A stretch of 63,393 bases of DNA, filler included, from Lenisia limosa (GCA_001655205.1; 12 parts of 12 records of this genome joined end to end with filler, not necessarily neighbours in it), one strand, 5' to 3'. Shown: positions 1-63,393, numbered from the whole stretch's first letter. The notes: a model not told the origin generated them from the letters alone. Numbers and translations are program-made.

Positions 1-113
1 TCTCATTGCTATATATAGAATGTATTCCGTTTGAATTAGCGTATCTTCATAATGCAAATATTTGTGATTATCAGCCTGTTTTTCTAATATATTTCTCACT
101 CATTCCACTCCAG

Positions 114-3100
114 GCACGTGCATTGGCCACTCTCCATCGAGTCATCATTGAAGGCCACGGAGATGTGGGGGGTTTGGATAACTTTCATTTCCAATATGCA
201 CTCTCACCCCCCCCCCCATATGTTGGAGTATGGGATGCGNNNNNNNNNNNNNNNNNNNNNNNNNNNNNNNNNNNNNNNNNNNNNNNNNNNNNNNNNNNNN
301 NNNNNNNNNNNNNNNNNNNNNNNNNNNNNNNNNNNNNNNNNNNNNNNNNNNNNNNNNNNNNNNNNNNNNNNNNNNNNNNNNNNNNNNACATCTGTAGATC
401 AGGCTCAGGCTCAGGTCAGATTAAAAACATCATCATAATCGGCCCATCTGTGGGGACCTGATGATATATGCGGGGGGAGGGTAGATTCGAGGTGAGTTCC
501 AATTATCCAACTCTAGGAAAAGTTCAACGAAGCTCTCCAGCTGATAGCAACAGTCTTCACCAACGAAACGTCCCCTAGTTTTGTAGCAAGTTGTATTGGT
601 GGGGTGGGGGCTGAATCTTGGGTGCGGTTGAGCGTTGTCAATCGTAACTGTGTAGACGTGATGTTCAGCAATAAGACAATCACTCATGATCTTTTGAACT
701 GGGTAGGCCAGGCGTTTTACTAGTGTGACATTTGGGTAACTATTCCTTCAGAACAATGCCCTGCAATTTCACATTATAAGCAAAACTGCATATGATATTA
801 TGTTTTTGATGGCATATCGAGAAGATTGAATTAGCCTTAAAAATAGGACAGACAATTTATGAGGGGAATAAAGCCCCTGTCGTATTATCCGAATAATATT
901 CCAGGCCCATATCTTCATCATCCTTCTTCGCGTGAGGTTCCTTTCGCTCTACCCTGGACTTGAGGGGAACTTCTCTGTTGAGTCCCAGGTCATATCCACT
1001 TCTGGATGCACAGTGGGGGGTTGTACAATTGTTTAGTGGGTCCTCACCCGGACATCATTTAAAATTATTGGACACATCCAAACTCCCGGATAGCTTGAAG
1101 TTGACACCTTGTATAGGCCAATGTTAGTGTTTTTTAAAAAAAACTGCTTCGACAGACACATAGAGAAATGGACCTCCTAATGTTCCCAACTTTTTTCAAT
1201 TTGGAGCAAATATCAAAAATCTGTGAATTCGGTCTCCCGGGGGTCCTCCTTTATTAGTGTTAAGAAATAAAAATTTGCACCCATCGGTTGGCTGGTGTAA
1301 TGGTGAATTTTGAGAGAAAAATGCTCATAATAGAATGAACTTTCCCAGATAATTGCCATTTATTCCTTGAATGTGGCCTTTTATAACGATTTTGCGTGTT
1401 TTTGACAGTATTTGGACCGTAAATAGAGAGCTTAGGGACTTAATTTGGTTTTGACCCGACAATATATGAAGTAGGCGTTTTATCCTTTGATTAAGATTTT
1501 ATATGGAAAACTCAAGCTGTCCGGGAGTTTTGATGTGTCTGGTGAATTTTGAATGATGTCCGGAGATTTGACTATACATATCGATATATTGTATAGATAA
1601 TATATATCGATATGATATCATACACATAATATACATACATATGATATATGATATATAGATATGATATATATATAATATATATTATGGAAATTGCAACGAG
1701 GGTTTTACCTGGCCAAGCGTACACACCATCACGCTTAGAAGAGATTATATTATATAATAGTATAATATAAACTCACCTAATCATTTGCCTTACAACTATG
1801 TGCACACAGCTTTTTGCGTGCCTCCAGCGTACAATTGTATAATGGGGGGATACACTAGGTGTCTTGTTGAGGATTATTATTTCCTAAGTTTGAATAGTCC
1901 TAACTGTGCAGAATTTGATATCCGTGGAGGCCGCGATCCAACTTCTCGTTCTTCTTGACGCCACCGTCAGTATGTGGGGGTACTATTGATATTATCGTAG
2001 GAGTAGTAGCATGTTAGTATGGATATTATTAGACCTGTATCATGGTTCATTTTACCCAGTGATGGGATGCGGTGCTGCANNNNNNNNNNNNNNNNNNNNN
2101 NNNNNNNNNNNNNNNNNNNNNNNNNNNNNNNNNNNNNNNNNNNNNNNNNNNNNNNNNNNNNNNNNNNNNNNNNNNNNNNNNNNNNNNNNNNNNNNNNNNN
2201 NNNNNNNNNNNNNNNNNNNNNNNNNNNNTTGATTTTGGGCTTTTTTGTTTCATAAATTGTCCAATTTTATCCCCCTCGCTAGGAGTCGCGAATCTCTTCG
2301 TACACCAGGCAATCCCAAGCCCTCTGACGGCGTCCATATCCGTCCTTCTCCTTGCTGATGCTCGGGACTTGTACACTACAACGTGCTTTGTGCTGGCCCA
2401 ATTGTCGTGTAGGCAAAATAACCTTGCAATACAAATCCCCCCCCCCCCCNNNNNNNNNNNNNNNNNNNNNNNNNNNNNNNNNNNNNNNNNNNNNNNNNNN
2501 NNNNNNNNNNNNNNNNNNNNNNNNNNNNNNNNNNNNNNNNNNNNNNNNNNNNNNNNNNNNNNNNNNNNNNNNNNNNNNNNNNNNNNNNNNNNNNNNNNNN
2601 NTTCGCGCACCTCTGCGCTCTACTCCTCAGTTTGTGGGTACCACTGTCGTTATCTGTGACCCGAGGGATTCCATGGGGCAACTGGTTTGGGGATTTGTTG
2701 TTACCTGTTTCTCCAACCAAGATTTAATTACCTGTGCAGCTCAAGCACCAAAGGGAAATCCTGGCGTTCATTGAGACCCCGCATTTACCTGAGCAACCCC
2801 CAGTGTTTTCCCCTGCAACCATCTCCTCGTTCCATCCCACAAAAGTAAACATTACAAATGATTAACCGTTTTATCACCTTTGTCATATCATCCATATGTC
2901 CCCCACTTTGCTTATTTTAATTACATTTCCAATCATCATCATCCCCCNNNNNNNNNNNNNNNNNNNNNNNNNNNNNNNNNNNNNNNNNNNNNNNNNNNNN
3001 NNNNNNNNNNNNNNNNNNNNNNNNNNNNNNNNNNNNNNNNNNNNNNNNNNNNNNNNNNNNNNNATGGCTTTCATCGGAGCCAAGGGGGAGCTGCCGCACT

Positions 3101-3186
3101 TTGAAGACTACGGCACGCCTGACGAGAGCCCATTGTCGTCCACTCCGGCTACTCCTGTCAGAACCGGAAGTGGGGGGAAGGGGTGA
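114..3186 (+). CDS. Multi-exon gene, probable ANTH-domain (Sla2/HIP1/AP180-like) protein; 5' part missing
   Basis: GT-AG exons give ARALATLHRVIIEGHGD (cf. ANTH KaLi.lHrll.eGh), IILLRVRFLSLYPGLEGNFSVE (cf. Sla2/HIP1 Kl.FH..yP.feGnf) and NLISVEAAIQLLVLLD. The last exon ends at 3186. The model is broken by N gaps. Confidence 0.45.
1036..1576. mobile_element. MITE-like family C, copy 1 (intronic)
   Basis: Subterminal inverted repeats of about 60 bp (CCGGACATCATTTAAAATT...CTCCCGGATAGCTTGAAGTTG versus CAAGCTGTCCGGGAG...AATTTTGAATGATGTCCGG). A second copy lies inverted at 7108-7470. Confidence 0.8.
1705..1830 (-). repeat. Dispersed repeat family D
   Basis: Contains CAATCATTTGCCTTACAACT-TGTGCACACAGCTTT-TGCGTGCCTCC-CAGC, shared with copies at 21532, 33431, 36094 and 47756. 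Confidence 0.85.
2058..2282 (+). repeat. Dispersed repeat family B ending at an intron acceptor
   Basis: GTGATGGGATGCGGTGCTGCA...[N]...GATTTTGGGCTTTTTTGTTTCATAAATTGTCCAATTTTATCCCCCTCGCTAG. Confidence 0.8.
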
Positions 3187-3399
3187 CGGCATCTTGTTTG
3201 GATAATATGAGATCACAGTTTTTTGTTTTTCACTTTTTGAGCGATCTTAACTCTCACACCCAGCAACCACAAAACTTTTGAGTCTTCTGTCAAACAGTTC
3301 AGATGACGAATTTCTTTCTTGTTAGTCTATCCTTATTTAATCTAGTAATCTAATAATACAGTTCTTAATCCATTCAACTGTTTCTCAAACTGACTTGGT

Positions 3400-6300
3400 A
3401 GCAGTTGTTTTCTGACTTAAAAGTTTCTCTAAAGAGAACACATCTCGGATTTGCCCCTCATCTTGTAAAAAACTGAAACACCACTTTCCAAAACAGTGAT
3501 GTTTGCCTTCACAAAAGGCTTAAATAGGTCTAGACAAGGGAGGAGGGAGCGGCTGTGGCGGCGGAGGTTTGGGCTCTTTTCGGCAGAGTGGCACTTAGTG
3601 CGTTGTTTCGTGGCGTGACAGCGCGTCTGGACTGGGCCGTGCTAAGTCCGGCTCGGTCAGGCTGGGTCCTGGGTCGTTATAATGGATTTTGGGATAACTA
3701 CTGAGGGTGATTTAACCTGGTAAAAACTGAAAAGTGATACGGGGGTATTCATGATTTTCCCATGTATCTAGAGCTAANNNNNNNNNNNNNNNNNNNNNNN
3801 NNNNNNNNNNNNNNNNNNNNNTTAATTAATTAANNNNNNNNNNNNNNNNNNNNNNNNNNNNNNNNNNNNNNNNNNNNACCCAGTTGCGGTGTCGATTGAC
3901 TGAAACCGGCAGGATGAACGCGGGTGCTGAACTTGCAATGCCGCTCTAAAGCGTTATAGAGAATACTGCACAGATCTTATCAGACCAAGAGATGTAACCT
4001 TTCATATGAAACCTATGTAGAGTATAATATACTATTCAATATCATATCATATGATATGGTTTTTACATAATATCTATATATATGTCTACATGCATATTGA
4101 CGCAAAAGGCTTACAATTTCGTTTGTCGAGAGCAGACAACCTGAATAGTTAGTAGAGTGTTGGGGATAGGAAGGGGTCCTTCAGGAAAATAACGTGGAAA
4201 AAGAACAAGAGCAAATTCACCCTGGGCCTGCCAATTAAGTTGTTTGATGGCACTCACATTTATCGAAGCTGTTGCAGACGGCTGGAATGTCTCCCAAAGG
4301 CAGTCCTGGGGGTAGTACGATACTGAGGGCTCTGAAGGGTCAGTTCACGTGTTGTGTGATGCGGCAATGATAAATTGAACCTCCCTCCCCTTTATTGAAT
4401 AAAACAATATCAGAGTGAACAAGGGTATTCCGAATACCATACTGCGCAGTTGATTATATATGATATAACTTGCCAAAAATATATAATTTATTGATATAAT
4501 ACTACATGTATATAGCCTTCTGATATGTATGGATATTATCTATAATCGTGATAATTCTATCAGTCCTAAGGCGTAAGACTTCATAGCCTCAGGAAACCCC
4601 GAAAACCTCAGCGATTGGGTCAAATGAAGAGCCACAGCAGGTGTAGGCGGGTACTCTTTGGCTACTCCTACATCGAGTTGGCACAGTTGTTACATTAAAT
4701 AAAAAGGGGATCTTTGAGGGCTTCTAATAATATCGGTCAAGCCCTACAATGTCACTGTATATGCCCACCAACATTGAATTTATCATGAAAAATGGAATTG
4801 TTTAAGAAGTTAATAGGACATCTTTGCAACACTTCCCCCTCATCATCTTGATACATAATTGCTTATTTGGCCGAAAAATGGCCATAAATTATTGCTGTTG
4901 TCCGCCTTTAATGACCCCAAATTGCAAACCCAGATTATAACATAGTATTTCAAAACAATGCCACCAATAATAAAAAAAAGTATGCTACAAATGTTGCATT
5001 CGTATTTGACATTTTTGACATTACCCCCCACTAGCCAGGAACTGAGTGAGCCAAATCCAACGAGAGAGACTGGAACCCGTGCCGCCCAATTCCTTTCGTA
5101 GCGTCATTGAGGCTGAGGGGGGTAACCGAATGTATGAAAGGGAGTGAATGAGAAAAATATAATACTGAAGTCAAAGATAATCTATCCCCACGATCGCGAT
5201 TAAGGGTGGCCCGGGACCCTGTGAGGTCGTAGGGTGAGTCCTTTGGGTCACGTGTCTCTTTGGGATCGTTGAGGTTGCCTTGGCTCAGGAAGAGGCCGCG
5301 GCCATCTCCACTTCCTACACGGGTCAGAACAATTCTAAATGGACCATCTAAATAATGCAACCCGTTGGATTTGTGTATGTTTCATATAGATTCTGTCTGT
5401 TTTCGGATCGAGTAGAAAACCACAGTTATCGTGCAAATACACACTTCATAAGGATACAAACTACACTATGAACACAAAACAAAAAGAAAGGGTTAAATGA
5501 CATTCAACGACGAATTCGCTAATATGGCTTTTGGAACCTCTTACGGGATCACCACCCATTATTGGTGCGCCGCCCCCTGTTGGGGTACCCCTATCTAAGG
5601 TCTTCCTATGAGGAGGCTTTGCTTACCCGGTCTTTCTGACGTTGAAGGTCGCAAGGGGACTAGTGACGTTCGTTGGAAAGTGTTGTTGGCAGTCACGTCG
5701 AGGGACTTGGACTTTGTGACCGGATCTATTGGGACTCGAAGTGGCGTAATTGGGCGTGAAGCAAGGGAGCCTGTTGGGGTGAGGATGCACGTTGATACTC
5801 ATCCTGTTCACAAACACCTTCATATATCATATCACTTTTTGGATCATTTTCACATGTGTGAACTGTCAGTTACGACTCTGATACACTCGGGATAAACCCG
5901 TGTGTTATCTTCGTTCATCATTTCGACTTGAAAGTCGGTCATATGATCATATCACTAGTGGTTATGGGTTAACATATGTAGCTACATTATTAACAAAGTC
6001 CCTTTCACCTGCCGAAGCGGATGCAACGTTATCCTGGATCGGCCTGGGGGGGGGGGTGGTGGNNNNNNNNNNNNNNNNNNNNNNNNNNNNNNNNNNNNNN
6101 NNNNNNNNNNNNNNNNNNNNNNNNNNNNNNNNNNNNNNNNNNNNNNNNNNNGTTCACTCATTCCTCTTTATTAACATAGGATATACGTAGGTCTTTAATT
6201 TGGTCGGAAAAAGACTGAATTTCTCGTTATGACATGTACTTAAAATAACATCTTCGAAAAATATTGATATTTCACTCTTCTTTCTGGAACCGAAGTGAAG

Positions 6301-9300
6301 CCCTATCCAACTCCTCTCACAGGCCAAGGGGGTCCTTTCCACTGGAATCGGGGGACAAGTTGGCTAGATTGTGAGGCAGATAAGTTGATTCTCGATTGCC
6401 TATCAGTCTAACATCCTCTCATGTACAGTTGCATATAATATAGATATATTACTATCGTATCATATTATTGCAAATAGTATCATTGAATACGATATAGTAT
6501 ACATTTATTTATATAAATTTCATATAGTATTATGATGAGGTATGAATACAAGGGATGTATTCAGTGAAGTGAACCAATGGCCTCCACCCAACAGGACACA
6601 TTGGAATCGAAAGAGGTGGCCCTGTTTCGGCCATCTACAGCCAGAGATCCGCCATCAATAAGGGTCTAAATGGTCTTAGGATATCTCTCGATGTTGTTGA
6701 TTAGGGATTGGTTATGATTAAATAGTGAAGCTCTGGAACAAAAAAAAACAAAACAAAACGCTGTGCCAGTATACTAGGATTAAAGAATACGACATATCAT
6801 ATATTTATGGATTATGTAGTATCAATACTGTATACGTGTGTATACTCACAACAGGACATACCTGATTTTCATGACTGAACGCCATTTTCTCAAGCTCCAA
6901 ATCGGTCAAATACTCAATTTCAGCATCGGCCACCAGCTGCAGAACGGACAGCAACTCAATGTAAGACGAGCTCCTTTCTGAGCCCGTGATATATGGCGCC
7001 TCATACAGTCCAAAGACCTGACTAAATCCTCCATGTTTTAGTGAGACTCATTGGTATTAGGCCTCACATATACAACATATTGTACATGTAACTACATATA
7101 CTCTATATATAGTCAAAGCTCCGGACATCATTCAAAATCTCCGGACACATCAACTCCCGGACAGCTTGAATTTGCCCAATAAAAGTAATATGAACTTCAT
7201 TTTCATGTTATTTTCGAAAGTGATTTCAGTCATAATCACAGGATTGAATGCGGTTTTTACATATTCTTGGCTCAAACCCAAATTAAGTCACCTGGCTACC
7301 ATAGATTTAGAAAAAAAGGCAAAAGGGGCCACCCCCGGGAGACCAAATTCACGGATTTTTGACACTTGCTCAANNNNNNNNNNACCATCAAAGGGGTCAA
7401 CTTCAAGCTGTCCGGGAGTTTTGATGTGTCCGGTGAATTTTGAATGCTGTCCGGAGCTTTGAGGACCCACATATACTACATGCTATTCTATTATACTATT
7501 TTGATATATAATATCATAAATACTTATGAAATATGATTATAATATGCATAATACAACAATAACATCATAAATCTGTATAGTAATGAGAAATAAACAAATA
7601 ATTGTATCTGGCCCAAGCCGTCCACACCATCACGCTGATAAGAGATGTTGAAGTATAGCATAATATAGTTATGAACACTCAATCATTATACTATCGATAT
7701 AACATAATATGAAAACTGACAACAGTATACCAACCTTTTCCACCGCTGAATGAGTTGATCAGAGAAGCCTCCTCAATCTCATCAGGAGCTTTGAACGACA
7801 CATGGAACAGTCCCTGTCACGCATTACATACTGGGACTACTATAAACGCTAATAATCAGCATACAAACAACTCCAAATCACAATCAAAAATAAAATATTC
7901 CATGTGCTACGGATAATCTGTAGTTCATAAATAGAAAACCGTACGTCAACATACAAAGTAATGGTCAACAAAGTCCAGTGCTAAAGCATACCTTCCACGC
8001 TTGATGCTGCTGCTCATGATCTGCCTCAGTGTTTTTGTACTAAAGATTGTCAAACCCTAGGTTATGCATTCTTTAATCTCAATTGTGGCTTTTAATCTAA
8101 AACACATCCCATGTATACAAGCTGGATAAACAATCGATAAAAGTAGAGCATATCTCATTTAAATGTGATATAAGAGAAAGTGGACCAACATTATGTAATA
8201 ATATCTAAACGGATTTTGGTGGTCATATATAAGTGAGTATTTGGCGAAGCTGTATTCTTTCATAAATCGTATGAAAAACCCCGTTCTACCTTGCTCAGCC
8301 AGTCACCTGCAGAGGCCAAGGAAAGCGCGATTCTCTCTCCAAGAGGCAGGCAGAACTGGTATGCTACAGAGCCCATTTTGGATGCCTGTTGAACTGCCTG
8401 ATGGGAATGAATAGAGTATTGATGAAGCAGACAAAATAAATTCATTGGTACAAATTCTTGAACAGTGGGGGGGGGGGCTTCAATCCTAAATAGGACGTAT
8501 ATTCATTTTCAGTACTATCGATTGTAAACATACATATAGCTACATAGCTAGGTGTCTATTCAACTAATATTATACAATAACATATGACGATATAGCCCCC
8601 CCCCACTTTGTGTTCTTTGGAGGGTTCGGCCCTTGGGGATGCTGTGGAGGCGGAAATGATGCCCAGGTTCAGGAGGAGTCTGAATGAAGAGGGTTATGTT
8701 CTGCAGTAAGGCTGACATATTTGAACTATGCACATGCACCACATATGATATGGAGAGAAAACATGGGTGTGTATTGTTGGCTTTACACTATAATGCAGGG
8801 TATAAAGCGGTGACAAAGAACTAAAGTACAAACGCTGACCTCTTTAACGTGTTGGATACAATGATTCTCGTAGTGAGAGCTGATTCAAACTAAATTATTA
8901 ATAAAACGATTCGTTATAACATTCAGTGCAGGATAAAATGTTTGGCTTTAGCACCCATCTCCGTTTACATTTCCCCACAGTGATTTAATATTTTCCAGCC
9001 CCCCTCCCCACATTGATTGGCCATTTGAGGAGGGCATTAGCGATCCAATTAACCGATTGCGCTGTCAATTCCGCCTCCATTGGGGCCAGAACCAGAGATG
9101 CCTTGGAAGGTCAATATTTAGAGGTATGGGGGGGGGGGTCAATCTTAGAGAATATATCATGAAATATGAGAAAGGAGTTCTCAGTTCATGTTCCAAACAT
9201 AGTGTTGAGCAGATAGAGAGCCGATTGTCAACTGAATATCATGCAATGATCCTCAAAAACACTACCTTGACACAAAGGTCCTGAAAATAGAGAATTACCC

Positions 9301-10870
9301 CATTATAAGCAACGTGTTTGCTCTTGATTTGCTCAAATCAGAGGCACTGACCTCAACCCACCTCGGCCCATCCTTTGTAAACATCGCTTCGTGAGAGCGG
9401 GTGATCAAGTGAAGACAGAAGCAGATTCGGCTAAAGCGTTCGTTATATTAGGAACCATCCGATTCTTACCAGAGAGTCGAAAGCGCAGCCCTTCAGGAGG
9501 GCAGGGAAGACCACTTCTCGGAAGATCGTCTTCCAGTCCGACATTGTCGAGTCTAATTACGAATTGTTTAACGTTATAATTATATCGTTTCTATACCATA
9601 TTTACTTTTGAGCTTACTTGATTGAACATCGCGGGATTAAAATATTCTTTAATATATATGAATGCCGGGGGTTAAAGAGACCTAGCGATCTCCTGGAAGA
9701 TGATTTATGAAGGTCTTGGAACCAAGCTGACAAAACTAAGTCCTCGCGAGTACAGTGTCCCAAATATCAGTTCAGTATAGTGTCCCAAATATCAGTGCGA
9801 TTCCTGGCAGAATACTTTGTAAGCTTTCAAGCATTAAAATATCGGAGTAATGTGACACAGCAGGTTAGTGGATGTAAAACTACATTTGAGAAGAAACAAT
9901 AACTTAGATGGGTCTAAAATAATGAGTTTTGGACATGGCGATTTGATGGCTATGGAAAACAAAAATACAAATTCGAAAAAGGAATAAGTGGTAACATGAG
10001 ATAATAATTGACAGGTTATGGCAAGAGGCACACCTCTCCATCCAGGAAAAGAATGTACTTGAACAAATAATAACTCATGGTCTTTCATTTCTTCTGAGTA
10101 AATAAATCTCGCAGTGTTATTGTCTGTTTACCTTGATCAAGATATGTTAACAACAACGAAACAGAGCCCCATACCTATTCCTTTTGAAGGTCGTGGATTG
10201 CCGATCGTAGATGGGGCAGTGCAGGGTGCTCAACAAGGTCCTAACCCAAGTGAACAACATATCTGACGCACAAAAATAGACAACAAGGAGAATGAAAAAC
10301 CCAGGTCCCACCGGTCCGTTATAGGGCGGATCCACTGCCATGTCCTCCGGCGACAGCTCAGGGGGGATGGAGTCGGCAGGGTCAGAGTCATGCAGAGCAA
10401 AGTGGTATGCGTAGCAAAAGTCGGAGGAGTCGACCATAGGAGCTGTCAGGTGCGCAATATTGGACTGGGGGGGGGGGGGGNNNNNNNNNNNNNNNNNNNN
10501 NNNNNNNNNNNNNNNNNNNNNNNNNNNNNNNNNNNNNNNNNNNNNNNNNNNNNNNNNNNNNNNNNNNNNNNNNNNNNNNNNNNNNNNNNNNNNNNNNNAA
10601 TATTCTGAAACTCCAAAAAAACAAAAAACAAAAAACAACAAACATGAACAATTAACGCTAAAACTAGACAAAAGCCAGATGACAAAAACACAAAAACAAA
10701 AACAAGCCCGAGACAGCCTTGGCCAGTCAGAATTTCCCCGATCGTTTGAAATACCCTTAATAACATGATGACATGGGGCCCTTAATAACATGATGACATG
10801 GGGTGCTTTAGCTTGATGCTTCAGGTTTCGTTTCCACGTTCATACCAAGGCCTTGTCCACTTCATCAGGA
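3400..10870 (-). CDS. Large multi-exon hypothetical gene, partial; may continue across the 3778-3877 linker
   Basis: Many minus-strand GT-AG exons with open frames, e.g. SNIAHLTAPMVDSSDFCYAYHFALHDSDP, NITLFIQTPPEPGHHFRLHSIPKGRTL, QVFGLYEAPYITGSERSSSYIELLSVLQLV and GLFHVSFKAPDEIEEASLINSF. No family recognised. Confidence 0.4.
3778..3877. other. Artificial assembly linker N44-TTAATTAATTAA-N44
   Basis: The same 100-bp spacer occurs at 3778, 10874, 35642, 39134, 43485, 44642, 47566, 49664, 53932, 58052 and 62161. It carries stop codons in all six frames. Confidence 0.97.
5835..5968 (+). repeat. Dispersed repeat family E, copy 1
   Basis: CTCTGATACACTCGGGAT-AACCC...TTATCTTCGTTCATCATTTCGACTTGAAAGTCGGTCATATGATCATATCACTAGTGG, near-identical to 23940-24104 and to the reverse complement of 36724-36935. 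Confidence 0.9.
6200..6310. mobile_element. hAT-type MITE family A copy
   Basis: AAAAGACTGAATTTCTCG core and GGAACCGAAGTGAAGCCCTA terminus, shared with about 10 copies. Confidence 0.75.
7108..7470. mobile_element. MITE-like family C, copy 2 (inverted relative to copy 1)
   Basis: TATAGTCAAAGCTCCGGACATCATTCAAAAT...ATTTTGAATGCTGTCCGGAGCTTTGAGGACCCAC. The internal CAAAAATC-GTGAATT-GGTCTCCCGGGG is shared with copy 1. Confidence 0.8.
7580..7650 (-). repeat. Family D partial copy
   Basis: AATGAGAAATAAA...GTATCTGGCCCAAGCCGTCCACACCATCACGCT. Confidence 0.75.
10755..10803. repeat. 25-bp tandem duplication
   Basis: CCTTAATAACATGATGACATGGGG occurs twice. Confidence 0.85.
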
Positions 10871-11139
10871 GAGNNNNNNNNNNNNNNNNNNNNNNNNNNN
10901 NNNNNNNNNNNNNNNNNTTAATTAATTAANNNNNNNNNNNNNNNNNNNNNNNNNNNNNNNNNNNNNNNNNNNNAGTATATATAAATGTATTTTACTTTTC
11001 TTTTTGTAATATTTTTTCACCATATTTATAATATCATATCATATACTGTTTATGCAACTTGGGGTATACTAAAGCAAAGACGAGAAAATGCAAGGCAGAA
11101 ATTAACGCAGTAGTTGGATGGCGAATATCGCAGTTTGGA

Positions 11140-14100
11140 GTACAAGAGCTGGAGGTCGGCCCTAACCGTGGATGTTCAACTGGTAGGCTGAAGGTCAAAA
11201 TTGAATTCTGCTTTTTCGCTAAAATATGAATTTAATAATACCTATTTTGATGGTCAAGTTACGAGATTGTGGCATGTTTATTTGGACCACTTCTCTCACC
11301 AAATAGGAGACGTGATGCTGATTTTGTCTTCTGTGGATTTGGATGAGGATGAAAGTTTACTCTGTGACATGGACGAGGAAAGTGACCTCACTCAACTTCC
11401 GAAAGGCTCTTTGGTGGTCTTCTTATGGCAGGGTGAAGAAGCCGAAATGGTGAGTATGAGCTGTCCATAATCACACTCCCTATAGGATAAGGTCTCCACG
11501 GGCCTGCTCTATGCCAGCCAGTTGTCGAGTTTAGTACACGCGTCAGGCAAGTTGCAGAGGGAGATGGAGGGGCAAGAGAGCGTAGCCTTCCTTCGGACCT
11601 TTCAATACGACTTTGTAGTGCTTGACAAAGAATATGGTGGGGGTAAAGCTTGATAAAGAATATGGTGGGGGTAAAGCTTACTCAGGAATATGGTGGAGAT
11701 AATGGTGTCTGAAAGTTAGCTAACCTGGGCAGCCGCGCCCAGTGGATTTGTTGAGGTGTCAGCACCGACCGCAGTCGGCCGTGTTTACCAGGTCTTTGGT
11801 CGCCGGTCAATGGCTGTTCGCTTACTTGACCCAAATGGTGGGCTATCTCGGATGATGTCTTGCTGCGGCTTCTTCATGAAGATATTTACTACACAGCCNN
11901 NNNNNNNNNNNNNNNNNNNNNNNNNNNNNNNNNNNNNNNNNNNNNNNNNNNNNNNNNNNNNNNNNNNNNNNNNNNNNNNNNNNNNNNNNNNNTACAAGAT
12001 TTGGGTCATTTTTGGCCACAAAGCCAGCCGTGCTGAAATTGCCCGAGTATGGAACTTCTGACAAAATTAATCACTATTATATTTTTTTTTGGATCATTTT
12101 TATGTTGCCTCGTCCGCGATTCTCATTCCTCAGGCTCAGTTGCTTGCAGGAGAATTCGCAATGGAACGACGAAAACCGGAGAAAGAAGGGGGTAAGCTCT
12201 ATCCCAGACCTTCTGATGGACAAACACCCTCGATCATTTCTCAGCTCTGCGTACCGGGTCGCAAAGAAGGGATCTCATCGAAGCCCCCCTTGCAGACATT
12301 GCGAATGCGGTACGGATGCACCACCATTTGATGGTCACTTACCATATTAGGAAACCCTGTCAGAGATTTTGGAACTACTCCAGGTAGAGGCCGACTATTT
12401 TGATGTTCCGATGGACTTCGAAGAAGATGAATCCGAACCGAAGGAATCCGCCGCTCAAATTGCGTCGCGCGCGGCAGTGGCGCATTTGGCGTCATGTCGC
12501 CTATACCGTATCGATATCCTATCATCACACATTGAATTGACGCAAGTTGGCGGGGGGTATTGAAGCTCCTCTTTTGTTAGTTCTTCATGACATTACAGAT
12601 GGTGATACCGCTGACAAGAGCCTCGATGGACACCCGGCATTGCTACATTCTGCATGCCGGCGCCTTGGTGTTCTACTGGCTTGGGTTCAAGGCTGGCATC
12701 TCTGACAAGGTCGCAGCTGAGCGTCTTGCCACTGTGGGCCGGCCCGGGGGGGGGGGGNNNNNNNNNNNNNNNNNNNNNNNNNNNNNNNNNNNNNNNNNNN
12801 NNNNNNNNNNNNNNNNCGATATTTCACATAATACTGGTAAACAGTTCTTCACTTGGGACATTTCGCCTTCCCTTCTGACTTTCTGCATTAGGCGTTCCCA
12901 ATGTTGGTGCACAGTAACCCATGGATGGACGTGATTCGAACGGGCGAATCGTACGAGTCGGCCCTCTTCACTTCACAGTTCTCCTCTTGGGACCTCAGGT
13001 AAGCCCGCTATTGTCGGCCTCATACTGTTTAGGATGGTGGAAAAAGTTGAGTCTGACCAGCCTGAAGGTTTGGGGGTATTTCAAAACATAAAATTGATCT
13101 CTTTGCCATTCACCTCCCTGCTCACATTCCAGTTCTTCCACCCGAGATTCCGCCCATTCATGCGGACGAATTCCTTCGATATGTCCACTCCGCTGGTAGG
13201 CGAGGCTCTGCTTGTCTTCGGAAAGTGCTTGTCTCTAACGGTCTAGAACCAACGGATAGTAACAACGGAGTAAACTCAATGGCTGACCTTTTGCGCTATG
13301 TGGGGAGGAGGTCCAACATTCGCTTCCTTTATATTCCACATTTGTTACTAACCTGCACTAGAAGCCCAAAACTCCGGGACACAGCAACTTGGACAGTTTC
13401 AGTAGTAGCTTCATAAGCCTGAACGATTCCAAGAAGGGCAATGCTATTTCCGTATGTCGAGATAATAGGCGGTTTTCAATTACAATTGTAACATCACTTT
13501 CGATATTTCTATAATAGAGAACAGCGTTAAAAGTTTTTATTTTACGCTTTAGACCGTGTCATCACCCCACCCTCCTTCCTTTGCTGGTATGTTACGTTTG
13601 AGATTTGTCTTTTATTCCCACCATCTTCAAATTGGAATGTTTCTGACATATCCAGCCTTAGCAGCCGCACGCAGTAATGGTGTAACACCCATTGCTTCCG
13701 CCTCCACAACCCACCTCCAAAGCTTCTTAAATCCACAGACTCAAACATCGTGAGCCCTTAGTTCATGTTTAACGGTTAAGCCTTCCCTTCCCTCTTCCCA
13801 TCCCCACTCCAAGTGAAGATGAAGAACGAATACCCGTACCAGACAGGCTTCCTGATGACATGCAGGTTGGCCTCAAGACCATCTGATTCAACTCTTTAAT
13901 CGAAGAGTATTCTATTGGACCTCTATTGAGCCTTTTCACTCCTTCCCCTTTCCCAGGTTCTTGTGGTGACGTCTAGCGGATTTGGCGGCCTGCCGGAGGA
14001 GCAATGGGGCTGTCTTGTCGGAAATGAGGTGTGCCTCTTGAATATGATAGTGTCAATTCATATTCCTTTTTTAATTTCAGAACGTTTTTTTGAAAGAAGG

Positions 14101-17100
14101 AATTGAAAGAGTTGCTTCAAATTTAACAATGCAGAACTCCTTTCTTCACCACCTCCCCCCCGCTGGGGTGATGGGATGCGGTGCTGCAAAAGCGACTGGC
14201 CTGGGCTNNNNNNNNNNNNNNNNNNNNNNNNNNNNNNNNNNNNNNNNNNNNNNNNNNNNNNNNNNNNNNNNNNNNNNNNNNNNNNNNNNNNNNNNNNNNN
14301 NNCATAAATTGTCCTTTTACCCCCCCCCCCCAGGCCCACGTAGTGATGGCGACTTGGCGCACGGAAGTGACAAAGGAGCCGTCAGAGAGTGCGGACAAAT
14401 GGGACTACATGCAATCTGACGACGAGTTGGAATCGATTATCGAAGAAGAGGAGGAGGAAGACGAAGTCAAATATGAATGTGGGGAGGGGAGAGGAGGATA
14501 TTATCAAAAAATATTAATATTTTTCGTTGATTGTAATGATACAGGTCATGTTTTCCTCTGGCTTGGTATTCACACAGTGGCAACTGTCCGAGCCCGTTAC
14601 GACTTAGAAGTTGGCACTATATGGAATTTCTAATCTCTAGGTGTACCCCCTTCTTCGGGATAAGTTCGAATCAGAATTCAACACAACTCCAGTGAAGGTA
14701 TGGCGCGAAGTCCCCTAAAACACTAACCATCCAGCACTACATCCATGCTCTCCAGGAACCAGAGTTTTTCCTTGACTTCTTCCCTTTCAGAGTATATACA
14801 AATGTAAGCTGATTTGAGTCGATTTGAACAGGCCATTTTTGATTCCCTTTCTAACTTCTCAGGCACCACCACACCCAGACACCACAATGTTCCATTTACG
14901 TGGCAAAGGAAATAGACTTTCTGCAGTTCAATGTCACCCGGTGGGAATGGGGGACCCTGATGATACCAGCCTAGGGTATTCTGCTGTTGTGTTCTGACTC
15001 TTTAGCACACCGCTTGTCTCATTGAGAACGAGTGCTTTGTTCTGGTCTACTGGGATGGCCTCACCGAATTCGTTTGTGGACTGTTTTGACTTAGATTACG
15101 CACGCGTACAGTACCTTTTTCTATTTCTGCCTGATCACGAATAGAGTAACTTTGTAATTGTAAACATGAGGCAACTTTTGTCATTCAGGGGATAGTATGA
15201 ACGTCCGCAGTTTCTACTGTCTAAATTGTTCACCTTGAACATTTTGTGGCACGGATTTAATAGCATTATATCTATATAATCAACAATAGAAACTTCGCTT
15301 TACCCCCTCACCTCGTATTCATCAACTTGGTTATCACCTCCACAGGAAGCCGAACAGAGCCGCGAACGAGAGAAGGAGGAGGCCGAGAGGCTTGAAGAAG
15401 AGGCCAGAGTACGTGCGCTTCTTGAGCCCTCCGATTATGAGGATGAGGAAGGTGGCATGGATGAAGAGGGTTATATGGGTGAGGAAGACCAGATTGGAGA
15501 TGATGTGGAAGAAGAAATTGAAGAAGAATTTGAAAAAGAAGTTGAAGTTGAAGTAGAATTTGAAGTGGAAGAAGAAGCTGATGATGATGTTGATCGTCCT
15601 GTTCACCCTGCTGCAAGGAAGGTTAGTGCGTCTGCTCTTTTGGTATATACCAAGAATTATTTATTTTCCTCACAAATTCGTTTTTGTTTTCTGACTTTTC
15701 CACATAGTATGTATTTCTCTGTTCCAGTCAGCTACACTTGACGATTTAGATTGTGGTGTGGCGAGGGCGCAAATGTGCGCGTACAAGGTATGCCAAAAGC
15801 CTGCTGTTTCCTGTGTTATGCTCTAGATTTGTTGATGCACAGGAGTTCGTTGACCATAGGAGGGAAATGGTATGGGAGTGTTTTCTTTGTGACTTGCCCC
15901 CCCTCCCCTCTCACCACCAGCTTGAATCATGTGTGTCCACGCGGCCAGATCTGACGGATCCAACCAGAGCCTCGCCATCTCCTCTCCACGCCTTATTCGC
16001 TCCTGCATCCCATTTCCTCTCCGCTGTCTCCGTAAACGACTCAAAGTGCGTCCACTGCTTTGTTGCCTTCCTCACAGTTGTCGCATTTAAACTGAAGCAA
16101 ATCTTCATATCCCCCTCCGCAGCCCCTCAGACGGTTCCGACTCTGAAGATGACTCCGACAGCGGATTCCGCACTTCGGTCATCGAAAGGCACCCGCCGTC
16201 ACCACCTGATGCTGAGGTTGCTGCCCCCTCGTCCTCGCAGGGAACCAAAGTATGCGAAAAGAGCTGAAGTGATTGAACAGTGACAGACTTTTTCAGTAAA
16301 TTTGTTATGCACTTCCTGTTCCAGACTGCTTTGTTTTCTCGTTCCATTTGTTTGACCCTTGCAGGCGCACAATCTTCTGGCCACTTTTGAGCCAGATTCG
16401 AAGCTCGAAGTGAGTTAATAAACGAGGCTCAACGGCAACCTTTACACAACTTACAATGTTGATTTGTAGCTTCTGTATTCACCCCCTTCCCAGGTTCTGA
16501 GTTGGCCTGTCGATTTAGTGTCGGATTTGGAAGAGCCTAAATGGTTCTGGCAAATTTTACAAGGTACGTGGCGAGTGTTTCTGCATTTCGTTCCGACTTG
16601 CACAACAAGCGAGTCTTTTGATTAGTACAAGTAGATGCTCCTTTTGGTAATCGGACATTATCCGTAGATCCTGACGATTTACCTCCCCCAGGCGAGCCAG
16701 CTGAAGTTGTTCGAAAAGCTATAGTGCCACAAGTGCCACCCCGAGTATTCATCGCCAAGTACAACGGAATTTCCTTTACAGTAGGCCTCACATCATTGAA
16801 TCACCCCCAAAAGCGTCGTTGAAAGAAATATCAGTATATTCGTATATGGACCACAGCAAAGTTCTCATCTCGCCCTCCCCCCCCCCCNNNNNNNNNNNNN
16901 NNNNNNNNNNNNNNNNNNNNNNNNNNNNNNNNNNNNNNNNNNNNNNNNNNNNNNNNNNNNNNNNNNNNNNNNNNNNNNNNNNNNATACCGGGGTACAGGT
17001 GAGGGGCTCGCTTTGGCCCCAGGTCTTTCGAGATTGTCTCCAAAGCAGAGGATTGGGCTTTGTGACGTCTGTTGACACCCCAGATTGTGGTGTGGCTTGG

Positions 17101-17394
17101 CGATCAGGCAAAACCACGTGAAGTGGAACTCGCATCGGCTGCCGCTCTCGTGGGGGGGATTAACGAAACATCCCAAGCAAATGATGGCTTGAATTGATTT
17201 GCTCTGTCTTTGTCTCACATCCAGGCGTTCACGTGGCTTGACGGCCGAAAACAGGATACCGTGTCCTTCTGTCTGTCGTCACAGAAGCCGCCACCTTCCT
17301 TCCTTGCTGCCTTCCATGGGTGCGTTGCAATGGTTCTCTCGTGTTCCATCCCTCTTCTCAAGGCTTATCTGACCTTTCTAGGTGGATGTTGTAG
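11140..17394 (+). CDS. Gelsolin/villin/supervillin-family actin-binding protein (multi-exon; start uncertain)
   Basis: Several gelsolin-repeat motifs in spliced exons: VIPLTRASMDTRHCYILHAGALVFYWLGFKAGISDKVAAERLA, GESYESALFTSQFSSW, LPEEQWGCLVGNEAHVVMATW, GHVFLWLG, MFHLRGKGNRLSAVQ, IVVWRG, EEPKWFWQIL, PPRVFIAK, IVVWLG and KPPPSFLAAFHGWML*. Confidence 0.8.
11620..11697. repeat. 28-bp tandem repeat (about 2.7 units), intronic
   Basis: GCTTGA(C/T)AAAGAATATGGTGGGGGTAAA repeated. Confidence 0.8.
14161..14333 (+). repeat. Family B copy ending at an acceptor of the gelsolin-like gene
   Basis: CGCTGGGGTGATGGGATGCGGTGCTGCAAAAGCGACTGGCCTGGGCT...CATAAATTGTCCTTTTAC-C-run-CAG|GCCCAC. Confidence 0.85.
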
Positions 17395-17506
17395 CTTTTT
17401 CTTAATGGTATTAATTATTATGTGTCGTTTTACGTGAGGTAAATGGATTGCTTAAGGGATGTTTCCAAGAGGGCAAAGAAAGGAACATGACATCAATAAA
17501 TAAAGT

Positions 17507-18534
17507 CTACGCCTTGACGCAGGTGAAGGTGTAGGCGTCACCAATGGCGGCTTCGTAGAGGCTGGCTACAGGGCATCGTGACGCCACCGCCTTGGTGAAC
17601 GCCTCAAACTGGGGGGGTAATGTGAATTAAGATCGCTATTATTGACACGAAGCAAAAGGAGTGCTATTTTAGACTGGGTAGGCTTGAAGAGACCAACCTG
17701 GGCGTCGTCAGCATCAGTCTCCACTACCATCTTGACGTTGATTTCGTTGAAGTGAGAAGGAACCTGGGGAGGGGTGAATAACCGTGATATCAGAGAGAGA
17801 GTGAGAATGCAACCCTCCGAACCCACAGTTGGGTCTCCCATGATGCCGCGAAGGTCAATGGTGCCGTCAACGTCAACCTTCAGTTCTCCGATGGTGATGT
17901 CCATTTCCTTGGCAGTCAGCTATGCGTCATCCATGTCCAAAGCCAATGGAAGCACCACCAAAGACAGGGGCAAAGTGCAGTCACAAACCTGTGCAATGAT
18001 TCGTCCAACGACAGTTTTGCATCCAGACACACCGCCAAGAAGGTACTGAAGGGGGTTGGCTGAAAGGTGACCACGATTCGTCATCACCCACCTCCAAGGT
18101 CAGACCCGCCAAGGGCTTCAGGCTCGTCAACAACAAACTTGTGGCCTCCTGACTCAACCTGTTATAGTGATGGCACGGAAGTCTGAAGAAATCCAATCAA
18201 AAACACTCATATCAGGGATAAGAAAGAAAAGAATGGGTGTTGCTGCAATGGATGATGTATCATTATCGAAAACTGGCAAATGTATTTTGTAATTAACCGC
18301 ACTTTCTGTGAAGAACGCAAAAAGAAAAGGGTTTATAACGCTTAGGGAGAGAAGCGGAAGAGATTGAGTAAGGCAGAGCGGTCCTCCGCTACACTGTACC
18401 CATCAAACCTCTGTTTTCATTCCAGCAGCATTGATAGCTGTGGAAGAGACAGCAAAAGGCATGGCCCCTGAAGCTGTAGAAAAAGCTCTGATGCCAAGGC
18501 GGGAAACTGTCTGTCTAGCAATTGAAGAAATCAT
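17507..18534 (-). CDS. OsmC/Ohr-family peroxiredoxin-like protein with predicted mitochondrial targeting peptide
   Basis: Spliced product MISSIARQTVSRLGIRAFSTAS...MKTEVESGGHKFVVDEPEALGGSDLGANPLQYLLGGVSGCKTVVGRIIAQEMDITIGELKVDVDGTIDLRGIMGDPTVPSHFNEINVKMVVETDADDAQFEAFTKAVASRCPVASLYE...VKA*. It has the DEP..GG.D.G.NP motif and both conserved Cys. Confidence 0.88.
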
Positions 18535-19139
18535 TTTTCTGGTAGTTGTCGTTGGAAAAATGAAAAAAAAAAAACACGCACAAAAAGATGGATCTTTCAG
18601 ATCAGTAACCTCTCGGTTCACTCCCGCCATTTCTCCATTTTTTTCTCTCTCTCTCTCCTTCCATTCAGTCCCAATTATTGATACCAACTTTTTTGTTGGA
18701 GACTGACAACTGACAAGTGCTGGACGAATTGACCCCCCCCCCCTAATTTCAAACACAGCATTTTTCAAATGATGAACCCATAGCTTACTTGACCTCCAAG
18801 TGGTGTTTCATAGAGAAGTAAGAGATATATTGGTGTAATAATTAATGTGACGTCTTTCAGATCAACTTTCCATTTATGGCAGTTTACGTTTTCTTATTGC
18901 TTTTATATTCGACTTCTGGGCGTTTATTCATATTGCTGTTTCCTTTCAGTTGATTTTACCCACCAAGTTGAAATTTTATACAGTGTTATTTATTTTGTGA
19001 CAATCAACCTAAACCATCCTCCATTTTGCATCCACATTGGCATTTCCGTTTCATAGTATGCTTTTGACGTTGAACCTTTCTTGATTGTGCATCGTTATTG
19101 GAGACATATCTCTTGACATTCCCTCTCTCACCCTTCAGA

Positions 19140-20420
19140 ATTCATGACGTAGCTAAGTCAAGACTATCTCCTCGTTACCGCCCTAAACCCCCTTCCTGCT
19201 TTTGCTGACGTAGGCAAAGACAGGGCGGCAGTTCCATTCACTTTGTAACAGAAGCGACTGGCCTGAGCTTTGTTTGTTTTGNNNNNNNNNNNNNNNNNNN
19301 NNNNNNNNNNNNNNNNNNNNNNNNNNNNNNNNNNNNNNNNNNNNNNNNNNNNNNNNNNTGATGACGACACGATCGTGGTCAGTATCGGCACGCCGTCTCC
19401 AAAGAAGTCCCGATCGAGCACCCCGAAGTCACCGAAGCCCAAGACTGGAAATGGAAGGGTTAGCTTTTGGAAGAGAACATGCTGTCATATGGGACAATAG
19501 AAGATAATGGGGATGAACCGGGACGAAACTCGAACCATCATCACATTTGGAAAGCAATTAAACTACTTCACCGTTAGATGCTAACTCTTGCTCGGATTCC
19601 GTTTTTCATCGGCTGAAGTGAAGATGGTCAGTAACTTTGAATATAGGTCCACTTCCCGCCCGAAGACTCAATGATCAAAGCAAGTCTCATTGCCAACCGC
19701 GTCAATGGTGAGCTGGATGAACGTATGTGGAGGGCTGTTGGACATTTGTTGCTGAACGTTTCCTTGTCTGGAGGTTAACCTCTGTTAGAGATGGATCAAG
19801 AACATGGCGACGACCCATACAGTGGTTAGCAACGGGCTAAGTAAACATCTCTGCAACCACATGTACAGTTGGAAAATTGTTACTCCACACAGTTGCTTCT
19901 CCGCCCCTCCACATCCATGACATTGAACACAACGACAACGGAAGGTTTCCGGCCCGTTCCCCGACTCCCTCATCCCTGGTTCAGGTTTGTGATCCTATGT
20001 TAATATAAAATGATAAAATACAATTAAAAGAAATGTTTGACCACCATCCTCCTGTTCATGCCTTTTTTATATTGTAGGGAAAGAACTTCAAAGGGCAATT
20101 CGCTTTGGCCATTCTACTGTCGGTTGTCGGTATGTGGTTGTATTTCAAGTTATATTCGTCACTTGAGTCTAGCTCTGATCTTTTAGGAGTCATTTTGGGT
20201 ATTATTGGATTGTTGATGCTTTTCAACGGCAAATTTTTGAGAGCCTTTACCCTGATCACATGCTCCTTAATCACAGTTATACCTGGAGGTAAGTGGACTG
20301 GGGGTGCTTGATGCTGAGCTACTCATATTTACTGTTTAGTATACAACAGTATCAAGATCCACGAAGCCCAGCAAGATCTCCACCTTGCTCCCTATATTAT
20401 GAATGATTACGACTTTTAGA
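19140..20420 (+). CDS. Hypothetical multi-exon gene
   Basis: Short GT-AG exons with open frames (IVVSIGTPSPKKSRSSTPKSPKPK, VHFPPEDSMIKASLIANRVN, YWIVDAFQRQIFESLYPDH). No family recognised. Confidence 0.3.
19248..19281 (+). repeat. Family B partial copy
   Basis: CAGAAGCGACTGGCCTGAGCTTTGTTTGTTTTG followed by an N gap. Confidence 0.75.
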
Positions 20421-21206
20421 ATTGTTCAATAAGTTAATGTACTATATCTGTTAGAACAGTTACACGAGCGACGGAAGTTAGTGTGACCATTTGCAAATTC
20501 AATGTGCAATGCTATGCATGAACACATGAACCAAGTGACTTTTACCGCCTGTACGCCTGCGACTCTCAGATGACCCACGCAATTTGCCAGAAGAAGAGTA
20601 ACACAAATGAGTTGTGGTAATGATTGTCATATGGTCAAACCAAGAATTGCAGCGAATACGATCTTTTAGATCTTGAGTCCTTGGGCGAGCCCCCACCCAC
20701 CTCCTCCTTGCCTTGTCCTCTTGTCCTCCTCCAAAACACCAAACATTGCCAAACAAGAAAGCACACACAACACACACAAAAGGTGGCTCAAGAGATGCCA
20801 CCCACAAGACTTGGAACCTGCTAAACCGAATGATGAGGGAGGCCACTTTCCTGTTATAGCCCCCTTCGATTCACCTTTATGCCTGAGGAAATAGAACCCT
20901 GTGTGACCCTTGTGCTTCATTTGTTGTTGCTTTAGTGCTATTATCCTTGTCAGTTTTATCGTTAGTGAATTACTCCTCTCTATCAAGCAACATTTCCCCC
21001 TCAGGTTTGATTCATATCATCGTCTTCTTCTCTGGTTCTACAGAATCTACAACTACATTTCCCTTGTGGATGGATACCTTTTGCTTTATGAATCATCTAA
21101 AAAATTTGCTATCACTCACAATATTTATCGTAAATTGTTGAAAATGAGTAGTATGAAGTGTCATTGAATATTTCAATATTGCGCATGACCATGCTCAGAT
21201 CGCATT

Positions 21207-23344
21207 ATGACTCTGGAGCCAGTGCCAGGAGGACAGCAAAGATGGCTCTCCCGAAGGAAGTTGGAGCATCTGAAGACGTCCTCGTTTGGTGGATCCGCGC
21301 CGTCTTCTCCTTTACCTCCTTCCCCCTTCCCTTACTCCCCAATGACACCGGGTTGGCTGTTCTGAATCCAACTCTCATTGGTAGCTGTTATATATTTCAT
21401 TTGGGCTTTACTTTTGTTCAAAAAGGCTTATCGGTGTTTTTTCTTGTCGACTGAAATGAATCCGTAATTTTGTGTTAACATATTAGGATCGCCCTCTGAA
21501 GGTTATTCCACCAAAAATGTCTATGTCAAAGGTATGCTGGGGAGGCACGCAGAAAGTTGTATATACAGAGTTGTAAGGCAAATGATTGGGAGAATTCTCA
21601 GCTTCGGCCAGATACAACCTTGGTTTTTTTAATATGGTTACGAATGCTGTCTCTTTTCTCTGTTGGAGTATTACGCAGTAGGATACTATTCAACTCAGAA
21701 TCCCCCCTCCCCAGAAACAACAATTAGACCTTAGCCTTTCATTTGTTCTAGCTAAGAGAAGCCGCATATTTTATATATGATATACATATATATATATGTA
21801 TATATATATACTACATGTAATATTATATAATATAACCCTTTTCAATAGGACTTGGACACACCACCACTGATGACGCTCTTCAAAATCTCATCAAAGAGTG
21901 GGTCGAAATTGCACTCGCGTACCATCTTATTCGTGGGGCACTTATTCTGTAGCTGCGGTACTATTGAAAGTCTAAAAGTTGCCAAACATCCTAAAACAGG
22001 AAAATGTGCTGGATATGGTTTTGTAATGTGAGTTGGGGATGTAACAATATACATATCATATGGTTTGACAAATTTGGATTTCAAAAAGTGAGGGCATGTC
22101 ACACAATATAACTTCTCCAAGGATGTCGGACGAGGACGAAGCAGCATGTGCCATCAAAGCTCTCAACGATCAAGGCTATGAAGCCTCTTTGGCACGGGTG
22201 AGTAACTTCCATAACTTCTTTCTTGTTAATTCAGTGCAATACTTAGTTATGTCTTAGTCTCATTGTGACACTATTCAGCAATCCTACTCACGACGATTGC
22301 GACAAAGTGAGGATTCAGACTCAACAAATCTCTATTTCCAGCACCTCCCTCTCAGTTGGGATGTTGATGTGGGAAGGGGTGAAGACAGAATAGCATAACA
22401 GTTTTTGAATTATCTGGATGCTTTCTCTACCAGGCATAGATATCATATGAGTCACAGATGTTAGGTTTTCAAGCGCTATCTGCTTCAGTTTGGTACAGTA
22501 ATGTCACTAAGAATTCTCACCAAGCCCAGTCAAGTATCCAAAGGTGTTGGTTTTGCGAGGTGAGAGCTGAATGATGAATAACAGGTCACATATTATGGAA
22601 GGAATTGACCGGTTTGATAAAAAATTGTCTTGATGACTATTCAATATAAAGTATATGATAGATATGTATTCTGTAACATGTAATACTAATACCATATGCT
22701 CATCTCTATATACTACATGTATATGTATGTATACATGTATACATGTAGTAATTATTTGGACTCGTTCACTTTGAAGAATGTCTACTCGAAAAGAGGCGGA
22801 ACTAGTGATCAGTTCAATGAATCAGATGGAGTTAGTACCTGACAAACCACTATTGGTTCGTTTTGCTGACAGGTTTGGGGGTTATAATGAACCACTTCAT
22901 ATGATGCGGTTTAACTATCACAGCACCAGTCAGAAGAAAATCAAGGAGGAAAGGAAACTCAAAGAAATAAAGAGTCAAATCCTGTCCGCTGAGGCTGTTT
23001 TGGTAGGTCAAGTTGTCATTGCTGATATTCAGTCTTCATTGACTTTGAACAATCCGACAATGTCGATGTCTCTTCCAGCTTCCCCCGCAACCCCCATGTT
23101 TTCTGAGGCAAATTCGTTCTATTCACCAGGTTGGGGGAAATGCTTTCTTCTTTCTTCTTTTGATTTCAATTAGATGGAATGGGAGGCAGAGGAGTAAGAG
23201 GGAGAGAGTTTTTGCAGATGTTTTAATGATGTAGGGGTTCGTAGGGCTGCCCCCCATGATGGTGGACTGAAGCAGTTCTTGGAGGCTTCGAAAGAAACTC
23301 CTATCATATCACCAGTTGCTGTCACCCCCAATTTATTTGTCTAA
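21207..23344 (+). CDS. RBMS1/MSSP/shep-like double-RRM RNA-binding protein
   Basis: Spliced STKNVYVKGLGHTTTDDALQNLIKE-CGTIESLKVAKHPKTGKCAGYGFV-MSDEDEAACAIKALNDQGYEASLAR...DSTNLYFQHLPLSWD...FGTVMSLRILT..SKGVGFARMSTRKEAELVISSMN...PLLVRFAD matches the RBMS RRM1-RRM2 pattern. Confidence 0.82.
21532..21625 (+). repeat. Family D copy whose first bases are the intron donor
   Basis: ...GTCAAAG|GTATGCTGGGGAGGCACGCAGAAAG...CTTCGGCCAGATACAACCTT. Confidence 0.85.
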
Positions 23345-23508
23345 GGTTTTTTATTGGTAGGTTCTACTGTTGATTTTATCAATTAGTATTCGGAGTAGTC
23401 GATCTTTTATAGTTGCCTTTTGTGTCTTTTTCTCATGTCCCTTTTTTCTGATTCAACTTTATTGTAAAATTCACACAAATGAAAAAGATGGGAGTACATA
23501 ATAATAAC

Positions 23509-26100
23509 CTAACCATTAAAATTAGAAAAGCCACTCGCTGTGAAATGCAAAACAGACACCAAAAAATCTGAGGGATGAGATTCTGACGAGAATGTTCTAC
23601 TGGTGACCGCCACCAATCCATGTACCCCCACCCACCAATCCATATAACGGGCACTTGGCCGACGCTGTCGCCCGGTCCGACGCGTAGTGTCTTTGGAGGG
23701 GTCCCAAGGCACCCTAGACAGATATCGTGAGGAGGGGGGGGGGGNNNNNNNNNNNNNNNNNNNNNNNNNNNNNNNNNNNNNNNNNNNNNNNNNNNNNNNN
23801 NNNNNNNNNNNNNNNNNNNNNNNNNNNNNNNNNNNNNNNNNNNNNNNNNNNNNNNNNNNNNNNNNNNAAGTGCTGTCACAATTGAGGGCTAAAATAGTTA
23901 CAAAATAACAGAATGAGAAAGAAACCAATTGGATATCGTATCACTTTTGCAGTGATATGATACCTCATATCCACCTGTATGATAATTAACCGACAAGTCT
24001 CAGTGATACTCTGATACACTCGGGATGAACCCTCGTGTTATCTTCGTTCATCATTTCGACTTGAAAGTCGGTCATGATCATATCACTAGTGGATATGGTT
24101 AACATCTGCTCAAAATATATAAATCAATAATTTCCTTAAGACCCATGTCCAGACCTGGCGGAGGGTTTTCCTCAGCGGCTCCAATGACGGGCGCGGCGGC
24201 GGTCCTTTGGGGCTTGTTGGCGCTAAGAGAGTGAGAAAGAAGACAACACTCACCCGGTGTGGCTATTGAGCGAATGGCCAGGACGGGTGTTGCGACTTTG
24301 AAGGCTCCAAAAGAGGGTGTTGGACGGTTGATCTAAGATCATTAGCAAGTTCACTCAATATTTAGCACCAAAGCGTACCGGGGATATAGCCCTGGTTGGC
24401 AACTTCGCGCGAACTGGTGACGTGGCCTTTGGTTTGCCTGATGATCAGTTTTCTGTACCAAAATGGCGATAGGGGCCCATCGGTAATTTCTTACAAGATG
24501 CAAGTTCCGCAACCTTTGTTGACAAAATGATTCCCCGACCCCAGGCACCCAAGTTGACCTTTCATTTTATCACTATTAAAAAATTCGGAGTGTGAGATTA
24601 ATGCAGAGCTTTTAGACCCCAATACAACTAATAGTGGTGTATACCTGGAGTGGACAGAGACACAACCGGCTCAGCATTGTAAGTCGACAATGGACTCGGA
24701 GTTTCGGATGCCGTGGGGAAGAGAACCAACTTTATTGAGTTCTGTGGCAATGAGTCGAGAAAATTGGAAACCACTGCTAATACCTTTGGAGTAGACAGAG
24801 CATCCGAAGGATCGGGTGTTCCTGGAATGTTGTCAGGAGGGGGGGTTTCTAAACAGTCAGTGCTGAAAGTCAGTGTATTACGCTTTTCTTTAAAAAAAGA
24901 GAAGATTTACCTTTGATGGGGGTTTGCCTTGCATTGAGGGAGCAGAACCTTCCGCTTGGAGAACGCGAGAGAGGCGGCGGCGGAGTGGACGACACCAGCG
25001 GGGTGCTTGCCGTCTGAATAATGAGTTACATAAAGACGCTACCCACCGGTCTAGTTTCAGGCATGAGAATGTCGGTTGCCTGCAGGGCTCGTGACATGAT
25101 GAGATAAGGCAGGTTCGGATTCTTCGGATTAGTTCGATCAGGGATGTACCTTGAAAATTAGAGCGAGAACCTTATCATATTATATGTACATATCATATGT
25201 ACAGTACATGTATGTATGTATGTATACGTACATATGTGTATGTCGCAAAATGAGAAAAGTAATGAGATTTGGGTGTATGTTGTTCTCAAGCTGATTATGT
25301 TTTTATTTCCGTGTTGATGAAAAGTTACCTCAAAGCAACGCCCATCACCCTAGTTTTGATTTGTAGAACTCTATCGCCCGTTTGTTTTCTGAAGCGTAAG
25401 GCAATATGAACTCAGAGAAAACAACCCACGCTTGAAGACAGTCAGCTTGACACCCCTCATGTTGTATTTGGCTGAAATGACGTGTGCAAAGGTCATCAGA
25501 TGCCTACAAGATGACCTGATTTGGTGTGCATGTTTGATGGAGTTGAGCGATATGTCATAGGCTGTTGATAATTCCTATTGTAGTATACAATGTCAAAGGA
25601 GAGCAGATCCGGGCTCACTTTCCTAATCCACGACCAACAAAACTCTTGGCGATTTGAATTTCGTAACTAGATGGTCAGAGAGAAATAGGTCGGGGGTACT
25701 CTAACATCACCTCCCCCCACATATAGCCAAATGCATCACCCTCCTCTTCGACAAAACGAAGATGGATGAATCCAAGAATCTTGTTGCTTTCATTCTTGGC
25801 AATAATATATCTAGGAAGTCAAGCACGGAGTATGTTTTCAGAATAATTATAATATTAGCCTTCAAACCTGGCATCATCTTCGAAACATTCTTCTTTCTTG
25901 ATTGCGGGGTTCCATCCCCAGTCAGGTCCGGCTTCCTCATACCTACACCATGAGGCGAGGCCAGATGAGACCGTTACAAACATGGTCTTCATGTTGGCTT
26001 CCAGGATGGAGAACAGCGCTGTTTTCTCCGTGTTATGAAGCTTTTTTGCCCATTTGTAAGTGATATTAATATCCTCACTGAAAGGTGAAAATTTGATCCA
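23509..26100 (-). CDS. NAA40: N-alpha-acetyltransferase 40 (NatD) with long C-terminal extension; start uncertain
   Basis: Spliced ALFSILEANMKTMYEEAGPDWGWNPAIKKEECFEDDARYIIAKNESNKILGFIHLRFVEEEGDAFGYI-YEIQIAKSFVGRGLGKHLMTFAHVISAKYNMRGVKLTVFKQNKRAIEFYKSKLG aligns motif by motif with NAA40. Confidence 0.85.
23940..24104 (+). repeat. Family E copy 2 (intronic in NAA40)
   Basis: Near-identical to 5835-5968 and to the reverse complement of 36724-36935. Confidence 0.9.
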
Positions 26101-26726
26101 CAGCTTAGAGACTTACTTTCCTGAACGGAAAGTCCTAAAACGAGAAAACGGGTTTTTCGCGATCTGAAAGATTTTCTGAACCTAGTCGCGTTAATGTCTC
26201 GTTGATATAGTTGGAGAACTATTTTTGGGTGGAAGGCGTTGCAGAAGAGTAAAAGGTATCCACAATCCCTTAACTTACCTTGTTTGCGGCGGCAATTCTT
26301 GCGTAAGGCTTCTAAATAATGAACTTCAAGATACTCATGGGCGAAAAAAACCTTGGTTGGTGGAATGAAGCCCATTCTTGCTGACTATAGTGGAACCGCA
26401 GCTTCCTTTTCCATATCTTGTGCAGTTACCTCATTAGAATTATTTTATTATCCTCCAGTCCATCTATCATTGTTATTATTATTAAATGTGTTCTTGAATG
26501 CTTGACATTTTTTTATTTTTGGTTCACGCCGCCGGGCATTGATTTCCATTATTTAAGAGTAATTGCGGAGGAATCATCACGTGCAGTTTTGTGATACTAC
26601 TAGGAGACTAGGAGACAGTTGCGAGAAAGTGACAAGAATACTACATTTGTACTACATTGTTTGCTTTCATATGATATGTGTTTCGCGCATGGAAAACAAA
26701 AACTACCTATACATTGCTAAAATACA

Positions 26727-29700
26727 CTACATAGCCGATCTTTGTCTCTCGGCCTCCTTCTCCGCTGTAATCTTCGACTCAATTTGAACCTCGTCAATTG
26801 GGCCGATCTGAGAGGTCAGAACAAGATGGCACGCCAGAAATAACGTACCTCCTCCGCGTATTGTTGGAATCTTGCATTGGTTTCTGCACGGCCAAGGAGA
26901 CTAAAGCAGTAAGGTGCATCCCATTTTGTGCAGTAAAGTCTCTATTAAAACTAGGATCATAGAGATCCGGCGGTTGACTACAGCAGTGTAAAGCCCATTC
27001 AATCGTCTTCACCATTCACCCCTCCACCCACGCTAAGTGCTTTCCTCTTCGGGACAACACGGTGTCAACATGGGTGCGGTGCCGCACTGCTAACTCCAAC
27101 GCTCTACGGAGTTAACAAACACCCACAAAACAATATCATATCACAATATAATATATCTCTTCCCATCTAGGGGTAACCCACCTTTCCCAGTTGTAGAGCC
27201 TCAGATGCATTTCAATTGCTCGGAACGTGAGCCCAGCTTGGAGCTACAGAGTCATGACTAACGGACAGAGTATCAAAGTAGTATATGATATGATAATATT
27301 CTTTTATTTCTGAGATAGACATGGTCGTACTCATATAAAACAAGGTAGCACCTGGACGAAGCCGTACAAATAGAAAGAGACTACAGCCAAGCCGCCAACT
27401 AAGATGGCTTCGGCTTCGGCAGGCTCGCGGCGGAAGAGTGCCAACTCCGCGTTCCTTGCCTCAATGGTCGGGATTTCCTTGAGTTCCGCGAGATAGTGCA
27501 CCGTAGCAACCATTTCAATTGAGGCATAAGCCACTTCTGCTGTTCCTAACTCCTGGGGGGGGGGGGGGNNNNNNNNNNNNNNNNNNNNNNNNNNNNNNNN
27601 NNNNNNNNNNNNNNNNNNNNNNNNNNNNNNNNNNNNNNNNNNNNNNNNNNNTTGAGACGGTGTACGCAAGCAAACCTTCGCTTCAATTGCCATTCCTGCC
27701 AGTGCTGCCCAAAGCGATTTATCATTCACAACTCGACAAAGCCTGAAAGGTGACACCAAGAAGTACTTCCCTGCCTTGATCTATTTTCCGTGACCAAGGT
27801 TGGAAAAGACAACATATCAATCCAGGATTTTCATTCAATTTCAGTCCATGGTAACACTACACACCTCAGGGCTTCTTCCCAGTCCGCGTTCTGGAACAGG
27901 CGGTAGAGTGTCGGCGGATGTGGCGAGACACCTGAGGGAAACTTGTCAGATTCTCAACAATATGTAGAAATCACGGAAGCTCAGGTTGTGGCTAGTCAAA
28001 ACCATTAGCATCGTGATTGTAAAAGATAAATATTTGAAATACAAACATATCAATGCAATAATATTGTGCATTGTGCATAACATATAACAATGCAATAATA
28101 TTGTGCATAACGTATATCAATGCAATAATATTGTGCATAACATGATTATAACAAACTTTCCTTCTGAAAAATCGGTCAAGACTAACTATGGTCAATGTAT
28201 ATTGGGGATTGGCGAAGCATTATAATCTCAAGCCAGCAAGATGGCACCCACTTGTGAAATGCAGGCCTCCAGAGGCCAGACGTGACACCACCTGTTTGTC
28301 ATCAGTGTGGGAAATAAACAAAAAGAGTACAAAGAGATGAGCATTACCTGAGAATAGCCATGAGAGATCACTGTAGTGTGTACATCGAAAGGCCCATCGT
28401 AGGAGGTCTGGAAGATGAAAATCACCAACGGAGAAGAAATAGCCCCCACCACTCCTACGGAAATGAGGTTTTTGAGATCCGGGTCGACAAGACAGGCCTG
28501 GGGGTAGGTCCACACCACAAGGCGGCAGTCAGTGAGGACGGACAGGATAGGAGCAGTCGCGTGCCAACTCATCGATGTCACCATCTGGGGGGGGGGGTAA
28601 AANNNNNNNNNNNNNNNNNNNNNNNNNNNNNNNNNNNNNNNNNNNNNNNNNNNNNNNNNNNNNNNNNNNNNNNNNNNNNNNAAGAGGCTCTATTATGGTC
28701 AGCATACATTTGCAAGGTTGACTGGTGCGGGCTTTGTCACGTTTGAGATGAATAATTCTCCACTAACGTCAACAAATGCAACCTGAATTAATGAGAAAAT
28801 AATATTTATCATTTCAGTATTGTAGTTGTATTGTTTAGAGTGAACCGGAAGAATTCATGTTCTTCAGCATACAACGGGTTGAGAACCAGGAGCAGCAAAG
28901 ACAGAAACGGCACTAATCTTTTCCTTGTGGACAATTTGACCAATTGCTCTTCCGGTGGTCGGTTGAAACACTGTACAAGTCAGTTACCGAAGTTCAACAA
29001 AGCCAAATAAAGTAACAATGGACCCCCACCCCACCCTTGGCCGTCTTCGGAGCAGCAGAGTCAACAACAACGACACTGTCTTCGGAAATGGAGAGGTTCG
29101 AAGGCCGCAGTAAGTCGCCTCGGATGCCAGGAATCTGAGGGTCAGAATATGGCAACAATGGCCACGTAGGATGGAGCCTACCTTGAGAGCCGCCACGGGA
29201 TGCCCCTCGAAATCAAACACCCTCAGGNNNNNNNNNNNNNNNNNNNNNNNNNNTTGAACTCCGTCCGCCGTCACAAAGTGTCTGAGGGTCAGTGAACGGT
29301 TCGCTGAGTATTTAATATGTAAACCCCAGTTGAACCACAGCTCACTTGCTGGACATTGTGATGAGCGAAGGCGGTACTTTGGTGTCAACAATGGCAGGCA
29401 TGTCCCAGGCTCCGCTGCTGTAACAGTATATCTGTGTAGTGGTGGCAACAACCAAGTGGTCGTGCCCGAGTTCGAACTAAATTGTTAGTAAAGGTAATGA
29501 TTTAATTGTTGAATTAATAATATGATGCAAATATCCAATGGAGCTAATTACAATGACTTGATAGGGTGTTTCGTCCTGCTTATTTCTGCATAGAGGAGAA
29601 CTTGACGCTGCAACTCACCATAGTAATGGGGTCACGAACTTTCAAGTCTTCAGTTGATCCGTTGATAGCGTCATGCAGGTATACTGGGAAGTTAGAACCT

Positions 29701-31605
29701 AATGTTGCGCCACTCCCCGGATATACGCCTACATGATGAAGCGTCTGTCTGGCGAATAAGAAGGGATGCACCGGACTTCTCTTTTCCGACCAAACGGCAC
29801 TGGCTGATTTCTCCGGAGGCGGACCCAGTTGCAATCTGGGAATGAGTGTTGAGGGTGCCAACGGAAGAAAGGGGAAATGTCGAAATTTATTGAGATTTAT
29901 TGAGGCTTGTCTTTCTGATTAGAACTGAAACAAATCTGTTTAAAGACAACCAAGGCGTACCAGGGTGCCGTCAGGGGACCACGAAGTTGAGACTATGCTG
30001 CCGGGGGCATCAAAAGTGGCTCTAGTGCTGGTCCATCCCTGCGTCAAAACCACCCGCACGGCAGAAAACTCTCCCACAGCCAGCTCCGAGCCATCAGCAC
30101 GCCATGATACGTGGTTTGTGGGGTAGGGCGAGGCGGGAGACGAGTGTATTGTTCTATTTTGTGAAACTGGCTNNNNNNNNNNNNNNNNNNNNNNNNNNNN
30201 NNNNNNNNNNNNNNNNNNNNNNNNNNNNNNNNNNNNNNNNNNNNNNNNNNNNNNNNAATACATTCTTTAATGCAAAAAAAGGCCCGACATACCTTCCGAA
30301 CGCATCGAACACCTTGAACTTGCCATCTTCCGAGCCTGAGGCGATATAGCCTGTCACAGCGGACCACGAGAGGGACAACACCAACCCGTCATGGGCTGTT
30401 GATGTTACGAAGATTATAAGTTGGTACTCTACGCTGCTATGGCACAATGAGAACATGGCATCTAAAAGAACACCCCAGCAACCCTTAAACTCTGTTTGTT
30501 TGGCTGATGGTTGGAGGGGGCGGAGGATAATGCTGTTACCATGGGTGTAGGCAATCTGGTCTCCTGCAGCAGACCATTCCAAAGAATAAACGGATTTGCC
30601 TAAAGTATCAACTCAGGAATCCGACAAGCTGTGTGTACGGATAATCAAAGGACTATACGGAGGCCCAGAGGCCTTCTCACCAGTGTGTGGAAGAGTAGAA
30701 CGAAGGATCCCCGACTTTGACCAGATTTTTATGAAGCCGTCTTCTCCTCCTGTTGCTAGCGCCGCGCCTGGGTGAGGTTAAAGCTTGTAAAAAGAGTATT
30801 GGAAACAGTTGAAATGCGAAATGTTATTGTGATGTTCGATTGGAAAGAGTAGACCCATACCATCAGCACTCCACTTCAGGCTAAGAATGGCCCCCTTATG
30901 GGCGTCAGTTTTCTTATCCACGCGACCGGACGCGTTGAGCAGCCGCAGCCCGCCATCACTGCTTCCCACTGCAAACGTCTACATTATGAGAACAGGAGCT
31001 GCTTTAGTGGAATCCGGGAAGGGTGACGTGACAGCGTGGTGTGACAGTTGTATTGAACTGCAAGAGAATCGATCCTATGTTTGCACTTCAAACAAAATTG
31101 TGCCCTTGCTCACCTCCACGCCGCTAGTTTTACCGGGGGGAGTGGGAGCCAGGGCCATTGCGGTGGGGTGCAGGTCGGCAAGGCTGAACATGTCCTGCCC
31201 AACTTCACTAAACTGTCAGAAGAAAAAATCTGCAAGCTAAAGCGCAATGCGCTAAGTTTTTGAAATAATAATAAAACAACAATATTGAAGAAATTAAGAA
31301 AGACAGAAAGTTGCAAAACAAAGAGAACAGCAATGGAATGGAAACGGCAACAAAAATGTTGAACAGAGGAAGTAACGGTAAAGGGAGGGAAGACCTACAT
31401 ACCCATTTTTCCATTTAATAAACTTTCCATCATCTCCACAAGTCACTAAATCGCCCGAACGAAGCCAGGCAGCTCCAGTAACTGGGCCATCATCTGAAGA
31501 TCGGGTTAGCAAAGCAACTTTTTGGGAGCTGGGTCCATAATTTTGGCAAAATCTAGAAGTAAACCCACGTTTACACGACGATAGCTGGTTGGTAAGTACT
31601 TGCAT
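26727..31605 (-). CDS. IFT80: Intraflagellar transport protein 80 (WD40); start uncertain
   Basis: Exons give [97 protein letters not shown]...[52 protein letters not shown] and [18 protein letters not shown]. Confidence 0.93.
28040..28142. repeat. About 30-bp palindromic minisatellite in an IFT80 intron
   Basis: ATATCAATGCAATAATATTGTGCATAAC repeated about 3 times. Confidence 0.8.
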
Positions 31606-32199
31606 TGGTGACTAAATAGGAAGAATTACAACATTGTTTGATTTCAAGTAATAAGATTCGTATTAAATTTTTAAATAAAAATATAATCAAATTAAACAAT
31701 AAAATATTGAAATCCTGTGAAGTGAAAATCAGTTCCCTGTTCAATCTAATATTTATATATTATTAAACTGGGGGTCCGTCTATCCGATCTATCCTGGTTC
31801 GGTATTCACTTTTGCTGCGTCACGATTCGACGGTCTGATGGTCTGATTGGGATTTCAGAATTTCAGAAACACTCTATTCCTCGTTGACTTCTTGACTCCT
31901 CGGCTTCGCCACCAATTCGCCACCCCACATTGACCCTGCTGTGAATCTCTGGTGATTCGTGAAACAGAACTTGTACCCATCACATTTGCATCACATCATC
32001 ATCATCACATTCGCACAACATTCGCAACTATTGCTCTCTTGCTCATCTCCTATCGTAAAATCGTGAAAGATAAAGACAAAAAAAGACAAATATATCTAAA
32101 AAAACATAAAAGCAGCTTTACAAAATACAAAGCAATATTGAAGCAACACTAAAACAGTTGGACAATAAAGGTAGAAAGGTATGTAATATATGGCAAACA

Positions 32200-35100
32200 C
32201 TTATAAAGAGACTGTTTTGTTATCAGTGATGAAACGATAAAGGAGTTGCTTTGCGCTTTCGACATAACCCTGTAGATATGAGAAGTGTTATGAAATGGGT
32301 GCGACTCACATTTGTGTGGTCAAGACTCATTGAAAATCTCATTTGGATGAAGTGACGCAGATGTTTCACAATTTTGTGACCTTCTCCATCCAGTTGGTAC
32401 CACAGTTCAACTACTCAACGTCAAGACGAAGCAGTTATGATTTTGGTCCTTGAGATTTCGGTTCGACTGTTCATGATCCATTCTCTTACCTTTCTCGTCA
32501 CCGCAGATAACCATACTTGTATTCTGTCTCGCTGTTGATTCCTTGTTCTAATGTATGAAAAAGGAGCTAACAGCGAACATGGTAAAAAAAACCTTACAAT
32601 AAAGATGGCAACAATGTTCTCTTTCAGTCGGTTCAAATTGTAAGGCATAATTGTTGCATCCTAATTGGTCAGGTCACGACAAAGTGACAAAAAGTACCCT
32701 ATCCGAAATTGATGTCGAAGCCATGGATATCGGTTTTGGTTTTGCAATAATATGCACTTCAGCACCAATAGCTCTGTTTTCCTCTCACATACCTTCAGAT
32801 AAATAGCAATATCACGCTTTTTTGTGACAGTTGAAGTGGCTTGAGAGCCGAATACTAAAACATGATCCCAAAGAATTCACGTTAGATTATCTTGCTCCCC
32901 TCCAGCCCACATAAGACATTTTTGCCTTCAACTTGAGGGGGAAGTAAAAGAGGAAATGCAGCTGACAATTTGTCCAATCGGATCGTTTTAGTTGATTTGA
33001 TCTTAAACAGTAATAGGCTTTAATTTAACAAACAGTGGCTTCAATTTCGTGGCTAAAGCGAGGTGGCATACACGGAAGGCTGGAAGCATCTTCGCTCCGC
33101 ATATTCACCTGTCGTCTCTAGACAATAACTACATTCTTGGCGGAACTCCAAACGCCAAGCTAACATTTTCATGGCGGAAGATGCTAAGTAGAACAGCGGT
33201 ACGCGGAACGCTTGTATCAGTGCTGTTGGGAGCAATATATGGTTTGGAGAAATGAAGAACTGTCTGGTTCATTCCCTGGAAACGTAAACGGGCCATGAAG
33301 TACGTCAACATCGCATTGCGTGATATAATTTTCCGATTATCACATCCTATCACCTGCCCCCGCCTACTGGTGAACTTGCTTTCACATGTCCCATCTAAAC
33401 CATGAAAAATGTCCAGCAATAATTACCATTGTATGCTGGTGAGGCATACAGAAAGCTGTGTGCAAAGAGTTGTAAGGCGAATGATTGTGTGAATTAAAAC
33501 CTATAACCCAATATATCTTATAAGCGTGATGAGTTGGACAGCTTCGGTAAGATAGAGCATTGTTTTAGATTTATCATCTCTTGACATATCATTTTTGTAG
33601 TACGATATTACTAAATATGTAGAAATGAAAAAAATAAAGCGGTTCATTAAGTTTATAAGAGATATTATTTCTAGTCTTATAATATTTCAATCACAGACCA
33701 ACTTACTTTTTGTTTTTTGACAGTGTCAACAATGTAGTCCAAATTCTGTGTCGATACTTCACGAGGAACCTAGAAGTCAAAATTTACAATAGTTTTTAAA
33801 CGTTCTGAGATAATCAAGACATACTAGGAGGGTGTCATAGTACTTGCTGCTCGATCTCCTGGCAGCTTTGTCCAGCTTGAAGTGTAAAATGAACTGTGTT
33901 GGACTGGTAACTCAAACCCCGCTCACATTGACCCAATGGGTGGTATATGAAGAGGCCAGAATGACTGAAAGTAGCAACACCTGTTGGTCGGCATCTTGGA
34001 AGTTGTGTTCGATACTGTAGAGGCTTTCAGGCAAGCCGGAGTCAATGTACTCAATCTTCGTTGCAGTGGGAAATTGTAAAATTAAGTTCGTTAAGGCATT
34101 GCCTGTTGTTGAGGCCAATTGGTGGTGGCGTTGAGGTGTATCATAAAGATGGGTTGCAATTTGATTTTGTGCCTGTCTCTCCGATTCAGGTGAACTGGAA
34201 TGTGAGTGCTGAATGTAAAGTCACTCAAACCAACATGATCCGTCTTTCCTGGTTGTCAACACCACAGTATCCAACATCGTCTTCGGCATCCATGTCTTCA
34301 TCTTCATCATCTGACCCGCTGACAATATTGAGGTAGGCTTTTTCACTAAAAAATCAGAAGCACATGGAACTATCCCCAGGATATTGTAACCCATCCCACA
34401 AGTTAGCCTCTTCATCTTCCTCATATACTGTGCGAGCGCTCTTTTGTCGGGGATCCTTGTAATGCGGCTTTCTGTGGATAGAACGCTGAAAGGTTACTTC
34501 AAAGTGTTGTCACTCATACGTTGTACTCATGTAGGCTGCTTTCGATTTGTCGAACAGTGTCATCAATTTCAGTGAACCAGAACAGAGACAACCACTTGTC
34601 TTCGCACCATTGTGTTTCCTATCAGGTGAAAAATGGAAAAGGGTACACAATGCATGCTGCACCCAGACTCTTAAATATGAGAACGCTCTCAATACACCAC
34701 CCACCTCTTCAAGACTTGCGTTGGGATTCTTTCTTCTCCAATCCTTCCAAACCGTATAGGCGTGAGCACCCGCAAGTGTGTCACTAAACGCTCAGTACAT
34801 AAAAATACCAACCTAAAAGAGAATAAACCAACACTTCCATACCTTCTACTCGACACCTTTTGTGAGTACTCCTGATTGGTCGTGAAGCTTTCAATTGGCT
34901 TGGAGGGTGTCATTTTGATTGGTGATCTGCCCCGAGAAAGCACGGCAGCAATTGGGATTCCCTCCTTTAGCAAACCAAAGGCAAAGCACTTACACAAGAA
35001 GCTGGCTACAGGGGTGATCGCTCATAACAAAAGAGTGTAATCACAAATGAAGGATTGGCAAAAAACACCGCTTCATGTTAACCCTTTACCAGCATTAACA

Positions 35101-35470
35101 GTCAGGGGTAGTGAAGATGCCATTTTTCCAAAGTCTGTCAGAGTCATTGTCCCTTCCATACCACCGTCATCAGAAATGCCGACTGCTGGATACTCATGGG
35201 GTATTGAGATCATTCCTGTATAGTAAGATACTTTAGCGAGCAGCGTGGGCTGACACTTTGGTTTGAAAAGACAAGCATTATAGTACAATAAAAAGTATTA
35301 CATCTTTATGTGTTCAAAGTTGAAGCCTTATTGGGAATCCTTTCAAACCAGCATTGACAAGGACCTGTTTCGCAGAATTTAGGGCACTTAGGCTTGGTTC
35401 AGCTGGGCAGTAGTTCAAAAACTCGGGAATGGAAATATTGAAGTGGAGAAGACGAAGGATTACCTGTTGG
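32200..35470 (-). CDS. DEAH/RHA RNA helicase-like gene, C-terminal part (HA2 onward); 5' part lost in gap
   Basis: VILRLLHFNISIPEFLNYCPAEPSLSALNSAKQVLVNAG, MTLTDFGKMASSLPL, CFAFGLLKEGIPIAAVLS, SDTLAGAHAYTVW and QWCEDKWLS...IDDTVRQIESSL match the HA2 and following motifs. Confidence 0.75.
33431..33550 (+). repeat. Family D copy
   Basis: GTATGCTGGTGAGGCATACAGAAAGCTGTGTGCAAAGAGTTGTAAGGCGAATGATTG. Confidence 0.85.
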
Positions 35471-35916
35471 ACGGTCAAGAAAACCCTATACTTGGGTATA
35501 GTGGGCAATAAAAGAAATAAAAACTACTATATATCATATCATGATATATGATATACTATATAGCATATCACACCGTCCATATATCTGTGAATTTTCCTCT
35601 ATCTGTGAAAAAAAGCCAACTGAACATTTTCCTTGATAGAANNNNNNNNNNNNNNNNNNNNNNNNNNNNNNNNNNNNNNNNNNNNTTAATTAATTAANNN
35701 NNNNNNNNNNNNNNNNNNNNNNNNNNNNNNNNNNNNNNNNNGACTCCCCTTCAAAATCAACTCCATGATCAATTGTCAAAAACGACGGTGAAAAACAAGA
35801 AACAAAAAGAGCCAGGGTGGGTGGGGCGCTTATTCAAGAATGTACGGAGCAAGAAAAACAGTCTCAAAGAAAGTGTGAATAGAGTACTGAAGTGTGGATA
35901 GAGATATTAAACTGAC

Positions 35917-38905
35917 CTATAGTTGGGGTGGGAGAACTTGGCATCACAAGCTTCACAGCTCCACTGGCCCCCCTCCTCAATTGCTCGCTTCTGACAGGCA
36001 CGTCCGTCTTCCTTCACCTTTTGACTACACAGTGACCAAAATATCGCCAAAATTTCGTTATGATATTATTAGGGAAAACATTATTTAGTACATAGCAATG
36101 AGAAATAAAAATAAGGTTGTATCTGGCCGAGGCCGTCAACACCTTCACGTTTAAAGGAGTTATTGGATTATAGTATTAATTCACCCAATCATTTGCCTTA
36201 CAACTCTGTGCACACAGCTTTCTGCGTGCTTCCCCAGCAAGCAAAACATTTGAACATTTGGGAGTAATATGGAAAGACAATAGCCTCCCCGAACCTGTTA
36301 CAAGCGGGGTAGTAGAGCTTGGCGTCCTCATCGTGCTTGCAGAAGGTAATGAACACACGCGCGCTGAAATAAGTCTACAGCGGTAAACTAGGGCTTAAAT
36401 AGGTCTCAAATATTCTTGTTTTTTTGAACCATACTTAGGGCTTCTCTTCGGTTCGAAAAAAGACTGAATTTCTCGATACCGAAGTGAAACCCTAACCATA
36501 CTGTACCCCCCTCCCCCCACTCTTTTTCGACTGTAACAACAAAGAAAACAGCAAGACAAAACATCATAATATCAGACTACACGTAAAATATATGAAATAG
36601 TACAAATTTCCTTAGGTACCCCCCTAACGGGCTTGTCTTCCACGTTCTGTCCGAAGTTGCCGAAGTTGATGTACTCGAGAGGCTTGCGGTAATCCACTCC
36701 TCCAACAGCTCCCCCGCCGCCTGAAATGTTAACCCATATCCACTAGTGATATGATCATATGACCGACTTTCAAGTAGAAATGATGAACGAAGATAACAAG
36801 AGGGTTCATCCCGAGTGTATCAGAGTATCACTGAAACTTATCGGTCAATTATCATACGAGTGGATATGAGGTATCATTATCACTGCGTGGAAAATGATAG
36901 TTCACACGTGTGAAAATGATCCAAAAAATGAAATATTGAGCAGCAGGGAGTAAAACAGGAAATATGAAACAACACCCAAATAACTTGGGTGAACCAGGAA
37001 ATGTCAAGCTTTGGAGAGAGAAAGGCACAAAAAGTAATTGCATAGCATTGTGCCTACCAGTTGAGAGGGATACGGCTTGGATCTGTCCGTTCTGGGAATC
37101 GTACCTATGTTGTCATTATTAAGAAATGAAAGAAAAAAAAGAGAAAAAAACATTATAAAGAAAAGAAAAAAAAAAANNNNNNNNNNNNNNNNNNNNNNNN
37201 NNNNNNNNNNNNNNNNNNNNNNNNNNNNNNNNNNNNNNNNNNNNNNNNNNNNNNNNNNNNNNNNNNNNNNNNNNNNNNNNNNNNNNNNNNNNNNNNNNNN
37301 NNNNNNNNNNTTTTTCGGCCGCTAAAGACACTGATCAAAATCATCAGAATTTCGGACGCGGAAGACCCTCCACCAATACACCACGGACCAGCTTCTTAGC
37401 TTGATGCCCTCGGGAGTAGTCGGTTCAATGACAAGGATCGAGTCAAATGAGCAGGACAGAGAGGTACCGCCAAAGTCAGACTGAGGGGGGGGGGGGGNNN
37501 NNNNNNNNNNNNNNNNNNNNNNNNNNNNNNNNNNNNNNNNNNNNNNNNNNNNNNNNNNNNNNNNNNNNNNNNNNNNNNNNNNNNNNNNNNNNNNNNNNNN
37601 NNNNNNNNNNNNNNNNNNNNNNNNNNNNNNNNNNNNNNNNNNNNNNNNNNNNNNGAGGGTTGATAACAACAGGGAGAGTAAAACGAAGGAATTTCTAAGG
37701 CCTTCGGTCCCAAAAAGACTGGCACACTATCGTTGAGGATTTATTGAGAAAAACGAAGGCAACTTCAAGATGTGATTTCTTGTTTGAGTAATAGCAATCT
37801 TAATTATGTAATCTCTGACCCCCACCCCCATACCACTTTAGCATCCTTAACAGCGATGACGGGATTGGCGACAGGAGCATTGAACGTCTCAGCGTCTTTG
37901 CCCCAAAGTGTAATACGAACCGAAGCATTGGTTTCGTCAACTAGCTCAAGATTACGGCGGAAGGATTCTGGGGGGGGGGNNNNNNNNNNNNNNNNNNNNN
38001 NNNNNNNNNNNNNNNNNNNNNNNNNNNNNNNNNNNNNNNNNNNNNNNNNNNNNNNNNNNNNNNNNNNNNNNNNNNNNNNNNNNNNNNNNNNNNNNNNNNN
38101 NNNNNNTCTTGACCGATTTTCCTTGTGAAATCACATAGCAAATCGGTCAAAGACTTATCCTGATTACTCAAATATAAAATTCGATGACCCCCCCCCCCAT
38201 CCTGAATGGCTGACAATGCTGCCAAGTATTCATAGTTTTGTTAGAAACGTGAATTGATTCCCTCGCATCCCCCCATAATGAATGACTGACAGAACCGCTT
38301 TCGTACAGAAAAATATTTTTTAATTTTGTTTATAAAAAAACCACTTTTATCACTTTTTGTTTTTAAACGACAGACACTGCCACCCCCTTTCCTCCTCCCC
38401 CCGANNNNNNNNNNNNNNNNNNNNNNNNNNNNNNNNNNNNNATTTTTTATTTCTCATTGCTATATTACCCCCCGCCCCCCACCTTTGCCAGCACGGGTGG
38501 TGAAGGCGGTCACATCACCAACGTTAGTACAGACGCCAATCACGTCAATGATCTAGGGGAGTAAAATTGGACAATAAAACTGAAAGGGTAGAGGACTGTC
38601 GTGAGGCAATCTTAAAGAGCCACCCCATTTTTAGTATTGACCTCGTAATATATTCTAGTTATGTCCTTATTCTTTTAGGTTGACCGAAAAACGTCATATT
38701 TATAAAACTTTGATCAGCTGAACGTTCAAAGCTGGCTGCCTATTAAGCCCAGGTTTGATCTAAGATTAGCTTCGTTCCTTCAACATTTGTGAGTCTATTC
38801 TCAACGCTAGTGAAATCAGTTCCGCTATTATTTGACCAAAAGATGATATCTTACCTGGTTGGCTGCGTATTCGGAGAGCTTTTGGATGGGGATAAATCTG
38901 AAGGA
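35917..38905 (-). CDS. RPA1: Replication protein A 70 kDa subunit, internal part
   Basis: IIDVIGVCTNVGDV, FRRNLELVDETNASVRITLWGKDAETF...PVIAVKDAKV-SDFGGTSLS...PEGIKLRSW, NFGQNVEDKP-TYFSARVFITF and LYYPACN...RACQKRAIEEGGQWSCEACDAKFSHPNY (C4 zinc ribbon). Confidence 0.92.
36094..36240 (-). repeat. Family D full-length copy in an RPA1 intron
   Basis: ATAGCAATGAGAAATAAAAATAAGGTTGTATCTGGCCGAGGCCGTC...TTCTGCGTGCTTCCCCAGCA. Confidence 0.88.
36436..36494. mobile_element. 59-bp hAT-type MITE (family A) with 8-bp target-site duplication
   Basis: TIRs TAGGGCTTCTCTTCGGT / ACCGAAGTGAAACCCTA flanked by a direct repeat ACCATACT (36428-36435 and 36495-36502). Confidence 0.88.
36724..36935 (-). repeat. Family E copy 3, ending next to an RPA1 acceptor
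   Basis: The sense strand reads ...CACTAGTGGGATATGGGTTAACATTTCAG|GCGGCG. Confidence 0.9.
38107..38165. mobile_element. Tc1/mariner-type MITE family F; further pieces at about 28155, 41048, 58488, 59512 and 61125
   Basis: Palindromic core TCTTGACCGATTTTCCTTG...GCAAATCGGTCAAGACTTATCC. Termini TA-CAGTGAC(C/T)GGGATAA are visible at about 41048 and, inverted, at about 58555. Confidence 0.75.
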
Positions 38906-38929
38906 ATAAATTGGACAGTGCTAATGAGC

Positions 38930-39062
38930 TTGATAAGGATAAAGTGGACAGTGCTATGAGCTTGATAAGGATAAAGTGGACAGTACTATGAGCTTGATAA
39001 GGATAAAGTGGACGGTGCTATGAGCTTATATAAAGTGGACAGTGCTATGAGCTTGATAAGGA
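38930..39062. repeat. 32-bp tandem minisatellite (about 4-5 units)
   Basis: GATAAAGTGGACAGTGCTATGAGCTTGATAAG repeated head to tail without spacers. Confidence 0.9.
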
Positions 39063-39749
39063 ATGATGTGTGGCTGAAACCAAAACAACTAAAAGGGATT
39101 GTAACGAAAGAACAATGAAAAAAAAAAAAAAAANNNNNNNNNNNNNNNNNNNNNNNNNNNNNNNNNNNNNNNNNNNNTTAATTAATTAANNNNNNNNNNN
39201 NNNNNNNNNNNNNNNNNNNNNNNNNNNNNNNNNTTATATTCCTTTCCAAGAGGGAGTGTGGTTCAAGTTGAATAAAGCAGTCGTATTAAGGGCGGGAATC
39301 CAATATATACATCTAGTATATATGTAAGTTTTTTGGCCTGACCCCATGACCCAATGAAAAAAAGCGTGATTAAAAGCGTGATTTTAGGCCTCAGGCCCCA
39401 TGACCCCATGAAGATATATATTATAGCTATATATAGATCATGTATATATTTTGAAAATTTTATGCCAAATTCCCCATCTTCGTTTTTCCATTGAATTTTT
39501 TAAAAAAAAACATGTATTCAAACTTTTTTAGCATTTTCGGTATATTGTCGCACACAAGGAAAATCAACCTTTTTTTTTGAAAGTTAAAATACTGTTGAGA
39601 ACAATATTATTTTGTGCCCAGTTGAAAATACTGAACTTTTTATAACTTTTTTTTTCAAAATATTAAAAAATAGTCAAAATAAAATATCTACGATGCATCT
39701 ATATCTTACCCACGGTCCTGGTAAAACATATATATTTATATCATATATA

Positions 39750-40718
39750 CAGTGCGTGAGATGGCACTAAGTAGTTTTATATAACTTGTCGCAATTTTAT
39801 TCATTTTGAGTGAAAAAACGCATTTTGCACAAAAAAAGTTTTACATTTTACGACCACGGCTTGCAAATGTGATAATTGACAGGTTATTTAATCTCTGGCC
39901 AAAATAAATAGAATGTATATTTGAAAATATTGGAAATAGGCAGTACAAATCCAAAAAAACTAATATTTGGTGGGGCACCATTTGAGTTAATAATGGTATG
40001 GCGACGACGTGGCATGGAGTCGATTAGATCTTTAATTGCAAATGAAGGTATTTTAGACCAGGCATCTTCCAATTTTTTTGTCATATCAGCTTCGGAGGTC
40101 ACCAGATTCGCCCAATTTTGTATCAAGTAGATATCATGCATGCTCAGTGTTCAAATCTGGACACTGTGCAGGCCATCAGTTCATATTGGTCATTGTCAAA
40201 AATATATGATATATTTTACACAGCTAAACAGTTAGAATACGGAATTAAAAAGCGGATTTAAAGTGGCAACGATATAAAATACACGGAACTTACTTTTGCC
40301 GGGTCGCTATCCTGTTGAAACATTGATTTTTTAATTGGCACATGCAAAACTGCACATTTCAACTTTCATGAAACCCTATCATTTTGATATATCACGCCCC
40401 AAATAGTTCATAAAATGTTCAAAATACAGTCTCAAAAAACTTTTAGGACTTATAACGTAAAAATGCTCAAGAATATTAGGAAGTGTTTCGTAAAAATAAC
40501 GATATCTTTTAACGTGCAGTTAGTAGTTGTGAAAAATCATCAAGTTTAGCTGTTTTTTTGTTTTTTTTTTAAAGATAAACTTGCCTTATATGGAAAAATG
40601 AACTGAATTGTGAAAAATCTAAAATGTAAAACTTTTTTGTGCAAAATGCCGTTTTTTTCACTCAAAATGAATTAAATTGGGAAAAGTTTTTTTAAACAAA
40701 CTTAGTGCCATTACTTAT
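39750..40718 (-). mobile_element. Tc1/mariner internally deleted relic with about 100-bp TIRs and a transposase C-terminal remnant
   Basis: The left end is TA-CAGTG, and the TIR ATGGCACTAAGT...TTCATTTTGAGTGAAAAAA-CG-CATTTTGCACAAAAAA recurs inverted at 40620-40715. ORF 39884-40141 gives KKLEDAWSKIPSFAIKDLIDSMPRRRHTIINSNG, the Tc1 W..I....I..LI.SMPRR motif. Confidence 0.82.
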
Positions 40719-41857
40719 NNNNNNNNNNNNNNNNNNNNNNNNNNNNNNNNNNNNNNNNNNNNNNNNNNNNNNNNNNNNNNNNNNNNNATAGTAATATTAC
40801 ATACGATATTACCTTATATGACTCCACCATCTATTGGATTATTACAGTTAGAGCTTTCCTATGGTCCCAAATCTGACTGAATTTGTGGATAAATGTTTGA
40901 TTAATATCGAAATATTGGCTTTTTTGGAACCTATCTTAGGGATACCTAAAATGGTGAGCATGGTATGTCACATCGTGCTTATTAGGTAAATAATATCAAA
41001 ACAACGCATTAACTTAGGATTCCCATGTTGTTTGGCAATACCATACATACAGTGACTGGGATAAATAAGTCTTGACCGTTTTTTTTTGAGGGGAATCCAA
41101 GAGCAAATCTGTCAGGTTTTATCATGGCCACTCAGATTACTATGTAAAATGGGAATCCCAACAGCAAAAAAAGATTCCCACAGCCATGCGCTATTCTATT
41201 TGTCTATTTGAAGTAATCTATTAAAACCAGTGCACACAGTAATACTACCCATTGTCTGAGAAACACCACATTGGATGAACTGTTTCCTCTCCCTGTTCAT
41301 TTCAATGGCGCCTATGCGTTTTGGTTTTTGAAATACTGTGACTGTCACGGATATCAAATTCAAATACCAAATAGGTCAAACACAGCGAACAACCAAAGAA
41401 AAACAGTTGATTATTTAGTCCTACTGAATAAATAACAAAATAGCCTGCTGAATTCCGGAATCGTCTGTTGTGCACACATCGAACCGACCAAACGCATGGG
41501 GATAGGGATGGATTACACTGCTACACTGCTTCTTTTCATACATAACATTAACGAACCGAATACCTGAAAGAGGCGAATTGGAGGACAAAACATAAATTAT
41601 CCATAAATGTATATAACACTGGTCCATCTTTTTATAGAGTCTCGGATTATTTTGGGAATTGCTTGTGTAACTCGGAAGTACTATTAAACACTGCTAAATC
41701 TCCTAGTGAACTTACTTTAGCGATAAATGGCACCATTTTGATTTTGCCGACAGAATTCTGACTCTTTCTCAGTGTTGAGTTTCTATCTGCAGAAACCAAG
41801 CTGGTAACTCGCTGATAGTGACACAATTCACCATACAAACTTGAAACATCATCAATA

Positions 41858-43200
41858 ATGTCGAAAACGGACGAACAAATCTTGCAAAGTGTAAGATTGT
41901 CTCAATCTGTGCCCATCTTCTCTGAGTGGGTCTCAATTCGAAATGTTGAATCAAGGCATAACACAGGACTTGAGGTAAGGTTAAGTTTTTGGTCTTTTTT
42001 GTCCCTATTGCCTGCTAATGGTCTCAGGTTGGCTTTTTAGATAAACATCTGGAAAGCTATCGTGTTTCCGGGCGAGGAGAACTTGTTTGGTGGCTTCTGA
42101 AGGTCGGTGTACCTTTTGACTTTTTTATTCATGAGGTTTATAGCTTGCTGAGTTCTACTCTTTGCCGTCTGAGGTTGTCTATCTTACTGTAAACTATTTC
42201 GATAGGTTTGGGGGACTTTGTTGATTTGTTTGTTTTCATCTTAGGAAACAACGTATAGCGCCTTTATGATGCTTGGCTACTTTTAAACTCTGTAAAACTA
42301 CACCATTAAAGGGATTATCTTCATGATTGCCCTCAACGAGATAGTCAAAATTCAACTTCACGACTATGTCGTTTTAATCTCCTTAGGATTCTTCTGAAGA
42401 TGCAGTTAACTCCTCCTGAAGCTCAGACTGTCGCTTTGGTGTCCTTAATTATCGCAAGCAAAGTGTGGCTTCCTAAAGGTCTCCCATCACGAACTGCGGC
42501 CAAATGTCTCGGGGGAGATTCGACCACTACAAGCTGTAAGGCGGGGAATACCGAAAAACTTCTTCTTTGAAGGGCTATCTAAGCCAACTTTTGTCAGCTG
42601 GATTTTCCCGTCGTCAAAGCTGGCAAGCTCCTCAGTTAAGGCATTCTTTTGCGTTGTTTGAATTAAATCGAGTGCTTTTCTTTCTATTCTCCTCTTCCAA
42701 ATGTCTTTCGGGTTGAATTTCTTCTACCGTTTTCCCCTCCTCTTTATTGACGCTTCAGTGTTGATCAAAACGGAGTATCAAATTCTTACCGAGCTGAACT
42801 GGTCTGTTGTCGTGCCTCCTCCTCATATCTTCGTAAGCAATTGGGTTTCTGGCCGAACGATCATGTCACCTTTTCCTTCTCTCTCAAGTTTCCACCTAAA
42901 TCTTCACCTTTCTCTGCCGCCTTTTGAATTTGGATCATCACTATGGTTTTGGGGCTATGGAGGGGATGTGCTTTTGGTTTTGTCAATTCAATTCCCCGAA
43001 TTGTTCTCCGTGGGATCTCCTATCTGCCCAACCCCAGGCTTTTTTCTACGTATGTACAAGTTTTCATCACATACTTTGGAGTGATAATAATTTACTCACT
43101 TTGATTATTGCCGTATTACAGACTTTTTTTTCCATTGACAAAGATGCACATTGTTTACCCCTGTCCAATATTCTTCATCGAAATATCCTTTGTTTTCAAC
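41858..43200 (+). CDS. Cyclin-box protein; 3' end uncertain
   Basis: Spliced GRGELVWWLLK-VYSLLSSTLLPSEVVYLTVNYFDR-ILLKMQLTPPEAQTVALVSLIIASK...LIKTEYQILTELNWSVVVPPPHIF matches the cyclin N-terminal fold. Confidence 0.8.
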
Positions 43201-43340
43201 CGCTGGAGTGATGGGATGGTGCTGCAGAAGCGACTGGCCAGGCTTTGTTTGTTTTGTTGTTACCAACCCTTGTGTGTTGGCAGCCAACAGAGTTGATTTG
43301 GGATTTTTTTGTCACATAAATTTTCCAATTTTACTCCCCC
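43201..43340 (+). repeat. Family B, only gap-free copy
   Basis: CGCTGGAGTGATGGGATGGTGCTGCAGAAGCGACTGGCCAGGCTTTGTTTG...GTTGGCAGCCAACAGAGTTGATTTGGG...TAAATTTTCCAATTTTACTCCCCC. Confidence 0.88.
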
Positions 43341-43584
43341 ATTACCTTCCTTGTTTAATCATTAATTGTAACTTCCAATCCGCATCCCCAAGTTTAAACT
43401 GGTTCGTAACGGTTTGATACTTTGTGTCATCTCATTCCTCTCTTTTGTCTAGTAATTCAACAAAAGTAGTTTACCCCCCCCCCCNNNNNNNNNNNNNNNN
43501 NNNNNNNNNNNNNNNNNNNNNNNNNNNNTTAATTAATTAANNNNNNNNNNNNNNNNNNNNNNNNNNNNNNNNNNNNNNNNNNNN

Positions 43585-43687
43585 CAAGATCACTCATTGA
43601 CCAATTCACAAGCTTGTCTTTGCTGTAGTTCTTAATGATACGCTTCAGGTGCTTTTGAAGCGCCCATTGAATGATTCGGTCTTTCAT
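43585..43687 (-). CDS. First exon of a BLTP3/UHRF1BP1 or VPS13-like chorein-N lipid transfer protein
   Basis: MKDRIIQWALQKHLKRIIKNYSKDKLVNWSMSDL resembles the BLTP3 N-terminus (IIKKQILKHLSRFTKNLSPDKINL). Truncated by the linker. Confidence 0.55.
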
Positions 43688-43914
43688 TGTAGAGTTATAC
43701 GGTAAAGTGACTCAAGAATCAAATTACCGTTTCCCGTGAAATTACATACTATACAACTAAAATATGATGGTATAGAGTCAATATAGAGTTCTCTGGCGGC
43801 AACCTGGCGTCTCCCAAGCGGCTATGTCCAGCGCTTTGTCAAAATGTACCCCCATGTTCATAAACATTAAAAACAAAAATCGCAAGTGAGAGAGCCCTTC
43901 TGCCCTCTCTAAAG

Positions 43915-44641
43915 ATGATAACATATATAAACGCAATAGTAGTCTTGATGATGATATTCATGGGTGTTAGCTCAGCATTTCAGATAAATACCCTTGGAGA
44001 CACAGAGGTTGGATCTCTCAAGGCTGATGATGTATCAACACCTTCCATCCCCTCTCTTAATGCCTTAAATGTCAAAATTAACGAGGTAAGCAGGGAAGTG
44101 GCTTTTTGGTAATGGTGTTTGTAAACGGACCTAGAACTTATTCGGAGCTCTGAAGCTTGTATCCCCAAAGCCCCAACTTTGATATACAATTGTTCAAGGA
44201 TAAATATACATCAAATAAAGTTTTTCATCGTATCTGGTTGAATGACAGAGGAACGGGGGCAGGGGCTGGAGATAAATCAAGTGATGATATTTTTAGAGGT
44301 TCATTTATTCATGTTTTTAGATGGCAGAACAGCTTGAAGAGTTTACAACGCGTTTGTGATTTGATATGCGATTATATATGAAGAGGGCAAATGTTGTTAT
44401 GTCGTATTCAAAATCAATAAACCTTCTCAGTCCCCATTTACGAATATATTGATTCCATGACTGCACTGAATCAATACGTATCTGACCACTTAGCTGCATG
44501 TGATCAGTTGCCTGCTACCAATGGACTAAAGAAGGATCACACTCAGTTCAGAAACATTTATTGCTACCATGCTCTTGGAGGTATGTTGCAATGTAACCAC
44601 GTCGAAACCGGTTACAGAGATTGTTCCATAATGCGTAGATG
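43915..44641 (+). CDS. Hypothetical secreted protein (signal peptide), partial
   Basis: MITYINAIVVLMMIFMGVSSA has a hydrophobic signal with an A-x-A-like end, and there is a GTAAGC donor at 44086. Later open segments are DKYTSNKVFHRIWLNDRGTGAG and ACDQLPATNG...YCYHALG. Confidence 0.45.
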
Positions 44642-44741
44642 NNNNNNNNNNNNNNNNNNNNNNNNNNNNNNNNNNNNNNNNNNNNTTAATTAATTAANNN
44701 NNNNNNNNNNNNNNNNNNNNNNNNNNNNNNNNNNNNNNNNN

Positions 44742-46680
44742 GATGTGTCATTCTTCACGGACCTTTCCACAACAAATCGAGATTGGCCTTCCTCGCAGCT
44801 AAGGCGCTGAATATGCGGTGCTTCCCTGTGCAAGGAGCGGGTAGGATGGGACTTTTTAATGTAGAATGTGACTTGTTACTGTCAGGACAAATCTTAACTT
44901 TTTGAACCTCTGTAATTTAAGTTCTATTTTTAATATTTATCTTTGAAAATAATGTGGTACTTGATTTGCATTAATTTGATCATCTTAATCACTTGTTAAA
45001 TTTATCATAGATATGTGTTCATTTGTCACCCCACCCCNNNNNNNNNNNNNNNNNNNNNNNNNNNNNNNNNNNNNNNNNNNNNNNNNNNNNNNNNNNNTGT
45101 AAATTTGCCTTCATCTACATCAATCCCCCTTCACTCTCTAAATAAAAACCCTCAGTTTAATAAATTTTCTAATGTTACTTCCCCCCCCCCCTCACCATTT
45201 TAGGGCACACTGTACTACATTACTGATCTCACGATACCAGGCGAGGCCCTCCTAGCAGCCGGAAAGGGAGCCTCCACATGTCTCACCTTGGACGTAGCCA
45301 ATTGCTCACCTCATGTCGTCTCGGCCATTATCGCTGCTAAATTGTTGGCAGAAGGATAGGGTGTCATTGAAATTTTTTTCCCTGCTTCTCGGAAAGACTG
45401 TTTCGTTCATATATTTTAAAATTTTGAAGTTTGAATTTATTGAAACGAAAACCCATTTCAGACACTTTAGTTTTAATGTTGTCATTTATTTTTTTCACAC
45501 TATCAATTGCACTGAATACCTAGGAATCATTTGTGAACCCCTCTCATCGTTTTAGTACTGCCTCCCTCCCCGTTAGCGACAAAATGACCTTGGAGAAACT
45601 GTTAAGAGCTCCCATTCGGAAAGCTCTTGGTGGGAGTGGGCTTCATTTCTATTTTGAAAAAATACTTCTATCATACCTCTCACCTTTACCATGTTCAGAT
45701 ATCACTGACACTCTCCAGACCAAATGTTGTATTCTATTTGCCATATAAGACCTCTTCTCCCCTTCTCTTCATAGTTTTATTTTACTCCTCTTCACACCCC
45801 CCTCATCCGCACGAAAAGAAAAGACCCAAAAATCCGACTTAAGAATTTTGTCTGGTCCCTACCTCCCTTAGGATCTCACTTTCACCCTTCTCGACCGTGT
45901 CCCCTAATGATTCAAAACAGTAGCAGACCTTTTAGCCAATCCCCTCNNNNNNNNNNNNNNNNNNNNNNNNNNNNNNNNNNNNNNNNNNNNNNNNNNNNNN
46001 NNNNNNNNNNACCCGGTCTACTTCGGGCCAACTGACATCTTCCGCACTAATCTCCAGTCTCACCTCCACTTGGCACTGATCCTGCCCCAGGATTATTTAT
46101 TGCAGCCTAAACTGCCTTCGAGGCTGACTGCTTGTAAGAACGTCACGATTTTTAGAATATAATTCTTTTTGTTCTAAAAGCGTAATTATTTTCATCCGTG
46201 AAAATGTTGTCTCATTTTATGGGTTTTTAGTTTTGAATGGACTATCTTTATTTCACCTTCCCCAGCCTCGAAATTCGTTGCCGCTCCAATAATCACTTCG
46301 AATCTGTCATCAATCGAGTGGGGTTACTTTATGTTCTTTGGCCATCGTCCCACACAACACATTCCATATTACATCCTATACTGATTCCATTTGAGATTCT
46401 CTTCCACCACCACCCCTCTCTTATTAATATACTCATTTCTCTACAGATATCCGCCTAGTCGCCCCTCATTGATCCCGGTGATCGGCCATGCCTCAGCTGT
46501 TCACATTCCAAGCCCTGGTCTTGGTGAAGTCCAGGCACTTCTTCTCAAAATGGCCAAGTTGGATTGGATTACTGTCGTCTATCTTTGTATTGACATATCA
46601 TATCTGCTTCTCTAAAGGATAGCTTCAACTCTCTTGCGAACATCACTAAACATTTCCTGCACTTCATTTGCAGACTTTAA
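44742..46680 (+). CDS. AAA+/clamp-loader-like protein fragment with degenerate P-loop
   Basis: CVILHGPFHNKSRLAFLAAKALNM resembles a Walker A region. Other exons give LEIRCRSNNHFESVINR and AVHIPSPGLGEVQALLLKMAK. Confidence 0.35.
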
Positions 46681-47500
46681 ACCTTCCAAAACAAAGCCTC
46701 CCTTTATGTTCCAAAGTAGCTGCCGAGGCATGAGAATTGCAAGATAGGAGACTTACGGCATAGTGCGTATATTTGAGTGACTAAAAACTCCGCAATCGCA
46801 ACACGCATCTCGCTGTTCGCGAGCTCGTTAATCATAACGAATCTAAGGCTGGAAAATCGCACAAACTGCTTAAAGTAGTTGTACATCTACCGAAATTTGA
46901 TAATACCTAGATACTAATATCAATGGTTGTGACACAAACAATCGTGGTCTTTGAACAGGTCATATGCTGAAGCATTCACTTCTTGGTGTGCTGTGCGACA
47001 AGACCTGGCAAAGAACCAGTAGTCCTGTTCGAGAAAGAGGCAAGCGAGATGCTTGAACGACAATGCCCCGATGAAGAGGGTTTTATAGTTTTAAAAAAGA
47101 TAAACCTTTCAACTTACAATACGTTCATCGCGAGGTAGTTAGTGTAGAGCACAGACATTGTTGTCCAGAAGTAGGATTCTGTCTGGCCAGGACATGCCGA
47201 AGAGAATATCATCAGATTTCGGGTAAAGAGCCCAATTACCATGCAGTGAATAGCTTCTACCCCTGCGCACAGAAATAACCTCCTTGACAAAACTCTGGTA
47301 AATTTCGAATACCACTACAGTCAGCTTCACAAGCACTTGTACAAATACAAACAAACTGGTCGGCATCAAAAGGTGGAATAACCAGAAGCTTCACAATTGC
47401 AGCGATCCAATTCACCACTTCCATTACCTTATCGTTTATTTGCCTTACAAGCATGGAGCCCCTACTGTCAGCATTTTTATAAGTAATCTTCATAACTCGT
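46612..47500 (-). CDS. Hypothetical multi-exon gene, 3' part
   Basis: GT-AG exons VMEVVNWIAAIVKLLVIPPFD, SYSLHGNWALYPKSDDILFGMSWPDRILLLD, DYWFFARSCRTAHQEV and ATLEHKGGFVLEGL...VEAIL*. Confidence 0.35.
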
Positions 47501-47533
47501 AGTACTCCATGAATTTACCAACCCCTCCCCTTA

Positions 47534-47565
47534 CGCTGGAGTGATGGGATGCGGTGCTGCAGAAG
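47534..47565 (+). repeat. Family B 5' end at contig end
   Basis: CGCTGGAGTGATGGGATGCGGTGCTGCAGAAG followed by a linker. Confidence 0.8.
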
Positions 47566-47665
47566 NNNNNNNNNNNNNNNNNNNNNNNNNNNNNNNNNNN
47601 NNNNNNNNNTTAATTAATTAANNNNNNNNNNNNNNNNNNNNNNNNNNNNNNNNNNNNNNNNNNNN

Positions 47666-47850
47666 AAATATCGATAGTTTTCGAGGATTTTTATCCAGAA
47701 ATGCAGTCTTTTTTCGAACCAAAGTGAAGCCCTAGGTATATGAATAATGAATAATGTATGCTGGGGAGGCACGCAGAAAGCTGTGCACACAGATCTGTAA
47801 GTACGGCTTTGGCCAGATACAACCTTATTTTTTATTTCTCATTGCTATAT
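47666..47850. mobile_element. Adjacent family A end (to about 47735) and family D copy (47756-47850)
   Basis: TTCGAACCAAAGTGAAGCCCTA, then GTATGCTGGGGAGGCACGCAG...CTCATTGCTATAT. AATAATGAAT flanks the D copy on both sides. Confidence 0.8.
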
Positions 47851-48424
47851 AAATAATGAATGCTAGTATCATATTATGACATACTTGATCCAAAATGTTG
47901 AGAGGGGGTCCAAATCGTATTATCTAAACTTATATTTAGGATATTGGGGGGTCCATGTTTCAATATCCTGTTATAATGTTTCATAGCTTCTGGGCTCTGT
48001 ATTTCTTATCCCCAACCTAAAACATGGTACGCAGTAATCACCCTAGATCCCTCCGTATTACCAGCCCTACCCTGGCCACTTAGGTTTTGTCCCCGTGGAC
48101 CCAAGACAGGTAGGTGTCAAGTGGAAAGGTTTTCAATGGAGCTTCATTTTTGATTCTTAAAAAGACTGAATTCTCGAGAAATCCCCGATAATTTTAGACG
48201 TCTTTTGGAACCGAAAGGGAAGCTCTAGTTTTCATTAAGGGTGAACCAATTGTTGCTGCATTGATAATAAATAACATAATTCGAGGTATTAATTTGGATA
48301 AACTGTCCAATAGTCTTAATATCGAGAATTTACTTGGAGCCATTGAAGCCTAAGTTCTTGGTTGATCTTTCACTACTCTCTTATTAATTGTTCTCCTTTT
48401 CCAGCTCTTTTCACATTTTGTTGT

Positions 48425-48494
48425 TATCAACTCTCATTTGTTGTTAGCCAACAGGGCTTTTTTGTTTTATAAATTTTCCAATTATACCTTGCAG
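48425..48494 (+). repeat. Family B 3' part ending in AG
   Basis: AGCCAACAGGGCTTTTTTGTTTTATAAATTTTCCAATTATACCTTGCAG. Confidence 0.7.
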
Positions 48495-48629
48495 TCAACA
48501 TTGATGTTGGCTGGTGGAGGGGAAGCAATGTTTTAAAATCGCATTCAACACGAGAGTTACCCTGTCTCGTTATTTTGACACCACAGTTTTTTTGATAGTA
48601 CATGCATAAATATACATATATCTGTCCTT

Positions 48630-49223
48630 CAGCAATAGAAAGCCATAACAGGACAATTAAAAGTAATAACCTCCTCAAAGGCGTAAGGCGCCTCGACTAT
48701 GGGAAATAAATCGTCAGAAGAGGGGTGGGCTGGTCGCGAATGCAGTGAAGTGACCAGGGTCAAACACAGACAAGGACAAGAGCTCCATGTCCGTCCTCCG
48801 AAGTAAAGAACACGGGGAACACAACAAAAACAACAACAACATAAAAACAATCGGCCCACAAGATGACTGGGGTCTTTTCGACGTGAGATGACCCAAGCTT
48901 TTCTGTTCTTCTGCAGTGGAACACTATCTGATGAGTATGATAACCATCACAGAGCCAAAACACTTCAAAGTATTGTTTAACTCAAAAACAAACCCCCAAT
49001 AGCCCAATATGAGCATCAACAACTTCCTCAGGTTTAGAAAAGCATCGTTCTTACACATCTTTTTTGGAAAACGAACCCATCTATCAAGAATCCGAAATTT
49101 CTCGATGGCATCATTTGATGGAGTACCACGAAGCATGTTGTCCTCGAGGGGCTGCATGTCCACAGCGGCCAAAGCTTCAACAAGGGGCAAGTTCAGATTA
49201 ACTTTTTGAAGGGTTTCCTTCAC
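48630..49223 (-). CDS. Hypothetical gene
   Basis: Open frame LPLVEALAAVDMQPLEDNMLRGTPSNDAIEKFRILDR followed by a GTGGG donor and further small exons. No family recognised. Confidence 0.3.
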
Positions 49224-49974
49224 ACAGCGAGTTACGTTATTATCACACAGCTAAAGACTATCAGACATGTAATAATAAGGATCAATCAATATTAGAAGAC
49301 CGAAAAGCAAACGAGAAAAGGTTAACAAGTTATCTTGTACATGGTTCTGCTCTTGATTCTAGTTTTCAGCTCCTTTCAGCATGTTTGTCACTCCCTCTCC
49401 CATTGTTTTCATGGGTTTTCACTTTGTTCTAAAAATGATACATTGTTTTTGATATTTGCTGAATATTTATCGAAATTCAGTTTTTTTTGCTCCCAAGTTT
49501 GTTCTTCCCTTCATTCCGAAAAAGGAATGAGGTTCTCAAAAAATCTTGGATAATTATCGACATTGTCTTGTTTTACCATATGATGTTAAGCATATCCTAT
49601 ATATATATAGGTGGGGGGACATGACCGTGTCCAGGGACATGACCGTGTCCACTTTTTTTTATTNNNNNNNNNNNNNNNNNNNNNNNNNNNNNNNNNNNNN
49701 NNNNNNNTTAATTAATTAANNNNNNNNNNNNNNNNNNNNNNNNNNNNNNNNNNNNNNNNNNNNGGGGGGGGGGGTCAGCGAAATAAGATGGACAGCAGTA
49801 ATTATGGCAAGATCTGTGGGGCTTCACTCTGTCCCAAAAATATCGGTAAAACACCGGTAAAATATCTATATTTAATGCTTTTTTGGTAACGAAGTGAAGC
49901 CCTTAGTTGTAAAAGACCGTTTATTAAAGATATCATATTCACATTAATTTGTCTGATTCAGCCAAAAAGGGGTC

Positions 49975-52900
49975 AGAACAAACATTTTGAGTGGCCGCCG
50001 CGGCCGCAAGCAGCTTGGAGACAGTGCTGCCGGAGGTAGGCAGTAGGTCGCACACAACCATCCAGAGCCCTGACCTTAGGGCTCGGCGACATGTCTGGAG
50101 GACAGTGGCTGGGGGGTTAGGNNNNNNNNNNNNNNNNNNNNNNNNNNNNNNNNNNNNNNNNNNNNNNNNNNNNNNNNNNNNNNNNNNNNNNNNNNNNNNN
50201 NNNNNNNNNNNNNNNNNNNNNNNNNNNNNNNNNNNNNNNNNNNNNNNNNNNNNNNNNNNNNNNNNNNNNNNNNNNNNNNNNNNNNNNNNNNNNNNNNNNN
50301 NNNNNNNNNNNNAGTTTTAAGCAACTGGCCGCCATAATCCAGCCTATTTAGTTCCAAAACGAGACCCCCATAATCGTCGACCCACTTCGTTGTCAGCGGC
50401 ATAGGCGGCTCTAGAAGCCATGATGGCGGAATACGCGTCAGAAGCAGGGCCTGTTGGTATTGGTAAGAGGGGTATTTACGAACGGGTGATTGGTGAAATA
50501 CTAAAGAGCTATCCTGTGGACACTGCTAAAGAATACGTATCACAACNNNNNNNNNNNNNNNNNNNNNNNNNNNNNNNNNNNNNNNNNNNNNNNNNNNNNN
50601 NNNNNNNNNNNNNNNNNNNNNNNNNNNNNNNNNNNNNNNNNNNNNNNNNNNNNNNNNNNNNNNNNNNNNNNNNNNNNNNNNNNNNNNNNNNNNNNNNNNN
50701 NNNNNNNNNNNNNNNNNNNNNNNNNNNNNNNGGTGAATAGTAACATGCGAAAAACAGCAGAAGTCTGTATTCAGAAAAGGCTCTGGTATTTTTTTGTATC
50801 CCTGAAGTGTCTTGATGTATATTAGTACTTACCAAAAAAAAAAAACAAAAAAAAAAAAGAATAGACAAAGAAAAAAGAAAGAAAGTGGAGCCTACGTTTT
50901 TGAGAATTTCCGCCAAGNNNNNNNNNNNNNNNNNNNNNNNNNNNNNNNNNNNNNNNNNNNNNNNNNNNNNNNNNNNNNNNNNNNNNNNNTTTCCGCCAAG
51001 TTCCAGTTGGGGACCTGGGGGGTGCAGTCCAGGGCGTTGTAGGCAACCAACTCTCCGAAATAACGGTCCGGCCTGTCCGTGTTAGGAGTGCGTTAAAATC
51101 GGACAATTAGTCTGAGTTTGGTTTCTGAAATATGGCAAAATCTTCAGGATGATCACCTCAAGGCTTTAACCAGCAGCAGGAAGCGTTCGGCACTGATGCT
51201 TCGCCAATCAGAGGGCAGGTCGGTTTTGAGGGCCTTTTCGCTCTCGTACCACTCGCGCCAAGGCTCTACGCTAGGTTAGTACCAAGACGTTGCAATCAAA
51301 TATCAGGCAACCTCCAGTAACAGCATGTTACGAAATCTAATTCCGAAAAGAGTACTATCATTAAGATTTGCTTGTGATATTGTTTTAAAAGAAATTGGAA
51401 AAGAGGCACAAAAGGCCTACGGGGCTCAGAGATGATGTCGCTTGGAAGGTCCTCGAATGGATCCAACTCGGAAAGAACCTGCGATGTCATGCCACAATAA
51501 TACTCGGAGATGTAACGTCCTTCGAAGGGGGATGGGGGGGATCCAAAGGGCAAAAAAAAAACAAGTACTATAAGACGACATGGGGAAGAGGGACTTGACC
51601 AAGGTGATGTAAGCTGTTCAGCCATCGCTCTGATCCCAAAAATGAAGAAGCCTAGATCAACGCACCATTGTGGCCGCCCATCTGTCAGGCGGCATCCAGT
51701 CTCTCAGCTCAACCCCTGGGTCCTCGTTCTATAAAGTCAGACTGGTCGTTGCTGGTTTGTTTCAGTGTTTCACCAAACTCTTTATTAGAATAATACAAAT
51801 AATAAAAGAACAGATCTCCCTCAAAAGTAGAATATTGTAACCTGGGGCAACATTTCAATCTCATACCTCTCATACCGGGAACATTCCAACCCCTCTCATA
51901 CCGGGAACAAGGTGTCGTGGAAGAGAGCCGAAATAACGTCTTCGTCTCCTTCAACTCCCGTCTACCAATGTCAGTGATGCGGTCTGAGAATTCCAATGTC
52001 TCCATTATGACTCGATAAATGCCAATGTCTCCATAGATAAATTCGATATTTTCACGGTCTTTTTTGGATGAGGAACACTATCGCGTCTTTATCGTTATAT
52101 TCAGCCCACCTTGAGGGAGAGGAAGGACGCGAAAGCTGGGCGGTGGGGCGACATGAGACCCTGAGAAATCCATCTGAAGGGTCATAATCCGATATATAGA
52201 GGGGGAACGTCAAGGAGGCGACACAAACTAGAAAATGGAGTAATAATTGCAGTCATACTGGAAAAGGGCGTCACGAATGGACTTGGCACAAAGTTTCGAA
52301 ACTGCGATGACCGTTGCCGATGCCTCGTCAAACACTTCCCTAATGCGTAAGTAGAGAATATTGCTCAATATTGGGGGAAAGAAGCAAACCTCCAAACAAG
52401 AAGGTTAATGGAATGAGGTACTTTCTTCCAGCACCCCATAATGCGACCCCGAACGTTGTTGAGGCGACCCCCCCCCCACTCCGACTCGAACGTTGTTGAT
52501 GCTTGGAAGCCTGATCTCTGGGTGGTCGGAGGCGAGCCCTCGGATGTCTACGAGGTCAATGAAACAGTAATACCATGCATGGAGCATTGGGTGATAATAG
52601 CACTGAATAAGACCTGTATTAGCCTGGAATGTTTAGTAGACGTATTGTCAATTGACCCGCAGAGCAAAGTCAGAAAAGTACCCGAATACTTGGTCATTGA
52701 AGGGTATGCTTCGAACACTCTGCGACAACAAACTAGGTCTACTCGGCGAATGTTCTAGAAGATTAGGTGCATAATGTCCAATGAAGATTAGGTGCATATT
52801 GGGGCAACACAGTTTGAAGCTTAATAATATTGTATCTTGCTGGAGCTCAAAGGAGGTTTTATACCAACGACGGGACCCACCTGGTCGGGGCACTTCAGAG

Positions 52901-53900
52901 ACACATTCGTCATCGGGCGGCGTTTCCGCATCCACGTCCTCGGGAGGTAAAATTGGAAAATTTCTGAAACAAAAAAAAGCCCCAAATCAACTCTGTTGGC
53001 TGAATGCGGAATGAGAATGGATAATCGCAGCTCGTGCCTGATTGAAAGATGCCAAATACATATGATATATGTATATATAAAAACTCTGATCAAATAGGCC
53101 ATTTTGATTTTTAATATTTGCAGGAATCTAGTCAGTGTTGGGAAAGTAGATGAAATAATCATTGAAATCTAAAAGTGCGCGGCCTACAATTGCGTTGTCG
53201 CCATCAAGATCATCTGGATCAGATCGAAGCGGCCCATCGGAACCTTCAGAAGCCTGGGAGGTGCCGGCATTGGGTTCATTGACGAGTGGCTCGGAGGGAG
53301 AGCTGTCAATATCATCATTCTCCGGGTCGGATACCTGAATGCCGTTATTAGTTATTTTGTAGAGTACACTGCATGATGTAGTGGTGGATACACAGGATAA
53401 CTGAAGGTTCGAAATGAGCTCATAATACAAAGTCCAGGATTCCCGCCGTATGAAAGTTCAGCATACTGGTTGTGACCGTTCCTCTGAGTGCAGCGACGTG
53501 TCATCTGCATGGTGAGTTTGGATGTAACGTACACCACAATCCCGAAGGAGCTTACTGGTCATTGGTCGGTGGGTATGTAGCGGAGGAGGGGAGGGGAACT
53601 CGAATTGTCCAAGAACGTCTTTGATCACCCCGAGCATTTCGCTGGTTGAGAACTGCGGACCATTAGACAGCAACAAAAAAAAAAAAAATAATAAAAAAAA
53701 TCTGAGAAAAAGAAAAATACACAGAACTATAGATCAACACAAGTACCCTCAAATCTCACTGTGTAGAGGGTAATCCAATTCGCTCACCTTATACGAAGAC
53801 GAGAGCTTCGGAAGGAGAGGCAGCGAGTCGGCGATGAAGGCCACTGCTCCGGTCACTTCGAAGTACAATGAACGCCGTCGGTCAATTTGGGGCTAAACCA
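49975..53900 (-). CDS. Divergent dynein heavy chain-like gene, C-terminal region (stalk return to AAA5/AAA6), partial
   Basis: WREWYESEKALKTDLPSDWRSISAERFLLLVKALR|PDRY (dynein W..wy...P...W....F..Lll.r.lRPDR), LSELDPFEDLPSDII, and RALRSGLWMVV (cf. G.Wv.LqN). Confidence 0.6.
52939..53000 (-). repeat. Family B 3' part ending at an acceptor of the dynein-like gene
   Basis: The sense strand reads CAGCCAACAGAGTTGATTTGGGGC-T-run-GTTTCAGAAATTTTCCAATTTACCTCCCGAG|GACG. Confidence 0.75.
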
Positions 53901-54031
53901 ATAAGCAAAAACGGCAAACAATGGTAGGAAANNNNNNNNNNNNNNNNNNNNNNNNNNNNNNNNNNNNNNNNNNNNTTAATTAATTAANNNNNNNNNNNNN
54001 NNNNNNNNNNNNNNNNNNNNNNNNNNNNNNN

Positions 54032-57000
54032 GCCGAGCATTAACCAGAATAGCTTCGCCTCCCCGCTGCTGGTGATGATTTGCCCCACCCCCACCCTGGT
54101 GTCTATGATTCCGAGTTTACGTGTGTACTTAACACCACAATTACTAGTGTAGTATGTGGGGATTTGAAGACCATTGATTGTGTCAAGATGGTTATCTCAT
54201 ACACTGACAATAACGCACTTTTTCTTCTTAGCCTTACTCTCCAGGAAGGGAACCTTACTTTTGTCGTTTCTGAGCTCGAAATGATGACCGGATACTGGGG
54301 ATACCCAGAAAACGGCCTTTATTTGACCTCTTCTTCTATTGGCCGAATTGTTGATGGCAACCCAGCTTCTAGAGCCACACATGGTTCGTGGATTCATAGT
54401 GTGACATCAAGGCATGTAATATGATATGGTTAGGAAATTATTTTTACCTGTCTTATCAAACAAGGCTTTTCTCACCTTCGCTCATGTTTTTTTATTGAAC
54501 TTTCATTATCTAGGCTTACTCATGGATCCACCAATCCATCTTGTTGCCGACTCAATCTCCACAACGGTGTACTACGCAGGTGTCCATGTCATCCCCACTA
54601 TTGATGGGTTTAGGTGGGTGTTTTTTTTTTAAAAAAATAAGGCCATAATTTCAACAAAATTATTTAAAACAAAGTGTCAATATCTGTGGGATTTATACAG
54701 TTTTGGGAAGAAAGAATAGAAATACGGAAAGAATAATGCTTATAAAAGAGAGACTTTAAAGGTTTTGGCAAATCATCTGAATCTAAGATGACTGTATTCT
54801 CAATAGTTATCAACATACTCTTCAGTTTTACCAAGTGTCTAAGACGGTTTCAGTTCTTTTTTTTAACATTTTCAGCGTTGAAGTCGGAAATGCAGATATC
54901 GCCTTCAGGTGGGTTTCCTCTATATTTCCATTTGATAATATGACAAAGATTATACGATGTGTTCTTCTCACTATTTTAGCGATTTCATAGTCATTGAAGG
55001 AACCCTTCAACATATTCAGGTAAACAGGCTACAATTGAAAACACAATGGTTTTTTATTCCACTGGTTATTGAGGTTTTGCAACTGATAACGTGTTGTTAG
55101 TACAAAACATTGATTTTGAAACATGTTTTGTGTCTTGTATGAAAGTTAAGAGATGGATTATTTTATTTCTCTGTTGAAACCTATCACTTCCTTTCTTCTT
55201 CGACTATGATAGTGTAAGGATATTGAGATCGGTATACCAACCCTTCATGGAGCCCTATTGTGTATTGATTGAAGAAACATATATAGAGCCTAGTTTAGGA
55301 GAATAACCTGGGATGAGGAGGGTGGGCTCAAAAATATTTCAAAAGAGGAATTGTTATTCATATTTTTTGTTAAATCTCAGATGAACTGAAATTAGTCTCT
55401 TAACATATTTACGATATTACAATTGTGAATTATGTAATCTGTTGTTGCTATCATTGTTTACATCCCTCTTACCTGAAATCTGCTGCATTTAAGACTATTT
55501 TTATCCTTGGCTCATCTTCACATGGTTTTTTTTGCCTCCTTTTTCACCTTTGTGATTTGATGCTTATTCGCCACCTTAGTCCGTCATCCCCACTCTGCGT
55601 ATTCGTAATCCAACTCGCGCTGCCGGCAGTGCCACTCTCAAGTTCGACTTCAGCATCAAGGGCTCTACAGGTCCGGGAGGGGGGGGGATTGAGGGCTCTG
55701 CTGATGGTGGTGATGGATATTATTATCAAAGTACCTTTGAAATAGTGTTTAGTTTCGAGAAGAACTGAGATGAGATAAAACCTCGTCTCACCAATGTAGA
55801 TGTGGTGCCCGAGGGCGATTGGCTGAATTTCGAAGTACTTGTCATTGATAACGGCGATCCTGCAACCCTCCTTGTTGTATGCTAGGGATCTGGTTTACTC
55901 AGTCATTCTATGCACTACTTATCCTGGTTGGAGAGATTTTTGAGGATCTATCCTATCGATGATTGGGAAATTGATTCGATTCAACCTCGAATTAAAAATG
56001 ACATTTGACTCTATTTAGACCTCTGACGTGCCCACCATTATGGATTACCCTGAGCCACTCTCGGTTTCTTTCATTGAGGTTTGTAGGGGAGATAGACAAA
56101 ACAGATCCCTTGTGATATTGCTATTCTGTCGCTTTTCGCCCTGATTGAGTTAGTGTCTTGTTTCAAATTCCGATATATCGCGGAGTTTCTTGATTTCATT
56201 CACTAAAGAATATCCGTCCTGCTCTTACGCACCCCAGGTTGACGTTAACGCTGCTTTCGAGGTGGTGGTCGAGATTGAGGCTTCTTTCGCTAACGTCGAT
56301 ACGTCGGCCTGTCTCTTCAATCACATGGACATGGGCAACGGCAAGAGTTCCGTCAATGTAGGAAAGGGAATGCATGGAAGATATTTGCTTTGATGTTGCG
56401 CAAAATTAATAGTACCAACTTTTTTATTTATTTAATGTGCCCACCAAGCCACAACCACCAACTCCATCTCGAAACAGTTTTCATGTTTCTAACCAACTAG
56501 ATGACGGAAAATACCTCGCTCTCCTGCGTGAAGTTAACTTTGACTGAAGGTTTGTTGGTTGAATGCTACTATAATTTCAAGGCTTGTTACAACAGTTATT
56601 CATTTCTGTTATTTCCCTAACCTGTGTTTTTTTTCTATGTATACATAGTAATTTCATGCTACAGAGGCCGTTTACGCTGCATCTAATCCGGACGTTTCAC
56701 TGACTCTCTTTAATGAAACCGGCAAGGTCATGCGCTTGTTCTTCACTTTCAGCAACGTTGCATCCCCTCCTGCACTTTCGGTTTGATTTTGAATTTTTTC
56801 TGTTCAAGTAGAATGATGTTAGTGGAGAAGTATAAAATAGTATTACTTTTTACTCGGGTTTTCTTTAGTTTTGTCTTCTATTCTCCTTTATCTACTTTAT
56901 TTTCCTTCAATAGATTGGATATATTGGAGTTTGTGTAAATACTTATTTCTTCCATAATACATATTTTTTACCTTCCCCAGCTCGCCGACATCACCCCGAC

Positions 57001-57950
57001 CCACCTTTCTTCCAAACCTGTGGCTTTATCGTTCTTCAGTTTATCCCTCAATAGCTTCAGGTATTACAGGGTTTTCTGGGTGTGTGATTGATACTGACTA
57101 GGCTCCATGGTTTTATCCCTCTCGACATTATTCTTCGTCACCTTACCGCTTACTCCTCCTTCTCATCCTCCCTTTCTTTCCCAATTGGCATTTAGGCTGG
57201 ATTCTAGTTCAATCTATGACCTATAGGTTGATTCAAATGAAGGGTTTTATTGACATGCGTTGACAAGGTATAATTTCAAATTACAACTTGTCTGGACTCG
57301 TAAAGAATTCCTCTCAGGTTAGTGGATTAACGGAAGCGTTTATCTATCCCCAAGGCGTCCAATCCTGTGCTGCAAAGGGGGTGGTGGGTGGGTGAAATTT
57401 CTTGTTTCAAATTTAAGGGGAATTCAATTATTTTCTTAACTTTTATAGCAAGTGAACTGAACCCGTTCTGTTTGTTATCCGAGTTATCAATGTTCTATTG
57501 ATCCGAATTCAACCGCCCAATTAAATTGGTCCGCTAAGTTATTTATTCTGAACACCCATCCCCATGGGTGATGTTCCAGTAGGTTTCCCGTTCCTTCTAA
57601 CCCTCCAGATTGGTCTTTNNNNNNNNNNNNNNNNNNNNNNNNNNNNNNNNNNNNNNNNNNNNNNNNNNNNNNNNNNNNNNNNNNNNNNNNNNNNNNNNNN
57701 NNNNNNNNNNNNNNNNNNNNNNNNNNNNNNNNNNNNNNNNNNNNCTAAAAATATCAGTTCTCCCCCCTTTTTTTCTGTAGTTTAATTTTTCTTTATCTTC
57801 GAGAGTTATTTAAATAGAGCCATCTCTTGATTTCTTTTTAATTTCCTACAGCTCCGTTGAAGTTACCTTCAACTACACAAATGGGGTCATGAAGCCTTGG
57901 TCGTGCCCCTTCAAAAACGTTGTTCATGTCAACAGTGGGTCAGTGTCATC
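54032..57950 (+). CDS. Large extracellular beta-sandwich protein (PKD/cadherin-like), partial
   Basis: Exons DVVPEGDWLNFEVLVIDNGDPATL (cadherin-like V.V.D.G.P), VDVNAAFEVVVEIEASFANVDTSACLFNHMDMGNGKS (PKD-like) and EGNLTFVVSELE. Confidence 0.4.
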
Positions 57951-58639
57951 TTGTACAGAGCTTGTAGTTACACACTCGAAACTCGCTTACCTTAAATTAA
58001 TAGTGGACGTTGAGGATCATTTAGAACACACAATCTTAACAATACAGATACNNNNNNNNNNNNNNNNNNNNNNNNNNNNNNNNNNNNNNNNNNNNTTAAT
58101 TAATTAANNNNNNNNNNNNNNNNNNNNNNNNNNNNNNNNNNNNNNNNNNNNAAAAAGACTGAATGTCTCGATGAATCCTCTTAAACTATCGATATTTTTC
58201 CGAGTTTTTTCGAACCGAAGAGAAGGCTTTTCTTATTAAGGATTGCTATATGAAAGTGGGGGCGGGGTCAAGAAAGCATGATGATGTGGACGGCTTCGCC
58301 ACCCTGTTTGATTTTTTATCTCTACTGATAATATCTGAAATTTGAATAATTCCTTTCAGAAAACTTCAAGGCAAGAAATTTACCCTGCCTCTCTAANNNN
58401 NNNNNNNNNNNNNNNNNNNNNNNNNNNNNNNNNNNNNNNNNNNNNNNNNNNNNNNNNNNNNNNNNNNNNNNNNNNNNNNNNNNNNNNAAGTCTTGACCGA
58501 TTTTCCTTGGGAAGTCATGAGCAAATCGGTCAAGACTTATCCCGGTCACTGTATATATTGTTCCAAAACCTGGTTCGGTCAAAAGACAGAAAGACCTCTT
58601 GCGTACACCTGCGCATCGACCTGGGATTCTCTTATTTTA

Positions 58640-61600
58640 TCATGGGAATCCCATAAATTTCTTCAAATTTGCAAAATGTGGGAGTTCCAAGTGTAATTTT
58701 AGATCCCGAATATAAACTTACGCTGACGTCATTATAACTTTTAAATAGATTTTGGTCGTTGGAACTCATAACTGTTGTTCTCATGTTAACAATAGTTACT
58801 AATAAATCCAAGTCAATGAGCCCGATTACGTATCTGGGGTTCCTAGAAATTTCTTCGGAAGTCAGGAATCCCACGTGCGTCGTATTGAACAGAACTACCA
58901 AAGGCTTCACTGCCCCCCCACCCCCTGGGTAAATTGGCATTAACACGCGTGTGAGGGTGAAGGAGCGCTCCGATATTTATGGTGATTTGCTTAAGGTAAT
59001 ATTCCTATGTATTCTTACGTTTCCCTAGATATTTAATATATTTTCTTGTTCAAAGATAAAACAAACACTCTTTATTCTGTACTCTTCCCCCTGTAAAATC
59101 CTCAAGTTAGAAATGAAAATTTGATCTTCCTGTCACATACCATAGTACCTGGGGGGTATACCCCGAATTATACACAAAAAAAAGCAGAAAACACAGAAAA
59201 CAAACTAATGATACAATCTAAAAAAAACAAACAAAAAAATAAACACAGGGATAGTGAAAAAACAAGGGTCATTTGAAGGTGTCGTCAGGTTTGGGCATCT
59301 ATGTCAATTAAGGCAATTTTCCATATTAGTAAAGTCCAAATTGGCAAGTTGCACATAAGGAAAGTCTCATTAAGGCAAGTATCCAAAAGCACAATATCCC
59401 TCCCTCCTCACACGCATTATGGAATATAACAGCTCCTCCCTCCCCATATATATCACATATAGGTCAGAGCATAAAAAGGGGCCCTATATCCATATCATAT
59501 CCATATCATACACAGTGACCTAGATAAGTCTTGCTTGCCCGATTTTCCTTGGGAAATCATATAGCAAATCGGTCGTATACTATACCGCAAAAGTTAATTT
59601 CCTTTGTCAGCCCCCCCCCCCNNNNNNNNNNNNNNNNNNNNNNNNNNNNNNNNNNNNNNNNNNNNNNNNNNNNNNNNNNNNNNNNNNNNNNNNNNNNNNN
59701 NNNNNNNNNNNNNNNNNNNNNNNNNNNNNNNNNNNNCTAGCGTGCCATCTTCCTCTTGTCTGAGGGGAGAGTAAAATTGGAAAATATGGAAAACAAAAAA
59801 GTAGACTTCTGACAAAGTTGGAATTCCCATCATTAACAAGAGAATCGCACGTAGTTTTATCGAAATCCTGCGGGATATTCAATAAATATTGATAAACATT
59901 GCTATTTTAACGGAAACTGAGATAGGAGAGAGGGGTTATAATATAAAAAACTGACTCGACAGTCAGGTAGATAATATCACAGAAATTTATGTGTGGGATT
60001 CCCAAACAAGGCGTCCCTAGTCAATTTCTAGTTCACCAGCTTACACAAGGAAGGCGAATGATTTGAGCGCTTTAGACGTCGGGCGATGCAGGGGGTTTCT
60101 ACAGGGGTTACCAGAATAACATTCAAGGACTGTCAATTTTGTTACTATTGGCGGTACTCTTAGGGGGGTTCCGTTCCCTACAGTCCGAAAAAGACCAGTA
60201 AAATATCAATATTTATCGAAGATTTATCGAGAAATTCGGCATCTTTTCGGATTGAGGGGAAGCCCAAGTTTCTACTATTGTAAACAACGTCATTATATCT
60301 GATATTATAATCATCATCATCACCATCAACAACAACTCCCCCTCACAGCTGCAGGCAAGTCTCAAGAAAATGCCGCACCGAAGGCGAGTAGTCAGCAAAG
60401 CTGATTTCGCATGTCATTTCTTCGAACACCTGTTCCGTTGTTTTGGTGGCAAAAATCTGAAGGGGTAGTAAAGGACCAAGGGAAGAGGGCGTAAGAACGG
60501 GATGAAATTACCTGAATATTTAACTCGGATTGTTGTAAATACTCCACTATATATGATACAATTACATGTAATATAGTATAATATATGATACGTATGATGT
60601 GATATATATATATTATATCAAAAAAAAAGAAAATATATATATATAGTAATATATATGTTATCTATGCCCATTCCTCCAACCTGGCTCATTCTTCTGATCA
60701 ACTGATAGGGCTCCATTTTGGGAGTATAGAACGGCGGGTGGCCTGGGGAGGGGGGGAGAGAGTAAAATTGAAAAATNNNNNNNNNNNNNNNNNNNNNNNN
60801 NNNNNNNNNNNNNNNNNNNNNNNNNNNNNNNNNNNNNNNNNNNNNNNNNNNNNNNNNNNNNNNNNNNNNNNNNNNNNNNNNNNNNNNNNNNNNNNNNNNN
60901 NNNNNNNNNNNNNNNNNNNNNNNNNNNNNNNNNNNNNNNNNNNNNNNNNNNNNNNNNNNNNNNNNNNNNNNNNNNNNNNNNNNATAAATCCTTGATAATA
61001 TCGAGATTTTCCCGGGTTTTTTTACTGAAGTGAAGCCCATCTTACTCCACAAAAACAGTATGACCTCCACGACAAGTCAGCATTAAAAATCGTAGACAGA
61101 TGTATGTATACTGATCGGGAGATTGGGAAATCATAGAGCAAATCAGTCAAGACTTATCCAATTGGATAAATGTGACCGGCCTTCTCTCCTTCGACCCCCT
61201 CCTCCTGCATTGCACCGTCCTAGCTAATATGCTGTGTAGAGACACGGCCGCCAACGCTCTCGCTGCAGCCTGCTCCGCTGATGTTGGTTGCGGATTTTAC
61301 ATAATACCCCACCCCCAATTCCTCCACCTTTAACGGTTGTGTTAAAAGTAGGGCACCATGCAATTAGTTGAAAAAAGTAATTACAAAATTTGAAGTGACA
61401 TATTGTAACCAGAACTGCAGAAGAAATGAATTGCTAAAATTAGAAATCAAAATATCTGAAATGCAGTTCTCGTTACACTATGTCCCACGTCAAATTTTGA
61501 AATTAATTTTCCAAAATTATCGCACGGAGCCCTGCATACCCCCCTCCCCTCACCTGTCAACATCTGTATAACGGTGCACCCCAGGGACCAAATGTCACTT

Positions 61601-61800
61601 GCAACTCCGTAGGTCTCACTCTGTATTAATTAGTTGCGATTGAAAGCAGGTTAGATATAGTAGTGAGAAATAAAAAATAAGGATGTATCTGGCCGAAGCC
61701 GTCCATACCATCACGCTAATAAGATATATTGGATTTTAGTCTTTTTTGAACCGAAGTGAGGCCCTGGTTACAGTTCGAAAGTATGTCTTGGTCGAGAAAA
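58640..61800 (-). CDS. Ser/Thr protein kinase (NEK-like), C-lobe plus C-terminal extension
   Basis: SETYGVASDIWSLGCTVIQMLT|GHPPFYTPKMEPYQLIRRMSQ...DYSPSVRHFLETCLQL|NPLHRPTSKAL covers subdomains IX-XI. PFYtpKM resembles NEK6/7 SPFYGDKM. Confidence 0.78.
61660..61765. mobile_element. Family D fragment abutting a family A end
   Basis: GTGAGAAATAAAAAATAAGGATGTATCTGGCCGAAGCCGTCCATACCATCACGC, then TTTTTTGAACCGAAGTGAGGCCCTG. Confidence 0.75.
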
Positions 61801-62289
61801 AGAACCGNNNNNNNNNNNNNNNNNNNNNNNNNNNNNNNNNNNNNNNNNNNNNNNNNNNNNNNNNNNNNNNNNNNNNNNNNNNNNNNNNNNNNNNNNNNNN
61901 NNNNNNNNNNNNNNNNNNNNNNNNNNNNNNNNNNNNNNNNNNNNNNNNNNNNNNNNNNNNNNNNNNNNNNNNNNNNNNNNNNNNNNNNNNNNNNNNNNGA
62001 TATTGAGCTTTATCTTTAGTCAATCGTGTCAGGACTTATCGTGGTTAGATTTTCGTTTATATTAATATTGTACGTACAAATAAATGATTTAACAACATCA
62101 AGAATGATCTAATAGTATACATATATAAATAGCAATGAGAAATAAAAAATAAGGTTGTATNNNNNNNNNNNNNNNNNNNNNNNNNNNNNNNNNNNNNNNN
62201 NNNNTTAATTAATTAANNNNNNNNNNNNNNNNNNNNNNNNNNNNNNNNNNNNNNNNNNNNAATAGTAATGATGATCATATAGCACCTAA

Positions 62290-63372
62290 AGTCATATTAT
62301 AAACACTCCCCCTCTCACGAGGTCTTCCGTCAAGCCAACTGCCTTCATATACCTCGCCTGCAGGGTACACCATTTTTCCCTTTCCTGGACAGGGTAAAAA
62401 AACAAGTTACTGTCATATCAGTAGATGAACACTATTTTATATTATATCATATGATAAAGTAATGACGAATGTTATCTCTATTAAAAAAAGGTAGATCCTA
62501 CCACTAGGCCAGCCGCCCTCGAACTGCCCTTCGTACACGTTGCCATTTCCTGTAAACGGTCACAGAGAACAGTTAAAGGGTTATATAGAATAGTTAAACG
62601 GTAAAATAAACAAGATTAATGGTGTGACCATAGTGGTCAAGACCTCCACCCAAACTCATAATGCCTCTCCTACCTCCTTCTTACCCCCATATTACAATAT
62701 CATGAATTGAAATACCCCCCTCCCCCGCACCATAGCTCAGAGTTCCTTGGCCCTGGAATAGGCCGTCAATCCACTCGCCCTCGTAAATGTCCTTGTTGCT
62801 GTACTGGTAGCGTGTCTTACGGTAACCAAGTCCTACAGGGAGGGGGGGGGGTAAAATTGGCAAATTCATGAAACAAAAAATATTTATTGAGGTTTGTCGA
62901 AGTGAAGCCCTAAATATACCATTCGGTGTTGTCTATGTTTTATGGCCCCAGCTCACCCTTCTCCATGATGTCAATATCCTTAGTGACAAGCTTCGCAACT
63001 GCATTGTGGATGGTAGTCAGCCACATAACCTGAGAGGGTAAATGTTGTATTATTTAAGCAAGAAAGGTTCTATATAATACAAAAAAAGACCGTCAAAAAA
63101 TCAATATTCTGTCATTCTTAGTACGTTGGATGGTGAGAAAAAATGACGAAAAAACATTTCCATAATATAATTGTCCCAAAAAAGACTGAATTTCTCGATA
63201 AATCCTTGATAATTATCGATGTTTACGGAATTTTTCAGACCGCAATGAATCCTTACACATAACCTAGAAGGGTGGTATAAAGATAGAATCAGGTTCCCAT
63301 ATTACCTTGTCCGAGAACTGTGGAGCGTAGATGGTGAGGGCACGTTCGGGGGTGACCAACTCAAAAGCGACG
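62290..63372 (-). CDS. PH domain plus MORN repeats, alsin (ALS2/ALS2CL)-like, internal part
   Basis: DVAFELVTPERALTIYAPQFSDK-VMWLTTIHNAV (PH C-terminus), followed by RYQYSNKDIYEGEWIDGLFQGQGTLSY, NGNVYEGQFEGG and GKMVYPAGEVYEGSWLDG (MORN). Confidence 0.75.
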
Positions 63373-63393
63373 TCAGACCCTGGGGGGGGGGGG

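Follow-up and report, generated by a model that had tools for sequence, protein, structure and literature searches.

The repeat family that we call B very probably replaces the branch-point end of introns that already existed, and the positions of its copies suggest that it sits between the branch point and the AG of the host intron. The window (the whole stretch of DNA that was analysed, 63,393 nucleotides) is a gapped scaffold with 54 N runs (4,393 N), many of which lie at C-run acceptors. Its source is an intron-dense eukaryote, and likely a flagellate because an IFT80 gene (Pfam PF23335, PF23387) and a dynein heavy-chain-like exon (PDB match, E 0.004) are present. The gelsolin, RPA OB, MORN and kinase gene names used here are based on Pfam, and ANTH, OsmC, RRM and ORC5 are names that we presume from motifs. 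Two public runs were used: X1, which contains all sampled words of the window and is possibly the run that the assembly was made from, so that it is not independent, and X2, a polyA RNA run that shares a fraction of 0.17 of the sampled words. RNA mapping covers 10974-22690 of the window, and the B-bearing contigs of the RNA run were left out, as they may be unspliced RNA or DNA.

The original prediction named a repeat of about 140 bp at seven sites, and each of the seven is recovered by head or tail HMMs built from the window copies of B (starts at 2058, 14160, 19249, 43200, 47534, 48417 and 52947-53004(-)), with no match in a reversed-sequence control. B is ~145 bases long; the sole complete copy inside the window is 43200-43334, several others being interrupted by N runs, and the copy at 14160 is full length according to a public gene call (P0001) that reads through it. 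Two further core copies, both found by eye, are the head at 219-239 and, at 37655-37673(-), a middle piece of 17 nt; additional tail-only pieces lie at 62851(-), 59771(-) and 38561(-). The tail pattern matches the window 10 times, some matches overlapping, against 1.1 expected.

On the plus strand, the head at 219-239, whose first base is not G, lies directly behind a branch-point-like motif and a C-run in an intron with its donor at 165 (+), in a gene that we take to be ANTH-like; the remainder of this copy, which was recognised from its sequence with no HMM match, falls in an N run. A 5'-truncated B at 2058-2282 stands behind TTTTAC and CCC and runs through its tail to an AG at 2281-2282, with an open in-frame join to the donor at 1970. 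The full-length copy in the gelsolin-repeat gene (PF00626; 14160-14333, donor 14029) ends at the AG at 14332-14333, and a further 5'-truncated copy (19249-19281) lies in an RNA-verified intron from 19210. At 43163-43340 a tail of the related module G is followed by the complete B, with no AG directly behind it; at 47505-47565 a decayed tail-like stretch and a C-rich spacer lead into a B head that a contig join cuts; and at 48416-48494 a 5'-truncated B behind a TTCAC motif reaches an AG (48493-48494), the putative acceptor. On the minus strand, 37481-37702 holds a G-module tail, a truncated B, an N run, a C-run and an AG (37481), in an intron with its donor at 37833 that splits an RPA OB domain (the PF16900 match covers positions 38-79 of 98 and stops at this donor), and a 5'-truncated B in the dynein-like gene (52939-53025, donor 53187) ends at a GAG, the modelled acceptor. 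Also on this strand are a B tail with C-run and AG directly ahead of a MORN-repeat exon (62835-62880), a B tail recognised by tail pattern and HMM, behind which come a pyrimidine spacer and then an AG (59760-59801), and a short B-like tail ahead of an acceptor in an RPA1-like gene (38553-38577).

As predicted, no copy is clearly antisense: 9/9 core window copies are sense to gene calls (one-sided p = 0.002), and so are the three tail-only pieces. The strand of host genes was assigned partly by eye, with Pfam, PDB or RNA backing for the copies at 14160, 19249, 37673 and 53025 and weak backing for 43200; a motif-count strand caller, which is noisy and was contradicted by RNA at the 18.8-20.3 kb gene, played a supporting role only. 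The gene around 47534 and 48417, presumably ORC5-like, gave no identification by Pfam or PDB. A sense orientation by itself does not set B apart, because family C, which has the start GTAYGCTGG in common with B, is sense-biased too (five copies in the same orientation as the gene, one opposite, one unplaced). This bias of family C, the orientation bias known near exons in mammals (PMC3088655, in the text available) and the G-run and donor-like GTAAAA end that an antisense B would bear are what random insertion would predict if selection left only sense copies near the acceptor. We consider this reading very improbable: sense copies in mid-intron, presumably harmless, should far outnumber those in a tail of ~10 nt, yet a branch motif stands just upstream in 7/9 copies; antisense copies persist in family F (opposite to the gene in 2/3 copies) and in family C (1/6); and mammalian elements are, in the same available text, depleted rather than enriched near exons, whereas B is concentrated at acceptors.

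Four copies had been proposed to run into an AG that serves as acceptor (2282, 14333, 48494 and 52939). All four AGs are present, and in-frame joins back those at 2282 and 14333, whereas at 52939, where the GAG is followed by a low-complexity exon, the join is open but homology support is lacking. Since 54% of arbitrary positions on the sense strand have an AG 5-19 nt further on, an AG alone is weak evidence of an acceptor. Joins are open at 2282, 14333, 37481 and 52939, and an X2 RNA contig joins exons across the B-containing intron from 19210, its acceptor being inside the N run that directly follows the visible part of B. At least this one B intron is RNA-verified among the 15 joints listed of a longer set; the 14333 junction is absent from the same 15, which is no evidence either way. 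Some copies do not adjoin an AG (43200; L012:111, ~65 nt upstream of one; L012:3753, which has a second decayed B behind it), and C-runs are common at acceptors where no B is visible. Because the spacers between the TTTTAC of B and the AG differ in length and letters from copy to copy, the AG probably belongs to the host intron rather than to B.

As a genome-wide proxy we used prokaryote-style gene calls on public contigs, spurious calls that read through B. The 175 proteins were pooled from 40/42 candidates, the best 150 of 303 representatives and 8/9 in a second frame, a protein-level sample drawn mostly from one frame and skewed towards open frames and heads of full length. A proline run, which corresponds to the C-run, follows B in 125/175 ORFs, and the 50 ORFs lacking it were excluded from the count of the residue behind the run, which is Q (CAG in frame) 32 times and H (as an antisense GTG donor would give) 8 times in these 125 (p = 1.8e-4). 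By comparison, Q comes next in 8/157 proline runs elsewhere (p = 1.4e-6), and C-runs of the window taken without regard to strand give a Q:H ratio of 10:11 (p = 0.018). Gene calling favours open frames, but this bias can raise Q only where Q is the start of a coding exon. Pfam matches, found in 8/175 ORFs, all lie downstream of B (8/94 vs 0/78 upstream, the 78 being ORFs with at least 30 residues upstream of B; p = 0.008); they comprise kinesin, V-ATPase a, PRT6_C, UNC-93, two ankyrin, cyclase and WD40, with 6/8 located no more than 10 residues from the first proline run and 2/8 behind a second tail. Immediately ahead of the first G-run downstream, V stands in 13 of 43 cases and L in 4 (sense donor versus antisense acceptor, p = 0.049). 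The proxy shows that coding exons begin right behind the B tail.

Upstream, the distance from donor to B is 39-306 nt in 7/7 placeable window copies, none of which begins at the donor itself; the donor at 19210 is RNA-verified. YTNAC, which we take as the branch-point consensus, occurs no more than 20 nt upstream of B in 7/9 window copies (null 0.15, p = 4e-5; null 0.24 for pyrimidine-rich windows, p = 9e-4). The motif TTTAC..CCCC had been noticed ahead of at least two copies and taken as a hint of a terminal direct repeat; the pattern is thus broader than first noted, and is better read as the branch-point tail of the host intron or of an older B. Upstream of B the ORFs look like intron (F/I/L/Y 0.35, n=83, compared with 0.21 on the downstream side, n=97), proline upstream of heads stands at 0.26 at position -1 and ~0.07 further up, and tail-like peptides occur just upstream of 40/90 heads compared with 41/180 control windows. 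The head junction falls 0 to ~10 nt behind the branch motif, on a base that is mostly C or T. The host introns appear to predate B. The earlier suggestion that B replaces intron 3' ends is supported by sense orientation, acceptor adjacency and the older branch-point-like motif upstream, whereas its companion, that B is an Introner and creates introns, does not hold for the copies seen, none of the seven starting at a donor and no Pfam match preceding B in the 78 ORFs. It is conceivable that B was a true Introner once, making whole introns in exons or at acceptors, and that its copies afterwards fused with adjacent introns and decayed; the GT..branch..AG anatomy, the sense-only placement and a copy number as high as that of Introners would fit, and remnants and nested or merged IEs are described in canonical Micromonas introns (PMC3879977, in the portions available). 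We find this history distinctly improbable, given where the placeable copies begin, the intron-like upstream flanks and the AG|GT junction, which is expected for insertion at an acceptor and fits 1/30 heads. The same count rules out insertion of B exactly at the host AG.

The anatomy of B is that of an intron: it is non-coding, starts with GTAYGC and ends with TTTTAC and then a C-run. Its 5' end is defined, with 61/123 ORFs beginning at reference position 0-1; for a G before TACGC, the head read in three frames gives 11 informative residues in favour, 1 compatible and 6 against, and of the window heads extending to the 5' end, 0/4 retain GT. Truncation at the 5' end with a fixed 3' end is seen at 2058, 19249, 37673, 48416, 53025, L012:3753, L012:5348 and L013:491. 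B is old: identity among 8 DNA copies is 56-83% (28 pairs), median residue identity to the reference is 81% (167 ORFs), and near-identical young copies were not seen among them. It is also abundant, with at least 303 protein representatives at E<=0.001, which makes it a multi-copy family. X1 depth over B bins reaches 32,697 and 21,584, against ~33-42 for unique DNA, from which a copy number of roughly 4,700-7,300 follows, although depth summed over contigs is not a true count of copies; the density in the window, 9 copies per 59 kb, agrees with a high copy number. The genome likely holds thousands of copies.

Several other classes of element were rejected. B is not a snoRNA or other Rfam RNA, as its fold is no better than that of shuffles (z -1.16) and an Rfam scan gave nothing at gathering thresholds and one chance match (E 2.7). 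SINEs are non-autonomous elements with a fixed 3' end bearing a simple-sequence tail, variable 5' truncation and a tRNA-, 7SL- or 5S-derived head with Pol III boxes. B has the fixed 3' end and 5' truncation in common with them, but its head is neither tRNA nor Rfam (ARAGORN found no tRNA), none of 14 B-box matches falls inside it, and a C-run replaces the A-tail; a tRNA-SINE is ruled out accordingly. So is a TIR MITE, B having no terminal inverted repeats and the complete copy just an internal 7-nt hairpin. True coding sequence is ruled out as well, the ORFs being single-contig gene calls whose B part has no Pfam match.

The tail pattern also led to eukaryote-like stray contigs, L012-L014, in a bacterial MAG (G001), which have a GC content of 0.38-0.40 and repeat families in common with the window. 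Their B pieces are 10/10 on the plus strand, with none in a reversed control. At L012:100, immediately after a TTCAC motif and the decayed tail of another B, the sequence is GTATGCTGG, so that the GT start is seen in DNA in this one case. The copies at L012:5348, L013:163 and L013:491 end at a C-run and AG ahead of open exons, the L013 gene being galactokinase-like (weak PDB match, E 1.3). B is stacked in tandem (3 pairs in L012; 6/100 ORFs), and in the stack L012:3753/3838 conservation is better in the copy that lies upstream, contrary to the expectation that the newer copy lies downstream. A head-pattern scan found no match in viral contigs or prokaryote genomes, and its 2 matches in metagenomes are both chance, within bacterial coding sequence.

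We put at about even the chance that B spread as reverse-transcribed copies of excised intron RNA into the tails of other introns. Such retro-copying is the best fit because the 5' end is donor-like (GT), the 3' end is a branch motif, copies are truncated at the 5' end and the junction lies in the host lariat tail; the absence of GT from all four window heads, the six contrary residues and the copies that do not adjoin an AG count against it. A source copy would be a complete GT..AG intron, although no exon|GT..AG|exon source was found among the B copies examined. The RNA excised from it would use its TTTTAC/C-run end to pair with the similar ends of other introns, priming cDNA there and giving insertion between the host branch point and the AG. 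The insert would supply its own branch point, so that the host intron would still be spliced and the insertion tolerated where other elements would fail. The internal GT would later often be lost, and each B tail would form a new target, yielding stacks and no new intron.

B might instead be a non-autonomous DNA element whose mobilising enzyme is specific for site and strand and recognises TTAC or the C-run; the likeness of B's ends to those of an intron would then be a by-product. That family C carries the same GTAYGCTGG start in both orientations, as if it were the end recognised by one enzyme, speaks for this, as do Replitrons, which like B show orientation-specific insertion with a short motif directly repeated at both junctions (PMC10288648, in its available text). 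We nevertheless think it unlikely. B lacks a terminal inverted repeat and is frequently truncated at a 5' end opposite a fixed 3' end, no transposase Pfam match was present among the window ORFs covered by partial scans, and the junction follows the branch motif by 0 to ~10 nt, mostly after C or T and not after RG, although the RG rule is specific to Replitron-1 (PMC10288648, same text). DNA-level repair of breaks at fragile C/G runs, copying the 3' ends of other introns with B as the runaway winner of conversion, would account for C-runs at acceptors without visible B and for module G, which has part of the B head in common, ends introns as B does (HMM match at 10466-10735(-), with an N run, a C-run and an AG after it) and occurs intermingled with B in 16/175 ORFs. 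DNA copying would not halt at a GT donor-like boundary, yet half of the heads counted above start there, and we hold this explanation to be highly improbable.

Returning to spread through intron RNA, a bolder form of it, which we think quite unlikely, is that the head junctions are fossils of spliceosome chemistry, in which a trimmed lariat tail was ligated to a 5' splice site, reverse-transcribed and recombined back thousands of times. Processed intron circles, in which the intron lariat spliceosome joins a trimmed lariat tail to the intact 5' splice site, have been described (PMC11146597, in the sections available), and their junction resembles that of B in shape (branch motif, 0 to ~10 nt, GT). 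Unlike B, these circles are rare RNAs and not genomic repeats, yeast trimming stops at a tail of 15-20 nt, and intact circles would not be expected to give copies truncated at the 5' end, as far as the available text describes them.

Introners, as the portions of the literature available to us describe them, resemble B in being multi-copy, short, non-coding, gene-sense and equipped with splice signals, and their TIR-less class likewise has no TIR. B differs in reaching the 3' boundary only, in not altering the number of introns at the copies seen, and in an identity between copies of 56-83%. Introner pipelines demand similarity at both exon-intron boundaries and drop insertions into existing introns (PMC9860276, PMC12130899, in the text available), and for these reasons we do not file B as an Introner; the copies seen fail as one, although B may be descended from one. 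Reverse splicing has been proposed for Micromonas IEs (PMC4540971, available in part). Our searches of the open-access literature found no family placed like B, and supplements may list such families.

The pattern of B is, going by the available descriptions, what Introner surveys discard as secondary insertion. A family homing one-way, and in stacks, to the bases between branch point and AG would be an overlooked spread of intron sequence, a route for it to multiply without making new introns, and B-like homing would homogenise 3' splice signals genome-wide. Such a family would also supply junctions by the thousand for testing RNA-mediated intron mobility, a long open question. If the junctions are indeed fossils of the spliceosome, they would document, on a large scale and for the first time, how intron RNAs made by the spliceosome overwrote the ends of other introns.

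RNA joints confirmed eleven introns between positions 17500 and 20340 of the window (eight on the plus strand and three on the minus strand), whose donors are degenerate, several of them beginning with GTT, and in which the distance from branch site to AG is seemingly short, at about 7-12 nt.

The window holds other repeat families besides B, the intron-shaped repeat found near intron 3' ends. Module G (10600-10735 on the minus strand, 43163-43196, and 37675-37700 on the minus strand) shares part of its head and the same TTTTAC end with B but has a different middle, and the two are stacked in both orders. The palindromic, MITE-like families A and D (36431-36490, 47666-47741, 58152-58230 and 63170-63240; 38107-38168 and 58488-58550) are present in many introns, some copies being followed immediately by a B tail. 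The three copies of family F (36727-36886 on the minus strand, 5855-5975 and 23949-24108) are 92-94% alike; the one sense copy has its 3' end at an acceptor in the RPA1-like gene, and the other two are antisense.

Long stop-poor stretches, seemingly without introns, lie on the minus strand at 32300-35400, 46800-47500 and 48630-49330; a Pfam scan of these stretches returned no significant match, and they are possibly decayed transposons. Contigs L012, L013 and L014 of the bacterial metagenome-assembled genome G001 are intron-rich and eukaryote-like and carry repeats of the window organism, and they are likely binning contamination.

Some other copies of B in the genome have the head tandemly duplicated internally in units of about 40 nt and 21 nt, as seen in the public run X1 at window position 14164-14207 and in the read-through ORFs P0090 and P0093. 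Among the 32 variable-length, non-linker N runs of the whole window, 12 adjoin a sense-strand C-run, and many are close to B in length; they may hide extra B copies or may be homopolymer dropouts.

Family C and B have the GTAYGCTGG start in common. The 5' end of one family C copy (21532-21629) coincides exactly with the donor of an intron in an RRM-type gene, with an in-frame join; other copies are mid-intron, and one is antisense. Family C may be a donor-side counterpart of B.
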